DNA from: an uncultured Erysipelotrichaceae bacterium
GTDB taxonomy: Bacteria; Bacillota_I; Bacilli_A; RF39; UBA660
NCBI GenBank assembly: GCA_902785135.1
Contig: CACZXL010000002.1
Location: 10,710-74,709, forward strand
DNA: 64,000 nucleotides
Reading direction: 5' to 3'
In this document: positions 1 to 64,000 of the stretch, piece after piece
How the letters are laid out: each line of letters begins with the position of its first letter
Numbering within the stretch: position 1 is the stretch's first letter
Program-made: the position numbers and the translations under genes
Notes under the pieces: model-generated
The model's input: only the letters and a program-made list of their open reading frames with translations
Told to the model about the DNA's origin: nothing
Database searches by the model: none

Positions 1-1051
1 ATGATGTTGTTATTATATCTATTTGATTTTTACCACTATGTAATTCATGTACACCATCATTAGTAACATCAATTGTATCAGTTCCAGGTGTAGCGATTAC
101 ATTAACACTTTCTGTATCTTTATCTACTACAGTTTTATAATCAAATATAGAATTATTAAATGCTGGTGTTACTGTTTCATTTTCTACTTGTAAATCTGTT
201 AAAGTATTTTCTTGATATTTACCCATTTTAATATACATATTTGATATTTTACCTATAAATGGTCTCATTATTTCATTGTTTTCATCTAATGACGCTCCAA
301 ATGTTGCTTCTGTATCAAATTGTTGATTAAAGTTAGACATATCTTGAAGAAGTGTTCTTGTTCCACCTTTATATTCATAATATACTTTTTTATCTATTCT
401 AAGGATTTTTACTTGAATTGGTACAGTTATATTAGTTTGAAGTGATTCTTTTTTAGTTCCATTTATGTTTTGTGAGATTGTTATTCTTTCAGGAGTACTA
501 TCTTTTTTAGAAACTCTTCTTATTACTAGACCAGGCCAGTTAAGTGATTCAACTTCATATTTAACATTTAAAAATGTTGCTTGTGTTTCAGTTTGTGCTG
601 AAGGTGCATATTCAGTTATAGTAAAACCTATTTCATAGTCTTTTTCCCAGTTAGTAGTGTTATATAATCTTATACCTGTTCTTAGAACATTAGTTCCATC
701 AAATGTAGCTTCATCTTGTTTAAATACAGTTGGAAAACCATTTACTACCCATTTAGCATGTAGTTCTGTATTAGTTGTTGCGATAGTTGATTCAGATACT
801 CTTGTATTAAAGTCCGAATCTAAATACCAACCTTCTAATGCATAACCAGTTTTTGTAGTTGTAGGTAACGCACCTATTCTAGTTCCTTCCTCTATAACAG
901 TTGCGGATACTTCTGATCCTCCATCTACATCATATGTTATTGTTATTGGTTCTGCTTTAACAATACCTATATTAAAGAGAAAAAGTGTTAACACTGCTAT
1001 TAACACTTTTATTGATTTTTTTATTGTATTTTGTTTAATCCCTTTTTTCAT
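1..1051 (-). CDS. secreted protein, N-terminal 350 aa, with a Listeria-Bacteroides (Flg_new) repeat; partial, runs off the window start
   Basis: ATG at 1051..1049 preceded by AGAGGTG RBS. Manual translation gives MKKGIKQNTIKKSIKVLIAVLTLFLFNIGIVKAEP (signal peptide), then ...GYALEGWYLDSDFNTRVSESTIATTNTELHAKW, which matches the Flg_new repeat consensus. I saw no in-frame stop down to position 1, but did not check every codon. Confidence 0.5.
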   Translation of the reverse strand, partial: MKKGIKQNTIKKSIKVLIAVLTLFLFNIGIVKAEPITITYDVDGGSEVSATVIEEGTRIGALPTTTKTGYALEGWYLDSDFNTRVSESTIATTNTELHAKWVVNGFPTVFKQDEATFDGTNVLRTGIRLYNTTNWEKDYEIGFTITEYAPSAQTETQATFLNVKYEVESLNWPGLVIRRVSKKDSTPERITISQNINGTKKESLQTNITVPIQVKILRIDKKVYYEYKGGTRTLLQDMSNFNQQFDTEATFGASLDENNEIMRPFIGKISNMYIKMGKYQENTLTDLQVENETVTPAFNNSIFDYKTVVDKDTESVNVIATPGTDTIDVTNDGVHELHSGKNQIDIITTS

Positions 1052-1262
1052 AGTAACACCTCTATTACATACTATCCTATTATATAAATATTATATAATT
1101 TGTAGAGGTTAAAAGTCAACATATTTCGACATATTAAAAGTAGAAAAAGGCAGTAAAAATATATACTTGATTTTTATTTTTTTATATGTTTTTTTATTTC
1201 CTTTTTAGATGTGATTCTATCCTTGTATTTTAGGGAAAAAATTATAATTAGAAAAATAAAAA

Positions 1263-1282
1263 AACTATGATTAATCATAGTT
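1263..1282 (-). terminator. rho-independent terminator, perfect 20-bp palindrome AACTATGATTAATCATAGTT followed by a T-run on the minus strand
   Basis: Perfect inverted repeat read directly; the A-run at 1256-1262 gives a U-tract on the minus transcript just after the 1282..1512 gene. Confidence 0.4.
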
Positions 1283-1512
1283 TATACATTTATAAATGGC
1301 TCAAATAAATCATAACCAAAGAAATATGTTACCGCAGTTAAAACACCCCATACTACTAACAATATTACTTGAATAATTAATATCTTATCTTTTTTCTTAG
1401 TTTTAACTGGTTGAACTGGTTGAACTACTTGTTGTTCTTCACTTTGTAACATTTGTTCAATTGGAACTATATTTGATTGAACACTATTATCTTCATTAAA
1501 AATATTATCCAT
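1282..1512 (-). CDS. hypothetical small membrane protein
   Basis: 76-aa ORF with a Q/V/P-rich N-terminus and one C-terminal TM helix (ILIIQVILLVVWGVLTAVTYFF); followed by a terminator. Confidence 0.35.
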   Translation of the reverse strand: MDNIFNEDNSVQSNIVPIEQMLQSEEQQVVQPVQPVKTKKKDKILIIQVILLVVWGVLTAVTYFFGYDLFEPFINV

Positions 1513-1569
1513 AGATATCGCCTCTTACTATATATAATTATAATATAAAAATTATTTTTTTAAAAGTAT

Positions 1570-2643
1570 TTATACAAAATTAACTAATATTTCATTAGAT
1601 AGATATAAATAATCTTTATTAATAAATATATTATCATCTTCTATTATTAACATTTTTTTATTTAATAATTCTTTTATATTATATAAATCTATTATATCAA
1701 TATTATATTTCTTTTTAAATTCATTTATATTAATACCAGACATTTTTCTAAAACCTAGTATTAATTCATATGATATATTGTTTTCTTTTGTTATTATTTC
1801 TTCTTCCCTAGAATATTTCATATTCATATAATTAATAATATTTTTAGAATTAGTATATCTAATATTATTAATATAACCAGAAGCCCCTACTCCAAATCCA
1901 TAGTATTCTTCATTATTCCAATATACTAGATTATGTTTAGATTCATAACCTGGTTTAGAATAATTACTTAGTTCATAATGATTATATTCATTTAATTTAT
2001 TATTAATTAATTTATACATATCATAATCTAGATCTTGATTAATTGGTTTTATATTTTTATTATGTAGTTTTGTATGTTCCTCTAATATAAGTGAGTAACA
2101 TGATATATGAGGTATATCTAGTTCTAGATACTTATCTAAATCTTCTTCTAATTCTTTTAAAGATTGATTAGGAAGTGCATAAATAAGATCTATATTAATG
2201 TTATTAAAGTATTTCTTTGTTAATAGTATTTTTTCTTTTATATTAACATCTTGATTTCTTTCTAAGAAATTAAGATGTTTTTTATTGAAAGACTCTACTC
2301 CAATACTTATTCTATTAACATTATTATTTTTACATAATTCTAATTTATCAGAGGAAATATCTTCAACATTAAATTCTATAGTAAATTCATAATTATTATT
2401 TAGTTTGAATACTTTTATAATTTCAAATAGTTTTGTTAGTTCATTAATATCTAAAGAAGAAGGAGTCCCTCCTCCTATATAAATAGTATCTATTAATTCA
2501 CCTTTATAATTATCTGTAATTTCTTTTTTTAGAGAATCTAAGTATTTATTTATCCATTCTTTTTTATAAAAGAATTTACAAAAATCACAATAAGAACAAA
2601 TACTATTACAAAATGGTATATGTATATATACAGACTTTATCAT
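1570..2643 (-). CDS. hemW: radical SAM heme chaperone HemW (HemN-like)
   Basis: YIHIPFCNSICSYCDF (Cx3Cx2C) ... IGGGTPS motifs. It lies next to lepA, as in the Bacillus lepA-hemN arrangement. Confidence 0.85.
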   Translation of the reverse strand: MIKSVYIHIPFCNSICSYCDFCKFFYKKEWINKYLDSLKKEITDNYKGELIDTIYIGGGTPSSLDINELTKLFEIIKVFKLNNNYEFTIEFNVEDISSDKLELCKNNNVNRISIGVESFNKKHLNFLERNQDVNIKEKILLTKKYFNNINIDLIYALPNQSLKELEEDLDKYLELDIPHISCYSLILEEHTKLHNKNIKPINQDLDYDMYKLINNKLNEYNHYELSNYSKPGYESKHNLVYWNNEEYYGFGVGASGYINNIRYTNSKNIINYMNMKYSREEEIITKENNISYELILGFRKMSGININEFKKKYNIDIIDLYNIKELLNKKMLIIEDDNIFINKDYLYLSNEILVNFV

Positions 2644-2644
2644 A

Positions 2645-3139
2645 TTATTTAAATGTCTTTCTATTTTTATCTATTGTTGATACTTGATTATAATGTAGTG
2701 AATTCATAACGGCATCATAATATATTTTATAGTCTTCATCTTGTTCACAAAGCATTGGTAATCTAGAAGATATATCTCTTTCAACTGTTTTATTAGAAAT
2801 ACCTAATTCTTTAGCTATTTCTTCTTTAGTATAACCTTGTAACACTAATCTCGCAACAGTTAATACTCTTTCTCTTGTTTCAAAGTCTTCTATTGATTTT
2901 TCAGTATTATTATCTATTAAATCTTTTATTTTATCTTTCTTTTCATTATGTGTATTCATATATTCTTTAATATATAATGATACTGTTTTATTACTTATTT
3001 CAAAGTATTTATCAGTAAAATGTTTAGCTATATCTCTTGTTGATGCGCCTGTATCAAAGAAATATTTTCCTATTAACTCTATTCTTTCTAATCTTTCTTC
3101 TTCTGTATATTTTCTTCCCATATTACTACTCCTTCGCAC
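2645..3139 (-). CDS. small DNA-binding protein with a sigma-70 region-4-like HTH
   Basis: C-terminal [23 protein letters not shown]. It occupies the position that hrcA holds in Bacillus, but at 164 aa it is far too short to be HrcA. Confidence 0.45.
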
Positions 3140-4910
3140 TTAATATTTGTAAGAATGCATCTGGCGGTACTTCAACAGAACCTATATTCTTCATTCTTTT
3201 TTTACCTTCTTTTTGTTTTTCTAATAGTTTCTTCTTTCTAGAAATATCTCCACCGTAACACTTCGCAAGTACATTTTTTCTTAAAGATTTAATGTTTTCT
3301 CTTGCGATTATCTTTGATCCTATAGATGCTTGTACAGGTACTTCAAATAATTGTCTTGGAATTATTTCTCTTAATTTATTAACCATAGTTTTACCTAGAT
3401 CATACGCAAAATCTTTATGTACGACCATAGATAATGCATCTACTATTTCTCCATTTAAAAGTATATCCATTTTTACTAAATCACTTTCTTTATAACCTAT
3501 AAAATCATAATCAAATGATGCATATCCTTTAGTCGCAGATTTTAGTTTATCAAAGAAATCATACATTATTTCTGATAAAGGTAATTCATAATGAATATTA
3601 ACTCTTGTTTTATTAATATAATCCATATTAACAAAATTACCTCTTTTATTTTCACATAGTTCCATTATTTGACCTATATATTCAGTTGGCACAAATATAC
3701 TTGTTTTAATATATGGTTCTTCTATCTTTGCTATTTTTACTTTTTCAGGCATCTTAGATGGATTATCTATTTCTTCTATATCTCCATTAGTTAAAGTTAC
3801 TTTATATATAACTGAAGGAGATGTAATAATAATATTTATACCAAATTCTCTTTCAATTCTTTCTTTAATAATATCCATATGAAGTAGACCTAAGAATCCA
3901 CATCTAAAACCAAAACCTAATGCTTTAGAAGTTTCAGGAGTAAATTCTAGTGATGCATCATTTATCTTTAATTTTTCTAAAGCATCTCTTAGATCATTAT
4001 ATTCACTTGTTTCAAGTGGATATATACCAGAGAATACCATTGATTTCATAGGTACATAACCTTTTAATATATCTTTAGCTGGATCATTATCTAGTGTTAT
4101 TGTATCACCTATTTTTATATCAGATATATTTTTAATAGATGCGCATAAATATCCAACATCACCTGCATCTATTTCATTAACTTTATTTATTTTAGGATTA
4201 GAATACCCTAGTTCTACTACATCATAAGAAGCATTATTAGACATAAATCTAATCTTATCACCTGTTCTTAGTTTCCCATCTACTACTTTTAATTGTACTA
4301 CTACACCTCTATATGGATCAAAAGCACTATCAAAAATTAACGCACGTAGCTTTGAATCTTTATTTACTTTAGGACTAGGTATCTTTTCAATTATTCTATC
4401 TAATAATTCTTCAACACCTTGACCTGTTTTAGCTGAAGTAAGGATAATCTCTTGTTTGGTAAAACCAAATGTATCCATAAGTTCAGCAGATACCTTTTCT
4501 ACGTCTGAATTAGGTAAATCTATTTTATTAATAACTGGTATTACTTCTAAATCATTTTCTAAGGCAAGATAAAAATTGGCTAGAGTCTGAGCTTCTATAC
4601 CTTGAGTTGCATCTACTAATAGTATTGCACCTTCACAAGCCGCTAAAGAACGAGATACTTCATAAGAAAAGTCTACATGTCCTGGAGTATCTATTAAATT
4701 AAAAGTATAACCTTTATAATTTAATTTAACTGCATTCATCTTAATAGTTATTCCTCTTTCTTGTTCTAGTTCCATACTATCAAGCATTTGTGAATGAAGT
4801 TCTCTTTTAGATACCGCACCAGTTAATTCTAATATGCGATCTGCTAAAGTACTTTTACCATGATCTATATGCGCAATTATCGCAAAATTTCTAATTTTAT
4901 CTTGATCCAT
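3126..4910 (-). CDS. lepA: elongation factor 4 (LepA)
   Basis: [16 protein letters not shown]1 motif, [13 protein letters not shown], and the EF4-specific C-terminal domain. I place the start at MDQDK (4910), which has a GGTGA RBS, rather than at the ORF-track start of 4922. Confidence 0.95.
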
Positions 4911-4972
4911 AAAAATCACCATTTATATTATACTATAAAATATAATTTAACTAAAGTTAAAAATATTGCATT

Positions 4973-5284
4973 TTAATTTATCATTTTTTCTATTATTTTA
5001 AAACCACCTTTTAATATAAAGTTTACTGAATCATTTATTAAATCTGATATCCCATCACCTATATCAGTTAATCTATTACTATAATTCTTTGAATTATCTT
5101 TTAAATAATTATTTATCTTTATATTTTTACCCTCTTTAATATCCTTTTCAAATTCTTTTATTTTTTCTTCAGTGAAAATAGTTTTTTGATTATTTTTATA
5201 TTCATAATAACCAGAATTAGTGGATATAAATATTATTAAGAATATAATAAATAAAATAGATAATATTATATAGAATACTTTCAT
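4973..5284 (-). CDS. hypothetical membrane protein (positional equivalent of yqxA between spoIIP and lepA)
   Basis: N-terminal TM helix. Its start overlaps the stop of spoIIP (ATGA). Confidence 0.35.
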   Translation of the reverse strand: MKVFYIILSILFIIFLIIFISTNSGYYEYKNNQKTIFTEEKIKEFEKDIKEGKNIKINNYLKDNSKNYSNRLTDIGDGISDLINDSVNFILKGGFKIIEKMIN

Positions 5285-6261
5285 TTATCCTCCTTTATAT
5301 ACTTTGTTAAAGCATAAGTAAGTACATCTATAGTATTTAATACTTCATTAATATCATTATCTTTTGCGCCTAATTCAATTAATATGACATTTTTATCTAG
5401 ATCTTGATTATATATTTCAGGCCAATCTGGTATATCGACCTCATATATTCCTCTTGAAACCCCTGGATATTTTTCATTAATAATACTATTTAATTTAGAC
5501 ATCATTTTATTGTTTTCTTCATAATTTGAATTAGTTGTACCCAAAACAAATAATACTCTGGCATAATTTTTATTATCAATATTAATTGTAGATATATCTT
5601 TATTAACTGAATCTCTATGTAGATCTATGTAATATTTTAAGGATGGATATTTTTCTTTTGCGTTTGTGATAAATACTCTAGAGCCACCATATAACTCATT
5701 ACTGGGTAAACCCATCTTAGATATAAAATCTGATAAATTAGTATCTTCAAAAACTGTTTTAATATCATTTTTATTTAATTTTTCTGTTAGTAATGATCCA
5801 GCCATCATAACATTTGGAACCATATTGTTACTTATATTTATTGAACTATAAGTTTCTAATTGATGAGTATTATAAATATATAATATTGGTTCTTTTATAT
5901 CGTTTTTTACTTGAATATAAGAAGTTATTTTTTCATAATCACTTGGATTATATTCGTCTTCTCTTTTATATACTTCTTTTACTTCTTTTTTATTCTTTTT
6001 TATCTTATTTATTGTTAAAAATGTTTCTGGTTTACTTATATCTATTTTCATACATAACTTAATAACATTTTTAACAATAAAATCATATCCATTATTATTC
6101 TTATAATTACTATTAACTAAATACGTTAATAATTCTTTATTATTTATATCTATTTTTTTAAATACTAAATGTTTTATTGTCATAATAAAAGTTGTTAGAA
6201 AAAGTAGTAATAGTATTAAATAATTATATTTTTTCTTTTTCTTTAGTTTTACTTTTTTCAT
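5281..6261 (-). CDS. spoIIP: stage II sporulation protein P (SpoIIP amidase family)
   Basis: N-terminal TM. PILYIYNTHQLETY matches the SpoIIP motif IYHTHT-E-Y, and YIDLHRDS matches IDIHRD. C-terminal ...NVILIELG. Gene order spoIIP then lepA, as in Bacillus. Confidence 0.75.
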   Translation of the reverse strand: MKKVKLKKKKKYNYLILLLLFLTTFIMTIKHLVFKKIDINNKELLTYLVNSNYKNNNGYDFIVKNVIKLCMKIDISKPETFLTINKIKKNKKEVKEVYKREDEYNPSDYEKITSYIQVKNDIKEPILYIYNTHQLETYSSINISNNMVPNVMMAGSLLTEKLNKNDIKTVFEDTNLSDFISKMGLPSNELYGGSRVFITNAKEKYPSLKYYIDLHRDSVNKDISTINIDNKNYARVLFVLGTTNSNYEENNKMMSKLNSIINEKYPGVSRGIYEVDIPDWPEIYNQDLDKNVILIELGAKDNDINEVLNTIDVLTYALTKYIKEDK

Positions 6262-6312
6262 ATTATCACCAATAATAACATATCATTTATATACTAAATA
6301 AAATGTCAAAAA

Positions 6313-6335
6313 AAGGAAACATTTAATGTTTCCTT
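6313..6335 (-). terminator. rho-independent terminator that encloses the stop codon of the 217-aa gene
   Basis: AAGGAAACA tttaa TGTTTCCTT hairpin with a flanking A/T run. Confidence 0.45.
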
Positions 6336-6987
6336 ATTCTATATCATAACTCCATGTTATTTTCTTTATTTTACCATAATGATATTCATATATTACTTTC
6401 GCAATTAAAGTAGGTTCATCTATATTTGTAACTGAGTCTCTATCAACATATTCTACTTTTTCTTTATCTCTATATCCAAAAGATATTTCTTTTGTTACTG
6501 ATTTATCTTTAATAGAATTTATATTGTATTTTCCATACATATAACTACCTGTTTTATTAATAACTTTATATTTTCTAAATACTTTAGTTATATGATTTCC
6601 TACTCTTATATTTCTACCTGTTTTATATTTTCTTTTTGTTACTTCTACTTTAACTACAACATAATCACCATAGTTTTCTTTTAAAGTTATCTTTAATCCA
6701 TCATATTCTTTATCTTTATAATTATAACCGTTTTTATTATATTCTTTTTCTTTATTAGGTTTTCCAAATTCTTTTTCAACTATATTTTCTTTATCCATAT
6801 ATTTAACTTTATTTATAACTAAATCTTCTACATTATATATAGTTTTATTATTTCTAAATAAAGTGATATTTGAAAAGTTTCTAAAGTTTCTAGAATATAT
6901 TATTAAAACAATTAAAGAAAGAAGGATAAAAGATACAATTAATATTTTTATATTATTGTTATTATTTTTTTTCTTATTCTTTTTCAT
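6334..6987 (-). CDS. membrane-anchored extracytoplasmic protein, partner of the large surface proteins (paralog of 34503..35162)
   Basis: K/N-rich N-terminus then a TM. It shares LF(R/K)N.K.I(Y/F)NV.DL.IN..YM..E..V.KEFGKP, YDG(L/F)KITLKE, KVEVT, VEYV(D/N)RD..TNID.P..IAK and ..I(T/V)WSYDI(E/Q) with the 219-aa protein. Confidence 0.6.
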   Translation of the reverse strand: MKKNKKKNNNNNIKILIVSFILLSLIVLIIYSRNFRNFSNITLFRNNKTIYNVEDLVINKVKYMDKENIVEKEFGKPNKEKEYNKNGYNYKDKEYDGLKITLKENYGDYVVVKVEVTKRKYKTGRNIRVGNHITKVFRKYKVINKTGSYMYGKYNINSIKDKSVTKEISFGYRDKEKVEYVDRDSVTNIDEPTLIAKVIYEYHYGKIKKITWSYDIE

Positions 6988-7001
6988 TCTTTTATCCCTT
7001 T

Positions 7002-10000
7002 CTATTTATTCATTTTTCTTTTTAAGATTAGTAATACTGCGATTAAGGCTGTTACAAATCCAATTACAAGTGCATATCTAACTCTAGTTTGACCTGTTTG
7101 AATATTTACTATTAATTCAGCACTAGATTTTGGAAGAATAACTATTTTTTCCGTCTTTGGTTTATTCGCAATTACACTTGAACCAAAGATTCTTCCATCT
7201 TCATCTACGAAGAATGTTGCGACATTTATAGTTTTCTTTGGTAATTCGTAACCTTCTGGTGCTTCTACTTCTAAGATTCTATATTGTCCTTCTTCTAATA
7301 AATATACTGTTGCTTTTCCGTTAGTTGTATCCATAATATAATTATTACTACTGTTATCAATCTTATAATAGTATTCTCCATCATCAGATTCAGTTAAAGA
7401 TACTGGAATATCAATATATTTCTTATCTTTGTTAAGTTTTTGTAACTTATACTTTCCTCCATCTAATGGATTATTATATTCATCATATTTATAGAATGTA
7501 AATGTACTTGGTTTATTTATCAATTCTTCATATGTATCAAATATTTGTTCTTTATCAGTTACTTTTACCATTACAAATCTATCTTCTTCTTTTTCAGGTA
7601 ATTCATAACCTTTTGGTGCTTTTATTTCTTCAATTACATAACACTTACCATATGTTAAATATTGAATTAATGCTTCACCTTTTTGGATTTGTACATGTTC
7701 AAGTCTACTATTTAATAATGTATTAAAGTCTGCGGATGTTCCTACATAAGATACATCATTTGTATCATATGTTAAGCTACTATTTATATCATTACATAAA
7801 GCTCCAGGTCTATCTTGACATGTTCTAAATTCTTTTGTATCACCTGTTTCTCTTGCTTCATAAACACCATCTCTTATTGTCTTTAATAACAATATTCCAT
7901 TTGTTTCTACTTTATTTGCAGGAATATCCATATTACATGTTTTAGCTTCACTAATAGTAAATGTAGCTCCCTCTAGTGTTTCACCATCTTGTGCATATTT
8001 TCTAATTAATAATGAAACTGGTTTATTAGCAACATTTACTTCTTCTACTTCAACCTTTTCTTGATCTACAGTAAATATAGTTTCAGCATGTCTACCTTCT
8101 GGTAATGAGTATTCTTTTGGAGATACAGTTTCAACTAATACATAAGTATAACCTGATGGTAAATATCTTAATATTAATTGACCTTTATCAGGATGTAAAT
8201 CTTTAACTACATTTCCAGTACTACTATTTAATTTAGAATATTTATAAACTTCAATACCTTTATCTTCAGCAACATCAGTTGTACCATCAGATCTTTCTAA
8301 TATTGCTCTAGGTTCAAAGTATACCAATCTAATATTATGATTAGATCTCTCTTCTATACTAGTATAATCAGTTGGATGACATTCACTATCACATTGATAT
8401 AATTCAAATGTAGTAGTCTCATCTGGTATAAGATAATTATATTTACTATCTCTCTTTTCTAGTTTAACTCTTGTTGGAATATTTTCTATTTCTCTTGTTA
8501 CTGATTCTTTATCTTCTGGTTCTGTATCTTTTAATACATATTTAACAACTGGATGTCCTTTATTATCAAATGGTAAACCTTCATATCTAAAGTAATTTGG
8601 TAATATAAAGTTTCCAGGTATTGTAGTTTGAACTTCTTCAATATAATATGTTTTATTTCTATATAAATTAGTAATCTTTAATTTACCTTTATAAGTATTA
8701 ATTCTTTCATATTGATTATCATTATCTATTTGAAGATATCTATATACATTACCTTCTTCTTCATTAGTTTCAGTATATTTTAAATCTAATATGTTACCTT
8801 CTTCATCCCTTAATACAAATTTAGCAGTATCAAATAACAATATATCTTCATCTAATGTAGCTTTATCATTTATTTTATAGTATTTATAGAAGTCACTCTT
8901 CTTAAATATTATTTCTGTTGGTGTATTTTCTACATTTTCATCTATTTCTATATAATCATTATTTGAATCATGAGATGTACCTCTAACAGTAAATAATGTT
9001 TCATCATTTACTCCACTAGTTGGATTATAATATCCATCTGGTGCGACTGTTTCTACTAATACATAATCACCCGCTGGTAAATATCTTAATACTAATAATC
9101 CTCCATCTGGATGAACATCTTTTACATTTATTTCATTTAATTTAGAATACTTATATACTTCTCTTCCAGGATCTTCTTGATCACCTTCAATAAGCGCTCT
9201 ATCAGTAAAGTATACTAATGTTCTTCCGTTTGCTAAACATTCATCTGTAGCACATTTATATACATTAAATGTAGTCTTATCATCATCAACTATTTCATTA
9301 GTTCTCTTATCTCTTTTAGCAAATGCTATTCTAGTTGGTTTATTAGAAATAACCTCTGTAACATCAGCATTATCAGCAGGTATATTCTCTGGTATATTAT
9401 ACTGAACATATGGATGTCCTTGCCAGTTCCAACCACTTGGTATACCTTCTGGTTTCTTAACTGTTGTTGGTAATATAAAGTTTTCATCTGTAGTAGTCTT
9501 AACTTCTTCTATATAATACTTTTCAGTTCTATATAAATGAGTTATTTTTAAACTACCATTACATGTATGAATTCTTTGAATAGTATTTTCTGAATTAACA
9601 GGTATATATCTATATTCACAAGTTCCATATTCATCTTTTAGATTAACAATATTACCATTCTTATCTCTTAATACAAATTCAGCAGTATCTAATACTTTTG
9701 GACTACTATCTTGTAATGATAATCTATCATTCTTATTATAGTATTTATAAATATCTTCTTTATTAAAGAATATTTGAGTATAATCATTAATTACATCTTT
9801 ACTTGTAGTAGTATTATTATCTGCGATTAAACCTACTGTCGTATCATTCGCATCTGTTGGATTATAGTATCCATCTGGTGCGACTGTTTCAACCGCTATA
9901 TATTTATAATTAGCATCAAGATATCTTAAGATTAATTCTCCTTGATATGGATGTAAATCCTTAACTGCACCTGTTCTACTATTTAATTTAGAATATTTAT

Positions 10001-13000
10001 ATACTTCTTTTCCTGGATCTTCAATATCACCAGCAATAGTACCCCTTGGAGTAAAGTATACTAATTCTCCATTATTCTTAGTACAGTTTTCTTCAGTACT
10101 TAAACATCTATAAATATTAAATGTAGTCTTCTCATCATCTACTTTTCTATTAGTTCTAGCATCTAATTTATTAAATACTATTCTAGTAGGTTTATTTTGA
10201 ATAACTTTTGTTACTAAAGAATCATCTGGTACAAATATAGGAATATTATATTCTACTTCTGGATGATTTGGTTCTAGTACAAAGTGTTTTGGATTAGTAC
10301 CACTTACTTCTTCTATATAATATTTACTATCTCTATATAAATGAGTAACTATTAATGTTCCATTTTTAGTTTTCATTCTTTGAACATTATTATCATCATT
10401 TACTGGTATATATCTATATTCACCATCTTGAACTTTTTTAAGATTTAATACATTACCATCTTTATCTTTAATAATAAATTCTGCTGTATCAAAAATCTTA
10501 GTATTATCAGTACTTGATACTACATCTGTATTATCATAATAACCATAGATATCAGCTTTATTAAGAATTATCTTAGTAGCTTTATTTCTAACATTATGAT
10601 GAGTATCTAAAACTGATGAACTTACTTCAAAGAATGTTTCTTCATTACCACCATTTGGATTATAGTATCCATCTGGTGCGACTGTTTCTACTAATACATA
10701 TTTTATATCTCCAGGTAAATATCTTAAGATTACTTCTCCATTAAATGGATGTAAATCTTTAACACCACCAGTTGATGCATTTAATTTAGAATATTTATAT
10801 ACTTCTTTTCCATCATCTTCATTATCACCTGTAATAGTTCCTCTAGGTTCAAAGTATATTAATGTTCTATCATTTATACCACATTCATCAGTATTACACA
10901 TATATACATTAAATGTAGTCTTTTCATCTAAAATAACTTCACTAGTTTTTTCATCAATTTTAACAAATTTAATTCTAGTAGGAGTATTTTCAATTAAGTT
11001 AGTAACATCTGCTTCATTATCTGGTAAATACTCAGGAACATTATATTCAACATATGGATGTCCTTGCCATTCCCAGTTAGCTGGTTTATTAGTTGGTTCT
11101 GGAACATTCTTAGGTAATATAAAGTTCTTTGGATTAGTTGTTTTAACTTCTTCTAAATAATACTTCTTAGTTCTTAATAAGTGAGTTATTGTTAATCTAC
11201 CATTATATGTATTTATTTCTTCTTCTGTATTATTACTATTAACTGGAATATATCTATATAATCCATCTCTAACTTTCTTAAGATGTAATATATTTCCATT
11301 TTCATCTCTTAATACAAATTTAGCAGTATCTAATAGTTTTTCATCAGAATTAATTCTAGCTTGATCTGTATTATTATAATATTTATATATATCATCTTTA
11401 TTAAAGTAAATCTTAGTTGGATCATTAGGTATATTTGTATTATTTAATGATACATCATTAGTAGTATGTTTAGAAACAGTAAAGTATGTTTCTCTATTTA
11501 ATGGTTCATAATAACCATCTGGTGCCTTAGTTTCAATAATTACATATTTATAATTTGATGGTAAATAATATAATATTAATTTACCTTGATTATATGGATG
11601 TAAACTATTAACAGTACCATTATTTAATTTAGAATACTTATATACTACTTCACCAGATATTGTAGTTTCTTGTTCAAATCTCATTAACTTTCTATCATCT
11701 GATTCACTACATTCATCTTCACTCTTACATTGATAAATCTTATATGTTGTCTTTGTATCATCTATAAGATCTGTATAATCTTCTCTATTAACTTTAGATA
11801 TAACTACTCTTGTTGGAGTATTATCCATAACCTTTATAACTTGCGCAGTTGGAACATAAATAGCTGGAACTTCATATTTAACATATGGATGTCCTTGCCA
11901 GTTCCAATTTGCTGGTTTAGGATTTGGTTCTTCTACATCAGTTTTTAATATAAAATGTTCTGGAGTTGTAGTAGATATTTCTTCTATATAATATTTTTTA
12001 GTTGTAGTTAATGAACCTCTATCTAAGTATCTAACTTTTAACACACCATTATAAGTTTGAATAGAACAATCTTCAGGTGTACTATCACAAATAGCAGCGT
12101 AATTATATATACCTCTTTCATTTGTTTCAGTTAATCTTAAAATATTTCCATTTTCATCTCTTAATACAAATTTAGCAGTATCAAATAATTTAACTGTACC
12201 ATTTTCAGTATTAATATCATTTTCATCATAATAATCATATAAATCTGATTTCATAAATGTTATTTCTGTTGGTGTATTAGGTACATTAGTATTATTAACT
12301 ATATTATCTGTATTAACTGTAAATGGTGTTTCTCTATCTTCATCATTTGGTTGATAATATCCATTTGGTGCGGTAGTTTCCACTAACACATATTTATAAC
12401 CTGCTGGTAAATATCTAAGAATCAATTCTGAAGAATGATCACTTACAAATGGATGTAATGTGCTTACTGCTCCTGTTGAAGAATTTAGTTTAGAATATTT
12501 ATAAGCTTCTTTTCCAGCATCAATATTTTCTGAAGATCTTATTTCTTCTCTTGGAGTAAAGTAAATTAATGTTCCTTGAGACTTAGTACATAATGGAACA
12601 GTATCAGGACATTGATATACTTCAAATGACATATCTTCAGTCATTACTGGTTCATTAGTTAATACATCTACTTTTGTAAATACTACTCTTGTAGGTGTAT
12701 TAGATATAACTCTAACTAATTCACTATATCCCATTAAATCAGTTGGCTTATATTTAGGTAATGTATATTTAACATATGGATGTCCTTGCCAGTTCCAATT
12801 TGCCGGTTTATCACTAGGTGCTGGTACATTAGTAGGTAAAGCAAAATGAGCAGGTGTTGTTGTCTTAACTTCTTCTATATAATATGTTTCTTCTCTTCTA
12901 ACATGAGTTACTAATAATTTACCATTATAAGTATTAATCTCTGTTGTTGTTCCTGTTGTATCAGAATATTCACCAAAAGGTAAATATCTAAATACTCCAT

Positions 13001-16000
13001 CTCTCATCTTCTTTAATCTTAAAATATTACCATTCTTATCTCTAACAGAGAATTTAGCAGTATCTAATAACTTAGTATTTTCATTTAATAAAGTTTGATC
13101 TTCTTTTGTATAGTATTTATAAATATCATCTTTTTCTAATAATAATTCTGTAGGTTCATTAGTTAAACTTACAATATGAGCTGCACCTGACATAGTAGTT
13201 TTTGGTATTACAAATTCTACAGATTGTTCAGCTGAAGGTTGATAATAACCACCTGGTGCATTTACTTCTACAGCTACATACTTATAATCAACAGGTAGAT
13301 ATCTCATTATTACACTACCTTGATATGGATGTAAATCTTTAGTAGCACCAGTACTACTATTTAACTTAGAATACTTATATACTTCCTTCCCTGGATCTTC
13401 AGTATCACCTGTTATAGTTCCTCTAGGAGAGAAATACACTAAAGTACCATTCTCTTTAGTACAATTTGTTACTGTTTCAGGACATTGATATATATTAAAT
13501 ACAGTTTCTTCACTATCTGCTTTTTCATTAGTTTGAGAATCTAATTTCCAAACTTCAAATCTAGTTGGTGTATCACTAATTGTACCTTTTGTACCAGTAG
13601 AAACTGATATACTACCTGGTTTATTTTGTGGAATTGTGTATGTTACTGTTGGATGAGGATTTGGTAAAGTATAAACTGTATATCTAGGAACAGATACTTC
13701 TTCTACAGTATAACTTCTACCTCTACATAAATTTGTTATATGTATATTACCACCACAAGTATTAAGAGTATCTACTCCAACACTTGAGTTACCTGGAACA
13801 TATCTATATTCTGCATAATCAGTACTTGAATTAGTACATGTTCCATGATTACCAACTTTAACAAGTTTTAAATAATTACCTCTATCATCTTTTAACTTAA
13901 ATCCAATTCTATCAAACGCACTAATTTCTTCATTATTTTCAAATTTTACTTTATCTGAAGCATTAAAATAACTATATATATCAGATTTTGTAAAATGTAT
14001 TTCTGTTCTATCATTTGCTAAACTTTGAGTAGCATTAACATGTGTAGTACAAGATGTTGAATTAGAATCAGCATTAGAACATTCATTTATAGTAAATTGA
14101 TGAGTAGAATTATTAGAATAACTTGGATAATAATAACCTGTTCCTCTACATGCATTATTAAATGTATCTGTACAACTATCAGTTGTATTTTCTTTTATAC
14201 TATAAGTTCCTACAGGTAAATGGTATACAACAATTTGTTTACTATTATTAATAAATAAATCTGTATAAGTAGTTCCTGTTGTAGGATCTATTCCGTTTCC
14301 AGAATATTCATATGAACCATCTGAATTTTGTCTAAAACTTAACTTTGTACTACCAGAATATATATTAAATGGTATTTTCTTTAATTCCGCTAACGAATAT
14401 GAATCATCACCTGTTGTAATTGACTTAGTAAATACAAACTTAGTTGGTTTATTATCAAATACAGTTGAATTTGTAAAGTTTATTCCTGCTGTTATATTTT
14501 TTGAAGCAGATGTACCAAAAGCATGGTTAGATGCTGGATGAGTTTCTACTACAGTATATGTTCCAGATGGTAAACCAGTTATACAAGCTTCACCTTTTCC
14601 TCCAATTGCACCTGTAGTTATTTCTGTTCCACTACCATTTACAGAACTATATTTGTAACAAGTTTTAGATACTCCAGCAGAATCAATTAAAGTTTCAGTT
14701 CCATTAACAACTACATACTGATTACTAGAATTTCTAACTTTAAATCTAGCGGCTGTTCTTTTATTAGTACTTCCACTTGTATTTCTTTCAACTTCTTTAA
14801 ACCAGTTAATTACATATTTATAGTTTGAAAACTCTATTGCAGTAGCTGTACAAGCTGAAGCATCAGTTTTAGATGCATTCTTTGTCATTAATGTAGGAGT
14901 AACTGTTTTTGATTCTGATGATTTTTGATATCCAGAAGCTGCGCCACTTTCTGTTACTGTTCTTTGTGAATTATCAGTACCAGTAAAGAAATAAGCATAT
15001 CCATCACTACCAGATGTCTTAGTAGCTGCATTATCAGCATAAGAACCTGTACCAGTAAATGTAAATCCACCTAAATATGTATTCCTTCCAGCCTTAGCTT
15101 CATTCGCATCTTTCTTTCTAACTCTAAAGCAATAATATTGTCTATGATCATCAACATTTGTATTACTACAAGATCCTTCTGTCGCAGATACTGCTATAAA
15201 TTCTCCTTCATGAGAATTCCACATACCACTAGTTCCATTAGCAGATGTTTCTTTTACATAATATGTACCACCAGATTGTAATCCTTCAAACTTAGCAACA
15301 CCATTTCCATCAGTTGTTTTTGATATACCCATGGATGCTTTTGAAGAGTTATATAATTCAAATGTAATACCAGATATTTTTCTATTAGTATCATCTGAAT
15401 CTCTTTTTGTTACCTGTGTACAATATACTTTATGAGTATTAGTAACAGTCGCGGTCGTATAATACATTCCTTCTGAATCAGTAGATGACGATTCAGAGAG
15501 AGTTACCTGACCATAATATTTACCACCAGACATCTTCTCATTAGAATATGACGTATGATAATTATCTTCTACGTCTGTACCTGGAGTACCATCACCATTT
15601 TCATGAACACAATAAGTTTTACCTAATTCTAGGAAAGCTCCTTGTGAAGAATTCCAACCTAAATAATATCTATTAGGTGTACTTGCACTTGTACTTCTAA
15701 CTGAATCAGATACTTTAGAACCTATTGTAGTACAATCTCCACTAGCACCTACATTATATAATTCAAAGGAACGCGCTGTATTTTCTGCAGGACTATGTGT
15801 TTTATCTACTTGAACATATCCTGTCTTTTTACCTTCGTAACTTACTTTTATATACGCATCACCATATTGCGTAGTGATTTGATCAGTAGTAAGTCTTAAA
15901 AGCATATAATCGTCGCCTAATTCTTCTAGGTATACAGATACATGCATATTAACATCCATTCCTACAGTATTTCCAACCTCTTGACATGGCATTGGAATAA

Positions 16001-17180
16001 ATGCAGGAGAAAAAGCAATACCATAATCATTAGCCATTCCTAATTCATTTAATGCATTAAGTTGGAATGCAAACGGATAAAAATGCATAGTGTTATCTAA
16101 ACTTCCACCACTAGTTAATGTTGAATAATATCCACTTTGATATTCACTAGAATACCAATAATATGTTCTATCATATGCAGCTTTATTATCTCCAACCCAA
16201 CCAGTTGTAATCTGTTTAGTACCATTAATAGTAGTACACCAATCTAAATCCATATCATCAAAACAATATCTAAAATATCCTGCAGGAACATAACTACCTA
16301 ATGACATACCAGAATGTAACAAGTTTAGTTTAGGTGAAACATGTCTTTCATCTAACGGAATTGCATTCATACTACTTACAGATATAGGTCCATTTAAAGC
16401 AGATACTTTAGTAAAGAAACTAAATTTATTATTTAATTCTATATTAATTTTATTTACTAATATTGGTGTAATCTTAATTGATACTTTACCATCTTTTATT
16501 GAATAGTTTTCTTTAGCAACTTCTTTTTTACTACCATTCAAATATATTTTAAAATCATCTTTTTTAACATCTTTACCAAACACTTTTTTTATAGTAAAAC
16601 TTGTTTCATCACTTCTACCATCATAATAAACTGTTTTAGAACTAGTAAAAATATTTTTTGATTTAATATTTATTTTTACTCTTTTGATATCTTTTTTTTC
16701 CATTCTAGTATCAAATTGTACTTGAACCGGAATTTCTTTTTCTTTTTTATCCTTGTAATATGAGAAAGGTATTTTTACAACATGAGTTTTTTTATCATAT
16801 GTACAATCTTTTAAAGTATTTCCATAAAAATCATTTAACGCAAATGTATAATTCTTAATACCTTTAACATATGATTCGTTTAAGAAATTAGATATATCAG
16901 CATATAAATAATTACCTTTTTTAGTTAATGGAATTGCTTCATATGTTCTATAAATAACTCCCTTACCATTATAATTTCTTAAAATTTCATAAATAGTATC
17001 ATCTTTTTTAACAACATTTTTATCTGCTATTGTATATAATACTTTTAAATTATATTTACTATCTTCTACAACTAAATCTTTTTTAAATTTTTTATTTTCA
17101 TTTATTTGTACTAAAAAGAAGCAAAATATAGCTAATAACAATAAAAGAAAAATACTTATTCTTATTTTTCTATTCTTCAT
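7002..17180 (-). CDS. giant (3392 aa) cell-surface adhesin with tandem Cna-B-type (prealbumin-fold) domains and a C-terminal sortase-type sorting signal (NIQTG variant)
   Basis: Signal peptide MKNRKIRISIFLLLLLAIFCFFLV. It has many Cna-B-like segments (VKETSANGTSG..., YLPAGYKYVLVETTAPNGYY) and about 8 tandem ~300-aa modules, each carrying ANWNWQGHPYV, NTPTR, a conserved Cys pair (YQC....C) and GKEVYKYSKLN. The C-terminus NIQTGQTRVR-YALVIGFVTALIAVLLIL-KRKMNK is a hydrophobic anchor plus a positive tail. Confidence 0.85.
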   Translation of the reverse strand: MKNRKIRISIFLLLLLAIFCFFLVQINENKKFKKDLVVEDSKYNLKVLYTIADKNVVKKDDTIYEILRNYNGKGVIYRTYEAIPLTKKGNYLYADISNFLNESYVKGIKNYTFALNDFYGNTLKDCTYDKKTHVVKIPFSYYKDKKEKEIPVQVQFDTRMEKKDIKRVKINIKSKNIFTSSKTVYYDGRSDETSFTIKKVFGKDVKKDDFKIYLNGSKKEVAKENYSIKDGKVSIKITPILVNKINIELNNKFSFFTKVSALNGPISVSSMNAIPLDERHVSPKLNLLHSGMSLGSYVPAGYFRYCFDDMDLDWCTTINGTKQITTGWVGDNKAAYDRTYYWYSSEYQSGYYSTLTSGGSLDNTMHFYPFAFQLNALNELGMANDYGIAFSPAFIPMPCQEVGNTVGMDVNMHVSVYLEELGDDYMLLRLTTDQITTQYGDAYIKVSYEGKKTGYVQVDKTHSPAENTARSFELYNVGASGDCTTIGSKVSDSVRSTSASTPNRYYLGWNSSQGAFLELGKTYCVHENGDGTPGTDVEDNYHTSYSNEKMSGGKYYGQVTLSESSSTDSEGMYYTTATVTNTHKVYCTQVTKRDSDDTNRKISGITFELYNSSKASMGISKTTDGNGVAKFEGLQSGGTYYVKETSANGTSGMWNSHEGEFIAVSATEGSCSNTNVDDHRQYYCFRVRKKDANEAKAGRNTYLGGFTFTGTGSYADNAATKTSGSDGYAYFFTGTDNSQRTVTESGAASGYQKSSESKTVTPTLMTKNASKTDASACTATAIEFSNYKYVINWFKEVERNTSGSTNKRTAARFKVRNSSNQYVVVNGTETLIDSAGVSKTCYKYSSVNGSGTEITTGAIGGKGEACITGLPSGTYTVVETHPASNHAFGTSASKNITAGINFTNSTVFDNKPTKFVFTKSITTGDDSYSLAELKKIPFNIYSGSTKLSFRQNSDGSYEYSGNGIDPTTGTTYTDLFINNSKQIVVYHLPVGTYSIKENTTDSCTDTFNNACRGTGYYYPSYSNNSTHQFTINECSNADSNSTSCTTHVNATQSLANDRTEIHFTKSDIYSYFNASDKVKFENNEEISAFDRIGFKLKDDRGNYLKLVKVGNHGTCTNSSTDYAEYRYVPGNSSVGVDTLNTCGGNIHITNLCRGRSYTVEEVSVPRYTVYTLPNPHPTVTYTIPQNKPGSISVSTGTKGTISDTPTRFEVWKLDSQTNEKADSEETVFNIYQCPETVTNCTKENGTLVYFSPRGTITGDTEDPGKEVYKYSKLNSSTGATKDLHPYQGSVIMRYLPVDYKYVAVEVNAPGGYYQPSAEQSVEFVIPKTTMSGAAHIVSLTNEPTELLLEKDDIYKYYTKEDQTLLNENTKLLDTAKFSVRDKNGNILRLKKMRDGVFRYLPFGEYSDTTGTTTEINTYNGKLLVTHVRREETYYIEEVKTTTPAHFALPTNVPAPSDKPANWNWQGHPYVKYTLPKYKPTDLMGYSELVRVISNTPTRVVFTKVDVLTNEPVMTEDMSFEVYQCPDTVPLCTKSQGTLIYFTPREEIRSSENIDAGKEAYKYSKLNSSTGAVSTLHPFVSDHSSELILRYLPAGYKYVLVETTAPNGYYQPNDEDRETPFTVNTDNIVNNTNVPNTPTEITFMKSDLYDYYDENDINTENGTVKLFDTAKFVLRDENGNILRLTETNERGIYNYAAICDSTPEDCSIQTYNGVLKVRYLDRGSLTTTKKYYIEEISTTTPEHFILKTDVEEPNPKPANWNWQGHPYVKYEVPAIYVPTAQVIKVMDNTPTRVVISKVNREDYTDLIDDTKTTYKIYQCKSEDECSESDDRKLMRFEQETTISGEVVYKYSKLNNGTVNSLHPYNQGKLILYYLPSNYKYVIIETKAPDGYYEPLNRETYFTVSKHTTNDVSLNNTNIPNDPTKIYFNKDDIYKYYNNTDQARINSDEKLLDTAKFVLRDENGNILHLKKVRDGLYRYIPVNSNNTEEEINTYNGRLTITHLLRTKKYYLEEVKTTNPKNFILPKNVPEPTNKPANWEWQGHPYVEYNVPEYLPDNEADVTNLIENTPTRIKFVKIDEKTSEVILDEKTTFNVYMCNTDECGINDRTLIYFEPRGTITGDNEDDGKEVYKYSKLNASTGGVKDLHPFNGEVILRYLPGDIKYVLVETVAPDGYYNPNGGNEETFFEVSSSVLDTHHNVRNKATKIILNKADIYGYYDNTDVVSSTDNTKIFDTAEFIIKDKDGNVLNLKKVQDGEYRYIPVNDDNNVQRMKTKNGTLIVTHLYRDSKYYIEEVSGTNPKHFVLEPNHPEVEYNIPIFVPDDSLVTKVIQNKPTRIVFNKLDARTNRKVDDEKTTFNIYRCLSTEENCTKNNGELVYFTPRGTIAGDIEDPGKEVYKYSKLNSRTGAVKDLHPYQGELILRYLDANYKYIAVETVAPDGYYNPTDANDTTVGLIADNNTTTSKDVINDYTQIFFNKEDIYKYYNKNDRLSLQDSSPKVLDTAEFVLRDKNGNIVNLKDEYGTCEYRYIPVNSENTIQRIHTCNGSLKITHLYRTEKYYIEEVKTTTDENFILPTTVKKPEGIPSGWNWQGHPYVQYNIPENIPADNADVTEVISNKPTRIAFAKRDKRTNEIVDDDKTTFNVYKCATDECLANGRTLVYFTDRALIEGDQEDPGREVYKYSKLNEINVKDVHPDGGLLVLRYLPAGDYVLVETVAPDGYYNPTSGVNDETLFTVRGTSHDSNNDYIEIDENVENTPTEIIFKKSDFYKYYKINDKATLDEDILLFDTAKFVLRDEEGNILDLKYTETNEEEGNVYRYLQIDNDNQYERINTYKGKLKITNLYRNKTYYIEEVQTTIPGNFILPNYFRYEGLPFDNKGHPVVKYVLKDTEPEDKESVTREIENIPTRVKLEKRDSKYNYLIPDETTTFELYQCDSECHPTDYTSIEERSNHNIRLVYFEPRAILERSDGTTDVAEDKGIEVYKYSKLNSSTGNVVKDLHPDKGQLILRYLPSGYTYVLVETVSPKEYSLPEGRHAETIFTVDQEKVEVEEVNVANKPVSLLIRKYAQDGETLEGATFTISEAKTCNMDIPANKVETNGILLLKTIRDGVYEARETGDTKEFRTCQDRPGALCNDINSSLTYDTNDVSYVGTSADFNTLLNSRLEHVQIQKGEALIQYLTYGKCYVIEEIKAPKGYELPEKEEDRFVMVKVTDKEQIFDTYEELINKPSTFTFYKYDEYNNPLDGGKYKLQKLNKDKKYIDIPVSLTESDDGEYYYKIDNSSNNYIMDTTNGKATVYLLEEGQYRILEVEAPEGYELPKKTINVATFFVDEDGRIFGSSVIANKPKTEKIVILPKSSAELIVNIQTGQTRVRYALVIGFVTALIAVLLILKRKMNK
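8000..13600 (-). repeat. about 8 tandem, diverged ~0.9-kb coding repeats (adhesin modules) inside the giant gene; boundaries approximate
   Basis: Protein-level periodicity of the motifs FTK.D.Y.YY / NTYNG.L.VTH / WNWQGHPYV / NTPTR / YQC / GKEVYKYSKLN / LRYLP..YKYV.VET.AP.GYY. Confidence 0.6.
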
Positions 17181-17781
17181 ATTTTACCTCCTCTTGTAAA
17201 TCTATACTAGATTCATTATTACTACCATTATAGTTTTTTAAATAATCATATTTTAATGAACCCTTTTTTAAAGCCTTTATTTCAATTGCTTTTATTTTTT
17301 CTTTTTTATTACCACTTGGATATCCATTGCATGTCCATTCTAACCATTTGTTTTTTTCATTATAAGTTCTATAACAAACATCAAACTTTTTATAAATATC
17401 TTCTGTCGATCCAATTTTAATTCCATTTATCACATTAGTATTTAATTTATCCCCAAAAGAATATTCTTCTGACCATTTATTTTTATTATTAAATAATCTA
17501 TATCCTATTTTACCCTTTTTATTAGTTTTAGCTTTTACTTGAATATTTAATATTTCATCTTTTTTATTTCCAGAAGTTTCACCATTTTTATACCATTTAG
17601 TCCATCCATTTTCTTTTGTATAAGTTCTATAATAAACTGTAACTTTATTAGAATTATTTATATTAAAAATAATTAAATTTATTAAACTAGAAACTAATAC
17701 TAATAACGCAACAATTAATAAACAAAATTCTTTTTTTGATAATACCTTTTTCTTATTATTCTTTTTAGTCATAAATAGCAA
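17170..17781 (-). CDS. membrane-anchored protein with two ChW (clostridial hydrophobic-W) repeats
   Basis: N-terminal TM, then two copies of YRTY..(E)(N/K)GW..W..NG..SGNKK..I.(A)I.IK, which resembles the ChW repeat. Its 3' end overlaps the start of the giant adhesin gene by 11 nt. Confidence 0.55.
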   Translation of the reverse strand: MLFMTKKNNKKKVLSKKEFCLLIVALLVLVSSLINLIIFNINNSNKVTVYYRTYTKENGWTKWYKNGETSGNKKDEILNIQVKAKTNKKGKIGYRLFNNKNKWSEEYSFGDKLNTNVINGIKIGSTEDIYKKFDVCYRTYNEKNKWLEWTCNGYPSGNKKEKIKAIEIKALKKGSLKYDYLKNYNGSNNESSIDLQEEVKYEE

Positions 17782-17852
17782 CTTCCTTCCCTATTTTCCC
17801 ATAATAACATTGTACTATTTTTTAGTATAAAAGTAAATGAAAACAAAAGAAA

Positions 17853-17874
17853 AAAACGAGTTTTTTCTCGTTTT
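17853..17874 (-). terminator. rho-independent terminator enclosing the stop codon of the 1505-aa gene
   Basis: AAAACGAG tttttt CTCGTTTT hairpin followed by a T-tract on the minus strand. Confidence 0.45.
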
Positions 17875-20800
17875 AATCTATTATATTTTTACTAGAAATT
17901 GTAATAACTGGTCTTACTTCTTTTTCTTTGTTTCCAGAGTCTGCGAGTATAGATGCTACATCACTACTAATTGATGTTAAATATGTAGATAATTTATTAA
18001 CATCTATATTAGTTTGAACACCATAAACATCATGTTCAATCTCTGAATTAACCGCATTCATTAACCAGAAATCATTATTAAATAGCCATGATTTATCACT
18101 TAAATTTAATGATTCTAAATATTCATAATCTTCAAATGTAAATAATCTTACTTTTGATGTTACATATACTCCACTAGTACACATACCTTTATCAATTGTA
18201 GTACCACCATAAGAAGCACCTTCAAGTGACGAAGGATCATCACAAACTACTTGATCTTGTAATACAGTCTTATCAAGTGAATTCTTACTAAACCAATCAT
18301 TATTTATATAATTATTAATCTTAGATTCACTCCATTTATAGATACTACTATCAGTATGATTCATCTTCTTTTGAATTGTTTCAGAATCCGCAAGTAGTGT
18401 TAAAACTTGATCATTATTTTCTTCATCATTAACAGTTTTAATAACATGCCAGTTAACACCTGCATAATTAACTTCATCTCCTATTTCATATTCATTTGGA
18501 GAGAATTCTTTTTCTTTAGCTAATTCTACTGGTATATATTCTTCCATATTTAATATAGAAACTGTATTAATAAACGCAGTACCTGTTTCTCTTTCAGGCA
18601 TATAAAGCATTATTTGTAGATAAACTGATTCACCTGGTTCTATTACTTTGTTAGATAAAGCTGTTGATTGAAGAACTCCCCCTACAACAAACCAATCTTT
18701 ATTATATGGGTCAGTTGAATCAAAAATCAATCCATCTGGTATATCTTCTTGAACCAATTTAACGTACCCTGGTCTATAAGAATCATTAGTAATCTTAATA
18801 CCATAGTATACTTTAGCATTCGCATGTAATGTATTTCTAACATTAAGTAATACAGTTGATTCATTATTATAATTTGTTGTATCTATTGTATTATTATAAT
18901 TTAAATCTATTTTAGTAATGTATTTATTAATATCAAAACCAAATATTCTTCTTCTAATAAGCCCCATATCCATATTAGTAAATTTAGTTGTTTCTTGAGT
19001 AACATTTATACCATTAGATTCACCATTAACAGGTTTACTTATAATTTCCGCTAAACCTTCATCAATCTTATATGCATCTGAATCTATTGATGTATCTTCT
19101 GTACCATAACGAAGTGCGACATCATATTGAGCATTTTTATATTTAATTCTTACTTTGTATAAACCAATATCTAAATCTTTAAACTCATAATAACCATTTT
19201 TATCAGTAGTAACTGGTTCTGCTGCTCTTTTAACTTTTCCATCTTCTATTTTATAAATATTAACAATTAAATTTGGTACTAGTTCTTCATTATTTTGTCT
19301 AACACCATCTTCATTATCATCTATAAATACTCTTCCTGAAATAGTTCTACTAATAATACTATATGTAATTTTATTTGATGTTTTCTTTTCTAAATCTTCA
19401 CTCTCACCAGAAAAATCATTTATATATTTGTTTCCAAACTTATTATTTGTAGGTCTAATAGATATTCTTATTCCATCAATTGTTTGATTATTTTCAATAT
19501 CTAAACCTTTTATTCTAATTGCAGTCGAAGATGTATATTCATCAAAGTTACATGCTTCAAATTCTATATCTTCATTCTCTATATCACCTATTATTGTCTT
19601 TGAATCTAAATTACTACATAGTAATTCTACATCAGATAAATTTGATGGTACCGATACTTTTACCTCATAATTACCATTAACAACAGATCCTCTCTCATCT
19701 TTATCATATGGTAGTATATCAGTAATAACAAAATCATTTACATCATTACCAGTATTATTAAATGCACTTAAAATATAACTAAATTCAGTATCTTTATCAA
19801 TAACACTAGATCCTTCTTGTCTTTGAGATAACATTACTGTTTGTGAACTTGTTCCATAAATTGTAAAAGGAGTTATTTTTGAATATATTTCACTTGAATC
19901 ATGTTCTCCATTAATATTTATTGGATCAATACTAGAAGTAACTGTAATAGGTATATTTTCTCCATTAAAACTAGTCTTTAATTTAGCATTAAAGTATATA
20001 TCATCAATCGCTATATTAGGTTTAGCCCATGGAAGTACATATACTAAATCAGTATAACTACCATTTACTACTACTTCTGGACTTCCTAATGAAGCATCTG
20101 GAATATAATCTAAATATTCATTAGGTATTTTAACAGTAATTCTTACATCTTTTATGAACCAAGAATCATCTGCCCCTACTTTATTATTTAGATCATCTAT
20201 ATAAGTAGATAATTTATAATTAATTATTTCATCTTCATCAACATTATAATTAACTTTAATTGAATCATCTGCTTTTTTATTTGTAACAGTTAAACTTTGT
20301 CTAACAGTATAATTAACTATTCTTAAAGCATCACCGTATTGCTTAGTACTATGTAAATCAACAGTATCTCCAGTAATTGTAGGTTTAATATAGTTATTAG
20401 GATTTAAAATATTAGAAGTAACATATTCTTCATCTATAGAAGGTACATAATAATATAAATTAGAATCAGTATCAGATGTAGATGCGACTACTGATGCTTG
20501 ATATGTTCTTGTTATATCTGGTACATTCTTTACTCTTAAATATACTAAAACAGTCACTTTAGCATCTTCTGGTAGTTTAATACCTTCCTTAGTTTGAATA
20601 ACTATTTTTGTTATAGGTATTTCATTATTTTCATCATCTCTAGCATCCCTAATCTTAGAAAAAGTTAATTCTTGATGTTCAGAATTAGGTTTAATACATG
20701 GTCCACCATATATATTCATTATTTGATCTTTATTTAATGTAGATAAATCAATATTAGAACATTGCGGAATCGCTAATTCTTGATCTTCTTGACTTAATCT

Positions 20801-22390
20801 TTCATCAACATCAGTTATTTCATAATTATCATAATTAAAGTCACCAGAATAATATCTAACTTCAAAATCTTTTTCAGTTAAATTCTTACATTTATCACTT
20901 CCACAAGTGATTTCTAAATCAATATCTTCTTTATCATTTTTATTAACAACTCTAAGTGCATCTGCATCAACTTTAATAACTTCTTTTAGTCCGCCCTCAA
21001 CAGTGGAATTATCATAAGTAAACTCTGTTTTATAAGTAACTAAAGTTCCTTTAGAAACCATTGAATTAAGATCTGTTACTATACCAGTTCCTTCATCTAT
21101 ACTTCTTGTAAGTCTTTCTAAACCAGATTCATTATAAAAACCACTAAGAATACTATAATCTTTATCTTCATAGAACTTATTAGTAAATGTATTAGAATTA
21201 TCACCTATATTTAGAACTAAATTAATATCATTTTTACCATCTTCTGTCATTCTTGGTACAAATATTGAAACTGCATAAGTACCTATTATTTTTTTACTAA
21301 ATCCTATATTTTTACCTGTCGCAGTAATATTTGGTGATGTATATGGTACTTTATAATCAGATATAGTAATTTTATTATCTGAATATGATATATTCCCTGG
21401 ATATCTTGTAGAATTACTACTAGAACTTCCATCAATTGTACTATATGGTGCATCTACTCTAACTGGTTCAACATTTTCTATTAATTCACTATTATATCTT
21501 CTTACCCATTCACTTTTAATAACAGGTTCTCCTAACCCATCCTTACTATAACTTAAATCATATTCAATACTATTTGTGTCTAAATATACTCCCTTAGTAT
21601 TAGGAATAGATATCATTATAACTTCTGTAAAGAATCTACCTGCTTGACCATTATAAGACGCTAATTGTCCTTCATAACTAGGAACAATTTCTAATGTTGG
21701 ATTTATTCTACTAGATGATACTATTGTTGGTAATGGATTAGAAACTATGTTTTCACTACTTCTATTATATTCACCATTTTCATAAGCATAATTAACAGTG
21801 TTTCCTGAATCTTTTCCTAGTTTTACTCCACTTTCAGTATCAGTAGTTTCTTTTATTATAAATGTAGGATTAATTTCTTTTTTATTCTCAGCATTAGTAA
21901 CATATAAAACTATACTAGCCTGATTTTCTCCTGACGCAGTAGATATATCATTAAAAGTAAAAGTATGTGATATTTCTCCAACTCTTCCGTTTTCATCAAA
22001 AGATATAAATCTAGATTCATCTTCAGATATTTCAACAGTAATACTTACACTTCTTCCATAATAAGCATTTTCATCTTCTTTACCACCGATAGAATAACCA
22101 ATGTTATAAACTATTTGATCATTAGATCTAACTATTCTATTATCACTAGAAGAATCTTTACCTTCTATAAATGAAGATATCCTATTATTTTCATCTACTA
22201 CAATATCTTCACTATCGGTAAAATCACTAACACCCGTTTTAATATCTAGAAATCTAGCTGATTTAATAGTTATCTTATTATCATCAGTATTAGCGCTTAT
22301 AGTACTTCTATATATAAAAAAACTCGAAACTAAAATTAATACAATTATCAAATAAAATAATACTTTTTTATTATTCTTATTTTTTCCCAT
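17873..22390 (-). CDS. large (1505 aa) secreted or N-terminally anchored surface protein with an SdrD-B-like Ca-binding domain and a conserved W-rich C-terminal module (paralog of 35211..40010)
   Basis: Signal or anchor MGKNKNNKKVLFYLIIVLILVSSFFIY. ISGRVFIDDNEDGV...NGYYEFKDLDIGLYKV...EDTSIDSDAYK is an SdrD B-type repeat. The C-terminal module carries GVNWHVI...DFWLMN and ends KEVRPVITISSKNIID. It has no C-terminal anchor. Confidence 0.8.
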   Translation of the reverse strand: MGKNKNNKKVLFYLIIVLILVSSFFIYRSTISANTDDNKITIKSARFLDIKTGVSDFTDSEDIVVDENNRISSFIEGKDSSSDNRIVRSNDQIVYNIGYSIGGKEDENAYYGRSVSITVEISEDESRFISFDENGRVGEISHTFTFNDISTASGENQASIVLYVTNAENKKEINPTFIIKETTDTESGVKLGKDSGNTVNYAYENGEYNRSSENIVSNPLPTIVSSSRINPTLEIVPSYEGQLASYNGQAGRFFTEVIMISIPNTKGVYLDTNSIEYDLSYSKDGLGEPVIKSEWVRRYNSELIENVEPVRVDAPYSTIDGSSSSNSTRYPGNISYSDNKITISDYKVPYTSPNITATGKNIGFSKKIIGTYAVSIFVPRMTEDGKNDINLVLNIGDNSNTFTNKFYEDKDYSILSGFYNESGLERLTRSIDEGTGIVTDLNSMVSKGTLVTYKTEFTYDNSTVEGGLKEVIKVDADALRVVNKNDKEDIDLEITCGSDKCKNLTEKDFEVRYYSGDFNYDNYEITDVDERLSQEDQELAIPQCSNIDLSTLNKDQIMNIYGGPCIKPNSEHQELTFSKIRDARDDENNEIPITKIVIQTKEGIKLPEDAKVTVLVYLRVKNVPDITRTYQASVVASTSDTDSNLYYYVPSIDEEYVTSNILNPNNYIKPTITGDTVDLHSTKQYGDALRIVNYTVRQSLTVTNKKADDSIKVNYNVDEDEIINYKLSTYIDDLNNKVGADDSWFIKDVRITVKIPNEYLDYIPDASLGSPEVVVNGSYTDLVYVLPWAKPNIAIDDIYFNAKLKTSFNGENIPITVTSSIDPININGEHDSSEIYSKITPFTIYGTSSQTVMLSQRQEGSSVIDKDTEFSYILSAFNNTGNDVNDFVITDILPYDKDERGSVVNGNYEVKVSVPSNLSDVELLCSNLDSKTIIGDIENEDIEFEACNFDEYTSSTAIRIKGLDIENNQTIDGIRISIRPTNNKFGNKYINDFSGESEDLEKKTSNKITYSIISRTISGRVFIDDNEDGVRQNNEELVPNLIVNIYKIEDGKVKRAAEPVTTDKNGYYEFKDLDIGLYKVRIKYKNAQYDVALRYGTEDTSIDSDAYKIDEGLAEIISKPVNGESNGINVTQETTKFTNMDMGLIRRRIFGFDINKYITKIDLNYNNTIDTTNYNNESTVLLNVRNTLHANAKVYYGIKITNDSYRPGYVKLVQEDIPDGLIFDSTDPYNKDWFVVGGVLQSTALSNKVIEPGESVYLQIMLYMPERETGTAFINTVSILNMEEYIPVELAKEKEFSPNEYEIGDEVNYAGVNWHVIKTVNDEENNDQVLTLLADSETIQKKMNHTDSSIYKWSESKINNYINNDWFSKNSLDKTVLQDQVVCDDPSSLEGASYGGTTIDKGMCTSGVYVTSKVRLFTFEDYEYLESLNLSDKSWLFNNDFWLMNAVNSEIEHDVYGVQTNIDVNKLSTYLTSISSDVASILADSGNKEKEVRPVITISSKNIID

Positions 22391-22479
22391 ACTTTCACCT
22401 ATTCTATTCTTTAATAATTATATCATTTTATATATTTAAAATCAATTATAAATACTAATAAATTATTTTTAAATAGTTG

Positions 22480-22508
22480 TTGATTTTTTTATATATTTTT
22501 GATAAAAT
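22480..22508 (+). promoter_or_regulatory. putative sigma-A promoter of rpsT (TTGATT, 17 bp, TAAAAT)
   Basis: -35 and -10 hexamers with a 17-bp spacer, about 30 bp upstream of the GGAGGTG RBS. Confidence 0.35.
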
Positions 22509-22539
22509 TATAAAAGTTATATGTCATGGAGGTGAAAAA

Positions 22540-22788
22540 ATGGCAAACATTAAAAGTGCTAAGAAAAGAATTCTAGTTAATGAAACAAAATATGAAAATA
22601 ATAGAGCAAAAAAATCTTCTATGAAAACTGCTGTTAAAAAAGCATTAGCTAATCCAACAGATGAAACAGTTAAGGAAGCTTATAAAAAAATAGATAAAGC
22701 ATTAGCAAAAAATATTATTACTAAAAATAAAGCTGCTAGAGCTAAATCAAGAGTTAGCAGTAAATTAAATGACAAAGAAAGTAAATAA
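22540..22788 (+). CDS. rpsT: 30S ribosomal protein S20
   Basis: MANIKSAKKRILVNETKYENNRAKKSSMKTAVKK... is a typical bS20 sequence. I place the start at the internal Met with a GGAGGTG RBS; the ORF track starts at 22477. Confidence 0.9.
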   Translation: MANIKSAKKRILVNETKYENNRAKKSSMKTAVKKALANPTDETVKEAYKKIDKALAKNIITKNKAARAKSRVSSKLNDKESK

Positions 22789-22846
22789 ATATCTAAATAA
22801 TAGATATTTTTTTTATTCTTGAGTATAATATTAACAAGGTGAACAT

Positions 22847-23776
22847 ATGAAAAGATTCTTAACAATAGTAATATTATTTTTTATTATATTTGTTTTTGAT
22901 ACGAAGATATTTGGTGATTCAATATATAATCTTTATGATAAATATGTTAATGATCATAAAACTAAAATAGTATCAAATGAACATATATTAAATAAAAATA
23001 AATACTATACAGAAAATTTATCAAGTTATGTTAAAGAAACAGATAATTATACTATAAATAATAAAGAAGAATTATTAAATATATATTATACTGCGATTAA
23101 TAAAGGATTTGATAAATTAACATTTTATTGTACTAATTCTTATTATTCTTGTATGGATGATATTAATAATCTAGATAAAGAAGAAAATAACTTTTCATAT
23201 ATAAACCAATTAGTAAATACATTTAATACTTATAGTACTATTGAATCAACTTACTCTAGTAATGGAAGAGTTGATATAAAAATAAATAAAAAATATTCTG
23301 AAGAAGATATTAAAAGAATCGACGAAGAAATAAATAATATTATAATTAAATTAGATATTAATAGTTATAGTGATATTAATGATAAGATAAAAGTATTTCA
23401 TGATTATATTGCTGGTATAAATAAATATGATAGTGAAATGGCTGAAAAAGGTGAAAGTAAATATCATTCTGATAGCGCTATTGGTACCTTATTTGAAGGT
23501 AAATCTATATGTAGTGGTTATACTGATACTATGAGTATATTCTTAGACAAACTTAATATTAAAAATACTAGAATAGCGACTGAAAAGCATGTTTGGAATG
23601 CAGTTTATTTAGATAATAAATGGTATCATATAGATTTAACTTGGGATGATCCAGTTACTTCTGATGGAAGAGATATAATCTTATATCACTACTACATGTT
23701 AGATACAGATGAATTATTAAGTAAAGATGATGAAGATCATAATTTTAATAAAGAAGTATATAATTTTATAAATTAA
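22847..23776 (+). CDS. secreted transglutaminase-like (Cys-His-Asp) domain protein
   Basis: Signal peptide. GKSICSGYTDTMSIFL...KHVWNAVYLDNKWYHIDLTWDD matches the transglutaminase-core catalytic triad arrangement. Confidence 0.65.
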   Translation: MKRFLTIVILFFIIFVFDTKIFGDSIYNLYDKYVNDHKTKIVSNEHILNKNKYYTENLSSYVKETDNYTINNKEELLNIYYTAINKGFDKLTFYCTNSYYSCMDDINNLDKEENNFSYINQLVNTFNTYSTIESTYSSNGRVDIKINKKYSEEDIKRIDEEINNIIIKLDINSYSDINDKIKVFHDYIAGINKYDSEMAEKGESKYHSDSAIGTLFEGKSICSGYTDTMSIFLDKLNIKNTRIATEKHVWNAVYLDNKWYHIDLTWDDPVTSDGRDIILYHYYMLDTDELLSKDDEDHNFNKEVYNFIN

Positions 23777-23803
23777 AAAAAGTATGTTAAACATACTTTT
23801 TTT
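23775..23803. terminator. bidirectional rho-independent terminator between convergent genes
   Basis: AAAAAAAGTATGTT taa ACATACTTTTTTT. Confidence 0.5.
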
Positions 23804-26750
23804 ATTGTTTTATTTCTTCTAACTTAACACTAACTAATTTAGATACACCAGATTCTTGCATAGTAATACCATATAATACATCTGCATATTCCATAGTCTT
23901 CTTTTTATGTGTTATTACTATAAACTCTGTTTTATCTTTATATTCAGATAAATATTTACCAAAATTATCTACGTTAACTTCATCAAGTGCTGCTTCTACC
24001 TCATCTAACACACAGAAAGGAACTGGTCTAACTCTTAAAATAGCAAATAATAATGCAATGGCTGTAAGAGTTTTTTCTCCTCCAGATAATAATGATATAG
24101 AAGTTAATTTCTTTCCTGGAGGAAGTGCAATTATATCAATACCTGTTTCTAGTAAATTATTTGGATCAGTCATCTTAAGCTCTGCATCTCCCCCACCAAA
24201 TAATTTTCTAAATGTATTCTTAAACTCTACTTGTACTAATTTAAATGTTTCTACAAGTTTTTCTTTCATTACTTCATCCATTTGATTAATAATATCTAAA
24301 AGCATATCTTTTGCCTTTAATAAATCTTCTCTTTGAGAATTTAAGAATGTATATCTTTCATTAACTTTTTCATATTCTTCAATAGATGAAACATTAACTT
24401 CACCTAACGCTCTTATTTCTCTTTTTAATTTATTAACTTTATCTCTAGTCTCTTCTTTATCATCTTCTAGAATATAATTAGCTTTAGCTTTTTCATATGT
24501 AATAGAATAATCTTCACTTAATATATTTAGTAAATTATCTAATTTAACATCTAATTTACTAACTAATATTTCATTCTTCTTTAATTCATCTTGATACTTA
24601 TTATAATCACCATTATCTATTTTTAAATTTGTTTCATAAGTAGATAATTCATCTTTAGTCTTATCTAACTTTTTAACTATTTCTTCTATTTCAACAGATA
24701 ATTTTTCTTTCTTAAGATTTTCTTCATAATACTTATTAAGTATCTCTTCTTCTTCATTTGTTAATACATTATTAACAACATTCATATTACTATTTAATTC
24801 AGAAGTAATAGACGCTTTTCTTAGATTTAATTCTTCCATTTTATTATTTCTATCTTTTAAAATAATACTATTAGAATTAATCTTAACAAGAATATCATTC
24901 TTCTTTTTATCTAAGTTACTATATTTTTCATCTATAACATTAATATTATCTTCAAGTATAGTTAATTCTTCTGTAGACTTATTTAATTTTTGTATTATTT
25001 CTTCTAATTCATACTTACTATTTAAAATACTATTCTTATTCTTAATACTACCACCAGTAATAGATCCACCTGGAGAAACTATATCACCATCTAATGTTAC
25101 TATTTTATACTTATTATTAATAACTTTAGATATTCTATTAGCTGACTCTAAATCTTTCATAACAATAACATTACCAAGTAAATATTGCATAACATTTTTA
25201 TATTTCATGTCATATTTAATTAAATTAGACGCTATATCTACAAAACTATCATCAAATTTAATCTTATTGTAACTTTCTAAATCTATATTTTTTGCTTTAA
25301 TCACTGATAATGGATAGAATGTCGCTCTTCCTAATTTATTACTCTTTAAATAATCAACTGCATCTTCTGCATTCTTTTCTGTTTCAGTAATAATATTTGA
25401 TGCTGAAAAACCTAATGCTGTATCTATTGGTAATACATATTTTTCTTCTGTCTCAAACAATTTACCTACTACACCTTCTATACCTAATAACTTAGGATTG
25501 TTTAGTATATTTCTAACTGCGTATGGTAATAATGAATTATTTTCTATTTCATTTTCTAAAGCTGTTTTCTTAGATTTTAAAGTTTCTCTTTCTCTAATCT
25601 TAGAATTTAAATTATTAATAGTAATAGCTTTATGTTTATCTAATTTATCTATTTCTAAACTAATACTTTCTAATTCTTTAGATAAATTACTATTGCTATC
25701 TTCATCTATTTTTAAATTCTTATTTAATATATCTATTTCATTATCAATTGATAACAATTGTTCTTTTAAAGATAAAATATTATCATGTAGTTTTATATCA
25801 TCTGCTTCATATTTACTTCTTTCTAATTTTAAATTCTTTTCACCAGATAATCTTTCTACATTAGTACTTACTTTTACTAATTCTTGTTGTTTTAAGTATA
25901 AATCATTATTTAAATCATTTATTTTAGTTTTTATTTCTTCTATCTTAGCTTGTTCTGTTGAAGAATTAGATAATATTTCTGATATCTTACTCTTTAATTC
26001 TTCTATCTTTTCTTTAGAATCTTTATAAGTATAATTATATTCATCTATATCACTAACAATTAACGCAACTTCTTTAGATTCTAATTCTTCTTTATTTTTA
26101 ATATATATTTTAGCTTTATCACTTTGTTCTTTTAAAGGCGCAAGTCTTTCTTCATTTTCTAATATAATATCATTTACTCTAACCAAATTATCATTAGTTT
26201 TTGATAATTTTCTAAAAGCTTCTTCTTTTCTCTTTTTATATTTTAAAACACCTGCGGCATCTTCAAATATAATTCTTCTATCTTCTGCTTTAGAAGAAAG
26301 TATATTACCTATATCTCCTTGAGAAATAATATTAAAAGATTCTTTAGATGCTCCTGTATCTGTGAATAAATCTGTTATATCCTTTAATCTACATTTAGCG
26401 TTATTTATTTGATATTCATTTTCGCCAGATTTATATATAGTTCTTTTTATTAATACATCATCTGAATCCATATTAAGATATCTATCTTTATTATCAAATA
26501 CTAATTCAACAGACGCAAAAGAAGCAGGTTTACGGCTCTTACTTCCAGAGAAAATAACATCACTCATTGAGCCATCTCCTCTTAAAGATTTAACAGATTG
26601 TTCACCTAATACCCATCTTATCGCATCAACTATATTACTTTTACCTGATCCATTTGGTCCAACTACACCAGTAATTTTATTTGTGAATTCTATTTCAGTT
26701 GGATTGATAAAAGATTTAAACCCTACCATTTTTAATTTCTTCAAGTACAT
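23802..26750 (-). CDS. smc: chromosome partition protein SMC (short form, about 980 aa)
   Basis: MYLKKLKMVGFKSF...GVVGPNGSGKSNIVDAIRWVLGEQS (Walker A), long coiled coils, a hinge, and C-terminal LSGGEKTLTAIALLFAI...DEVEAALD signature and Walker B. It is adjacent to rnc as in Bacillus. I place the start at 26750 with a GGTGGAAG RBS. Confidence 0.9.
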   Translation of the reverse strand: MYLKKLKMVGFKSFINPTEIEFTNKITGVVGPNGSGKSNIVDAIRWVLGEQSVKSLRGDGSMSDVIFSGSKSRKPASFASVELVFDNKDRYLNMDSDDVLIKRTIYKSGENEYQINNAKCRLKDITDLFTDTGASKESFNIISQGDIGNILSSKAEDRRIIFEDAAGVLKYKKRKEEAFRKLSKTNDNLVRVNDIILENEERLAPLKEQSDKAKIYIKNKEELESKEVALIVSDIDEYNYTYKDSKEKIEELKSKISEILSNSSTEQAKIEEIKTKINDLNNDLYLKQQELVKVSTNVERLSGEKNLKLERSKYEADDIKLHDNILSLKEQLLSIDNEIDILNKNLKIDEDSNSNLSKELESISLEIDKLDKHKAITINNLNSKIRERETLKSKKTALENEIENNSLLPYAVRNILNNPKLLGIEGVVGKLFETEEKYVLPIDTALGFSASNIITETEKNAEDAVDYLKSNKLGRATFYPLSVIKAKNIDLESYNKIKFDDSFVDIASNLIKYDMKYKNVMQYLLGNVIVMKDLESANRISKVINNKYKIVTLDGDIVSPGGSITGGSIKNKNSILNSKYELEEIIQKLNKSTEELTILEDNINVIDEKYSNLDKKKNDILVKINSNSIILKDRNNKMEELNLRKASITSELNSNMNVVNNVLTNEEEEILNKYYEENLKKEKLSVEIEEIVKKLDKTKDELSTYETNLKIDNGDYNKYQDELKKNEILVSKLDVKLDNLLNILSEDYSITYEKAKANYILEDDKEETRDKVNKLKREIRALGEVNVSSIEEYEKVNERYTFLNSQREDLLKAKDMLLDIINQMDEVMKEKLVETFKLVQVEFKNTFRKLFGGGDAELKMTDPNNLLETGIDIIALPPGKKLTSISLLSGGEKTLTAIALLFAILRVRPVPFCVLDEVEAALDEVNVDNFGKYLSEYKDKTEFIVITHKKKTMEYADVLYGITMQESGVSKLVSVKLEEIKQ

Positions 26751-26794
26751 ACTTCCACCTACTATTTTTTCTACTAAAATATTATACAATAAAT

Positions 26795-26828
26795 AAATAA
26801 AAAGAACAAGGTTTACTTGTTCTTTTAA
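26795..26828. terminator. rho-independent terminator
   Basis: AAAAGAACAAG gtttac CTTGTTCTTTT. Confidence 0.4.
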
Positions 26829-27391
26829 GGTACTAGTTTTATAACTCTTTCATTATCATTTGATTGATTTTTTTCTTTTTCTGCATTTTTAGCTTGTTCT
26901 ACTGCTATAATGCTATATACATCCGCAAACATTTCATCATATAAATGAATCTTACAAACATCCATAGCTTCTTGATATCTACCACTTCTCATTAAAGCAA
27001 GTGCGTATGATCTTGAAATAGATCTGTTATATGGATATGTTTTTCCTATTTCATCAATATTTTCATCTTCGTTTAAGAAACTAGAAATAGTAATATAATA
27101 TGGTATTACATCTTCTTCATCACTATATTTTTCACATATTTCTTTTGCCTTTTCTAATTCTCTTTTTTTAATTAACATACTTAGATATTGTGTACGAATA
27201 TACTTATTATCTAAATGTTCTAAACATATTTGTTCTGCTTCTTCATATTCTTTTTCTTCTATTAATGATTTTAAGTTTCTAGTAGTTTTTTTTAATTCAT
27301 CAATTACACTTTTTTTAGAAACTTTTTTAGTACATTCTAAATCCTCAATAGGAATAATTCTTTTTTTAAAACTTTTGCGCTTTTTTCTCAT
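26825..27391 (-). CDS. hypothetical helical (TPR-like) protein between rnc and smc
   Basis: Charged helical repeats, no recognisable motif; the call rests on position only. Confidence 0.35.
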   Translation of the reverse strand: MRKKRKSFKKRIIPIEDLECTKKVSKKSVIDELKKTTRNLKSLIEEKEYEEAEQICLEHLDNKYIRTQYLSMLIKKRELEKAKEICEKYSDEEDVIPYYITISSFLNEDENIDEIGKTYPYNRSISRSYALALMRSGRYQEAMDVCKIHLYDEMFADVYSIIAVEQAKNAEKEKNQSNDNERVIKLVP

Positions 27392-27396
27392 CTTTT

Positions 27397-28068
27397 TTAC
27401 CTCTCCAATTTACTTAATGCATCTTTAGCAGCTTCTTGTTCTGCCTCTTTTTTTGAATTTGCTGTACCCTTACCTAACACTACATCATCTATTTTTACAA
27501 CTGTAGTAAATGTTTTGTTATTAGCAGGCCCCTCTTCGTTGATGATTTCATATGAAGTTGACTTTTGATCAGTTTGAACTATTTCTTGTAACTTAGTTTT
27601 ATAATCATGTAAGAATAAATCTTCCTCATTTTCTATATATGGGATTACTATATCATATATGATATTTCTAACTGTATCAAAACCTTTAGTAAGATATACA
27701 GCTGCTAAAAAAGATTCAAAGGTATCCGCAACAATAGATGGTTTATCTCTTCCTCCAGTTAATTCTTCACCCTTGCCTAATCTTAAGTACTCTGGAAATC
27801 CTAACTTTTTCGCATATGTATATAAAGCATTTTCACATACATAACTAGATCTTAATTTTGTCATTTTTCCTTCATCATAATCGTCATTAACATACAAGTA
27901 TTCACTAACTACAAAATCTAGAATTTTATCTCCTAAAAATTCTAGTCTTTCATAATCTTCACCCTTTTTAGTTTCATTAACATAACTTGAATGAGTAAAT
28001 GCTCTTCTTATGACTTCATTATTTAAATCAATATCATATTTTGCAATAATATCCATATTAATCACCAA
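27397..28068 (-). CDS. rnc: ribonuclease III
   Basis: ERLEFLGDKILDFVVSEYLY (RNase III signature) and a C-terminal dsRBD (KTFTTVVKIDDVVLGKGTANSKKEAEQEAAKDAL). Confidence 0.85.
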   Translation of the reverse strand: MVINMDIIAKYDIDLNNEVIRRAFTHSSYVNETKKGEDYERLEFLGDKILDFVVSEYLYVNDDYDEGKMTKLRSSYVCENALYTYAKKLGFPEYLRLGKGEELTGGRDKPSIVADTFESFLAAVYLTKGFDTVRNIIYDIVIPYIENEEDLFLHDYKTKLQEIVQTDQKSTSYEIINEEGPANNKTFTTVVKIDDVVLGKGTANSKKEAEQEAAKDALSKLER

Positions 28069-28119
28069 TTTAATTTTAACATAAATAAATATAAAAAAAA
28101 AGTCTTACTTTTGTAAGAC

Positions 28120-29061
28120 TTATTCAAATTTTACTTTATTACTTAATGTTCCAGCTGAACTAAATGCATCTTTATCATTTGAATCTAATGAGAATGATGA
28201 TGCTTCATCTTTTTTAGCTGAATCTGCGAAAGCTGCTAACATTTTATAGCCATCTTCTTTATAAGAAGTTGATGTGTAATAAACATATGATGATAGAATT
28301 GTTTTATCACTTAATTCAGTTAAAATTAAATCAGTGTATACACTTTGATAATAATAAGATATAATTAAGAATTTTCTATTTTCATAAGTATATTCATTAC
28401 TACCAATATATGTTAATCCATCAGTTTGAACTCTATTAGTATATGTTGTTGCTAAATTAGATAATTGAGATTTTAAATCGTCATATTTATAAGAATTAGT
28501 AACTTTAACAAATCCAAAATAGAAATTACCATTACCTATATAATCTTTACCATTATTCTCTATTTTTATAAATCCAGTTGGTATAGTAAAATTATATCCA
28601 TTCACTGAATATGTTTCATTATTCTCTACTGTTGTAGGTTCTGGATCAGTTTTATCATCTATCTTATCTTCTACAACAGGACTATCTACTGGTTTATTAA
28701 ATATTCTATCACCAAACATTCTAAATAGAATGAATGCTCCTACTCCTAGTATTACTAATCCTAAGAATATAACTATAAGTATAAAACCTACATTACTCTT
28801 CTTTTTAGGTTCTACTGGTGTTTGATTTTGTACTTCACCTATTTGTTCTACTGGTGTTGGTGCTGGTGTTTGAACTCCTTGTACTGGTTCTATAGAAGCA
28901 GATTGATTTACTTCTTCAGCTACTGGTTCAGCAGCAGCAACTACTTCCTCTGATGGTGTAGAAACTTCTTGCTCTTCTGTTTTTAATTCTGTTGGTGTTC
29001 CACAATTTTGACAAAATTTATCAAATTCTGTTATTGGACTTCCACAATTTTTACAATTCAT
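28120..29061 (-). CDS. zinc-ribbon membrane protein with a Pro-rich linker and an extracytoplasmic domain
   Basis: N-terminus MNCKNCGSPI...FCQNCGTP (two CxxC), a P/E/V-rich segment, a TM (GFILIVIFLGLVILGVGAFILF), then about 190 aa outside the membrane. Confidence 0.5.
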   Translation of the reverse strand: MNCKNCGSPITEFDKFCQNCGTPTELKTEEQEVSTPSEEVVAAAEPVAEEVNQSASIEPVQGVQTPAPTPVEQIGEVQNQTPVEPKKKSNVGFILIVIFLGLVILGVGAFILFRMFGDRIFNKPVDSPVVEDKIDDKTDPEPTTVENNETYSVNGYNFTIPTGFIKIENNGKDYIGNGNFYFGFVKVTNSYKYDDLKSQLSNLATTYTNRVQTDGLTYIGSNEYTYENRKFLIISYYYQSVYTDLILTELSDKTILSSYVYYTSTSYKEDGYKMLAAFADSAKKDEASSFSLDSNDKDAFSSAGTLSNKVKFE

Positions 29062-29075
29062 AATTAATTCCTCCT

Positions 29076-31019
29076 TTATTCTATACTAATTAAATTTGAA
29101 TAGTAAGCTTTATTTTGAACATCTCTTATTACGAATACACAATAGTAATCATCACTCTTTTCAAGTGAAGTAACTTCAAAGTGATAATTATGTCCTGTGA
29201 CTTCCCACATATATATAACTCCTGTTCTTCCCCAATCTGTTGTATAATTTCCATTTTCATCTAATATTTTATATCTAAAATTAGAGAAATCTATAGACGA
29301 ATAATCTTTTAAATCAACAAGAGTTCCTGATGCTTTAGCTAAATTATCTTTTTCATTACTAACTAAATATACTTCATCAACATGAACTTTATTTTTCTTA
29401 TCCACTTTTAAATGAACATTTGCATTTTCAACTATAGGAAAACCATCTTTATTTTTTCTGTTTAATAATACTGGTACTGTGTACTCTTTATACTTTTTAC
29501 TATTAGATTCTACTTGATAAACAGTAAATAAAGAACTAGAATGATCTTCATCATCTACTACTTTAATTATATTATTAGTAATATTAGTTGTAACATATCC
29601 ATCTTTATCTAATGTTGCATCTCTACCAGCATATAGTGGCATGAATTGACCGTCTTCTTCTTTTCTAAAAATAATATAAGATGCTTTTGAAAAATTCTTT
29701 ACTTGATCATCTGTTAGTTTTAATTTAAATTCAGTTCCTTTTTTAGATACTTCACTATTAGATAAATCAAAAGAAAAGTTATAACTTGTAGTTGTTTGAC
29801 CATTATAGAAATCTGTAATAAATTTCTTATAGTTATTACTAACATTTATTCTATTATATAAACTTAAATGTATTTTTTTAACTGATTCATTTCCTGAAAA
29901 AGGAAAATAAATTGATAAACCATTTGAATGGTAATTTGTTGACCAGTTATATAAAATAACATTTTTCTTCAAATAGTTTTCTATATTTAATGCTTCAGTT
30001 TTATTATAATTCTTCATTTTATCTATTAATTCATATAGATCTACAGTATCATAATCAGATACATTTGATGATGTTTCACCATATTGATGCATATTACTTC
30101 TAATTCTAGAAATATCGTTATAGTTAGTTCTAACATCTATCTTAGAAAAGAAATTATCTAACATAGTTATTAACTCTGGCACTTTACTTAAATCAATAAT
30201 TGAATAAGTAGAATCAACGCTACCATATAAATCTATTTCTTTTACCTGTTTTTGATAAGCAGATATAAATGTTTTACCGAACTCTTTTCCATCGTATCTA
30301 GGTTTTACATCATTAAGGAAGTTTAATACTCCATGACCTGTTTTACCAATAGTTACTTCTTCTGATGCAATCATGTAATCAGCATATGGATATACTGTTC
30401 CTGCAACCTCTATAGTAGCATTTAAACAAGTTCTAAAGACAATAGCCTCTAACTTATTCTTTTCATTAAAAGGACTTCTTTTAAACGCAGAAGATATCTC
30501 ACTTAAATCTAGATAATCATTAGTATTTTCATCTGAGATACTACCTATTGCACCTAATCCATGATTCCAAAATATTAAGTCATACTTATCTGTTTTAGAA
30601 TACTTATAACTATAATTTAGAAAATTAGATAAAGCATTATCTATACCCAAATTACTTTTATTATATACTTTTACTTTTTTAAAACCATCTTTAGTCAATT
30701 CATATATTGCATCTTCTTCTGAATTAACAAAGTTATGCCATCTTTTAGTACCTCCTGTATATAATAATACCTTTGTATCATCAAAATTAATTGATGATGG
30801 CACAATACTATTTAAATCAGATGATGCGATCATATTATTTGACTCTAAATTAGTACCAGCCATAAAAATCATTACTGTTCTACTATTTGCCTTTCTTGAA
30901 CCATTATAAGGCAATAGAACAGCGGCCACAATTAGTAATAACGCAACAACTGAAAGCATTGATATTATTACTGCTTTTTGACCATTAGATAGACCTTTTC
31001 TATCTTTCAAATTAACCAC
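29076..31019 (-). CDS. membrane-anchored clostripain-family (C11) cysteine peptidase-like protein
   Basis: N-terminal TM. LIFWNHGLG (His motif) and AIVFRTCLNAT (Cys motif) sit at the spacing expected for C11. Confidence 0.5.
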   Translation of the reverse strand: MVNLKDRKGLSNGQKAVIISMLSVVALLLIVAAVLLPYNGSRKANSRTVMIFMAGTNLESNNMIASSDLNSIVPSSINFDDTKVLLYTGGTKRWHNFVNSEEDAIYELTKDGFKKVKVYNKSNLGIDNALSNFLNYSYKYSKTDKYDLIFWNHGLGAIGSISDENTNDYLDLSEISSAFKRSPFNEKNKLEAIVFRTCLNATIEVAGTVYPYADYMIASEEVTIGKTGHGVLNFLNDVKPRYDGKEFGKTFISAYQKQVKEIDLYGSVDSTYSIIDLSKVPELITMLDNFFSKIDVRTNYNDISRIRSNMHQYGETSSNVSDYDTVDLYELIDKMKNYNKTEALNIENYLKKNVILYNWSTNYHSNGLSIYFPFSGNESVKKIHLSLYNRINVSNNYKKFITDFYNGQTTTSYNFSFDLSNSEVSKKGTEFKLKLTDDQVKNFSKASYIIFRKEEDGQFMPLYAGRDATLDKDGYVTTNITNNIIKVVDDEDHSSSLFTVYQVESNSKKYKEYTVPVLLNRKNKDGFPIVENANVHLKVDKKNKVHVDEVYLVSNEKDNLAKASGTLVDLKDYSSIDFSNFRYKILDENGNYTTDWGRTGVIYMWEVTGHNYHFEVTSLEKSDDYYCVFVIRDVQNKAYYSNLISIE

Positions 31020-31103
31020 CTACCTTACTAATAAAATTCTAACATATTATAAAAAAAATTGCTACAACATCTTTTTTATGATAAAATATTTATGGTGAAG
31101 TAA

Positions 31104-31328
31104 ATGTCAAGAGTAATGATATTTTTTATAAAAATATATCAAAGTTTACCACTAAATAGTCATAAAAATTGTAAATATATACCTACTTGTTCTAATTATT
31201 CAAAAGAGGCATATGAAAGATATGGATTTTTTTATGGAACATATCTTACAGTAAAAAGATTATTTAGATGTACACCTTGGAATCATAGTGATATATATGA
31301 TCCAGTACCTATTAGGAGGAAAAAATGA
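31104..31328 (+). CDS. yidD: membrane protein insertion efficiency factor YidD
   Basis: IKIYQSLPLNSHKNCKYIPTCSNYSKEAYERYGFFYGTYLTVKRLFRCTPWNHSDIYDPVP fits the YidD signature. Confidence 0.8.
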   Translation: MSRVMIFFIKIYQSLPLNSHKNCKYIPTCSNYSKEAYERYGFFYGTYLTVKRLFRCTPWNHSDIYDPVPIRRKK

Positions 31329-32185
31329 AAAGATTAATAATGATTATGGGTTTGGTTTTAGTAATTATGTTATTCAGTGGTTGTTCTAACGATTCAATGG
31401 ATAATATAACTATTTATACTAGTGTATATCCAATAGAATATGTAACAAAAGAACTATATGGAAGTCACGCTAAAATATATAATATGTATCCTCAAGGAAT
31501 AGATCCATTTGAATATAAATTAACATCAAAACAAATAAATGATTATGGAACAAGTGATTTAGTTATTTATAATGGATTAAGTAATGAAAAAGACTATATT
31601 GTTAAAATGATTAATAATAATAAAAATTTAAAAATAATAGATGCGACTAATAATATAGAAATAACAAATAGTCAAAATGATATTTGGATTAACCCATCTA
31701 ATGTATTAATGATTGCGCAAAATGTTAGAAATGGATTAAAAGAATATGTTAATAGTACTCTTTTATCTGATGAAATAGATAAGAATTATGAAGAATTAAA
31801 AATTAGTATTTCAAGTATTGATGCAGAACTAAAAGAAATGGCTGAAAATGCATCAGATAAAAATATAGTAGTACAAGATAATGAATTAACTTTCCTATCT
31901 AAATATGGATTAAATATAGTTTCTCTAGATCAAGATACAATTACAGATAAGATATACTCAGATACAGTTAAACTTATCAATAATGGAAGTATTAAATATA
32001 TCTATATATTAAAAGATGAAAAAGAAAATGAAAGTGTTAAAAGAATTATGAAAGAATGTCCTGATGTTAAGATTAATTATATAAATCCAATTAATAATAT
32101 TAGTTCTAATGATAAAAAAGAAGGAATTAATTATATAAGCTTAATGAATGATAATATAGATAAATTAAAACAAGAACTTTATTAG
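31325..32185 (+). CDS. lipoprotein with a TroA/ZnuA-like (cluster-9 SBP) fold that appears to lack the metal-ligand histidines
   Basis: Lipobox LFSGCS. IYTSVYPIEYVTKELYGSHAKIYNMYPQGIDPFEY...SDLVIYNGLSNE follows the ZnuA/TroA pattern, but the usual DPH is replaced by DPF. Its start overlaps the yidD stop (ATGA). Confidence 0.45.
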   Translation: MKRLIMIMGLVLVIMLFSGCSNDSMDNITIYTSVYPIEYVTKELYGSHAKIYNMYPQGIDPFEYKLTSKQINDYGTSDLVIYNGLSNEKDYIVKMINNNKNLKIIDATNNIEITNSQNDIWINPSNVLMIAQNVRNGLKEYVNSTLLSDEIDKNYEELKISISSIDAELKEMAENASDKNIVVQDNELTFLSKYGLNIVSLDQDTITDKIYSDTVKLINNGSIKYIYILKDEKENESVKRIMKECPDVKINYINPINNISSNDKKEGINYISLMNDNIDKLKQELY

Positions 32186-32194
32186 TTCTTGTTT

Positions 32195-33187
32195 TTATAT
32201 TATATTTGGTAAAAAAGATATTAATAATAACGCTATAGTAGATATTGTATTTTGTATAAAATGAAAATATATATTTGTAAATAAATTATTAGTCTTATAA
32301 TATATACCTGCTAAGAAGCAACCTAAACTACTATATACTAATATATATAATAATTCTTGCATACTTTGAAAATCATCTAATACATGTGCTGCACCAAATA
32401 AGACACCACTTAATATTATAAATAAATACTTATTTTTAAAGAGTTTTCTAAATACACCTCTAAATAATAATTCCTCTGTTATAGGAGCATAAATTATTGT
32501 TAAAAATGATGTTATAACAGGCATAACTTTTATTAAATCATTTAAATCTTTTTGATTAGTAGCGGTATCTATTCTTGTAAATAATCTAATAGAAATAGAT
32601 AATATTAATAAAACTACTAAAGATATACCATACATCTTAAATACATATGAGTTATACTCTCTAAAATACTCTTTAAAGTATTTAAAATCTCTCTTTAAAT
32701 CTTTTCTAAATATAAATATCATCATAGCCATAATAAATATGTATGATACTATTTGTTCTATCTTATTAGTAAAATAATTAGATAAACCAAATATTATTCC
32801 AATAGATATTAAAAATGCAATTATATATACATACCATTTATAATTATGTTCTATCTCTAATTTTGGTAATTCTCTCTTCTTCTTTTTATTTAGATAAGCA
32901 GACACTACAAAACCTAGAATACCTGATATAACATTATATATTAGAAATAATATTGAAAAGAATATAATTATACCTCTTTTATTATCTATATTATTCTTTG
33001 TTAATGAATATTTAAAAAATAATATTATACCTATTATAGATGAAGATATAATAAATATATTAATTATATTTGATACTAAATCTTTTGTAATTAGACTATT
33101 TGTTACTAATAAACTTACTATATTAAATAGTGTATAACATATCATAAAAATCGCTGATAATAGCAATAATTTTTTATTCTTATCCAT
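32195..33187 (-). CDS. CPBP-family (CAAX) intramembrane metalloprotease
   Basis: Polytopic, with EELLFRG and FGAAH motifs. I place the start at MDKNKK (GGAGGT RBS). Confidence 0.7.
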   Translation of the reverse strand: MDKNKKLLLLSAIFMICYTLFNIVSLLVTNSLITKDLVSNIINIFIISSSIIGIILFFKYSLTKNNIDNKRGIIIFFSILFLIYNVISGILGFVVSAYLNKKKKRELPKLEIEHNYKWYVYIIAFLISIGIIFGLSNYFTNKIEQIVSYIFIMAMMIFIFRKDLKRDFKYFKEYFREYNSYVFKMYGISLVVLLILSISIRLFTRIDTATNQKDLNDLIKVMPVITSFLTIIYAPITEELLFRGVFRKLFKNKYLFIILSGVLFGAAHVLDDFQSMQELLYILVYSSLGCFLAGIYYKTNNLFTNIYFHFIQNTISTIALLLISFLPNII

Positions 33188-33248
33188 AAGTACCTCCAAT
33201 ATAATTATATATAAAAAAGAAAAAGAAATCATTCTTTTTTTGATTATT

Positions 33249-33473
33249 TTACAATTCTTTAATTAGTATTACATCCTCTCCTATTTTAGTAATTTTATTA
33301 AAAGGAATATCAACTTCATCATTAGACATAAATAATTTACTAAACCTTTTTCTTTCTAAAATAAGAGATGTGACTGTACCATTCATATCTATTTTAATAT
33401 CTATTATATTTCCTACTTTAATTCCACTTTTTAAATCTACTACATCTTTATCCTGTAAATCAGATAATCTCAC
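33249..33473 (-). CDS. ylmC: YlmC/YmxH-family PRC-barrel protein
   Basis: MRLSDLQDKDVVDLKSG.KVGNIIDI..D...G.V.SLIL pattern; it lies downstream of sigG as in Bacillus. Confidence 0.7.
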   Translation of the reverse strand: MRLSDLQDKDVVDLKSGIKVGNIIDIKIDMNGTVTSLILERKRFSKLFMSNDEVDIPFNKITKIGEDVILIKEL

Positions 33474-33496
33474 AAACTCACCTCTAATAAAATATA

Positions 33497-34276
33497 TTAT
33501 TTTATTAATTTTTTTATGTTATTTAAAGCATTCTTTTCTATTCTAGATACTTGTGCTTGACTTATATTTAATTCGTCACTAAGTTCTATTTGAGTTTTAC
33601 CTGTTATATATCTATCAATAAGAACTTTCTTTTCTTTTTCTTTTAGTTTTTTAATAGAATCTCTTAGAACCATTTCATCTACAATATTATTATCACTTTC
33701 TCCATTAGATAACTGATCAAATAAAAATATAGTTTCTCCACCATCATCATATATTGGTTCAAAATAACTAATTATATTTTTAGTAGCGTCTAATGAAAAT
33801 AAGATATCTTCTTTTTTTATTTCTAATTCTTTACTAATAATATCAATGCTAGGTTCTTTTCCATGTTCAATTAAATAATCATTTTTAAATTTTAGTACTT
33901 TATATGCGATATCTTTTAAACTTCTAGAAACTCTGATAGTAGTATTATCTCTTAAATACTTTCTTATTTCTCCTTCTATCATAAGAACTGAATATGTAGA
34001 AAATTTAACACCAAAAGATAAATCAAAATTATCAATTGCTTTTAATAATCCAACACAACCAATTTGAAATAGATCATCCATATTTTCATTTCTATTACTA
34101 TATTTTTTTAATATACTTAATACTAATTTTAGATTACCTAAAACAAGTTTATCTCTAATTATCTTATTACCTTTATCTTTACTTAATTCTTCAAATAAAG
34201 ATACCATTTCTTTATTAGTTATTGTCTTTAACATAGATGTATTTATACCGCTTATTTCAACTTTATTTTTAGCCAA
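33497..34276 (-). CDS. sigG: sporulation sigma factor SigG
   Basis: NKVEISGINTS...KLVLGNLKLVLSILKKY...DDLFQIGCVGLLKAIDNFDLSFGVKFSTYSVLMIEGEIRKYLRDNTTIRVSRSLKDIAYK aligns almost residue for residue with B. subtilis SigG. The probable start is TTG at 34276, after an AAGGAGA RBS; the ORF track starts at 34294. Confidence 0.85.
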   Translation of the reverse strand: MAKNKVEISGINTSMLKTITNKEMVSLFEELSKDKGNKIIRDKLVLGNLKLVLSILKKYSNRNENMDDLFQIGCVGLLKAIDNFDLSFGVKFSTYSVLMIEGEIRKYLRDNTTIRVSRSLKDIAYKVLKFKNDYLIEHGKEPSIDIISKELEIKKEDILFSLDATKNIISYFEPIYDDGGETIFLFDQLSNGESDNNIVDEMVLRDSIKKLKEKEKKVLIDRYITGKTQIELSDELNISQAQVSRIEKNALNNIKKLIK

Positions 34277-34333
34277 ATAAAAATCTCCTTTCAAACCTAT
34301 AATGGTTTAAAAAGAGATATTTATTCAATTAAA

Positions 34334-34426
34334 TGGCGGAGCAGGAGGGATTTGAACCCTCGCGCCAGGTTACCCCAGCCTACATCCTTAGCAGGGACGC
34401 CTCTTCAGCCTCTTGAGTACTACTCC
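34334..34426 (-). tRNA. tRNA-Ser (anticodon GCU), 93 nt with a long variable arm and an encoded CCA
   Basis: Manual fold: acceptor stem GGAGTAG/CTGCTCC with one G-U pair, anticodon stem CGTCC/GGATG, loop CTGCTAA giving anticodon GCT, a long variable arm, T-loop GGTTCAAATCC, discriminator G plus CCA. Confidence 0.8.
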
Positions 34427-34482
34427 AAGCCGCAATTTAATTTTATCATTTATTGAGTTTAAGGTCAATATAAAACAAAAAA

Positions 34483-34506
34483 ATAAAGTCTATTTCTAGA
34501 CTTTAT
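34483..34506 (-). terminator. rho-independent terminator enclosing the stop codon of the 219-aa gene
   Basis: ATAAAGTCTA tttc TAGACTTTAT. Confidence 0.45.
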
Positions 34507-35162
34507 TGTATATCATAAGACCAAACTATTTTAGTTACCCTTCCATGTTTATAATTAATAATTAATTTTGCAATATTATTTGGAGTATCAATGTTAGTTA
34601 ATATTTTATCTCTATTAACATATTCTACTGTTGTTTTAGTTCTTTTACCATAATATATATTATCAGTTATTGTTTCATCTTCTAAAGCACTAGATGCATA
34701 ATTATTATAAATGTATCTATTCTTTTTATTAGATACTCTAAATTTATTCATAACTTTAATAATTCTTGTTCCAACTTTAATATTACCAGAAACAGATACT
34801 TTATTAGAAGTAACTTCTACCTTTGATATTTTATAAGTTTCATAGAATTCTTTTAAAGTTATTTTAAATCCATCATAATTATATACTTGATATTTTAAAC
34901 CATTAATATTTTTCTTATCAATACTCTTTGGTTTACCAAATTCTTTTTTAACATCTTTTTCAGTACTCATATAAGTTAAATCATTAATAGATAAGTCTGA
35001 AACATTAAATATTTCTTTCTTATTCTTAAATAAACTTATTCTAGAATAATCACTGAAAAAGCTTGATAAAAATATTGCCATCATTACTATAAATATAATA
35101 AATATAAATAGTAATAATACTTTCTTATTTGACATGAATGATAATTTTCTTTCTTTATTCAT
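34503..35162 (-). CDS. membrane-anchored extracytoplasmic partner protein (paralog of 6334..6987)
   Basis: N-terminal TM; shares the motifs listed for 6334..6987 and ends KIVWSYDIQ. Confidence 0.6.
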   Translation of the reverse strand: MNKERKLSFMSNKKVLLLFIFIIFIVMMAIFLSSFFSDYSRISLFKNKKEIFNVSDLSINDLTYMSTEKDVKKEFGKPKSIDKKNINGLKYQVYNYDGFKITLKEFYETYKISKVEVTSNKVSVSGNIKVGTRIIKVMNKFRVSNKKNRYIYNNYASSALEDETITDNIYYGKRTKTTVEYVNRDKILTNIDTPNNIAKLIINYKHGRVTKIVWSYDIQ

Positions 35163-35210
35163 AATAATACCCTTTCTCTTCTTATATAGTAAGTAAGGAG
35201 TAATAAAATA

Positions 35211-38200
35211 TTACTCCAATACTATATTATGTGTTGAAACTGTTATAACTGGTCTTACTTCTTTACCTGTATTAGCAGTAGCTGTTTTATTAATTTTATT
35301 TGTTCTATCTATATACATAGCTTTATTATGTACTGAATTTTGTTGAATACCATAATCAACTGGATTATATACAGCAGAACCATCTTTTTTAGCTATACTA
35401 TCACCATAAGCATTTATATATGGTTGTAAGTATTCTGGTGATATATAATCAGAATTTTGTAACCAGAAATCTCTACTTCCATTTAACCAAGATACATCAC
35501 TTAATCCTGCTCCTCCAGCAGCTTGTGATTTAGTTAAATATGAGTATTCAGCTAATGTTAATAATCTAACTTTAGATGTTGTATACATTCCTGAAATACA
35601 TGTTCCTTCACTTGCCATTGTTCCACCATATGATGCAGTTTGTAATCCTGAAGCATCATCACAAATTACTTGATCATATAATGTTGGTAAGTTTAATGTA
35701 TTAGTATTTTGCCATAAATTATTTAAGTATCCATTAATTTGTGAACTACTCCATCTATATGTTTCATCACTAGTTAATGTATGACCTTTATTTTCTGATA
35801 TAGTTCCAGAATCTGCCATTAATGTTAATATTTGGTTTCTATTTAAGTAAGAAGTAACGTCTCTTTCTTGTTCTTCTGTTAACTCACCATCAACATATCC
35901 TAAATCTACAATTGCTTGTTCTCTAGAAATATTATTAACAACATTAATAACATGCCAGTTAACTCCTGCATAAGTTAATGAATCACCTATTTTATAATCA
36001 TCATGACTAGATTCAGTCTTGTCATCTACTAAAACTTCAGGATCATACATTGTACTTTGAAGTACACTTGCAGTATTTAAGAATACTCCAGCTTCTTCTT
36101 GATTAGGCATATATAAAACTATTTGAAGATATTTTGTTTCTCCTGGTTTAATAACAGTATCTTCTAATGCTCTAGATTGTATTACACCATTTACTTCAAA
36201 CCAATCTTGGTTAGCTGGATCAGAACTATCAAACATCATTCCAGTTGGAATACTTTCTTCAATTAGATTAATATATCCTGACTTATATGAAGTATTTGTT
36301 ATAGATATACCATAATATACTTTAGCAGTAGCATTTAAACTATTTCTAACAGTTATAGTAACACTTGATTGATTATCATAATTAGTAGTATTAATTGAAC
36401 CATTATATGCTAAATCAACTCTTGTTATATATTTTTTCATATCAAAGCCTAAGCCACGTTTTGGAATAAATCCAATATCCATATCTTCAGCTGTTGTTAT
36501 TTCTTTAGTAAGTCTAATACCATTTGGATCATCAGGTATCTTCTTATTAGATATTTCTGCATTTCCGTTATCATCAACTTTATATGCATCTGAATCTTTA
36601 GAAGTATCTTCAGTAGCATATCTTAAAGTTAAATCATATTTATCTACTTCAAATGAGAATCCAATTTTATATCTACCTTTATCTAAATTCTTAAACTCAT
36701 AATAACCATTTTTATCTGTTGTAGCTTCAGCTACTGAAGATACATTATTGTTATTATCTATACTAAATAATGTAACTGAAATTCCAGATAAATATTTTTC
36801 ATTTCCATCTTTAACACCATTTCCAGTAACATCTATAAATGCTCTACCAGAAATCTTTCTTGTAACAACTTTAACTTTTATAACATTTGAATGATTCTTA
36901 GAATGAGTACTAGTTTCACCCATAAAGCTGTTATTATATGTATCACCATAATTATTATTCTTAGTTTTTAATGATAATTTAATATCTCCCATGTATTGTC
37001 CATGTGGAATATTAATATTTGATACTTTAATTGCTGTAACATTATCAACGTATTCTTCTGTAATATCACAATCATTCCATACATTTTGAGTATTATTAAC
37101 TTCTTTTTTAATATTTGCTGGAGTTTGTGATGAACACTTAATAGTTACTCCTGATAATGAATCTGGTAATTCAACTTTCGCACTATATGAACCAGATACA
37201 ATTGAATTATTTTCATCTTTAGAATATGGGAATACATCAATTATTGCATAATCATCAACATCAGTTCCTGTATTGTTATATGCTTTTAAAGTATAATTAA
37301 TTTCGCCATTTTTCTCAATTACAGTTCCACTATTACCTACTTCTTGTTGAACTATAATACTATTAAATCCTGTAGCATAAATTGTATATTTTGAAGATAA
37401 TGCTCCAACTATACTATTATCAGTTTCTCCATTAATATTTTGTGCATAAACTGAACTTTCCACAGTGATTGGTATTGGTGAATCATCTTCATTAGCATGT
37501 AATGTTGGTTTAATTCTAGTTCTGAATTCTATTTCAGGTATTTTCATATTAGGTTTAGTATAAGGTAATCTATAGAATAAATATGTACCATCTGCTCTAG
37601 ATTCAACACTTTCTGGTTGCATTAAATCATTATCTTTCATATATTCCATTTCATTTGGAATTTTAACTGAAACAATTAATGAATTAATATACCAAGAATC
37701 ATCTGCTCCTACAGTTTCATTATTATCTTCTATTATTGTCTTAACATTATAAGTAATAGTTTCATTATCTTTAATATCATAATTAGTTTTAGTAGATCCA
37801 TCTGAATTCTTATTCTTAACAGTTAATTCTTCTCTTGAAGTGAAACTAACTATTCTTAAAGAATCACCGAATGTACTATCATCTCCAGCAATTATTTCTC
37901 TACCTCTATATTGAGTCTTTTTATAGTTGTTTGGATTACATAAACTATCTTCTTCAAGTGATATGATTGGTGAATAGTAAATTAATTCTGAATCATAATC
38001 AGATGATGAAGTAACAACTGTTGCTTGATATGTTTGAGTTATATCTGATACATTTCTAACTCTAATATTAAATTCAACAGTTACAGAAATATTATCAGGA
38101 ACTTTAACTCCCTCTTTTGTTTGTATAATTGCTTTTGTTATATGTATTTCTTTATCTCCATCTTTAGCAGCTGTAATTCTATCAAATGTTTCTTCAACAC

Positions 38201-40010
38201 CTTCATTAGCTCTAATACATGGACCACCATATAAGTTTTGAATTTGATTTACATCATAATTTGCTAAATTACTAGCAACTGTAGCACATTGATTAATTGC
38301 CATTTCTTTATCATCTTCATCAGAGAAGTTTATTGAAGCAACATCATTTGCTACATAATTGCTTGAATCCCATGATCCTGAAACAAATTTAACTTCAAAA
38401 TCGCTTGGAGATATTCCTTCACACTTAGAACCTCCACAACTTAATTTAATATCATAATCTTTTCCATCTTCAATAGGTATAAATCTATATGCATTATCAT
38501 CAATTTTAAATACTTCTTTTAGCCCTTGATCAGATAATGTCTTATTATAATTAAATTTAGTTATATATTTGATTGTTGTTCCTTTTGATACAGCTCCTGT
38601 ACCATTAGTCATATTAACGCCAGCTACATTCTTATTAGTTGCTATCTTAGAACCAGTATTATCATAGAATGCAGTAGATACAGAAAAATCTGAATTTTCA
38701 TAATATTTATTAACTACACTAGCTGTTGCATTATTAAGTGCTAATGTAGCTCCTGTACTTGAACTTACACTACCATTAGCTGTATTCATATTAACAGTTA
38801 TATCTCTTTTTCTATCAGCTTTTGTTCTTGGTGAAAATACAGTTATTGCTACTGTAGATATATAATTATCTTTATTAGCAATTGAATTATTATCAGCACC
38901 TACACTTGGATATCCATAAGTTGCTACAAAATCATTAATTGATATTCCATAAGTATTATTTGATTTATTTGTTACTGAAACTTTACCAGGTGCAACTATT
39001 TCTTTATTTTTACTATTTGAATCAGATGTACTATATGGCATATTAACAACTATAGGTTCAATAACACCTTCATTCTTTTGAGCATATAATCTAATCCATT
39101 CTTCTTTAACAATTGGTGCTTCTGTACCATCTTGTGTAAATGATGCATCAAAATTAATTGATCCAGTTGGACTTGATAAACCTTTAATTCCAGCTGCTGC
39201 ATCACCATCAATTTTAATACCAGCTATATAAGTAATATATCTTCCAACTTTACCTTCATATACTGCACTTTGATGTTCACCAGTTGATGTCAATATATTT
39301 AATGAAGCAGTAGCTTCTTTTGAAGAAACAACTGTTGGCATATAGTTATTAAATCCAGGTGTAGAATTATAACTATTATTTTCATAAGAATAATAATTAA
39401 CACCTTCAGATATATTTCCTAAATATATACCTTCTTCTGTATCTGTACTTTCTTTTATATTAAATTTAGGATTTATCATAGTACCATTTGGTGCTCCTAA
39501 AACATATAATGTAATCGAATCATCTACAGAACTATATGTATCAGTTCCATCTAATGTATATTCACAAGTTGTCTTACCTGGAGCTTCATTTCTACTACAA
39601 GATACATACTTAGCTTCATCTTCTGTTAAAGTAACTGTTACTTTGATTTTTCTATCTTCAATCGTAGTTGCAGTTCCATCTTTAGCAGATATCGCAAAAT
39701 TAAATTCATATGTCAACATATCATATGATCTTACTATTCTGTTTGTTGAATTAGAATCATTACCTGCAACAAATCCTTCTACTTGAGAATATGCTGGAGC
39801 ATTTTCATTAGAATAATCTAATCCATCATTCACAAATGAACCATTACCAGTTTTAATAGAAGTCATAGTAGCTTTACTAACTCTAAAGTCATTATCACCA
39901 CTATTCGCACTTGTTACTGTATATATAACAAAGCTTAATCCTAATAAAACTATTAATAATGTTCCTAATATCATTATTTTTTTCTTTTTACTATTACCCA
40001 TACTTTTCAC
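35211..40010 (-). CDS. large (1599 aa) surface protein, paralog of 17873..22390 (SdrD-B-like domain plus W-rich C-terminal module)
   Basis: Motifs shared with the 1505-aa protein: NRIVRS.D, NP.F.IKE.TDTE.G..LG, GGPCI(K/R).N, ITK.IIQTKEG.K.P....VTV......RV.NV.DIT.TYQA.VV.S.SD.DS, GADDSW(F/Y)I, ISGR.FID...GV, GVNWHVI, DFWL.N, KEVRPVIT.S..NI. Confidence 0.8.
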   Translation of the reverse strand: MKSMGNSKKKKIMILGTLLIVLLGLSFVIYTVTSANSGDNDFRVSKATMTSIKTGNGSFVNDGLDYSNENAPAYSQVEGFVAGNDSNSTNRIVRSYDMLTYEFNFAISAKDGTATTIEDRKIKVTVTLTEDEAKYVSCSRNEAPGKTTCEYTLDGTDTYSSVDDSITLYVLGAPNGTMINPKFNIKESTDTEEGIYLGNISEGVNYYSYENNSYNSTPGFNNYMPTVVSSKEATASLNILTSTGEHQSAVYEGKVGRYITYIAGIKIDGDAAAGIKGLSSPTGSINFDASFTQDGTEAPIVKEEWIRLYAQKNEGVIEPIVVNMPYSTSDSNSKNKEIVAPGKVSVTNKSNNTYGISINDFVATYGYPSVGADNNSIANKDNYISTVAITVFSPRTKADRKRDITVNMNTANGSVSSSTGATLALNNATASVVNKYYENSDFSVSTAFYDNTGSKIATNKNVAGVNMTNGTGAVSKGTTIKYITKFNYNKTLSDQGLKEVFKIDDNAYRFIPIEDGKDYDIKLSCGGSKCEGISPSDFEVKFVSGSWDSSNYVANDVASINFSDEDDKEMAINQCATVASNLANYDVNQIQNLYGGPCIRANEGVEETFDRITAAKDGDKEIHITKAIIQTKEGVKVPDNISVTVEFNIRVRNVSDITQTYQATVVTSSSDYDSELIYYSPIISLEEDSLCNPNNYKKTQYRGREIIAGDDSTFGDSLRIVSFTSREELTVKNKNSDGSTKTNYDIKDNETITYNVKTIIEDNNETVGADDSWYINSLIVSVKIPNEMEYMKDNDLMQPESVESRADGTYLFYRLPYTKPNMKIPEIEFRTRIKPTLHANEDDSPIPITVESSVYAQNINGETDNSIVGALSSKYTIYATGFNSIIVQQEVGNSGTVIEKNGEINYTLKAYNNTGTDVDDYAIIDVFPYSKDENNSIVSGSYSAKVELPDSLSGVTIKCSSQTPANIKKEVNNTQNVWNDCDITEEYVDNVTAIKVSNINIPHGQYMGDIKLSLKTKNNNYGDTYNNSFMGETSTHSKNHSNVIKVKVVTRKISGRAFIDVTGNGVKDGNEKYLSGISVTLFSIDNNNNVSSVAEATTDKNGYYEFKNLDKGRYKIGFSFEVDKYDLTLRYATEDTSKDSDAYKVDDNGNAEISNKKIPDDPNGIRLTKEITTAEDMDIGFIPKRGLGFDMKKYITRVDLAYNGSINTTNYDNQSSVTITVRNSLNATAKVYYGISITNTSYKSGYINLIEESIPTGMMFDSSDPANQDWFEVNGVIQSRALEDTVIKPGETKYLQIVLYMPNQEEAGVFLNTASVLQSTMYDPEVLVDDKTESSHDDYKIGDSLTYAGVNWHVINVVNNISREQAIVDLGYVDGELTEEQERDVTSYLNRNQILTLMADSGTISENKGHTLTSDETYRWSSSQINGYLNNLWQNTNTLNLPTLYDQVICDDASGLQTASYGGTMASEGTCISGMYTTSKVRLLTLAEYSYLTKSQAAGGAGLSDVSWLNGSRDFWLQNSDYISPEYLQPYINAYGDSIAKKDGSAVYNPVDYGIQQNSVHNKAMYIDRTNKINKTATANTGKEVRPVITVSTHNIVLE

Positions 40011-40071
40011 CTATTTTCTATAGTAAAATTATAACATCTACATATTTTTTTTTCAAGCATATTTATAACAA

Positions 40072-40103
40072 AAAAAAGAAAATATAAAATTATTTTCTTT
40101 TTT
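40072..40103 (-). terminator. rho-independent terminator after the macro-domain gene
   Basis: AAAGAAAATA taaaat TATTTTCTTT. Confidence 0.35.
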
Positions 40104-40107
40104 TGTA

Positions 40108-40860
40108 TTATTCAAAATATTTTTTATATATATCATAATCATCTAATGTATATATATCTATTAATAATTTGTCTATTTCATTATTATTATTCATATACTC
40201 TCTAACTGTTTTAATAAATATATCTGCCACTTCTTCTTTATATTTTGAAGGAACTGAAAGATTAGGTATACATACTGTTTTTATATTATTCTTTTTAGCT
40301 AACTCCAAAGAATTAATATAAAATCTTCTAATTTCTTCTTTCTTATTATCATCAAGTTCATCTTCTATTTCAGGTTTAACAGTATGAATAATATACTTAC
40401 AAGGAAGATTATATCCATCTGTTAAAATAACTTTACTTACTTCTATATTTTGTCCTTTTGTTATTTCTTTACATTTTAATCTAAGAGCAACACCTGCATA
40501 AGAATGAATCTTATTTGAAACACAGTTATGATTTGGTTTTTTACATCCTATCATTGTAGTATCTGTAGGATTAACAACTGCATCACATATTACTGATGTA
40601 ATATCTCCTTGCCATAAAGAAATTCTATCTTCAAAAGAATTAATATCAGTTAATTTTTTTTCTTTTAATTCTAACTGTAATAATTCATCTTCTTTTTCTA
40701 TTATTTGAGCAGGTACAGTTTTAGCATCTCTAACATTTAATAAACCTCTTAAAAAGTCTCTCTTATTAACATAATTGGTTGGTATATCAATAATTGGATA
40801 TGATGCTTCATCTAAATAAAATTTTATTAATTCATTAAGAATTTGTTCCAATTTCATCAC
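40108..40860 (-). CDS. macro-domain protein (ADP-ribose-binding or processing family)
   Basis: WQGDITSVICDAVVNPTDTTMIGC...NCVSNKIHSYAGVALR is a macro-domain core pattern. Confidence 0.5.
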   Translation of the reverse strand: MMKLEQILNELIKFYLDEASYPIIDIPTNYVNKRDFLRGLLNVRDAKTVPAQIIEKEDELLQLELKEKKLTDINSFEDRISLWQGDITSVICDAVVNPTDTTMIGCKKPNHNCVSNKIHSYAGVALRLKCKEITKGQNIEVSKVILTDGYNLPCKYIIHTVKPEIEDELDDNKKEEIRRFYINSLELAKKNNIKTVCIPNLSVPSKYKEEVADIFIKTVREYMNNNNEIDKLLIDIYTLDDYDIYKKYFE

Positions 40861-40907
40861 CTACTTATATTATACTCTAAAAATCAAAAAGAAAATAGAT
40901 GTAAAAC

Positions 40908-41960
40908 CTATTTTCTATTAAATATCATATTAATAACTAAACCTAATCCTATACATAAACTAGAAATTGATACTAGTATTGATATAAATGGTATTAGATC
41001 TAATACATAAATAACTAATAAACCAATTAATAATACTAATAATCTATTCTTAATCTTATTTCCTAAAATCATATTACTAAAATAATAACTAGTAAATATT
41101 GTTGATAAATAAGCACATACAATAAATAAATCTAATAGTATTAAACCTGTACTTAATCCTACCATAGTAATCATAATAATCATAGCTGCGATAGGAACAA
41201 CAAATAATGTTAATGCACCATATCCTAAATTCTTTAATATAGTATTTTTATCTTGTTTAGCAATTTTTTCATATAATTTAGGAAATAATAATAACATAAT
41301 AACTGCGATTAATAATGCATTAGCAAATGAGAATACTTTACCCATTAATACGCTAACAAATGTTGCTTTTGTATCTACTTTTACACCTATATTATTATTC
41401 TTTTCTTTCTTAATTGATCCAATTACTGCAGTTTTACTTATATTTGTTTTTGAATCAGATGAATATTTTAATACACCTTTGATAACTGTATTATCTTTAA
41501 CAACAATTTCACTTGCGTATATAGTTACATTACCTTCAACAGTACCTGAAACAAATACTTTATTTCCTACAAGATAAACATTTCTTCCAGCTTTACTATC
41601 AAATCTTACTGTTTCTCCTGCAACATATGCATCTCTTTCAAAAGTCGAATCATTAACAGATACATTATATCCAGCAATAAATGCATCTCTTGATTTTTGT
41701 GAATTAACTTTTACTACATTACCTGAAGTAAATAAGTATTCACTTTCCCCACTTTGATTAACTATATTACCTGCTGAGAATAATATACCATCAACTGTTG
41801 AATCAATTTCAACATCATTACCTGCAACAAATGCAGATCCGTTAAAATCATCACTTACAGAAACACTATCATCTGCTTTATACAATGTATCAGTTAAAGC
41901 AAATACTGGTAAAGCTGTAAACATGATTAAAACTAATAAAATTTTAATATACTTTTTCAT
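40908..41960 (-). CDS. secreted beta-helix (bactofilin-like repeat) domain protein with a C-terminal polytopic membrane anchor
   Basis: Signal peptide, then repetitive (A/V)GN.V...S.V.G motifs (FVAGNDVEIDSTVDGILFSAGNIV, YVAGETVRFDSKAGRNVYLVGNKVFVSGTVEGNVTIY), then 4 or 5 TM helices. Confidence 0.45.
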   Translation of the reverse strand: MKKYIKILLVLIMFTALPVFALTDTLYKADDSVSVSDDFNGSAFVAGNDVEIDSTVDGILFSAGNIVNQSGESEYLFTSGNVVKVNSQKSRDAFIAGYNVSVNDSTFERDAYVAGETVRFDSKAGRNVYLVGNKVFVSGTVEGNVTIYASEIVVKDNTVIKGVLKYSSDSKTNISKTAVIGSIKKEKNNNIGVKVDTKATFVSVLMGKVFSFANALLIAVIMLLLFPKLYEKIAKQDKNTILKNLGYGALTLFVVPIAAMIIMITMVGLSTGLILLDLFIVCAYLSTIFTSYYFSNMILGNKIKNRLLVLLIGLLVIYVLDLIPFISILVSISSLCIGLGLVINMIFNRK

Positions 41961-41994
41961 ATACTCCTACCTTTCAATATGATTATAACACAAA

Positions 41995-42717
41995 TCAAAT
42001 ACAATCATTAATATTACAAATAATATTGTCAAATTTCTCTTTATATTTGTCAACATCATCTTTAGATTTCATTGTCCAAGCAACAACAGTTTTCTTCTTT
42101 TTAAAGTTTTTAACTTTTTTATTCTTATATAATTTCTTATCAACCGCTAAAAAATCAGGTTTAGATATAAATATATCAAATGGTAATAAGAACAAATTAT
42201 TAATAAATATATTTTTAATCTTACTTCTAAAACTACCTATTAATAATCCTCTTAAATAATCATTTTTATGAAACCTAAAATAAGAGACTAAAAATGGATC
42301 AAAACTTTGAATCGCAACTTCTCCTTTATATGTTTTTAATCTTTCTAAAAGTAATCTAGGAAGTTCAAATCCTTTAACATCATATTTTATTTCAATTAAT
42401 ATCGGTACTTTTCCATCTATTAGTTCTAATACTTCATCAAGTGATGGAATAGTATAATTAGTATCTAATAATTTAATCTTTTGCATTTCATCTAAAGTTA
42501 ATTCTTTAATCTTTCCTGTTTTCTTAGTCATTCTATCTAATTCCATATCATGAAAAACAACTATTTTTTTATCTTTAGTTAAATGTACATCAAATTCTAT
42601 TACATACCCTTTATTAATAGCGCTTTTAAATGCCTTAATAGAATTTTCAGGAACTTTATCATTATCAAAAATACCTCTATGCGCAATAGTATTTTTTACT
42701 AAAAAATTATCTTTCAT
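41995..42717 (-). CDS. glycerophosphodiester phosphodiesterase family protein
   Basis: IAHRG...ENS..AF..A...GY.IEFDVHLTKD...VVFHD fits the GDPD signature. Its start overlaps the rSAM stop (ATGA). Confidence 0.75.
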   Translation of the reverse strand: MKDNFLVKNTIAHRGIFDNDKVPENSIKAFKSAINKGYVIEFDVHLTKDKKIVVFHDMELDRMTKKTGKIKELTLDEMQKIKLLDTNYTIPSLDEVLELIDGKVPILIEIKYDVKGFELPRLLLERLKTYKGEVAIQSFDPFLVSYFRFHKNDYLRGLLIGSFRSKIKNIFINNLFLLPFDIFISKPDFLAVDKKLYKNKKVKNFKKKKTVVAWTMKSKDDVDKYKEKFDNIICNINDCI

Positions 42718-43697
42718 AAATCACACCCTACATCTTTTAAATTATAACTTCCTGTAACTGCGTAAGTTAAGCATTTAAGTCCACCTCTACATCTATTAGA
42801 ATGTTCACACTTCATGCAGTCTTCTGGAATAGTTTTTTTTCTTAAATCTTTTAATATTTCATTATTCTTATATATATCATACATACTATCAACTAGTACA
42901 TTACCAACAACTATAGGCATTCTTCTACAAGGAACTAGATCACCATTTTCCATAACAGTAAGTAAAGTATCACCACAGGTACAAGAATATGCATATTCAT
43001 TTGTTCTAGTAAATTGTAATGCCCTATTCATAGATATTCTTGTTTTAGACTTTTTATTCATTTTTAATCTTTCTTTTTTCATAATATCTAAATATTCTTT
43101 AGTCTCTTCTTTAGATAAAGTTAATTCTTTATCCATAGATCCACCAAGTGGTATATATCTATCAGACCATATATTATCTACTTTTAATCTTTTTCCATAT
43201 CTAACTACTTTTGGAAATTCTTTATAATTAATATGATTCGCAGTAAAACTGATAGATGTAAATATACCAGCTTTTTTCAAGTTTCTAATTCCCTTTTTTA
43301 TTTGATTATATGTTCCTTTTCCTCTTATATAATCATTTATCTTTTTACCGCCTTCTAAACTAACCTGAACATAATCAGGATTATAACTCTTTAGTTTTAA
43401 TGCAGTATCTAGATCTATTAAAGTACCATTAGTTAGTATTGAAAAACTAACTTTATTATCTTTCTTTATTAAATCTAATATCTTAAATAAATGAGGATTA
43501 CAAAAAGGTTCTCCTCCTGTTATATTTATATGTCCTCTCATACCAAGTTTATCTATTAAATTAATAAATTCATAATAAATATGTTCTAACTTTTTATAAG
43601 AAATACACATAGGAACATGATCTTCTTGATAACAATGTAAACATCTAAGATTACAGTTTTCAGATAGATGCCACTGTAAGATAAAGGTTCTTACCAT
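42714..43697 (-). CDS. radical SAM enzyme with a C-terminal SPASM-type auxiliary Fe-S cluster domain (peptide or protein-modifying maturase-like)
   Basis: CNLRCLHC (Cx3Cx2C) about 20 aa from the true start MVRTF, a GGEP-type glycine motif (ITGGEPF), and a C-terminal Cys cluster C.C..(20)..C...CMKCEHSNRCRGGLKC. The ORF-track N-terminal extension (43698..43766) is only the out-of-frame reading of the upstream gene's Cys-repeat DNA. Confidence 0.8.
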   Translation of the reverse strand: MVRTFILQWHLSENCNLRCLHCYQEDHVPMCISYKKLEHIYYEFINLIDKLGMRGHINITGGEPFCNPHLFKILDLIKKDNKVSFSILTNGTLIDLDTALKLKSYNPDYVQVSLEGGKKINDYIRGKGTYNQIKKGIRNLKKAGIFTSISFTANHINYKEFPKVVRYGKRLKVDNIWSDRYIPLGGSMDKELTLSKEETKEYLDIMKKERLKMNKKSKTRISMNRALQFTRTNEYAYSCTCGDTLLTVMENGDLVPCRRMPIVVGNVLVDSMYDIYKNNEILKDLRKKTIPEDCMKCEHSNRCRGGLKCLTYAVTGSYNLKDVGCDL

Positions 43698-45640
43698 GAA
43701 CCTCCACCTCCACAAGAAGAACATCCTCCTCCACAAGATGAGCATCCTCCTCCACAAGAAGAACATCCTGAACTAGAACCACTATATGTTGGAGTTGGTG
43801 AATATATTTGATCTGGTATTCTATCAAATACATCTATATTTACTTTACTTAAATCTGATTTCGGAATCTTAATATTTTCAAACTTCTCTATCCATTTTTT
43901 AGATAAATTTAATACGTAAGTATATGGAAGTATTTGATAGAAATAATCAGGCATTTCTTCTACTAATGTTTCTAATTTGTCTTTTTCTACTTTATCTAAG
44001 AATTCTTTAAAACCAGATATTTCTACTTTTAAATCTTCTCCATATCTACTCTTTCTAGTCATAAAAATGCTAAAGAATAATGTTACAAATACTGATATAA
44101 ATCCTACATAATATAAATAATATATTTTTTGAGGTAAATCTTCTAAATATCTATAAGATACAAACATTAATATTGCGCTTACCCATACTAATGTTAAACT
44201 TAAATATTTAAGAACGTAGCCCACTCTTTCATTAATAACCCATCTATATTCATTATCTAACTTATCCTCTATTTTTTTAAATACTGTATAGAATGTTTGA
44301 TGCTGACTTAAATAAATTTCTTCACTACCTTTTATTAATTCTTTTAATACTATTTGTTCATATTCATTTAATTCTGATACTTTCTTATTATATTTTTCTA
44401 ACTTTTTCTTATAATCTTCATCATCTTTATTTGGTTTTTGACCCTTAATTATAATAGCGTGATCTTTACCTTCTTTAATAGTTATCATCTTTTTGGCCGC
44501 AAGTTCTATTATTAAACTAGTTACTAATTTTCTAGAATAATTATTTGAATTTACATAACCTAGCTCGGCAGAAGATAAATTTCTAGGTGGCATATAATTA
44601 ATTACTTTTTCTTTCTTTTCATAATCTTTACCAAATATTAACCATAATATGAATGTTATAACCGCTAATGAAATACATATAATAATACATGTTAATGATT
44701 TATAACCATAATTAAATTCACCATTAGCAAAATAATTATCTGGTAGTTCTATATCTACTGTTAAAGATTTATCTAATACTTTAGGACAATTACCTTTACT
44801 AGATTTATAAGTTTTTTCTTCATTTAATCTTGCATAAACTTTATTACCAGTAACAGTATAATCAACCGAATCAGTAACTTCACATTTGCGTGTTTTATCC
44901 ATAAAGAAATGAACATTATCTTTTTCTATTGATTTAGGCATAGTAATTTCAATTGTAGGATTCTTTATATTAGTTCCCCAATAATCACCATATGCATGAA
45001 ATATAAACTCATCATATCCTTCATAAGGATCAGTACCCATATCATATGTATACTTAATAACATAGTTCTTTAAACCTGTATCTAATGTTTTATATTGGCT
45101 ACCTATTTTTATTCTAGGTTTCTTTTTAACTATATCTGTTGAATAATTATAAGTCTCATCATTCAAGCCTGTTGGATCTTCCGCTCTTAAATTACTAAGA
45201 ATAGATTTTCTTCTAATAGTCTTACCATCTTTATTAGTATATTTAAACCATTCTGGAGTAAATTTATATATTCCATGATGACCAGCTTCATAAAAGTTAA
45301 TACCAATATCTTCTTCTACATCCACCTTTAAATCATCTTTTACATCTAATTTAACAGTATAGTTTTCTATAGTAAAACCATCTGCTACAACTGTTTCATT
45401 TGTTTCTAAATTTATTTTTTGAGAAAGTAATGGAAATAGCATTACAATTAAACAAATAATTGTAATAGAATACATTACAACTTTTCCTAGTTTTCTATAT
45501 GTTTCGTTAGAACCTTCACTACTACTTTTAACAATAATTGGAATTAATATAATTATAAAAAATATAAAAGTCCACATACTATCACTACCTTTAATAAGAT
45601 TATAACATAATAAAAAAATATGCTCTATAAATTTAAGCAT
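43691..45640 (-). CDS. DUF2207-like polytopic membrane protein ending in a (CSSCGGG)x3 cysteine-repeat tail
   Basis: N-terminal hydrophobic segments, an extracytoplasmic domain of about 270 aa, a TM, the DUF2207-type motif YMPPRNLSSAELGYV, and two more TMs. C-terminus ...SGSSSGCSSCGGGCSSCGGGCSSCGGGGSW. The TGG-TAA end overlaps the ATG of the rSAM gene. Confidence 0.65.
   Translation of the reverse strand: MLKFIEHIFLLCYNLIKGSDSMWTFIFFIIILIPIIVKSSSEGSNETYRKLGKVVMYSITIICLIVMLFPLLSQKINLETNETVVADGFTIENYTVKLDVKDDLKVDVEEDIGINFYEAGHHGIYKFTPEWFKYTNKDGKTIRRKSILSNLRAEDPTGLNDETYNYSTDIVKKKPRIKIGSQYKTLDTGLKNYVIKYTYDMGTDPYEGYDEFIFHAYGDYWGTNIKNPTIEITMPKSIEKDNVHFFMDKTRKCEVTDSVDYTVTGNKVYARLNEEKTYKSSKGNCPKVLDKSLTVDIELPDNYFANGEFNYGYKSLTCIIICISLAVITFILWLIFGKDYEKKEKVINYMPPRNLSSAELGYVNSNNYSRKLVTSLIIELAAKKMITIKEGKDHAIIIKGQKPNKDDEDYKKKLEKYNKKVSELNEYEQIVLKELIKGSEEIYLSQHQTFYTVFKKIEDKLDNEYRWVINERVGYVLKYLSLTLVWVSAILMFVSYRYLEDLPQKIYYLYYVGFISVFVTLFFSIFMTRKSRYGEDLKVEISGFKEFLDKVEKDKLETLVEEMPDYFYQILPYTYVLNLSKKWIEKFENIKIPKSDLSKVNIDVFDRIPDQIYSPTPTYSGSSSGCSSCGGGCSSCGGGCSSCGGGGSW
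43694..43770 (-). repeat. three tandem 21-nt coding repeats (GGATG(T/C)TC(T/A)TCTTGTGGAGGAGGA) encoding (CSSCGGG)x3 across the gene junction
   Basis: Read directly from the sequence. Confidence 0.8.
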
Positions 45641-45643
45641 ATT

Positions 45644-46468
45644 TTATTCATAATCATCTAAGAAAGAATATTTCTTATCGCCTTTTTTATATCCAAGAAT
45701 ACAATTTAAATTAACATTACTTGTAGATATAAATATATTATTTTCTATATTCTTATTCTTTTCTTTTAGTTTTTTTATTAGATTTTTCATCTCTTGTCTT
45801 TTACTCTTTCCATCATCAAGAATAGAACATCCTTCAAGTAAAGGACAAGCACAATTTATAAAATCTAATTCATTATATTTTTTCCAAGAAATAATATCTT
45901 CTTCATGTATTAAATACATTGGTCTTATTAATTCTATTCCTTCAAAGTTATCACTATGTAGTTTTGGCATCATAGTCTTAATCTCAGATGAATAAAACAT
46001 AGATAAAAGAGTTGTTTCTATTACATCAGAAAAATGATGACCTAACGCAATCTTATTACAGCCTAGTTCCTGAGCTTTAGAATATAGATATCCTCTTCTC
46101 ATTCTTGCACACATATAACATGGTTCATTTGGTGTTATTTTCTTAATAACATCAAATATATCACTTTCAAATATTTCTATTGGTATATCCATTAATTTAG
46201 CATTATCTTTTATATATTGAAGATTATAGTCATTATAACCTGGATTCATACATACAAATCTAGCTTCAAATTTAAACTTACCATGTCTAATTAATTCTTG
46301 GATACATTTAGCCATTAAAAATGAATCTTTACCACCAGAAATACAAACCATAACTTTATCATTTTCTTTTATTAATTCGTAATCCGCTACTCCCTTAACA
46401 AACTTAGACCAAATCTCTTTTCTAAATTTAGTAATAATACTTCTTTCTATTTCTTTACTCTTTTCCAT
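45644..46468 (-). CDS. TtcA-family PP-loop tRNA thiolase-like protein
   Basis: PP-loop CISGGKDS and the Cys motifs CYMCARMRRG and CACP. It overlaps the cysteine desulfurase gene upstream and lies 3 nt from the DUF2207-like gene downstream. Confidence 0.65.
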   Translation of the reverse strand: MEKSKEIERSIITKFRKEIWSKFVKGVADYELIKENDKVMVCISGGKDSFLMAKCIQELIRHGKFKFEARFVCMNPGYNDYNLQYIKDNAKLMDIPIEIFESDIFDVIKKITPNEPCYMCARMRRGYLYSKAQELGCNKIALGHHFSDVIETTLLSMFYSSEIKTMMPKLHSDNFEGIELIRPMYLIHEEDIISWKKYNELDFINCACPLLEGCSILDDGKSKRQEMKNLIKKLKEKNKNIENNIFISTSNVNLNCILGYKKGDKKYSFLDDYE

Positions 46469-47579
46469 TATATTCCTCTAGTGTTTCATCAAATATCTCA
46501 AAGAACTTATCTATTTCTTCTTTAGTAGTTAAATGAGATAAACTAATTCTCATAGATGAATTTGCAAGGTTCTTATCATTTGTTAAAGCATATATACTTT
46601 TAGAAGGAGCGTTCTCTGGGCAACAACTTGTTTTAGAAGAAATATATACTTCTTTTTGACCTAGTAATTGTACAAATACATTTGATATAACACCTTTAAC
46701 ACTAAAGTTAATAGTATTAGGAATAGAATTAGGTGTACTATTTATTATGAAGTCTCTCTCTTTTAATTTTTCTATAACTAAATCATGTAACTCTGTTATA
46801 TATTTTTTTCTTTCATCTAATTTAAATAACGCTAATTCTAAAGCTTTATCAAGCGCTAAAACAGAACCTGTTACTGGTGTTCCTGATCTATAAATAGTTG
46901 TACTTTTACCACCATATATAATTGGTTTAAGACCTACTTCTTTTTTCTTAACAAGTAAACCAAATCCATTTATACCATAAAATTTATGTGGTGCGATAGT
47001 TACTAAATCTACGTCAGTAAAATCTATTCTTTCTTTACCTATTATTTGAGATGCATCTGTATGAAAGTATAGATTAGGATACTCTTTTAATATTCTTCCT
47101 ATTTCTTCAATTGGTTGTCTAATACCTAGTTCACTATCAACAGATGTAATACTAACTAAAATAGTATCTTCTCTTATTAAAGATTTTAATTCTTCTATAT
47201 CAATTAATCCATCTTTAGTAACGCCAACCATATCTACTTCAAAACCTAGTTCTTGCATTCTTTGAGCTGGCGCAACTATTGAACTATGTTCAAGTTTAGA
47301 AATAATAATATGTTTACCTCTAGATTTATATCTTTCAGGTAATCCTTGAATAACTAAATTATTACTTTCTGATGCTCCTGAAGTATATATTACTTCATCT
47401 TCTGATACTCCTAAATTTTTTGCAATATTTTTAGTAGCTTTATCTATTGCTTCTTTAGCTTCTACTCCTAATCTATGCATGCTATTTGGATTAGCAAAAT
47501 ATTTTGTAGTAGCTTCATTAAATACATCTAGTACTTCTTTGTCTACTGGTGCATTAGCAGCGTAATCTAAATAAATCAT
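46455..47579 (-). CDS. cysteine desulfurase (class V aminotransferase, NifS/IscS-like)
   Basis: IYLDYAAN..., PLP-lysine region TIAPHKFYG, and the active-site Cys region SSKTSCCPE. Confidence 0.75.
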   Translation of the reverse strand: MIYLDYAANAPVDKEVLDVFNEATTKYFANPNSMHRLGVEAKEAIDKATKNIAKNLGVSEDEVIYTSGASESNNLVIQGLPERYKSRGKHIIISKLEHSSIVAPAQRMQELGFEVDMVGVTKDGLIDIEELKSLIREDTILVSITSVDSELGIRQPIEEIGRILKEYPNLYFHTDASQIIGKERIDFTDVDLVTIAPHKFYGINGFGLLVKKKEVGLKPIIYGGKSTTIYRSGTPVTGSVLALDKALELALFKLDERKKYITELHDLVIEKLKERDFIINSTPNSIPNTINFSVKGVISNVFVQLLGQKEVYISSKTSCCPENAPSKSIYALTNDKNLANSSMRISLSHLTTKEEIDKFFEIFDETLEEYNGKE

Positions 47580-47583
47580 CTAA

Positions 47584-49095
47584 TCACTTCCTTATTAACG
47601 ATACTCCAGTCATTTCTTCTGGTTTATCTAAATTCATTAAATCAAGCATTGTTGGTGCTAAATCACATAATCTACCATCATTTAATTCAATACCTTTTTT
47701 AGTAATAATTAATGGTACTAAATTAGTAGTATGCGCAGTAAATGGTTTATTATCTTCACCTATCATTTTTTCTGCATTACCATGATCTGCAGTAATAAGT
47801 AATACTCCATTATGTTCTAATACCTTTTTATATATCATACCTATTGCAGTATCAACAGTTTCAACTGCCTTTATAGCAGCATCTAATTTACCTGTATGAC
47901 CTACCATATCAGTATTAGCAAAGTTTAAAATAATAGAATTATATTTATCGCTTTCAATTGCTTCTAATACTTTATCTCTAACTATATTAGCACTCATTTC
48001 TGGTTGCATGTCATATGTTTCTACCTTTGGTGATGGCACTAATATTCTATCTTCATTTTTATATGGTGTTTCATTTCCTCCATTAAAGAAGAATGTAACA
48101 TGTGCATATTTTTCAGTTTCTGCAATTCTTAATTGTGTATATCCTAAATTAGATATATATTCTCCAAATGTATTTTTTAATTCTTCTTTTTTATATGCAA
48201 TATGAACATTATTTAAAGTATCATCATACGGAGTCATACATACAAAATATGTATCTATATCTTTTCTTTCAAATTCATTAAAATCTTTATCTGTTATAGT
48301 TCTAGTAAGTTGTCTTGCTCTATCTGGTCTAAAGTTAAAGAATATAACTGAATCATTATTATTTATCTCTTTACCACCATCAATAATAACAGGCTTAATA
48401 AATTCATCTGTTACTTCATTTTTATAAGATTCTTCTATAGCAATTGATGCACTTTCATAATTATTACCTTTAGCATTAACTATCGCATCATATGCTTCTT
48501 TTATTCTATTCCATCTTTTATCTCTATCCATAGCGTAAAATCTACCAGAAACTGATACAATCTTACCTATTCCAACTTCTTTTATTTTATCTTCTAATTC
48601 TTTTATATAATTAATTCCAGATGTTGGAGAAGTATCTCTTCCATCAGTAAATGCATGAATATATACTCTATCAAAATTCTTATATTTACAAAAATCTAAT
48701 AACCCAAATAAATGTTTAATATGAGAATGTACTCCACCATCAGATACTAATCCCATAATATGTAAATTAGTATTATTTTTTACAGCATTATCTATTGCGT
48801 CATTAAATTCTTTTATATCATTAATAGATTTATCTTCAATTGTTTTAGTTATTCTTGTTAATTCTTGATAAACTATTCTACCTGCACCTATATTAGTGTG
48901 TCCTACTTCTGAATTACCCATTTGTCCTTCTGGAAGTCCTACTGCTTCACCTGATGCATTTATTTTAGAATTAGGATAATTATTAAATAAATAATCTATA
49001 TTCGGAGTATTTGCTAATTTAATAGCGTTACCTTCTTCATAATCACTTATTCCAAAACCATCAAGTATCATTAACATTGTTAATCCTTTATTCAT
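47584..49095 (-). CDS. gpmI: 2,3-bisphosphoglycerate-independent phosphoglycerate mutase
   Basis: LMILDGFG..., GNSEVGHTNIGAGR, ...TADHGN; typical iPGM. Confidence 0.9.
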   Translation of the reverse strand: MNKGLTMLMILDGFGISDYEEGNAIKLANTPNIDYLFNNYPNSKINASGEAVGLPEGQMGNSEVGHTNIGAGRIVYQELTRITKTIEDKSINDIKEFNDAIDNAVKNNTNLHIMGLVSDGGVHSHIKHLFGLLDFCKYKNFDRVYIHAFTDGRDTSPTSGINYIKELEDKIKEVGIGKIVSVSGRFYAMDRDKRWNRIKEAYDAIVNAKGNNYESASIAIEESYKNEVTDEFIKPVIIDGGKEINNNDSVIFFNFRPDRARQLTRTITDKDFNEFERKDIDTYFVCMTPYDDTLNNVHIAYKKEELKNTFGEYISNLGYTQLRIAETEKYAHVTFFFNGGNETPYKNEDRILVPSPKVETYDMQPEMSANIVRDKVLEAIESDKYNSIILNFANTDMVGHTGKLDAAIKAVETVDTAIGMIYKKVLEHNGVLLITADHGNAEKMIGEDNKPFTAHTTNLVPLIITKKGIELNDGRLCDLAPTMLDLMNLDKPEEMTGVSLIRK

Positions 49096-49104
49096 ATTTC
49101 CTCC

Positions 49105-50139
49105 TTAATATTTCTTAAATATATCTTTTAAATATTTACCTGTACTTGTTAAATTATCATCTTTTATTACATTTGTATTTTCTTTTAATATCGCACTTGT
49201 TTCATTTTTATTAGATAAGTTCCAAGATATTATACTTATATTGTTTTCTTTTAAGAACTTAATCCATTTATCAGTTTCATCAAAATATATACCTCCTGAA
49301 CCAGATGCCTCACTAACACCAAATTCAGATACTATAATTGGTGTATTATTATTTAAAGCAGATCTTGCTTTATTTCTTAATTCTTCTTTATGAGAACCTG
49401 AATAAAAATGAAGTGAATACATAATATTATCAAATCCAAGCTTAACAACTCTATCTACATCTTGTGACCAGTTAGGTGTTCCTACTATAATTAATGACTT
49501 AGGACTATTTTTTCTAATTACAGGAATAACTTCATTTGCGTATTTATTTATATCATCAAAAGAAGTATTTCCATTTGGTTCATTACATATTTCATATATA
49601 ACATTTGGATTATCTTTATATTTTCTACTTATTTCATTAAAGAATCTTTTTGATGCTTCAGTATAAGTAGTAGGATTATTATCACTTAATATATGCCAAT
49701 CTACTATTACATACATATCTAAATCTATACAATTATCTATTATACTAACTACTTTATCTTTAATAGAAGAATCATCAATGTACCCACCTTCTTTAGTATA
49801 CATAGCAATTCTAAATACATTAGTGTTCCATTCTTCCTTTAATACTTTTATATTATCTTTAGTATATAAATCATTAAACCATTGCACTCCATGAGAACTT
49901 ACTCCTTTAAGTACAAATTCTTCATCTTTTTCATTAACTAATTTAGTTCCAGATACTTTTAAAAATCCATTGTAAGAAGGATAATTATTCTTTTCTTTTT
50001 TTATTTCTTTCTTTTTTATACTTTTAACTATTTTTTTAGGAGTATCATTATTTTGATTATCAATAAATATTCTATAACATATCGCACCTAAAAATAGAAA
50101 TATTACTAATACTATTATTATTTTAATAAATCTTTTCAT
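49105..50139 (-). CDS. membrane-anchored or secreted GH5-family glycoside hydrolase (cellulase-like)
   Basis: N-terminal TM or signal; GVSSHGVQW, ICNEPNG (catalytic acid), and VSEFG (nucleophile) motifs. Confidence 0.6.
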   Translation of the reverse strand: MKRFIKIIIVLVIFLFLGAICYRIFIDNQNNDTPKKIVKSIKKKEIKKEKNNYPSYNGFLKVSGTKLVNEKDEEFVLKGVSSHGVQWFNDLYTKDNIKVLKEEWNTNVFRIAMYTKEGGYIDDSSIKDKVVSIIDNCIDLDMYVIVDWHILSDNNPTTYTEASKRFFNEISRKYKDNPNVIYEICNEPNGNTSFDDINKYANEVIPVIRKNSPKSLIIVGTPNWSQDVDRVVKLGFDNIMYSLHFYSGSHKEELRNKARSALNNNTPIIVSEFGVSEASGSGGIYFDETDKWIKFLKENNISIISWNLSNKNETSAILKENTNVIKDDNLTSTGKYLKDIFKKY

Positions 50140-50151
50140 ATTACTTCTCCT

Positions 50152-51099
50152 TTATATATTTAATAAAAACATTTCTAAGCCAAAGAATTTATCTGTTTTT
50201 CCTGTAACTATTTCATAATCTAAATTAGATAATTTTAATAATATATCTTTTATATCTTCTATATTATAAATAGATTTCATTGCTAGACTAATTCTATATG
50301 GATGTTCTTTTAAAGTAGTAACTATTTCTTTTTCTGAATAGCCTCCTGTTCTCATTAGTTTAACTTGCATTATTAATCTAAATTGATTAGATAAAGTTAC
50401 TATTAATTTTATAGGATCTTCTCCAGATTTTATTAATTGATTATATATTTCTATTACTCTACTTTTTTCTTTATTAACAATCGCATTAGTTAATTCAAAT
50501 ATATTCTTTTCTAAATTATTAGTAATAACATCTTCTATATCTTCTTTAGTTATTTTTTTATCTTCACCTTTATATATAAACATTTTATCTAATTCTTTAA
50601 TAATATTAGATAATTCATATCCTACTTTAGATATTAATAATTCTATAGAAGAACTAGATATTGAATAACCTTTATCTCTAATATAATCTCCTAAATAATT
50701 AATTAATCTATAACTTTCTATTTTATTACATTCATATACTTTACTAACTTTATTAACTAATTTAGTAATTTTCTTTCTTGAATCTACTTTTTCATCTCTA
50801 ACAATAAATATTATAAATACATCTTCAAATGAATTTTCTAGGTATTTTGTTAAATCATTTAATTCTTCTTCAGATAAAGATTTATTCGCAGTTAAGAATA
50901 ATGAATTATCACATATTATTAATTTTTTGTCAGAAAACATACTTACTGTAGAAGCTTCTACTAAAACAGAATCTATTGAATCATTATTAAGATCATAATT
51001 AATTATATTATCTTCTTCAACTTTTAATTTATCTTTTATTTCTTTTATTTTTTCGTCTATCAAATAATTTTCTAAGCCAAACAATAAATATGTATTCAT
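50152..51099 (-). CDS. holA: DNA polymerase III delta subunit
   Basis: N-terminal YLLFGLENYLIDEKIKEI matches Bacillus HolA YLLYGTEQFLIDETIRKI; length about 315 aa. Confidence 0.7.
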   Translation of the reverse strand: MNTYLLFGLENYLIDEKIKEIKDKLKVEEDNIINYDLNNDSIDSVLVEASTVSMFSDKKLIICDNSLFLTANKSLSEEELNDLTKYLENSFEDVFIIFIVRDEKVDSRKKITKLVNKVSKVYECNKIESYRLINYLGDYIRDKGYSISSSSIELLISKVGYELSNIIKELDKMFIYKGEDKKITKEDIEDVITNNLEKNIFELTNAIVNKEKSRVIEIYNQLIKSGEDPIKLIVTLSNQFRLIMQVKLMRTGGYSEKEIVTTLKEHPYRISLAMKSIYNIEDIKDILLKLSNLDYEIVTGKTDKFFGLEMFLLNI

Positions 51100-51124
51100 T
51101 TTTCTTCACCAATTATTATTATAA

Positions 51125-51156
51125 CAAAAAAACTACATTTTAAAAATGTAGTTTTT
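51125..51156. terminator. rho-independent terminator
   Basis: AAAAACTACATTTT taa AAATGTAGTTTTT. Confidence 0.45.
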
Positions 51157-51161
51157 AAATA

Positions 51162-51380
51162 TTATGCAGAAAGTTTTAAAGTTACAGCTGGTTTAATTCT
51201 ATCTTCTTCTGGTAATCTCTCGTTTACCTTATTAAATCTATTATAAGATCCTTCAACAGCATTTCTTAAATCTTCTCTATATCCTCTTGATCCTTCAACT
51301 ATATATGCTTCATAAAACTTTTTATATAATAATTTTGCATAATATAAATTTTTTAAATCAGTTAAATTCTTTTTTGTCAT
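51162..51380 (-). CDS. small (72 aa) helical charged protein of unknown function with a strong promoter and RBS
   Basis: MTKKNLTDLKNLYYAKLLYKKFYEAYIVEGSRGYREDLRNAVEGSYNRFNKVNERLPEEDRIKPAVTLKLSA, with an AAGGAGGGAAATT RBS. The ORF-track version has a 16-aa spurious N-terminal extension. Confidence 0.4.
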   Translation of the reverse strand: MTKKNLTDLKNLYYAKLLYKKFYEAYIVEGSRGYREDLRNAVEGSYNRFNKVNERLPEEDRIKPAVTLKLSA

Positions 51381-51394
51381 AATTTCCCTCCTTG

Positions 51395-51450
51395 TTCCTT
51401 TTTCGGGCAACGAATAAGATGATATCACAAATAAAAAATGTTGTCAAGTA
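51395..51450 (-). promoter_or_regulatory. near-consensus sigma-A promoter (TTGACA, 17 bp, TATCAT) plus a leader for the 72-aa gene
   Basis: On the minus strand: TTGACAacattttttatttgtgaTATCATcttattcgttgcccgaaaaaggaacaAGGAGGgaaattATG. Confidence 0.4.
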
Positions 51451-51454
51451 ATGA

Positions 51455-51493
51455 AAAAGAGACTATTTTTTATCATTAAATAAGTCTCTTTTT
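51455..51493 (-). terminator. rho-independent terminator enclosing the stop codon of the SDR gene
   Basis: AAAAAGAGACT ..loop.. AGTCTCTTTTT. Confidence 0.4.
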
Positions 51494-52257
51494 ATAAATA
51501 TTGATTTAATAAATCTACCAAATGCTTTTCTATTAGTCAACCACATGAATTTAACATTATTCTTCTTATTATTAACTATTTTTTTGACCATAAATTTCGC
51601 AATTGTTTGAGGATAATCTCCTAAAATATTATATATTTTTTTAGTTTTTTCATCTATTTTTAATTTTTCTTTATCTCCTAAAGAATGAAATAAGAAATTA
51701 GTAATCATAATTCCTGGCGTTATTTTACCAACATATATGTTATTATACTTTTTTACTTCATGAGAAAGTGTTTCAGTAAAATAAGTTATACCTCTTTTAG
51801 CAGTACCATATATAGATAATTTATCTATAAGAGCATCATTTGATCCATGGCCTTCAACATTAAATATTTGACCATGTTTTTGCTTGATCATAACCGGTAA
51901 TATTTTATTAGAACAAATAATAGTTCCCTTTAAATCTATATCTAATATTGTATTTATTTCAACTGTATTTAACTCCCAAATATATTTATCTGGTTGAGAT
52001 ACTCCAGCATTATTAATCCATATATCTATAGTTTTATATTTTTCTAATATATCTTCTATTGCTGCTTGAATAGACTCTTCATCACAAACATTTAATACAT
52101 GTGAATAAACATTATCTGAATTTATACTCTTTTTAGCTTCTTTTAAAACTTCTTCATTAATATCAGTTATAACAACATTATAATTATATTTTAAGAATTC
52201 TTTAGCCATTTCATAGCCAAAACCTCTTCCTGAACCTGTGATTACTACCGTTTTCAT
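51463..52257 (-). CDS. SDR-family short-chain dehydrogenase/reductase
   Basis: N-terminal TGSGRGFG Rossmann motif and YGTAK (YxxxK) active-site motif. Confidence 0.75.
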   Translation of the reverse strand: MKTVVITGSGRGFGYEMAKEFLKYNYNVVITDINEEVLKEAKKSINSDNVYSHVLNVCDEESIQAAIEDILEKYKTIDIWINNAGVSQPDKYIWELNTVEINTILDIDLKGTIICSNKILPVMIKQKHGQIFNVEGHGSNDALIDKLSIYGTAKRGITYFTETLSHEVKKYNNIYVGKITPGIMITNFLFHSLGDKEKLKIDEKTKKIYNILGDYPQTIAKFMVKKIVNNKKNNVKFMWLTNRKAFGRFIKSIFIKRDLFNDKK

Positions 52258-52265
52258 ATTAACCT

Positions 52266-53435
52266 CTATTTCTTAGTTCCACTATTACTATCAAAATTCT
52301 TTAAAATATTAGTATCAAAAGAACAAGTCTTCTTTTCTCTTAACTTATAATCTTTAATAGCTATTTTTACTAAGTCATCTAATAATTCAGTATACTTTTT
52401 ACCTTTAGCTTCCCATAAATAAAATGCTAGAGATCCTGGAATTATATTAGGCTCATTAACAAATACATCATTAGTTTTAGTATCTATTAAGAAATCTATT
52501 CTAACAACTCCACTAAGATTTAAAGCTTTAAATGTTTTTATACTATATTCTTCTACTTTTTTAACTAATTCTTTATCTATTCTTGCTGGTATAATTCTAT
52601 CTGTATTAACCATACCTTTACTTCCTTTAGACTTAGAATTACCTTCATATTTATCTGAGAAAGTAAGAATATCATTTTCACTCATTACTTCTTCTATTAC
52701 ACTTGCTTCTTGATTTTCATAGTTTCCTACAACACTACAATTTACTTCTACTAAATTAGAAACAGCCTTTTCAATTAATACTTTTTTATCATACATTACT
52801 GCTTCTTCAATAGCTGATTCTAATTTATTTTCATCTTTAACAAAAGTAATACCAACAGAACTACCTAAACAAGCAGGTTTTACTACTACTGGTAATCCCA
52901 TCTTTTTAATATTATTAATAATAGAATCTTTATCTAATAAATATTCATTATCATAGAACCAAATTGAATCTACCACTGGTATATTATTAGCTTTTAAAAC
53001 ATCTTTCAATATTACTTTATCTTGTCCTATAGCAGATCCAATAATACCACTTCCAACATATGGTATACCTATTGTATCTAAATATCCTGCTAAAGAACCA
53101 TCTTCAACATTCTTACCATGTACTATAGGAAAAGCCACATCTATTTTATCAACCACTTTATTAAATAAACCTTTAGTAGACATTAAAACATATTCATTTC
53201 CTAATTTACATAAAGAAACAGGTTTTACTTTTGTTAATAAAGAATCAATATCTCTATAATTCTTTATATCATTTAACTCATTTCCTGAATACCATATTCT
53301 ATCTTTACCAATATAAATTGGTACAACATCATATTTTTCTTTATCAATATTATTAATTGCTTGAAGTGCAGATATTACTGCTACCTCATGTTCAACACTT
53401 TCTCCACCGAATATAACACCTAATCTTAATTTCAT
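52266..53435 (-). CDS. ddl: D-alanine--D-alanine ligase
   Basis: Ddl N-terminus MKLRLGVIFGGESVEHEVAVISA, ATP-grasp motifs, and position upstream of murF. Confidence 0.9.
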   Translation of the reverse strand: MKLRLGVIFGGESVEHEVAVISALQAINNIDKEKYDVVPIYIGKDRIWYSGNELNDIKNYRDIDSLLTKVKPVSLCKLGNEYVLMSTKGLFNKVVDKIDVAFPIVHGKNVEDGSLAGYLDTIGIPYVGSGIIGSAIGQDKVILKDVLKANNIPVVDSIWFYDNEYLLDKDSIINNIKKMGLPVVVKPACLGSSVGITFVKDENKLESAIEEAVMYDKKVLIEKAVSNLVEVNCSVVGNYENQEASVIEEVMSENDILTFSDKYEGNSKSKGSKGMVNTDRIIPARIDKELVKKVEEYSIKTFKALNLSGVVRIDFLIDTKTNDVFVNEPNIIPGSLAFYLWEAKGKKYTELLDDLVKIAIKDYKLREKKTCSFDTNILKNFDSNSGTKK

Positions 53436-53449
53436 AACTATCCTTCTTT

Positions 53450-55024
53450 CTATTCGTTAAATATATCTGGTAAATCGTTTTCTAATAAAACATATTTAAT
53501 CTTATCAGATTTTATGTCATCAACTATTTTAAAAGCTTCTTTAACATCATTTATTATAAATAGTTTCTTTTCATCATATTTTTTTTCTTTTAAACCATCT
53601 TGTATAGGTTTAGTTTGATTCTTACCAACTAATATAACATAATCTGCTACTTCAGATATATATTCTCCAAATTTCTTATTTAATTTATATTGTTCTTCTC
53701 CTAATTCTATCATACCTGGAGTTACAACTATTTTAAGTCCATCCATTAAATCTAGTACATCTAATGCCATTTTAGAACCTACTGGATTGGAATTATATGC
53801 ATCATCTATAAATACTTTACCATTGTATTTCTTTAATTCTAATCTATGTTCAATAGTATTAACCTTTTTAACACCCATTTCTAATTCTTCTAAAGTCATA
53901 CCTTTATATAAACCAAATGCTAATGCACTTAAAATATTATATACATTTGGTTTACCTAACAATTTAGTATTGAATTTATGAGTTTTATCTAACTCTTTAA
54001 AGTATACATCAAAACTCATACCATTATGATTCATTTTAATGTTCTTAGCAACCAAATCTGCATCTTCATTATCAATACTAACCCATATAACTTTACATTT
54101 ACTATTAATCTTATAACTAACTTGATATGGATCATCTTTATTAAGAATTGCTAATCCATCATCTGGTAAAGATTCAACTAACTCAAATTTACCTTTTTGA
54201 ATATTTTCTTTACTACCAAAAGTTTCCAAATGTGCATTACCTATATTAGTAATAATACCATATTTAGGTTTTACTAAATCGCATAATGCTTTAATAGATC
54301 CTCTTTTGAATGCTCCCATTTCTGCTATAAATATATCATTAAATTTATCTAAATGATTATTAATTGTTAATATAAGACCATATTTAGTATTATAGTTTTT
54401 AGGTGTAGTAGCTGAATTAAACTTTACACTTAATATATCATTTAAAATATTCTTACTACTAGTTTTACCATAACTACCTGTTATACCTATAACATCTAAG
54501 TTTAATGATTTTAATTTTTCTTTAGCTTTATTCTTATAATAACAAAATACTATCTTTTCTATAGGTTTATTTATAACATTTACTAAGAAAATCATAAAGA
54601 AAGATAAACTAATTAATAAACTATATATAAAATTAAATATATAAGTATCTTTAAAAACAAATATATTTAATACAATTGGTATTATCATAACAATTATATA
54701 AGTTACAAACATTCTTTTAACTCTACTAGTTACTTTTAATGGTAATTTAACTTGTTCTTTCTTTTTATTATTAAATTCTATTATAAATAAAACTATATAA
54801 AGTATATTTATATATATTAATAAATTATTTTTAATAAATAAATTAATTATATTAACAATTAACAATACAATATCTAATTTAAAAACAGCTTTTAAATTTT
54901 TAAATCCCCAACGAATATATCTATTATTTTCATTATAAAAATTTTGTTGCAAAATATGCATATTTCTTTTTTTTCTAATAATTACATATAATAATGAAAA
55001 CAATATAATTACTATCATATTCAT
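53450..55024 (-). CDS. murF: UDP-MurNAc-tripeptide--D-Ala-D-Ala ligase (MurF) with an unusual N-terminal membrane domain of about 150 aa
   Basis: GITGSYGKTSSKNIL P-loop and Mur-ligase middle and C-terminal domains (DDAYNSNP). Residues 1-150 are 4 or 5 hydrophobic helices instead of the usual soluble N-terminal domain. Confidence 0.8.
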   Translation of the reverse strand: MNMIVIILFSLLYVIIRKKRNMHILQQNFYNENNRYIRWGFKNLKAVFKLDIVLLIVNIINLFIKNNLLIYINILYIVLFIIEFNNKKKEQVKLPLKVTSRVKRMFVTYIIVMIIPIVLNIFVFKDTYIFNFIYSLLISLSFFMIFLVNVINKPIEKIVFCYYKNKAKEKLKSLNLDVIGITGSYGKTSSKNILNDILSVKFNSATTPKNYNTKYGLILTINNHLDKFNDIFIAEMGAFKRGSIKALCDLVKPKYGIITNIGNAHLETFGSKENIQKGKFELVESLPDDGLAILNKDDPYQVSYKINSKCKVIWVSIDNEDADLVAKNIKMNHNGMSFDVYFKELDKTHKFNTKLLGKPNVYNILSALAFGLYKGMTLEELEMGVKKVNTIEHRLELKKYNGKVFIDDAYNSNPVGSKMALDVLDLMDGLKIVVTPGMIELGEEQYKLNKKFGEYISEVADYVILVGKNQTKPIQDGLKEKKYDEKKLFIINDVKEAFKIVDDIKSDKIKYVLLENDLPDIFNE

Positions 55025-55033
55025 ATAAACCTC

Positions 55034-55768
55034 CTAACAATTAAAGAAACTATTTAATACTCTAATAAGATTATTTAATCTTTCTAAATATGCATAATGA
55101 GTCGCACCTTCATATACAACTACACCAGCATTATCTATCATTTTTTCTAGTTCATAAGCTCTATTAATTGGTACTGCAGTATCAAGAGTACCCCATACTA
55201 ATAAAGTAGGACAACTTATCTTTTTAACATCTTCATTTATATCTAAATTAACAGTTTGAACAAGTACTCCTCTCATTATTTCAGAGGCATTTTTGTAATC
55301 AGTTGATCCCATTTTATTTTTCATAAAATTAGCAAGAGGTGTTAATATTTTTATTTTTTTTATTTTTTTATAAAATTTAGTTTTAAATGATAACTTAGTA
55401 ATTTCTTTACAATATGGTGAAGCTAAACCAACTAGTTTTTCTACTTTATATTTAGATGCATATACAAGTGATATTTTTCCTCCAAATGAATGACCTACTA
55501 AATATATTTTTTTAATACCTAAACTCTCAATAAATCTATGTACAAAGTCAGCATATTCATAAACAGTCCATGGAGTTTTTGGTTCATCGCTTTCACCAAA
55601 ACCCGGAAGATCTAGAATAAGTACATTAAACTTATCTAAATACTTATCTCCTATTGGTTTCATCATTTCTATATTTTGACCCCATCCATGTAAAAGCACT
55701 AATGTAATATCTGATTTAATATCTGAAAATTCATAATTAACATTAATATTATCTATTACTTTTTTCAT
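55034..55768 (-). CDS. alpha/beta hydrolase fold protein
   Basis: HGWG...GHSFGG nucleophile elbow (GxSxG) ... GTLD ... H. Confidence 0.65.
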   Translation of the reverse strand: MKKVIDNINVNYEFSDIKSDITLVLLHGWGQNIEMMKPIGDKYLDKFNVLILDLPGFGESDEPKTPWTVYEYADFVHRFIESLGIKKIYLVGHSFGGKISLVYASKYKVEKLVGLASPYCKEITKLSFKTKFYKKIKKIKILTPLANFMKNKMGSTDYKNASEIMRGVLVQTVNLDINEDVKKISCPTLLVWGTLDTAVPINRAYELEKMIDNAGVVVYEGATHYAYLERLNNLIRVLNSFFNC

Positions 55769-55842
55769 TAAAACACCTCAATGATATTTATTTATACCAA
55801 TATAATTATAACACAATTCTATAAAAATAAAAAAAGTTATTT

Positions 55843-56385
55843 CTAACTTTTTTTTGCATATTTTTCAAAATAATAATCTATTACATTTTTAATATCATCA
55901 TAAACTCTTACGTTTCTTTCATTATCATTTTTACTTTGTTCTAAAACATCATATAATTCATCTAGTTTAACATATCTTAATTCATAATTATTATCTATTT
56001 CATATTGATCTAATTTTCTTTTATTTAAATCATATTTCTTATCTGTATATATAAGATAATAATTAAATTCAATATATCTATTAACACCAGTATTATCATG
56101 ATTCTTAGAATAATATTTAACTTGATAAAAAGGAGTATAATCTCTTCTTTCAATATTTATACCTGTTTCTTCTAGAACTTCTCTATATAAAGTTTCAGAT
56201 AACCTTTCACCCTTTTCAACATGTCCACCTGGAAATTGATAAGTATTATCTAAATAACCTAAAAGTATTTCATTATTAGAATTAATTAAAACTGCTCTTG
56301 CACGTAATACTACTTCATCTATATCTTGATATGTTAAATTATTATGATTATGTACTACTGTTCTCATATCTTCATCCCCTATCAT
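55843..56385 (-). CDS. NUDIX hydrolase
   Basis: Nudix box GGHVEKGERLSETLYREVLEETG. Confidence 0.75.
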   Translation of the reverse strand: MIGDEDMRTVVHNHNNLTYQDIDEVVLRARAVLINSNNEILLGYLDNTYQFPGGHVEKGERLSETLYREVLEETGINIERRDYTPFYQVKYYSKNHDNTGVNRYIEFNYYLIYTDKKYDLNKRKLDQYEIDNNYELRYVKLDELYDVLEQSKNDNERNVRVYDDIKNVIDYYFEKYAKKS

Positions 56386-56507
56386 AAATTCAATTATACC
56401 AAAAAAAATAAACTATTGATTATTTTTTTATTGCCTTTGTAAACAAAAAAGTAAATATATTATATTACTTTTATATTTTTTTGCAAGAAAAAAATGAATC
56501 ATAAGAC

Positions 56508-56750
56508 TCATTTTTCTAATTTTTTTATAGTTTTATTTATTTCTTGTTCTTTAATATTATTTACTTCATACCAACCATATTCTGTCATTAAATTAAATGT
56601 ATCACTTTGACAAGTTAATATTTCATTTAATCCATCTTTTAAAGTACTTCTAACATCTTCATTAGAACTTTCTAATGTTCCATGGACAAATACCTCTACA
56701 GTACTTTTTAACACTAATAAATAGTTATTCATTATTAATTTATCATCCAT
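56508..56750 (-). CDS. putative spore coat protein F (Coat_F)-like small protein
   Basis: L.S..E..N..VR..L.......F..M...GWY pattern (…LESSNEDVRSTLKDGLNEIL…FNLMTEYGWYEV). Confidence 0.4.
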   Translation of the reverse strand: MDDKLIMNNYLLVLKSTVEVFVHGTLESSNEDVRSTLKDGLNEILTCQSDTFNLMTEYGWYEVNNIKEQEINKTIKKLEK

Positions 56751-56934
56751 TACTCTTTTCCTCCAAAACATCAAATAACTTATCTTTTAAATTGGTATGA
56801 ATTTGAATCTGATTTTCCATAAAAGATACTATTTCTTCATCTTCTAAAGTATTGATCATATCATCACATATTTTAATAATATTATCTTCATGAGAAATAG
56901 CGTCTTCATAATACAATAATTCTTTTTGTGTCAT
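56743..56934 (-). CDS. small acidic helical protein, possible coat-associated partner of the downstream gene
   Basis: 63-aa ORF tightly coupled to the CotF-like gene; no motif recognised. Confidence 0.3.
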   Translation of the reverse strand: MTQKELLYYEDAISHEDNIIKICDDMINTLEDEEIVSFMENQIQIHTNLKDKLFDVLEEKSNG

Positions 56935-57028
56935 ATTTACCTCCTATTATTATTGTGTACATATAACCTATTTTTAAACATATCTTTTTATTAAAAAATA
57001 TGATATATTAATAATAGGAGGGATTTAT

Positions 57029-58228
57029 ATGAACGAGCATTACTTTTTAGAAGCTAAAGTAGTTGTTGATGATGGCATAACTAAATATGGTAGATTTCAC
57101 CTTTCTAGTAATATAAATTCTGATATAAGAATCTATTCTTTTGAAGAATCTAGAATGATAAGAAAACACGCAAAAGAAAGACATATAATTAAGAAAAATA
57201 AATATAAAAACGAAATATATATAGATGACCAAAGTTTTATTGGTATAGTAGAAAGAAATTATCCAACAAAGAAAAAAGAAAAAAGGAAAAAGAAAAAACA
57301 TTATTTCAGATCTTTAATAATAGGTGTCGCTATTCTTTCAAGTTTAGGTGTTGGAATTAATAGAATTAATAAGAATAATATAGATAATGTAATCGAAACT
57401 AATTATGAAGAAGATAATAGTATTAAAAAAGAAGATATAATTATTGAAGAAAGAACTGAAGAACCTAAACAAGAAGAAAAAAGATATCAATATGGTGAAC
57501 CTACTCTAAATGATGTAGGATCAACTATGGTCTTTAATCAAGTTGATAATTATGATGATGTATATAAGTTTAATTATGAAGATAGATGTGATTCTTATGA
57601 ATCAAATCTTGTTGATACTAATTATAAAAATGATATAGAATTAACTAGTTCTATAAATGGTATTGATCCCATTATTTCATCATCAATCGCAAAACAAGAA
57701 AATCCTACTGATATAAAAAATTATGATATATATGCAGGACATGGTATATTTCAAATAGAAGGAATATGGAATGGTGAAGATATAAGATCATACAATCAAG
57801 AAACTAAAGAATATGAAACAGAATCAAATATAGATGTATATAAATGTGTTGATGATCCTGAATACTGTTCTATGATATTTGGAAAGATATTTAGTAATCA
57901 ATATAATTTAATATATGATAATTATAAAGATAAATATTCTGATTCAGAAATATTAGGTATAGCTATATTTTCTTATAATAAAGGTATAACTATAACACTA
58001 GAAGCTATTAATAATACTAATACATATCAAGAGTTCTTAGATTATATGAAAAATAACTCTTACGGTGGAGATAACGAATATATAGAACATGTATTAAGTT
58101 ATGTCCCAGATGAAACAGTTATAGTTATGAAAACAACTGATGGTAAAGAACATAGAATATGTATAGATAATGAAACTAAAGAAAATTTAACAAAACAAGA
58201 AGAAACAAAAAAAACTAATGTATTTTAA
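57029..58228 (+). CDS. bitopic membrane protein with an extracytoplasmic domain carrying weak lytic-transglycosylase-like (SLT) motifs
   Basis: AGGAGGG RBS, a cytoplasmic K-rich region, a TM (LIIGVAILSSLGVGI), then YAGHGIFQIEGIW and IAIFSYNKGITI, which resemble the GLMQ and AYNAG motifs. Weak. Confidence 0.35.
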   Translation: MNEHYFLEAKVVVDDGITKYGRFHLSSNINSDIRIYSFEESRMIRKHAKERHIIKKNKYKNEIYIDDQSFIGIVERNYPTKKKEKRKKKKHYFRSLIIGVAILSSLGVGINRINKNNIDNVIETNYEEDNSIKKEDIIIEERTEEPKQEEKRYQYGEPTLNDVGSTMVFNQVDNYDDVYKFNYEDRCDSYESNLVDTNYKNDIELTSSINGIDPIISSSIAKQENPTDIKNYDIYAGHGIFQIEGIWNGEDIRSYNQETKEYETESNIDVYKCVDDPEYCSMIFGKIFSNQYNLIYDNYKDKYSDSEILGIAIFSYNKGITITLEAINNTNTYQEFLDYMKNNSYGGDNEYIEHVLSYVPDETVIVMKTTDGKEHRICIDNETKENLTKQEETKKTNVF

Positions 58229-58238
58229 CATTAGTTTT

Positions 58239-58730
58239 TTATTTAATTCTATTTTTATAAACTTTTTTCTTTCTAGAATCATTTGTAGATTCTGGAATTT
58301 CTATAATATCATTTGTCTTATATTCATCTTCGTAGTCATAATCATAATCATAATCATAGAAGTCTGGATCATCAATCGGTCTAGTGTGTATATCATCATA
58401 ATAATAATTATCATGATAAAAATCATCTGTAGTAGGCTTCTCTTCTAGTACTACAGTAGGTTCATCATAATAATCTTCTCTTTGAGGTACTGGCTCTGGA
58501 ACATAGAAATCTTTTGTACTTTTATCTTTATAAGTAGGTTCACTATCTTTATAAGTGAAATCACCTTCATCTACTAATCTAATTATTTCTTTAGAATTAT
58601 CTAACAATTCAGCTTGATATCTTTTTTCTATTTTTTCTTTAATAGATAAAATACTTGCTAAAGATAAACCTATAACTGATGCTGTAACTACTATTCTTTT
58701 TTTCCTTTTATTATTTTTATTATTTTCCAT
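58239..58730 (-). CDS. membrane-anchored acidic Tyr/Asp-repeat protein
   Basis: N-terminal TM, then a very acidic tail with DDPDFYDYDYDYDYEDEY. Confidence 0.4.
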   Translation of the reverse strand: MENNKNNKRKKRIVVTASVIGLSLASILSIKEKIEKRYQAELLDNSKEIIRLVDEGDFTYKDSEPTYKDKSTKDFYVPEPVPQREDYYDEPTVVLEEKPTTDDFYHDNYYYDDIHTRPIDDPDFYDYDYDYDYEDEYKTNDIIEIPESTNDSRKKKVYKNRIK

Positions 58731-58775
58731 AATATCCCCTTTTCAACGGGCTTTATATTATCATAAAATGCATTT

Positions 58776-58809
58776 CTTGTCAAAAAAATTGGCTATTATA
58801 CTAGCCAAT
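58776..58809. terminator. rho-independent terminator (AATTGGCTA ttatac TAGCCAATT plus a T-run)
   Basis: Inverted repeat read directly. Confidence 0.4.
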
Positions 58810-60281
58810 TATTTTTCTACTATTAATCTTTGATTATCTTCTACAACTTCATCTAAATGTTGATTATTAGACATATATTCTTCTACTACATCTCTGCAGC
58901 TTGTTGCGATAACTTTACTCTTACCATTTTCATCTAATTCTTCTACTGTTATATCAAAACAATCTTTAATATTAATATAATGATACTTTTGAAGACCTAT
59001 CTTATATATTTCTTCATCATTTATATCTATTCCATCTAAAGTAAATTCCTTAAAACTATGATTCTTTTTATCATATACTACATGCATACCATCTGAAAAT
59101 TGATAGAATTCTGTATGATCACCTTCAAAAGCTTCATCTCTAAGCATATATAATATCATTTTCTTTAATTCTGATCCTTTAGCTTTAATTAAGTATATTG
59201 GATCATCATATGGGAATATTTCCATTAAATCTTGAAGAGTTACTATTGGACCTAATTGTTCTTTTCTAATAGAACCAGAACCTAAAAGCATTATATCTAG
59301 TCCTAAACTTTCTTTTAATATATCAGAAAATAAATCTCCTAGTTCTGTTTCTCTATATCTATCTGGATGAGTTAATTCTCTATTTAATCTAGTTATTACT
59401 CTTCCATATTTAAGATCTGTTTCACCCTTATATCCATTTATTAATTCTTCTAATTTTTCATCTCTTGGACAGTTTTCTTCATTAATAGAAATACATTTCC
59501 ATTTCCATTCGTGAGTACAGTTATTTTTTGTATCAATTGTAATATCAAATCTACCTATTTGATCAGTACCTACTCCTGCTTGTACAATTAAGATATTATT
59601 TACTATTTCTGGTTTTTCTATATATGTATGAGAATGACCTCCAATAATAACATCTATTCCCCAAGCTGGATCAAGTAATTCAGCAAGTTTTTTATCTTCT
59701 TCAAAACCTATATGAGTAAGTAAAACAGTATAATCTATATCAATAGCGTTATAAGTATTACAAATTCTACCTACTTCTTTAGCAGCTTCATTAACATCTA
59801 CAAACGTACCTATTAAACCTTCATTTTTAGTATTCGCAAGTACATCTTCTGTTACTATACCAATAAATAATACTTTCATGCCATCTATTTCAATTATATG
59901 ATATGGTTTAAATAATCTAGAATTATTTGTCTTAATAAACATATTAGCATTTATTATTGGGAATCTAGCACATTTTTCTAAGAATAATAAATGTGCAAGT
60001 CCATAATCTGTTTCATGATTACCTATAGTAACTACATCTGGTGAAATAATATTCATTATCTCTATTGTAGATATACCTTTATATTCAGAATCTATAATAT
60101 TACCTCTAAACATATCTCCCGCAATTGCGTATATTACGTTATCTTCTTCTTCTCTTACCTTACTAACATAACCAGATAATCTAGAAGCACCACCTATTGT
60201 TTGTTTACCATTTTCTTCACTAAAAAAATCTCCATGTAAATCATTAGAATGTAATAATGTTAACTTCTTATATCTTTTCAT
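58809..60281 (-). CDS. bifunctional metallophosphatase / 5'-nucleotidase family protein (cytoplasmic)
   Basis: LLHSNDLHGDF, GNHETDYG metallophosphoesterase motifs and a C-terminal 5'-nucleotidase domain. I place the start at MKRYKK (AAGGAG RBS); the ORF-track start at 60371 adds a spurious hydrophobic extension. Confidence 0.75.
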   Translation of the reverse strand: MKRYKKLTLLHSNDLHGDFFSEENGKQTIGGASRLSGYVSKVREEEDNVIYAIAGDMFRGNIIDSEYKGISTIEIMNIISPDVVTIGNHETDYGLAHLLFLEKCARFPIINANMFIKTNNSRLFKPYHIIEIDGMKVLFIGIVTEDVLANTKNEGLIGTFVDVNEAAKEVGRICNTYNAIDIDYTVLLTHIGFEEDKKLAELLDPAWGIDVIIGGHSHTYIEKPEIVNNILIVQAGVGTDQIGRFDITIDTKNNCTHEWKWKCISINEENCPRDEKLEELINGYKGETDLKYGRVITRLNRELTHPDRYRETELGDLFSDILKESLGLDIMLLGSGSIRKEQLGPIVTLQDLMEIFPYDDPIYLIKAKGSELKKMILYMLRDEAFEGDHTEFYQFSDGMHVVYDKKNHSFKEFTLDGIDINDEEIYKIGLQKYHYINIKDCFDITVEELDENGKSKVIATSCRDVVEEYMSNNQHLDEVVEDNQRLIVEK

Positions 60282-60336
60282 ATTTACTCCTTTATATAAG
60301 TATATTATAACAATAAAAAAGAATAAACTAAATAGT

Positions 60337-61167
60337 TTACTCTTTATTATTTGGAACAAATTTTTTAACAAATTTTCTATTAACAGTTCCTTTTGAATCT
60401 AAATATACTTTATCTACTGGTTCAAGACTATCAGATAGTTTTTGTAAGTAAGAATATACTTCAAAAAGCATAGTTGCATTAGCGTAGTCTTTATCCATAT
60501 ATAGACATGTATATTCTATATTATCCCAATCGTCTCTTGATTCTCTTATTTTTTTAATATCTTCTTCAGTATATATATTAATTAATCTATTTTGTAATCT
60601 ACTCCATATTGGTGTTTTTATCTTTTTAGTATCAGGATCAATTCCATAAGTAATTGTATCTTCAACATTTGTTTTATCTATTCTTAATTTACGATCTACT
60701 AAAACAATTTTTTTACCCACAATTTTTTTTACTTTTTCATTATTATGTATTTTTTCATACTGATTAGATAAATGCTTACCTACAGTAAATATTCTCTCTC
60801 CTTTCTCTTTAACCTTAAAAGATTTTTCTGATAATCTTATTTCACTAAGAGTTGGATTATCTAGTTCAAATTCATCAACTGGTTGTAATGCCCTACAAAA
60901 GAATTGATCTGAATAATCTCTAAGTACATAATTACCAAACTCATTACACATTCCTACTATAAAATGAGATATAGTAGTATTTTCTTCATTGACTTGAACA
61001 ACAAAAGAAATAGGCTCGTAAAATACTTTAACAATTGTATTATAAATTTTGTCTTTTATAATTATAAAAATATTTTTTTTATCATAAAAGTGATCTATAG
61101 AATAATGTTTTTCATCATATTCTAAATCTATTGTTCGTCCATCAATTTCTATTTTTTCTTTTTTCAT
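60337..61167 (-). CDS. cytoplasmic protein of unknown function, single-module paralog of the two modules in 61211..62905
   Basis: MKKEKIEIDGRTIDLEYDEKHYSIDHF... and the C-terminal ...DKVYLDSKGTVNRKFVKKFVPNNKE are almost identical to the second module of the upstream protein. Confidence 0.5.
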   Translation of the reverse strand: MKKEKIEIDGRTIDLEYDEKHYSIDHFYDKKNIFIIIKDKIYNTIVKVFYEPISFVVQVNEENTTISHFIVGMCNEFGNYVLRDYSDQFFCRALQPVDEFELDNPTLSEIRLSEKSFKVKEKGERIFTVGKHLSNQYEKIHNNEKVKKIVGKKIVLVDRKLRIDKTNVEDTITYGIDPDTKKIKTPIWSRLQNRLINIYTEEDIKKIRESRDDWDNIEYTCLYMDKDYANATMLFEVYSYLQKLSDSLEPVDKVYLDSKGTVNRKFVKKFVPNNKE

Positions 61168-61210
61168 TATATAATTACCACCCATCTATTAAAATATCAA
61201 ACTCAATATA

Positions 61211-62905
61211 TTATTCTTTATTATTAGGAACAAATTTATTAACAAACTTTTTATTAACTTTACCTGTTGAATCCAAATATACTTTGTCAACTGGCTTAGT
61301 GCTTTCAGACAATTTTTGTAGATATGAATATACTTCAAAATACATTGTCGCTTTTGCTTTATCATCATCTAAATATAACGCTGAAAATTCTGTACTATTC
61401 CATTCTTCTTTTGATTCTTTTAATTTTTTTATTTCTTCTTCAGAATATATATTTATTAATCTATTTTGTAATCTACTCCATATTGGTGTATTTATCTTTC
61501 TAGTATCTGGATCAATTCCATAAGTTATCATATCTTCTAAATTTGTTTTATCTATTCTTAATTTTTGATCAACTAAAACAAAATTATTGCCAACAACATT
61601 TTCTACTTTTTTATCATTATATATTCTTTCATAATTATCTGATAATAAACGGTTTCCTACAGTAAATATTCTGTCTCCACCTTGATTAACTTTAAATGAT
61701 TTTTCTGATAATCTTACTTCACTAAGATTTGGATCATCTATTTCGTATTCTCTCATTAAATGTAATGGCCAATCAATAGAATCTTCTGCATAATCTCTAA
61801 GTTCACAATTATCAAACTCATTACATATTCCTACTATAAAATGAGATTCGAATTGTTTTTCATCTATTACTTGAACTATAAATGAAACAGGTTCTTTAAA
61901 TACTTTAACAATCTTATTAGAAACTATGTCTTTTATAATTACATAAGTATTATCTTTATCAATAAAGTGATCTATAGAATAATGTTTTTCATCATATTCT
62001 AAATCTATTGTTCGTCCATCAATTTCTATAGTTTCCTTTTTCATTATTATTCCTGGTTCAGGAGATGGAATAAATCCCATAATAAAATCTTTATTAATAG
62101 TATTTCTTTCTTTGTAAACACCTTTAGTTCCATTAGAATACTGATCAAGATTTCTAAAATATCTTTCTATTTCAAAATATTTTGTTATTTCTTCTAAGGT
62201 ATGATCTTCTTTCATGAAATCATAATCATAATGATCAAATTCTACATTATCATTTGCATTCATTCTTTCTTTTAAATCTCTTACATCTTTTTCAGTATAA
62301 GTATCTATCATTTTATTCTTTAAAGTACTCCATATAGGCGTAACTATTTTTTTAGTATTTATATCTATACCATAAGTTAATCTATCTATTAAAGTACCAT
62401 TTTCATAAATACAACTATACTCATCATCTACTAACACTACATTTTTTGCATTTTTACTATCAAGAAACTTCATTACCTTTTTATCATTATATATTTCTTC
62501 ATAAAATTTAGTTGGAGATTCATCTCCTATAGTGTATATTCTTCCACCTTTTTTATATTGATTTACTATAAATGTATCTTCATTTATTCTAATATCATCA
62601 AGATTATAAAAACCATCCATATTAAACCTTTTTATATGTCTTAGATATTCAGACTCATTATCATCTTCATAAATATTAATTTCATATAGACCAATATAAT
62701 AAGAACCTACTAAAAAATATGTTTTATCATTTTTATCTACTTGAATTAGATTTGATACTTTCTCCTGAAATATATGTTTTCCTCCATCATCTTTTTTACG
62801 TTTAATAAATAAAGAACCATTAAGGCCATAACCTACTTGATATTTTTTGCTATCATATTCATAGTATAGTTTATTATTACCACGCTCAAAATTACCTTTA
62901 GTCAT
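61211..62905 (-). CDS. cytoplasmic protein of unknown function made of two tandem ~280-aa modules
   Basis: Internal duplication: both halves carry IYTIGD/IFTVGN, YE.IYNDKKV, VLVD, TYGID..T.KI.TPIWS.L.N..I..Y.E.... The second half begins MKKETIEIDGRTIDLEYDEKHYSIDHF. Confidence 0.5.
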   Translation of the reverse strand: MTKGNFERGNNKLYYEYDSKKYQVGYGLNGSLFIKRKKDDGGKHIFQEKVSNLIQVDKNDKTYFLVGSYYIGLYEINIYEDDNESEYLRHIKRFNMDGFYNLDDIRINEDTFIVNQYKKGGRIYTIGDESPTKFYEEIYNDKKVMKFLDSKNAKNVVLVDDEYSCIYENGTLIDRLTYGIDINTKKIVTPIWSTLKNKMIDTYTEKDVRDLKERMNANDNVEFDHYDYDFMKEDHTLEEITKYFEIERYFRNLDQYSNGTKGVYKERNTINKDFIMGFIPSPEPGIIMKKETIEIDGRTIDLEYDEKHYSIDHFIDKDNTYVIIKDIVSNKIVKVFKEPVSFIVQVIDEKQFESHFIVGICNEFDNCELRDYAEDSIDWPLHLMREYEIDDPNLSEVRLSEKSFKVNQGGDRIFTVGNRLLSDNYERIYNDKKVENVVGNNFVLVDQKLRIDKTNLEDMITYGIDPDTRKINTPIWSRLQNRLINIYSEEEIKKLKESKEEWNSTEFSALYLDDDKAKATMYFEVYSYLQKLSESTKPVDKVYLDSTGKVNKKFVNKFVPNNKE

Positions 62906-62947
62906 AAACCGTACCCTCCATCAATAACAATTATTATAACACAATAA

Positions 62948-62980
62948 AAATAAAATAAAACAGTTTTTTAACTGTTTTAT
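62948..62980. terminator. rho-independent terminator
   Basis: AAAATAAAACAGTT tttt AACTGTTTTATTTT. Confidence 0.4.
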
Positions 62981-63360
62981 TTTGGTATAACAACTAATGA
63001 TATATTTTTAAACTTATCTACTTTAACATTTACTACTTCTTCTCTTTCAACTCTATCTTTAGTAAATTCAACATACTTAAATCTTATTGTAGTTTTACCT
63101 TCTTTTAATCCTTTAAATACATAATGTTCGTGTACTATTCCACCCTTTTGTCTTTTATTCTCATCATCTACAAAAGATCTTTCTAATTTAACAATAGATT
63201 CATCTTCTATTTCATATTCCCATCTAAAAGGTATACCTTTACTAGTTTGATAAGTTAATTCTAATGTTTTAGAAGAATTATCTTTAAATATAAAGAATAA
63301 TATTACTCCTACTATTATTAATATTATAATCCCAATTATTATTAAATATTTTTTATCCAT
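62977..63360 (-). CDS. small membrane-anchored protein with a chagasin (I42)-like Ig-fold signature; possible cysteine-protease inhibitor
   Basis: N-terminal TM, then TSKGIPFRWEYE, GGIVHEHYVFKGLKEGKTTIRFKY and EVVNVKV, which resemble the NPTTGYxW, GG..F.F and beta-strand pattern of I42 inhibitors. Weak. Confidence 0.35.
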   Translation of the reverse strand: MDKKYLIIIGIIILIIVGVILFFIFKDNSSKTLELTYQTSKGIPFRWEYEIEDESIVKLERSFVDDENKRQKGGIVHEHYVFKGLKEGKTTIRFKYVEFTKDRVEREEVVNVKVDKFKNISLVVIPK

Positions 63361-63405
63361 TTTAACTTTCCTTTCTATTTGTAATATTTATCTTCCACCA
63401 TAAGT

Positions 63406-63445
63406 ATCACCTGGATTTAATTCATATCACCTGGATTTAATTCAA
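63406..63445. repeat. perfect 20-bp tandem duplication (ATCACCTGGATTTAATTCA[T/A]) at the 3' end of the 63417.. gene
   Basis: Read directly from the sequence. Confidence 0.8.
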
Positions 63446-64000
63446 GAATTAATGCTGGATTAACAACTGGTAACCCACTATATCCATGAGATTTTAACAT
63501 CATCATTCTAGAAGCATTCTTATAATCACTAGTAAATACTTTTGTAATCATAACACGGAATATATTATAACTATCAACATCATTTTCTGATGTAAGATAT
63601 ACTATTGGTTCATCATAACTGAAATTTCTATTTGCATGTGGATCTGAATAAAAATCTCTAACAGGCTTTAGATTAGAATAAGTAAAATATAATACAAAAT
63701 AGTCTTCATCATCTATTTTAGTTTTATATAAAATATATCTATATGATTTATTTCCAGTAAAACTCCAACTAACTACTTCTGCATCATTAATAGGATATAA
63801 ATAAGAATAAGCTCCTCCCATATTATAGAGAGTTATATAATTATAAAAAGTATTATTGTTTGCACCATAACCTCTAGAAACATAACCAGTTTTTGTAGGT
63901 TTATATATTCTTGTTGTTGGTGAAGAAGGTGTTTCAGTTGGTGTCTCAACTGGCTTTGTTTCTTCTACTGGTTGATTATTAGTTACTTCTTCAGTACTTT
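63417..64000 (-). CDS. C-terminal part of a secreted or surface protein (Pro/Thr-rich linker plus a C-terminal domain of about 130 aa); partial, continues past the window end
   Basis: The frame stays open to position 64000. The upstream translation is PT-rich (…EETKPVETPTETPSSPTT…), followed by the domain …AYSYLYPINDAEVVSW…HGYSGLPVVNPALILELNPGDMN. Confidence 0.5.
   Translation of the reverse strand, partial: STEEVTNNQPVEETKPVETPTETPSSPTTRIYKPTKTGYVSRGYGANNNTFYNYITLYNMGGAYSYLYPINDAEVVSWSFTGNKSYRYILYKTKIDDEDYFVLYFTYSNLKPVRDFYSDPHANRNFSYDEPIVYLTSENDVDSYNIFRVMITKVFTSDYKNASRMMMLKSHGYSGLPVVNPALILELNPGDMN

Follow-up and report, generated by a model that had tools for sequence, protein, structure and literature searches.

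Giant adhesin genes and small membrane-protein genes in a four-family module of an uncultured Erysipelotrichaceae bacterium

Giant surface adhesins decide the attachment sites of gut bacteria, and to our knowledge the export, folding and retention of proteins of 1500-3400 residues in Gram-positive cells are poorly understood beyond the contribution of sortases. A 64,000-nt stretch of DNA from an uncultured Erysipelotrichaceae bacterium (GCA_902785135.1 CACZXL010000002.1:10710-74709; hereafter the window) raises the question of what small bitopic membrane proteins do beside the genes of such giants. An earlier note on this DNA had described two paralogous cassettes, each consisting of a giant, N-terminally anchored surface protein and a small dedicated partner. 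Here, we describe a computational analysis of the interval 6,313-40,010. Our main reading, to which we assign a probability of about 0.55, is that this interval contains one full and one reduced copy of a surface-protein module, and that the small protein, S, is a membrane-tethered accessory factor for giant adhesins.

Gene content of the two loci

The module consists of four gene families, B, C, G and S, and not of a B-plus-S pair. Window locus 1 has the order B, terminator-like hairpin, then C-G-S; window locus 2, a reduced B-S derivative of the module, is without C or G. The features are given below by position in the window, with promoter and terminator assignments being consensus matches only.

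6313..6335, minus strand: terminator-like hairpin directly after the S1 stop; 10-bp stem, then TTTTTGACAT
6334..6987, minus strand: S1, family S, 217 aa; starts 14 nt after the G stop
7002..17180, minus strand: G, 3392-aa giant adhesin with SpaA repeats; PF17802 SpaA 202.6 bits, NCBIfam SpaH/EbpB pilin-type 100.9 bits
7005..7106, minus strand: sorting-signal-like C-terminal segment of G (NIQTG, hydrophobic helix, KRKMNK), conserved in G homologs
17170..17781, minus strand: C, ChW-like bitopic protein, 203 aa from TTG; sub-threshold ChW match
17809..17837, minus strand: putative promoter of the C-G-S operon, TTTACT-17-TACAAT as read in the sequence
17853..17874, minus strand: terminator-like hairpin directly after the BigA stop; 8-bp stem, then TTTCTTTTGT
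17873..22390, minus strand: BigA, family B, 1505 aa; full-length homology to BigB and an SdrD_B match
17876..18529, minus strand: BigA C-terminal module, DUF6273-like, residues 1288-1505; Pfam profile match and AF2 model
19058..19342, minus strand: SdrD_B domain of BigA; PF17210, 50.7 bits (cut-off 29.7)
34503..35162, minus strand: S2, family S, 219 aa, bitopic; 48 nt after BigB; AF2 model and Foldseek
35211..40010, minus strand: BigB, family B, 1599-aa secreted multidomain surface protein; full-length homology to BigA, SdrD_B at residues 1055-1149
35214..36038, minus strand: BigB C-terminal module, residues ~1325-1599, placed by alignment to the homologous modelled BigA module
36564..36848, minus strand: SdrD_B domain of BigB; PF17210, 55.9 bits (cut-off 29.7)
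40028..40056, minus strand: promoter-like site before BigB; TTGAAA-17-TATAAT with an upstream TG, 11/12 matches

The two big-plus-small pairs are paralogous, as had been proposed, with BigA and BigB 40% and S1 and S2 47% identical (E=9e-55 for the latter). The motifs named earlier were all recovered, both in the big proteins (YGGPCI[KR]xN, ITKxIIQTKEG and KEVRPVIT.S..NI) and in the small ones (KEFGKP, YDG[LF]KITLKE and I[TV]WSYDI). The resemblance is not confined to motifs, however, as the earlier note had held: BigA and BigB align from end to end (1074 bits, E=0). The statement that a homologous ~218-aa protein comes after each large gene is correct for BigB and S2 but not for BigA, where a hairpin, C and G come before S1. 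None of the four proteins belongs to a whole-protein Pfam or NCBIfam family and the sources give them no names, in agreement with the view that the family is undescribed; the exact BigA sequence is present, likewise unnamed, in public assemblies.

The junctions suggest translational coupling of C, G and S within one operon, which B, as an independent unit, precedes or follows. The end of C and the beginning of G share 11 nt, with GAGGAGG preceding the G ATG, and the junction of G and S1 reads TAG-AAAGGGATAAAAGA-ATG, with a spacing of 14 nt. Shine-Dalgarno sites are present at the coupled junctions, and S2 has a Shine-Dalgarno-like GAAAGGG 8-9 nt ahead of its ATG.

The giant proteins and the small protein C

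Family G proteins appear from their sequences to be SpaA-repeat fibres, 1300-3400 aa long, whose N-termini vary and whose C-termini carry a conserved NI[QS]TG sorting signal. In the window, G contains about seven internal repeats of ~850 nt each (at about 8000-13600) and ends in SAELIVNIQTGQTRVRYALVIGFVTALIAVLLILKRKMNK. The sequence SAELIVNI[QS]TG, followed by a transmembrane segment and a K/R tail, is common to all G homologs, and the C-terminus is the most conserved piece of the protein (57% identity, against 31% for the N-terminus). G carries the sorting signal that marks LPXTG-type sortase substrates. With its many SpaA prealbumin-like repeats and SpaH/EbpB-type domains it resembles sortase-anchored SpaA/Cna-B adhesins and pilins, and its NI[QS]TG, hydrophobic helix and K/R tail resemble the substrates of Clostridium difficile SrtB, which recognizes NVQTG (PMC4155245). 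In contrast to those systems, a TLxTC-type regular expression applied to the window and to the related loci, and Pfam scans of the window ORFs, gave no sortase gene; a sortase may be encoded elsewhere in the genome. Conservation in G also extends past the pentapeptide, as SAELIVNI[QS]TGxxx[RK]Y, and G is flanked by the small bitopic proteins C and S, which are not known from pilus or MSCRAMM loci. Interpretation of the module as a sortase-assembled pilus operon was rejected, there being no adjoining sortase in ~60 loci by family clustering and the motif expression, and a sorting signal in G only.

Family C comprises proteins of ~190-200 aa, encoded 5' of G in other loci as well. The true start of the window copy is likely the ATG at 17772, giving 200 aa. 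C is unrelated to S (E=0.85), and its match to ChW (PF07538) does not reach threshold, with 21.0 bits against a cut-off of 22 and 17.6 bits for the L005 homolog.

Family B is discrete, with 82 clusters of 1461-1600 aa, and its members are secreted proteins of ~1500 aa in which beta-rich stalk domains, including one SdrD_B, are followed by a C-terminal lectin-like head. As the earlier note had observed, domain searches and C-terminal comparison give the B proteins no LPXTG-type signal at the C-terminus, no choline-binding match and no S-layer match. BigA ends in KEVRPVITISSKNIID and BigB in KEVRPVITVSTHNIVLE, neither with a hydrophobic tail; B was therefore rejected as an LPXTG-type sortase substrate, and in having no sorting signal of any kind it differs from sortase-anchored adhesins. 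Anchoring at the N-terminus is doubtful also. Residue 35 is Ala in 81/82 family B members, with T/V/A/I/S at -3 and D/N/S at +1, a pattern compatible with a signal peptidase I site, and the signal peptide is most likely cleavable. The single SdrD_B domain of both BigA and BigB, of the type found in SdrD-type B-repeat surface proteins of staphylococci, exceeds the curated Pfam gathering threshold. Unlike SdrD, B has only one such repeat in ~1500 aa and no SD-repeat region, A-domain match or LPXTG; the remainder of the protein has no family assignment and ends in the DUF6273-like head.

This head is predicted, on the strength of a structural model, to adopt the C-type-lectin-like fold of DUF6273, although its Pfam score is below threshold. 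The BigA module matches DUF6273 (PF19789) with 18.8 bits (E=0.0015; cut-off 23.5) over profile positions 20-171 of 172, and the BigB C-terminal fragment gave no match to Pfam DUF6273. The AF2 model of the BigA module (mean pLDDT 90) matched DUF6273 phage proteins and a receptor-binding protein in BFVD (E=1.8e-6 to 1e-3, probability 1.0, TMq 0.54-0.59), the DUF6273 phage proteins reaching E=1.8e-6 and TMq 0.59; its best PDB matches are C-type-lectin-like but weak (E=0.09-1). DUF6273 has been described as C-type-lectin-like and as the distal ligand-binding head of phage receptor-binding proteins (PMC10743442), and it also forms the N-terminal domain of a surface enzyme from an Erysipelotrichaceae species, the Thomasclavelia ramosa IgA protease ThomasA (PMC12402451). 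The B module resembles the DUF6273 of phage tentaclins and of targets of diversity-generating retroelements in the near-complete profile alignment and the model match, and differs from the phage proteins and ThomasA in lying at the C-terminus of a cellular 1500-aa protein.

The head is conserved over the 82 family members, with R, V and I of RPVI invariant. Unlike at retroelement targets, the window contains no template/variable repeat pair and no reverse transcriptase was detected among the window ORFs scanned, and B was rejected as such a target. Direct repeats at the 3' ends of BigA and BigB are absent apart from the BigA/BigB paralogy itself. Because the paralogs are old (40-47% identity) and neither switching repeats nor a reverse-transcriptase gene was found, the suggestion that the cassettes are antigenic variants is unsupported. 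A polymorphic toxin-immunity pair of B and S was likewise rejected: the B C-terminus is conserved and lectin-like, S mostly follows G, and Pfam and NCBIfam searches detected no toxin or enzyme domain in B, C or G.

Family S and its gene neighbourhood

S is predicted to be a bitopic protein of ~215 aa with a tandem BamE/BLIP-like ectodomain. The AF2 model of S2 (mean pLDDT 85.9) contains a transmembrane helix at residues 13-36 and two helix-plus-beta-sheet repeats, each of one helix and four strands. Its top five Foldseek matches (probability 0.84-1.0) are 3D4E of S. mutans, two chains of 4H0A (S. aureus SAV1118, CAP_assoc_N), 2QZB (E. coli YfeY) and 4YGT (B. subtilis YjgB, DUF4309). The TM-scores are low, at 0.23-0.38, perhaps because of the N-terminal helix and of how the two repeats are oriented to each other. 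In being anchored by a transmembrane helix, S differs from BLIP-like, YfeY-like and BamE proteins, which are lipoproteins or soluble.

At the sequence level, S1 and S2 gave no Pfam match at E<=0.01 and did not reach the gathering thresholds of BamE/SmpA_OmlA, DUF3862, DUF4309 or CAP_assoc_N; one homolog (L005:18090-18734) scored 23.0 bits against BamE, for which the cut-off is 23.2. No sequence-level relatives of S were found in the PDB. A profile of the family reaches distant relatives that bear BamE, CAP_assoc_N and DUF3862 Pfam matches; the majority of the distant relatives align only to profile positions ~45-150. The second repeat contains the clade-specific invariant motifs YxYGNY, GxR, YVNRD and WSYD. 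S was rejected as a sortase, since S1 and S2 have no cysteine at all, the alignment has no conserved Cys column and the fold is BLIP-like.

The four families co-occur in ~60 related loci, all from low-GC, spore-forming gut Bacilli (Erysipelotrichaceae-like MAGs) to which the module is lineage-specific. Its metagenome sources are sheep ileum, rumen and human gut. Gene orders include C-G-S-B, B-C-G-S, B-G-S, B-G-S-C and S divergent from B-G, and S is present in every B-anchored metagenome locus with enough flank. Of 22 S clusters (90% identity), 16 have G as the upstream neighbour, two have B in the same orientation, two have a divergent B and two have an unrelated gene, so that the B-plus-S pairing expected from the earlier note is not what is conserved across related genomes. 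Direct adjacency of B to S was limited to locus 2 of the window and the orthologous L006-L008. Spacing follows the same pattern: C-to-G gaps are -11 to 12 nt and 29/31 G-to-S gaps are 2-16 nt, indicating co-translation of S with G, as against 81-128 nt from S to B. Thus S is coupled most tightly to G, the protein with the sorting signal, and not to B, linkage here meaning gene neighbourhood only. Additionally, in a mirror-tree comparison of 12 modules sharing ancestry, S ectodomain distances correlate best with those of the G C-terminal 200 aa (rho 0.63), which is suggestive of a link between S and G; the weakest co-variation is with the B C-terminal module (rho 0.33).

The S genes of the window clade always adjoin giant surface-protein genes, across several rearranged architectures and differing chromosomal contexts, which makes it reasonable to infer a dedicated functional link. 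The earlier description of S as a dedicated partner survives in this respect, with the amendment that the unit is the four-family module and that S is tightest with G. Homologs of S with no giant gene in view do occur among more distant members of the family (P0035 and P0036, E ~1e-44), which adjoin M16 peptidases, an ABC-2 transporter or SpoIVB; this is in part the observation that the earlier note had named as counting against its own model.

Possible functions of S

In the reading that we favour, S would reside in the membrane with a protein-binding ectodomain outside the cell and would act on giant adhesins emerging from the Sec translocon. Its target would most likely be the conserved C-terminal region of G, close to the membrane, with B as a secondary target; S would assist in assembly, or would hold or retain the adhesins until a sortase encoded elsewhere carried out wall attachment. 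Several points weigh against this mechanism. The loci all belong to one narrow lineage, so shared ancestry may account for some of the conservation in gene order; a strictly G-specific role fits poorly, since in locus 2 S accompanies B while G and C are absent; distant family members occur without giant genes; and a sortase substrate such as G does not obviously need an extra membrane partner.

It is unlikely that S is instead a dedicated anchor or receptor that binds the conserved C-terminal module of B and so keeps this anchorless protein attached to the cell. In its favour, all modules seen include B, BigB and S2 are separated by 48 nt with no strong terminator between them, an arrangement kept in the L006-L008 ortholog, and a protein without a wall-sorting signal, whose signal peptide is probably removed, needs some tether. 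The neighbour counts and spacers nonetheless place S with G, as do the hairpin, C and G lying between BigA and S1, and the B module has a fold of the type used as a distal ligand-binding head (PMC10743442) as well as the poorest correlation with S, making it a doubtful interface. We also consider it improbable that S is a general envelope protein whose adjacency to adhesin genes is merely inherited order in a narrow lineage. The family is indeed narrow taxonomically (26 clusters at 90% identity; at 50% identity, ~14 representatives below E=1e-30), its fold is a widespread, generic extracytoplasmic module, and related bitopic BLIP-like proteins lie in housekeeping contexts. Yet the adjacency persists through at least five gene orders, an inversion and within-genome duplications (L005 and the window), and in unrelated chromosomal contexts (spoIIP, sigG, serS/topA, dtd and others), with junctions of 2-16 nt that indicate co-translation with G.

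The fold admits a further role, as a membrane-tethered BLIP/PepSY/cystatin-like inhibitor of a stalk-clipping protease or transpeptidase that gates processing of the giant proteins. The BLIP-like, YfeY-like and BamE families, which the predicted S fold matches, belong to the Pfam clan PepSY, are merged with cystatin-like domains in ECOD and include several enzyme inhibitors (PMC11836899); the window itself encodes an ortholog of a C11 peptidase (Pfam annotation from L006) and a chagasin-type inhibitor. We regard this role as very unlikely: family clustering and motif regular expressions revealed no recurrent protease or sortase gene in the module across ~60 loci, B, C and G have no detected enzyme or toxin domain, and the C-termini of the large proteins are conserved, not polymorphic as in toxin-immunity pairs. 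A speculative and somewhat unlikely extension of the favoured reading is that C and S together constitute a previously unrecognised, dedicated membrane platform, in which the two would lie on either side of G in the membrane, bind its unusually conserved C-terminal stem and sorting signal SAELIVNI[QS]TGxxx[RK]Y and either control hand-over to a distant sortase or retain G and the lectin-headed B without one.

Pilus loci can encode accessory proteins that are not sortases, such as the signal-peptidase-like SipA/LepA of Streptococcus pyogenes, which are thought to aid assembly of sortase substrates. As a small membrane protein encoded inside an adhesin operon, S may be functionally analogous to SipA/LepA; it differs in its BLIP-like fold, no homology was found and the locus contains no pilin polymerisation machinery. 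The literature searched contained no report linking the BLIP/BamE-like fold to giant adhesin genes.

The locus represents a form, confined to one lineage, of an already known type of adhesin locus, and if neither S nor C has an accessory role it is simply a lineage-specific adhesin operon. It nevertheless offers a compact set of four genes, conserved repeatedly among uncultured gut Bacilli, where two small bitopic proteins are stoichiometrically coupled to a fibre with a sortase signal, alongside a lectin-headed secreted protein. If C and S do form a platform, this would be a case of a BLIP/cystatin-like fold recruited to the assembly or gating of adhesins specifically. More generally, if S or C is an assembly, retention or gating factor, it would represent a new accessory class in Gram-positive surface display, and one clade of a very widespread and mostly uncharacterised BLIP/BamE-like fold would acquire a function.

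Gene layout and expression signals in the window

The giant secreted surface proteins BigA and BigB (family B), the small bitopic membrane proteins S1 and S2 (family S), the ChW-like protein C and the SpaA-repeat giant G are all encoded on the minus strand of the window, which has a G+C content of about 25%. Promoter, ribosome-binding-site, terminator and operon calls are consensus-level readings of the sequence.

Genes and candidate signals of the two loci
6334-6987, minus strand: S1, 217 aa
6335-6313, minus strand: hairpin directly 3' of S1, 10-bp stem and T-run
7002-17180, minus strand: G, 3392 aa
17170-17781, minus strand: C, 203 aa
17874-17853, minus strand: terminator-like hairpin 3' of BigA
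17873-22390, minus strand: BigA, 1505 aa
34503-35162, minus strand: S2, 219 aa
35190-35210, minus strand: 7-bp inverted repeat GGAGTAA-TATTTTA-TTACTCC between the BigB stop and the S2 start, without a clean T-run
35211-40010, minus strand: BigB, 1599 aa
40056-40028, minus strand: good promoter-like site of BigB

BigA and BigB can be aligned over their whole length with 40% identity (1074 bits) and S1 and S2 are 47% identical (E=9e-55), so the paralogy of both pairs is real and the likeness is stronger than the motif-level divergence ascribed to them in the earlier note, every quoted motif of which was found in the proteins. Trees of S and of B are consistent in their orthologous pairs, with paralogs deeply diverged at 40-50% identity; judged by their sequences, the window paralogs are old and not recent variants. 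The suggestion that they form antigenic-variation cassettes was rejected on the 40-47% identity and the absence of switching repeats.

A small S gene had been placed after each giant. This holds for BigB, where S2 starts 48 nt past the giant gene, but not for BigA, which is followed by the terminator-like hairpin, C, G and only then S1, whose start lies 14 nt beyond the G stop codon. The 203-aa C gene after BigA was rejected as an S homolog (E=0.85). G, which S1 follows, falls inside the region covered by the earlier note and is left out of it. The giant and the small gene of a cassette, as the earlier note describes it, are the two ends of a larger unit.

Between the BigA terminator and C lie a TTTACT-17-TACAAT element and a ribosome-binding site, GGAAGGAAG; C overlaps the G start by 11 nt, and GAGGAGG precedes the G ATG. 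On the simplest reading of these signals, BigA would be monocistronic and C-G-S a translationally coupled operon with a terminator at its end. BigB and S2 are probably co-transcribed; in their putative joint transcript, the inverted repeat between them might serve as a weak attenuator or as a hairpin that affects RNA stability. C is listed with a TTG start (17781, minus strand), which directly abuts the ribosome-binding site; an ATG at 17772 (minus strand), 9 nt downstream of it and giving 200 aa, is the more plausible start.

The window also carries spoIIP, sigG, smc, rnc and lepA, from which we take its host to be a spore-former. Two genes lie between the cassettes in conserved synteny with a related locus (L006): 29076-31019 (minus strand), an ortholog of a C11 (clostripain-like) peptidase by the Pfam annotation of L006, and after it 28120-29061 (minus strand), whose product combines a zinc ribbon with a TM segment and an ectodomain. 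Divergent from BigA, 22847-23776 (plus strand) encodes a secreted protein of 309 aa with a transglutaminase-core-like match (PF01841, 24.7 bits), which does not recur beside the module in the other loci. Elsewhere, the adjacent genes 60337-61185 and 61211-62905 (minus strand; 282 and 564 aa, no Pfam match) have common segments of 190-300 nt at 80-86% nucleotide identity, indicating recent tandem duplication, and are followed by a gene (62977-63360) for a chagasin-family I42 peptidase inhibitor.

Gene order among related loci

Gene order was compared by S-anchored locus look-ups and a scan of metagenomes with the B C-terminal region as anchor (33 loci), with loci annotated by profiles of the B, C, G and S families.

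Arrangements of the four families (L numbers are related loci)
C-G-S-B: most loci
B-C-G-S: window locus 1, L056, L060-L062
B-G-S: L032, L033
B-G-S-C: L058
S divergent from B-G: L001-L004, L009, L022
G-S, then housekeeping genes: L023-L025
B-S: window locus 2, L006-L008

C-G-S is the invariant core and B an obligatory companion of variable position. The B-S pair of locus 2 would equal locus 1 without C and G, and is therefore read as a reduced derivative. S was found in every B-anchored locus with sufficient flank. It mostly follows G: of 22 S clusters (90% identity), 16 have G upstream (L033 and L019 counted after individual checking), 2 a same-strand B, 2 a divergent B and 2 an unrelated gene. 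Junctions span -11 to 12 nt from C to G, 2-16 nt from G to S in 29 of 31 pairs, 81-128 nt from S to B and 48 nt from B to S.

The gene junctions agree in direction with a crude mirror-tree comparison of 12 modules, in which distances were correlated with those of the S ectodomain; all module parts are co-inherited, and the correlations are for this reason weak evidence. Of the pieces compared, none is better conserved than the G C-terminus, at 57% identity; the G N-terminus reaches 31%.

Mirror-tree Spearman rho against the S ectodomain (weak evidence, all parts co-inherited)
G C-terminal 200 aa: 0.63
B full length: 0.53
B C-terminal module: 0.33
G N-terminal 350 aa: 0.31

Additional candidate members adjoin the module in places. 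A partial ORF with a Bact_surface_Ig-like Pfam match lies just upstream of it in two unrelated loci (L005:1-795, L033:1-654) and may be a fifth associated surface protein. Three loci have a further giant ORF after B (L042:5111-14992, L053:4668-14549, L066:4535-14413), of more than 3290 aa and running off the locus end; its N-terminus is MKMKKYLGKIKYVILTTLIVLFLF. Having no match to G at E<=1e-8, it appears to be a third giant type attached to the module in some genomes.

The giant proteins and C

The giants had been described as N-terminally anchored. The position equivalent to BigB A35 is Ala in 81 of 82 family members, with T/V/A/I/S at -3, D/N/S at +1 and a preceding uncharged stretch of at least 14 residues, which by sequence resembles a typical signal peptidase I site; B is therefore more likely released than anchored. 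Each B protein has one SdrD_B repeat above threshold and no other such match in Pfam or NCBIfam. The W-rich C-terminal module, proposed earlier as a docking surface for S, spans almost the whole DUF6273 profile at 18.8 bits, below the 23.5 threshold. In BFVD its model (pLDDT 90) matched phage proteins with DUF6273 as well as a receptor-binding protein (E=1.8e-6, probability 1.0, TMq 0.59), and in the PDB, weakly, C-type-lectin-like domains (Legionella Lcl C-terminal domain, snake-venom lectin-like proteins, BDCA-2). Published work on phage receptor-binding proteins describes DUF6273 as C-type-lectin-like (PMC10743442), and the domain also makes up the N-terminal part of a T. ramosa IgA protease (PMC12402451). 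From this predicted fold the module resembles a head for binding ligands at the distal end more than a membrane-partner docking site, so that B would join an SdrD_B repeat with a lectin-like head.

B is a discrete family of 82 clusters (1461-1600 aa, 38-68% identity, then a sharp drop), whose members are unnamed or 'hypothetical protein [Bacilli bacterium]' in public sources. A search with the C-terminal fragment alone gave 4 homolog matches; a genome-contig scan with full-length B, keyed on its low-complexity N-terminal pattern, gave at least two full-length relatives, those named among the matches listed being a sheep-ileum Bacilli MAG and an Erysipelotrichaceae rumen MAG.

G contains SpaA repeats (202.6 bits) and SpaH/EbpB-type pilin domains; at about 8000-13600 (minus strand) its gene has some seven diverged tandem units of 800-920 nt at 60-85% nucleotide identity. 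All G homologs end in SAELIVNI[QS]TG, a hydrophobic helix and a K/R tail, the NI[QS]TG being similar to NVQTG, at which C. difficile SrtB cleaves (PMC4155245). G behaves like a sortase-anchored SpaA/Cna-B-type fibre; no sortase gene was found in the window or related loci. C has a sub-threshold ChW match. No B, C or S protein reached the threshold of a curated whole-protein family or is named in public sources, NCBIfam gave no matches for the three, and PDB sequence searches with BigB, G and the S and B C-terminal profiles returned nothing significant.

The S family and its candidate role

An AlphaFold2 model of S built on 27 homologs (mean pLDDT 85.9, pTM 0.78) has a TM helix (13-36) and two repeats of a short helix and four-stranded sheet. 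Its best PDB matches (probability 0.84-1.0) were 3D4E (S. mutans BLIP-like protein), 4H0A (S. aureus SAV1118), 2QZB (E. coli YfeY) and 4YGT (B. subtilis YjgB/DUF4309), suggesting a BLIP/BamE/YfeY-like ectodomain. With no cysteine and this predicted fold, S was rejected as a sortase. Its invariant residues include Y150, Y152, R174, R184, D185, W214, Y216 and D217. A profile search of 1.84 billion representatives recovered a narrow core (14 at E<1e-30) and a long tail mostly aligned only at profile positions ~45-150, whose members carry BamE, CAP_assoc_N and DUF3862 matches, in some cases as fusions with BlaR1-type sensors or zinc ribbons.

S homologs away from giant genes do occur, in 2 of the 22 clusters; the other 20 lie beside G or B. 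These two, P0035 and P0036, match the S profile at E ~1e-44, lack the YVNRD and WSYD motifs, and lie after M16 peptidases or an ABC-2 transporter, or adjoin SpoIVB. They make up a sister subfamily of S (L029:5968-6675, L030, L031, L068:6688-7344), which shares the TM and tandem BLIP-like architecture, follows two M16 peptidase genes with or without the transporter, and sits beside spoIVB. This subfamily has the look of a housekeeping sister to the clade linked with adhesins, and may be the ancestral form of S.

We favour, at a probability of roughly 0.55, the reading that S, tethered in the membrane and binding protein, serves the giant adhesins as an accessory factor, a function we infer from gene neighbourhood only. 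The main site of action of S would be the membrane-proximal end of G, possibly also B, as a chaperone, in retention or in gating of processing. The presence of S in B loci could instead reflect an anchor specific to B, which we consider unlikely given how often S follows G. Inherited synteny without function seems improbable to about the same degree: the chromosomal surroundings vary from locus to locus (among them spoIIP/lepA, sigG, serS/topA/holA and dtd), so the giant-S association is not merely one frozen region.

On the same variation, a sporulation role for S from its proximity to spoIIP and sigG was rejected. The BamE, CAP_assoc_N and DUF3862 families belong to the Pfam clan PepSY, are merged with cystatin-like domains in ECOD and include several enzyme inhibitors (PMC11836899); an inhibitory or protective role for S is the least probable of these alternatives.

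The module is neither a toxin-immunity pair, its C-termini being conserved and no toxin domain found, nor a DGR target, there being no template/variable repeat pair or reverse transcriptase in the window to vary the DUF6273 head. It differs from a pilus operon, and was rejected as one, in having no sortase and a sorting signal on a single protein. We found no description of this gene combination in the open-access literature, and nothing relevant on BLIP/BamE-type proteins in Gram-positive adhesin loci. We rate the module as an adhesin locus of Gram-positive kind whose accessory proteins are new; that adhesin operons contain small hypothetical genes is unsurprising, and the conserved coupling is clean and testable.

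What the first reader, a model, noticed from the sequence alone, without database searches (positions are those of the whole stretch)
42714..45640. DUF2207-type membrane protein with a cytoplasmic (CSSCGGG)x3 tail, translationally coupled to a radical-SAM/SPASM maturase-like enzyme
**What the sequence shows**
- The 649-aa protein has the DUF2207 layout: an N-terminal hydrophobic region, an outside domain of about 270 aa, a TM, the conserved YMPPRNLSSAELGYV motif, two more TMs, and a C-terminal tail.
- As I recall the family, that tail is normally Gly/Ser-rich. Here it reads SGCSSCGGGCSSCGGGCSSCGGGGSW, six cysteines in three perfect heptad repeats. The positive-inside rule places the tail in the cytoplasm.
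- The last codons (TGG TAA) overlap the ATG of a 327-aa radical SAM enzyme with CNLRCLHC near the N-terminus and a Cys-rich SPASM-like C-terminal domain. Peptide and protein maturases such as sactisynthases, SCIFF maturases, QhpD and anSME have this architecture.
- I found no separate small precursor-peptide ORF nearby.

**Inference**
The Cys-repeat tail is the in-cis substrate of the rSAM/SPASM enzyme, for example for thioether crosslinks. This would be a membrane-protein-embedded RiPP-like modification. I do not recognise the arrangement as a described system.

An alternative is that the tail is a metal or Fe-S binding module and the rSAM acts on something else.
Basis: partly seen in the sequence, partly recalled or inferred. 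Interest (0 to 1): 0.85.

Follow-up and report, generated by a model that had tools for sequence, protein, structure and literature searches.

The report
Membrane-protein Cys tail with coupled radical-SAM enzyme
In a group of uncultured gut bacteria, a membrane protein of unknown function ends in a cysteine-repeat tail, and its gene almost always overlaps the gene for a radical-SAM enzyme of the kind that chemically modifies peptides, so the enzyme most likely modifies that tail; no such arrangement has been described.

Summary
A 649-aa DUF2207 protein (43691-45640, minus strand) ends in (CSSCGGG)x3-GSW. The ATG of a 327-aa radical SAM/SPASM gene (42714-43697) overlaps its Trp and stop codons.

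Comparative genomics supports a functional two-gene module:
- 62 of 63 species-level genomes found through the enzyme carry the Cys-tail coding sequence directly upstream, with the same overlap. The flanking genes differ.
- In 73 informative metagenome loci found through DUF2207 alone, 26 of 28 Cys-tailed genes have the overlapping rSAM. None of 45 without a Cys tail does.
- Relatives nested in or near the Cys clade that lack the cysteines also lack the enzyme.
- The last 14 residues (GGGCSSCGGGGSW) are invariant despite free synonymous change.

The tail is predicted to be cytoplasmic and disordered. The enzyme has no leader-recognition domain. It is closest in fold to anSME, SuiB, SkfB, CteB and PqqE, and reaches no curated family cut-off.

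Best reading: the enzyme modifies the tail cysteines of the membrane protein. The chemistry is unknown; a thioether to Gly or Ser is the leading guess.

Caveats: all evidence is genomic, a few Cys tails lack an adjacent rSAM, and a metal-binding CxxC tail is not excluded. No literature describes the arrangement. I rate it a new variant of a known kind, of moderately high interest.

The parts
43691..45640 (-). DUF2207 membrane protein gene (649 aa), the proposed substrate protein
   Evidence: The ORF is listed. It matches PF09972 and PF20990 above their cut-offs. The AF2 model shows two N-terminal helices, a beta-sandwich at residues 90-300, a TM helix, a cytoplasmic helical/beta domain, a TM hairpin, cytoplasmic helices and a disordered tail.
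44690..45424 (-). Predicted extracytoplasmic beta-sandwich domain (aa 73-317)
   Evidence: It lies between TM2 and TM3, and its flanks are poor in K/R. AF2 predicts beta strands at residues 90-299 with pLDDT of 80-95. Foldseek returns only generic beta-sandwich matches.
44060..44215 (-). TM4-TM5 hairpin (aa 476-527) that returns the chain to the cytoplasm
   Evidence: Hydropathy peaks fall at residues 476-494 and 509-527. The K/R-rich sequence TRKSRYGEDLK follows TM5.
43772..43870 (-). Disordered Ser-rich linker before the repeats (aa 591-623)
   Evidence: AF2 pLDDT is below 50 over residues 591-642. Length and sequence vary among homologues.
43703..43765 (-). Three CSSCGGG heptads (aa 626-646), the proposed modification sites
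   Evidence: The sequence is shown and the 21-nt tandem repeat. Across 62 homologous tails, the last CSSC is invariant, the second is present in 53 of 62, and the two Cys of the third in 50 and 34 of 62, all with free synonymous codon use.
43691..43702 (-). Invariant C-terminal Gly-Ser-Trp (aa 647-649) and the stop codon. The rSAM start codon lies inside this stretch.
   Evidence: GGGGSW ends nearly all DUF2207 tails, both Cys-type and canonical. In tcATGGTAA the start codon position is fixed and reads ATG, TTG or GTG in different genomes.
43701..43710 (-). Shine-Dalgarno-like GAGGTGGAGG formed by the Gly codons, 3-9 nt upstream of the rSAM ATG
   Evidence: Read directly from the sequence. That it acts as a ribosome-binding site is an inference.
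42714..43697 (-). Radical SAM/SPASM enzyme gene (327 aa), the proposed tail maturase
   Evidence: It matches PF04055 and PF13186. The best NCBIfam hits are TIGR04340 and TIGR04303, both below cut-off. The AF2 model has pLDDT 78 and pTM 0.80. Foldseek top hits are anSME, SuiB, SkfB, CteB and PqqE.
43632..43655 (-). CX3CX2C radical SAM cluster motif (aa 15-22, CNLRCLHC)
   Evidence: C15, C19 and C22 are invariant in alignment A1.
42723..42983 (-). SPASM region with seven invariant Cys (C239, C257, C294, C297, C303, C309, C325)
   Evidence: The invariant columns come from alignment A1. PF13186 matches residues 239-298.

Best explanation
The two genes form a self-contained module. DUF2207 is a five-TM membrane protein whose disordered C-terminal tail lies in the cytoplasm.

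In one clade of gut Bacilli/Mycoplasmatota-like bacteria, the family's usual tail (GGGFSGGGSGGGGGGSW) has become one to four CSSCGGG units followed by GSW. The downstream radical SAM/SPASM gene starts inside the last codons of DUF2207. Its ribosome-binding site is built from the Gly codons, so it is probably translated by ribosomes finishing DUF2207.

The enzyme has no leader-peptide recognition domain. I propose that it acts directly on the tail cysteines of the full-length membrane protein, as anSME acts on whole sulfatases.

The most likely chemistry is radical formation of intramolecular thioether (sactionine-type) bridges from Cys sulfur to the alpha-carbon of a nearby Gly or Ser, one or two per heptad. 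This would turn a floppy Gly-rich tail into a set of small rigid rings.

**Shown here:** gene anatomy, overlap, conservation, co-occurrence, co-loss, and the fold class of the enzyme.

**Inferred:** translational coupling, that the tail is the substrate, the type of modification, and what the modified tail does.
For: 1. **The pair is conserved while its neighbourhood is not.** Among 63 species-representative genomes found through the rSAM (49-90% identity), only DUF2207 followed by rSAM is shared. GDPD and the PP-loop gene occur only in the 5 closest loci, and LemA lies upstream in 30.
2. **The junction is conserved.** The start codon sits at the same position over the Trp and stop codons and reads ATG (24), TTG (36) or GTG (1).
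3. **Unbiased test.** In loci found through DUF2207 alone, 26 of 28 Cys tails have the rSAM, against 0 of 45 non-Cys tails (Fisher p = 9e-18, not corrected for shared ancestry).
4. **Cys loss goes with rSAM absence.**
   - P0148 has a Gly tail and is nested in the Cys clade in a rough NJ tree. It has no rSAM within 8 kb downstream or 2.7 kb upstream.
   - L095/P0351 is 61% identical to an rSAM-linked relative. Its tail is cut exactly where the repeats begin, and it has no rSAM.
   - The tail-less P0162 group near the base of the clade (5 loci) has no rSAM.
5. **Divergent Cys tails still have the rSAM.** This holds for the deep-branching tail of P0388 and the single-unit tail of P0273.
6. **The tail is selected as protein.** GGGCSSCGGGGSW is invariant in 62 of 62 tails, except one Ser-to-Ala change, while codons vary freely (for example Cys TGT 35 / TGC 27).
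7. **The enzyme belongs to the peptide/protein-modifying SPASM group.** It has seven invariant SPASM Cys. PDB sequence hits are SkfB and CteB. Fold hits are anSME, SuiB, SkfB, CteB and PqqE at E about 1e-13 and TM about 0.7-0.75. The best NCBIfam models are the ACGX-system and GeoRSP maturases.
8. **Access.** The tail is predicted cytoplasmic and disordered, so a soluble Fe-S enzyme could reach it.
9. **No alternative precursor gene exists**.
10. **Chemical precedent.** Streptosactin carries Cys-x-x-Ser and Cys-x-x-Gly sactionine bridges installed by one SPASM enzyme. In CteB, a substrate Cys ligates an open site on an auxiliary cluster (PMC8172795).
Against: - There is no experimental or structural evidence of any modification.
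- The Cys-tail clade is essentially one lineage of DUF2207, so the large counts reflect few independent events. I can point to about three losses.
- The L095 loss could be a single deletion that removed adjacent DNA, not a functional co-loss.
- Two Cys-tailed genes lack an adjacent rSAM: L078 (LemA-DUF2207 followed by an unrelated gene) and L089 (followed by a lipoprotein gene, with no rSAM on the 6.5-kb contig). The second copy in L043 is followed by non-rSAM sequence. The enzyme would then have to act in trans or be absent.
- Another DUF2207 lineage has 1-2 Cys in its tail without an overlapping downstream gene.
- CxxC units spaced by Gly are classic metal-binding knuckles and need no enzyme.
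- The enzyme also scores about 100-115 bits against tetrapyrrole-modifying SPASM enzymes (NirJ, AhbC/D), so a non-peptide substrate cannot be excluded from sequence.
- The tail has only Cys, Ser and Gly. It lacks the Asp/Glu/Asn/Thr acceptors of ranthipeptides.
Confidence: 0.6

Rival explanations
1. The tail is a metal-binding or Fe-S-binding module and is not a substrate. Pairs of CxxC knuckles would hold Zn or Fe, alone or between subunits. They might also dock onto or supply an auxiliary cluster of the rSAM. This would tether the enzyme to the membrane, where it acts on something else such as a lipid, an envelope precursor or another protein.
For: - CxxC-GGG-CxxC is the spacing of zinc knuckles. 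The invariant last unit CSSCGGGG fits the DnaJ pattern CXXCXGXG (read from the sequence).
- Tight co-occurrence and coupling fit a docking partnership as well as an enzyme-substrate pair.
- The SPASM region has 7 conserved Cys, not 8. This could leave an open cluster site for an external thiolate, as reported for CteB (PMC8172795).
Against: - Many family members have a single CSSC unit with only 2 Cys (L026, L041, L061, P0273, P0369). A single unit cannot form a Cys4 site alone, yet these members keep the rSAM.
- The tail matches no Pfam zinc-finger model even at E <= 10.
- No third conserved gene supplies another substrate or pathway.
- All of the closest structural relatives act on the peptide or protein that binds them.
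Confidence: 0.17
2. The tail is the substrate but the chemistry is not a thioether crosslink. Two alternatives stand out. One is anSME-like oxidation of Cys (or Ser) to formylglycine. The other is SbtM-like conversion of Cys to a thiooxazole heterocycle, which would give a reactive or metal-chelating tail.
For: - The top Foldseek hit is anSME bound to its Cys peptide. Like anSME, this enzyme lacks an RRE and would act on a whole protein.
- The third-best NCBIfam hit is the thio(seleno)oxazole maturase SbtM, at 121 bits.
- A thiooxazole is reported in the SbtMa peptide (PMC12538549).
Against: - All of these scores are far below family cut-offs.
- The anSME recognition motif C/S-x-P/A-x-R is absent from the tail.
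- SbtM aligns only through its C-terminal 300 residues and has an extra N-terminal domain that is missing here.
- This rival is a sub-variant of the main explanation and shares its lack of direct evidence.
Confidence: 0.15
3. The linkage is inherited synteny without direct functional meaning. The rSAM would have an unrelated housekeeping role, and the Cys-rich tail would be a lineage-specific variant of a low-complexity tail.
For: - All carriers belong to one group of related gut lineages.
- Low-complexity tails evolve quickly, and occasional Cys occur in other DUF2207 tails without an rSAM.
- Two or three Cys tails lack the adjacent enzyme.
Against: - The flanks on both sides have been reshuffled many times while the 7-nt overlap survives down to 49-50% protein identity.
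- The tail is invariant at the protein level despite saturated synonymous change, which is the opposite of drift.
- Relatives without Cys lack the enzyme.
- The rSAM family was not seen in any other context among 63 genomes.
Confidence: 0.06

Closest known systems
ACGX-system radical SAM/SPASM protein (NCBIfam TIGR04340) with its ACGX-repeat peptide partner
   Same: - It is the best-scoring curated family, aligned end to end (residues 4-324 against model positions 2-336 of 341).
- It has the same compact architecture without a leader-recognition domain.
- From my own knowledge of the TIGRFAMs description (not checked here), its presumed substrate is a peptide of short Cys-Gly-containing tandem repeats. 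That would be the same logic as the CSSCGGG repeats.
   Different: - The score is 149 bits against a cut-off of 400, so this enzyme is not a member.
- The partner there is a small free peptide. Here it is the C-terminus of a 649-aa membrane protein.
- The tail matches no NCBIfam model.
- The ACGX system itself is only a bioinformatic prediction. I found no paper on it.
Anaerobic sulfatase-maturating enzyme (anSME, PDB 4K36-4K39)
   Same: - It is the top structural match (E 1e-13, TM 0.76).
- It is a SPASM enzyme of similar size without an RRE.
- It modifies a Cys or Ser within a full-length protein, not a leader-guided peptide.
   Different: - Sequence identity is about 20%.
- The pair includes no sulfatase, and the tail has no C/S-x-P/A-x-R motif.
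- anSME has 8 ligating Cys in the SPASM domain (my own knowledge), against 7 conserved here.
- anSME does not target tandem repeats.
Sactipeptide and ranthipeptide synthases (SkfB, CteB, AlbA, PapB, GggB)
   Same: - SkfB and CteB are the best PDB sequence hits and are among the top fold hits.
- One enzyme installs several Cys-derived thioethers in repeated motifs.
- Streptosactin shows Cys-x-x-Ser and Cys-x-x-Gly bridges, and both spacings are present in CSSCGGG (PMC8172795).
   Different: - Those enzymes carry an N-terminal RRE and act on short leader-core precursors that are cleaved and exported. Here there is no RRE, leader, protease or exporter.
- NCBIfam scores are 95 against 340 for PapB and 65 against 850 for AlbA.
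QhpD/QhpC (quinohemoprotein amine dehydrogenase gamma-subunit maturation)
   Different: - QhpC is a small soluble subunit with Cys-Asp/Glu bridges.
- It was not among the listed sequence or fold hits.
- There is no membrane protein and no tandem repeat.
Canonical LemA-DUF2207 pairs with the Gly-rich GGGFSGGGSGGGGGGSW tail
   Same: - The domain architecture and membrane layout are the same.
- The terminal GGGGSW is the same.
- LemA lies directly upstream in most loci of both kinds.
   Different: - The canonical tail has Phe/Met/Ser where this clade has CSSC.
- None of the 39 canonical-tail loci with at least 300 nt of downstream sequence has a downstream rSAM.
- The function of the canonical tail and of DUF2207 is unknown. 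The only functional study I found reports stress-tolerance and biofilm phenotypes in S. mutans (PMC10457818).

Membership tests
DUF2207 (Pfam PF09972 + PF20990) | Matches to both the N-terminal and C-terminal domain models above their gathering scores | tested here: met
   PF09972 scores 66.5 bits (cut-off 24.4) and PF20990 scores 97.5 bits (cut-off 33).
DUF2207 (Pfam PF09972 + PF20990) | Gly-rich C-terminal tail ending in G(n)-[SA]-W | tested here: met
   The protein ends in GGGGSW, as do nearly all of about 260 homologue tails inspected. This clade is a Cys-containing variant.
Radical SAM superfamily | CX3CX2C cluster motif and the PF04055 core | tested here: met
   C15, C19 and C22 are invariant. 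PF04055 scores 96.4 bits against a cut-off of 29.5. The AF2 model shows a partial TIM-barrel fold.
SPASM subgroup of radical SAM enzymes | C-terminal Cys-rich domain (PF13186) with about seven conserved Cys for two auxiliary clusters | tested here: met
   PF13186 scores 33.1 bits against a cut-off of 21.5. C239, C257, C294, C297, C303, C309 and C325 are invariant. Cluster content itself cannot be tested here.
ACGX system rSAM (TIGR04340) | Score at or above the curated cut-off (400 bits) | tested here: not met
   148.8 bits.
ACGX system rSAM (TIGR04340) | Adjacent ACGX-repeat peptide gene | tested here: not met
   There is no small ORF. The tail has CSSCGGG units, not ACGX units, and matches no NCBIfam model at E <= 10.
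GeoRSP system rSAM (TIGR04303) | Score at or above the curated cut-off (400 bits) | tested here: not met
   139.9 bits. No PqqD-family partner is conserved nearby.
Anaerobic sulfatase-maturating enzyme | Sulfatase partner with a C/S-x-P/A-x-R motif | tested here: not met
   The motif is absent from the tail. No sulfatase is conserved in the neighbourhood. Only the fold is similar.
Sacti-/ranthipeptide synthases | N-terminal RRE (PqqD-like) domain that binds a leader peptide | tested here: not met
   The radical SAM core begins at about residue 5. No PqqD/RRE Pfam hit was found, and there is no N-terminal extension in 12 aligned homologues.
Sacti-/ranthipeptide synthases | Cys-to-carbon thioether in the product | not testable with these tools
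   This needs mass spectrometry or NMR of the modified tail.
RiPP biosynthetic gene cluster (strict sense) | Short precursor with leader and core, plus a protease and/or exporter that releases a peptide product | tested here: not met
   Only DUF2207 and the rSAM are conserved. No peptidase or ABC exporter is shared across loci. The arrangement is therefore RiPP-like protein maturation, not a RiPP cluster.
DnaJ-type CXXCXGXG zinc finger | Match to the zinc-finger model, with paired CxxC units forming Cys4 sites | tested here: not met
   Pfam gives no hit for the tail at E <= 10. Only the last unit fits the pattern, and single-unit tails exist. Metal binding itself cannot be tested here.
Heterocycloanthracin/sonorensin-type Cys-rich repeat bacteriocins | Family model match and an adjacent cyclodehydratase (YcaO-type) | tested here: not met
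   There is only a 'faint' precomputed PF27784 mark on one homologue. The window tail gives no hit, and no YcaO is found in the pair's neighbourhood.

The most novel reading that the evidence does not exclude
A radical SAM/SPASM enzyme covalently remodels the cytoplasmic C-terminal tail of an integral membrane protein. It would install thioether rings or thiol-derived heterocycles in tandem CSSCGGG units, with the enzyme translated from the same message immediately after its substrate. This would be the first RiPP-type radical maturation of a polytopic membrane protein. It would also give the first experimental handle on the enigmatic, near-universal Gly-rich 'GGGGSW' tail of the LemA/DUF2207 (and YgcG-like) membrane systems.
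Probability: 0.45. Interest if true: 0.8.

Novelty: new variant of a known kind. Interest (0 to 1): 0.68.

Why it matters
- **A new substrate class.** Radical SAM/SPASM maturases are known for small leader-guided peptides and a few soluble proteins (sulfatases, QhpC). A dedicated enzyme acting on the tail of a multi-pass membrane protein would extend that chemistry. It would also show that a RiPP-like core can be embedded at the end of a large protein.
- **Abundance.** The pair is common in uncultured, small-genome gut Bacilli/Mycoplasmatota-like lineages of humans, ruminants, rabbits and chickens. More than 3,000 enzyme clusters at 90% identity were found, and retention in reduced genomes implies an important role.
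- **A route into DUF2207.** DUF2207 and its LemA partner are widespread and essentially uncharacterised. A natural variant in which the conserved Gly-rich tail is replaced by an enzyme-dependent Cys module offers a concrete way to ask what that tail does.
- **Testability.** The prediction needs only two genes, anaerobic co-expression and mass spectrometry.

Tried and rejected
- **Context of the enzyme's nearest outgroup.** I could not reach it. The protein search lists only the best 120 hits, all at least 67% identical, so the origin of the enzyme family remains open.
- **First metagenome scan.** A 16-sequence alignment failed because it had no conserved stretch. A 7-sequence alignment worked.
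- **Recovering specific Cys-less relatives.** Only P0148 and P0161/P0388 came back, so the contexts of P0152, P0166, P0167, P0146 and P0151 remain unknown.
- **The GGGCGG[CS]GGGGSW lineage.** Every contig ends about 70-110 nt after the gene. I can only say there is no overlapping start codon, and that L147 has a hairpin after the stop.
- **Tail-only family searches.** NCBIfam and Pfam found nothing.
- **Fold search with the DUF2207 model.** It gave only generic beta-sandwich hits: M1 aminopeptidase N-domains and an oligosaccharyltransferase (OST) complex chain.
- **Literature.** No paper contains both DUF2207 and radical SAM. Searches for ACGX, SPASM+LemA and related terms found nothing relevant.
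- **Rejected: GDPD, PP-loop and NifS-like genes as parts of the module.** They accompany the pair only in the window's own subclade, plus L145 for PP-loop and NifS.
- **Rejected: the 350-aa rSAM ORF starting at 43766.** It is an alternative-frame artefact of the repeat.
- **Rejected: L063 as a counter-example.** There the rSAM's 3' half is fused behind an integrase ORF.

Full report
**1. What is in the window**

All genes around the finding lie on the minus strand of a DNA of about 25% G+C.

The ORF at 43691-45640 encodes a 649-aa protein. It matches both DUF2207 Pfam models above their cut-offs. It ends in ...YSGSSSGCSSCGGGCSSCGGGCSSCGGGGSW. The three CSSCGGG units correspond to a 21-nt tandem repeat.

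Hydropathy gives five membrane segments: residues 19-37, 54-72, 318-336, 476-494 and 509-527. Lys/Arg cluster after TM1, TM3 and TM5. This puts the 245-aa beta-sandwich domain outside and both the central domain and the C-terminal region inside.

An AlphaFold2 model (pLDDT 74.5) agrees with that layout. It leaves residues 591-642 disordered.

The next gene (42714-43697) encodes a 327-aa radical SAM/SPASM protein. CNLRCLHC lies at residues 15-22 and seven further Cys are invariant in the C-terminal third. Its ATG sits in tcATGGTAA, over the Trp and stop codons of DUF2207. The Gly codons just upstream read GAGGTGGAGG.

There is no room for a separate precursor gene. The upstream PP-loop gene ends 3 nt before DUF2207, and the rSAM stop overlaps the start of a GDPD gene.

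**2. Is the pairing more than an accident of this genome?**

*Loci found through the enzyme.* A scan of one genome per species with an alignment of the enzyme returned 63 loci. All are from uncultured gut 'Bacilli bacterium' or Candidatus Faecisoma/Coprosoma-type MAGs, at 49-90% identity.
- In 61 loci an intact DUF2207 gene, or a contig-edge fragment of one, ends ...CSSCGGGG[SA]W directly upstream with the same overlap.
- In L014 the DUF2207 is frameshifted, but the tail sequence is still present.
- L063 is the 3' half of the enzyme gene fused behind an integrase ORF, so it is a disrupted copy.

*Neighbourhood.* Clustering of all neighbouring ORFs shows that nothing else is conserved across the set. 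GDPD, the PP-loop gene and the macro-domain gene accompany the pair only in the five closest genomes. A LemA gene lies directly upstream of DUF2207 in 30 loci. The window itself has no LemA.

*Start codon.* The enzyme's start codon keeps its position but is ATG in 24 loci, TTG in 36 and GTG in 1.

**3. The reverse test**

Loci found through the enzyme cannot show whether Cys tails occur without it. I therefore scanned metagenome contigs with a DUF2207 alignment that included Cys-less relatives.

Of the 80 loci returned, 73 were informative:
- 26 of 28 Cys-tailed genes have the overlapping rSAM.
- None of 45 genes without a Cys tail has one. These are 39 with the canonical Gly tail and 6 tail-less or truncated.
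- Fisher's exact p is 9e-18. This overstates the evidence because the Cys-tailed genes are related by descent.

The two exceptions are real:
- L078 is LemA-DUF2207(Cys tail) followed by an unrelated ORF. Its 67-70% identical relatives do have the enzyme.
- L089 is followed by a lipoprotein gene, and the 6.5-kb contig has no rSAM.

In L043 the enzyme gene is flanked by two Cys-tailed DUF2207 genes. This shows that paralogues exist and suggests one enzyme can serve a substrate encoded elsewhere.

**4. Where the Cys tail sits in the family**

An exhaustive HMMER search of 1.84 billion representative proteins found 6,462 DUF2207 relatives.
- Of the roughly 50 best full-length representatives (down to about 260 bits), nearly all carry CSSCGGG-type tails.
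- Below that score, tails switch to the canonical GGG[FS]SGGG[SFM]GGGGGG[SA]W without Cys.

A rough neighbour-joining tree built with the tails removed places two Cys-less proteins inside the Cys clade: P0148 (Gly/Ser/Arg tail) and P0152 (no tail). The tail-less P0162 group falls near the base of the clade.

Contexts I could retrieve:
- P0148 has no rSAM within 8 kb downstream or 2.7 kb upstream.
- The five P0162-type loci have none.
- L095/P0351 is 61% identical to an rSAM-linked relative. It stops exactly where the repeats would begin and has no rSAM. A single deletion could explain this case.
- Divergent Cys tails do have the overlapping enzyme: the deep-branching P0388 (...CSSCGGGGGW), the single-unit P0273, and P0317 (...GGGSSW).

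A separate lineage has GGGCGG[CS]GGGGSW tails with no overlapping downstream start. Its contigs all end about 100 nt after the gene, so nothing more can be said.

**5. Selection on the tail**

Across 62 tails, the last 14 residues GGGCSSCGGGGSW are invariant apart from one Ser-to-Ala change. Codons vary freely: Cys at -10 is TGT in 35 and TGC in 27, and up to all four Gly codons are used at a given position. The second CSSC is present in 53 of 62. The two Cys of the third are present in 50 and 34 of 62.

Where Cys are replaced, the substitutes are Phe, Ser, Gly or Arg, which recalls the canonical tail. This is purifying selection on the peptide. It is neither drift of a low-complexity region nor mere conservation of a ribosome-binding site.

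**6. What kind of enzyme**

- No curated family claims it. The best NCBIfam scores are ACGX-system rSAM at 149 bits, GeoRSP at 140, SbtM at 121 and ScmE at 116. NirJ/AhbC/D score about 100-115, PapB 95 and AlbA 65. The cut-offs are in the hundreds.
- A profile search of PDB sequences finds SkfB and CteB first.
- The AF2 model (pLDDT 78, pTM 0.80) is closest to anSME bound to its Cys peptide, SuiB, SkfB, CteB and PqqE, at E about 1e-13 and TM about 0.7-0.75.
- The protein begins directly with the radical SAM core. It therefore has no RRE/PqqD-type leader-binding domain, and no such gene is conserved nearby.

This is the architecture of SPASM enzymes that act on a protein or peptide without leader guidance.

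**7. Mechanism proposed**

*Shown.* The two genes form a conserved, overlapping pair. The tail is conserved as protein. The tail is predicted to be cytoplasmic and disordered. The enzyme belongs to the peptide/protein-modifying SPASM fold group. No other candidate substrate gene is present.

*Inferred.* Ribosomes terminating on DUF2207 re-initiate on the enzyme gene. The enzyme then modifies the tail cysteines of the membrane protein.

*Chemistry.* The chemistry cannot be read from sequence.
- I favour sactionine-type thioethers from Cys to the alpha-carbon of Gly or Ser. The nearest sequence relatives with structures are thioether synthases.
- Streptosactin shows Cys-x-x-Ser and Cys-x-x-Gly bridges made by one SPASM enzyme. 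CteB binds a substrate Cys at an open auxiliary-cluster site (PMC8172795).
- Formylglycine formation (anSME-like) and thiooxazole formation (SbtM-like; PMC12538549) are live alternatives.

*Biological purpose.* This is unknown, because the role of the canonical Gly-rich tail and of DUF2207 itself is unknown. The only functional paper I found reports stress-tolerance and biofilm phenotypes in S. mutans (PMC10457818).

**8. Rivals**

- **Metal binding (about 0.17).** The tail could be a metal-binding CxxC module, or a docking site that tethers the enzyme to the membrane for another substrate. The CxxC-GGG spacing and the CXXCXGXG-like last unit favour this. Single-unit tails that still keep the enzyme, and the absence of any third conserved gene, argue against it.
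- **Synteny only (about 0.06).** Pure inherited synteny is unlikely given the reshuffled flanks, the protein-level conservation, and the absence of the enzyme wherever Cys are absent.

**9. Comparison with what is known, and novelty**

The system works like rSAM/SPASM maturation of Cys-containing repeats (ACGX prediction, PapB/freyrasin-type repeats, streptosactin) and like protein-directed SPASM enzymes (anSME, QhpD).
- It is not a member of any of those families by curated score.
- It lacks an RRE.
- It is not a RiPP cluster in the strict sense, because it has no leader, protease or exporter.

Full-text searches found no paper that mentions DUF2207 together with radical SAM, and nothing on the ACGX system. 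Source databases name the enzyme only 'radical SAM protein'.

I classify it as a new variant of a known kind. The pair is abundant: the enzyme search returned 3,116 clusters at 90% identity, several of them seen on dozens of contigs from human, ruminant, rabbit and chicken gut samples.

**10. Verdict**

- Confidence that the tail is the enzyme's substrate is about 0.6.
- Confidence that the product is specifically a thioether is about 0.3.
- Interest is 0.68.

Noticed in passing
L021:3234-3836 and 29 other loci of L001-L063; most of L064-L143; absent from window 1-64000: A LemA-family gene (PF04011, 178 bits) lies directly upstream of DUF2207 in about half of the rSAM-linked loci and in most canonical-tail loci. 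LemA-DUF2207 is therefore the older conserved pair and the rSAM is an add-on. The window's own sub-lineage has no LemA within 64 kb.
   Followed up: partly
window 41995-42717 (-): A GDPD-family glycerophosphodiester phosphodiesterase gene overlaps the rSAM stop codon by 4 nt. This arrangement occurs only in the window's closest relatives (L001-L005, L064, L066, L067), so it is probably not part of the module.
   Followed up: partly
window 45644-47579 (-); L145:5656-7597: A class-V aminotransferase (NifS-like) gene and a PP-loop (TtcA-like) ATPase gene lie directly upstream of DUF2207 in the window. The PP-loop gene is also upstream in L001-L005 and L064-L067, with the NifS-like gene detected only in L001 and L064. 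Both genes also lie upstream in the divergent L145 (DUF2207 43% identical). I did not resolve whether this sulfur-mobilising pair is functionally tied to the Cys tail or the Fe-S enzyme, or is just synteny.
   Followed up: partly
L063:5470-6753: One open reading frame joins a phage-type integrase-like N-terminal half to the C-terminal half of the rSAM (49% identity, residues 38-327), and the end is frameshifted. It looks like a mobile-element insertion into the rSAM gene, or a chimeric assembly.
   Followed up: partly
L043:3956-9075: Two DUF2207 genes flank the rSAM gene; both have Cys tails and they are 55-57% identical to each other. The downstream copy is followed by non-rSAM sequence, which suggests one enzyme may serve two substrates.
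   Followed up: partly
L095:4773-6812 (protein P0351): This DUF2207 is 61% identical to an rSAM-linked relative. It terminates at ...SSSSSSGY, exactly where the Cys repeats would begin, and no rSAM follows. A convergent gene lies downstream. It looks like a deletion that removed the repeats and the enzyme together while leaving the membrane protein intact.
   Followed up: partly
L147:1-7902, L149:1-6929, L150-L152: A different DUF2207 lineage, with LemA upstream, has tails GGGGFSGGGCGG[CS]GGGGSW. All five contigs end 70-110 nt after the gene. About 2 kb upstream on the other strand is an apparent RiPP cluster: a 446-aa rSAM/SPASM, a 45-aa peptide ending ...SGGCGYTDFSCTNVR, an ATP-grasp (TupA-like) and a YcaO.
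   Followed up: partly
window 43698-43766 (-), and proteins P0073, P0093: Read in the rSAM frame, the Cys/Gly repeat gives a Trp/Arg/Phe-rich open extension (MFFLWRRMLILWRRMFFLWRWRF...). Gene callers in public data sometimes start the enzyme there (MWWRW..., MWWWW...). This is a recurrent annotation artefact.
   Followed up: yes
window 7002-17180, 17873-22390, 35211-40010 (all -): Three very large ORFs of 3392, 1505 and 1599 aa. The 1599-aa one has SdrD-B/SpaA-like prealbumin-fold repeats and an N-terminal signal-like segment. They are presumably surface proteins.
   Followed up: no
window 40908-41960 (-): A 350-aa protein with an N-terminal signal-like segment, a repetitive middle region and several C-terminal hydrophobic segments. 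It has no Pfam or NCBIfam family, only a sub-threshold Reticulon hit. It also appears downstream of the GDPD gene in L001 and L064.
   Followed up: no
window 43694-43702 (-), residues 646-648 of the DUF2207 model: In the AF2 model the last residues (G-S-W) are drawn as a short beta bridge. Mean pLDDT for the final block (residues 641-649) is about 61, against about 26-42 for the rest of the disordered tail (residues 591-640). This hints that the invariant terminal Trp may dock onto the protein.
   Followed up: no
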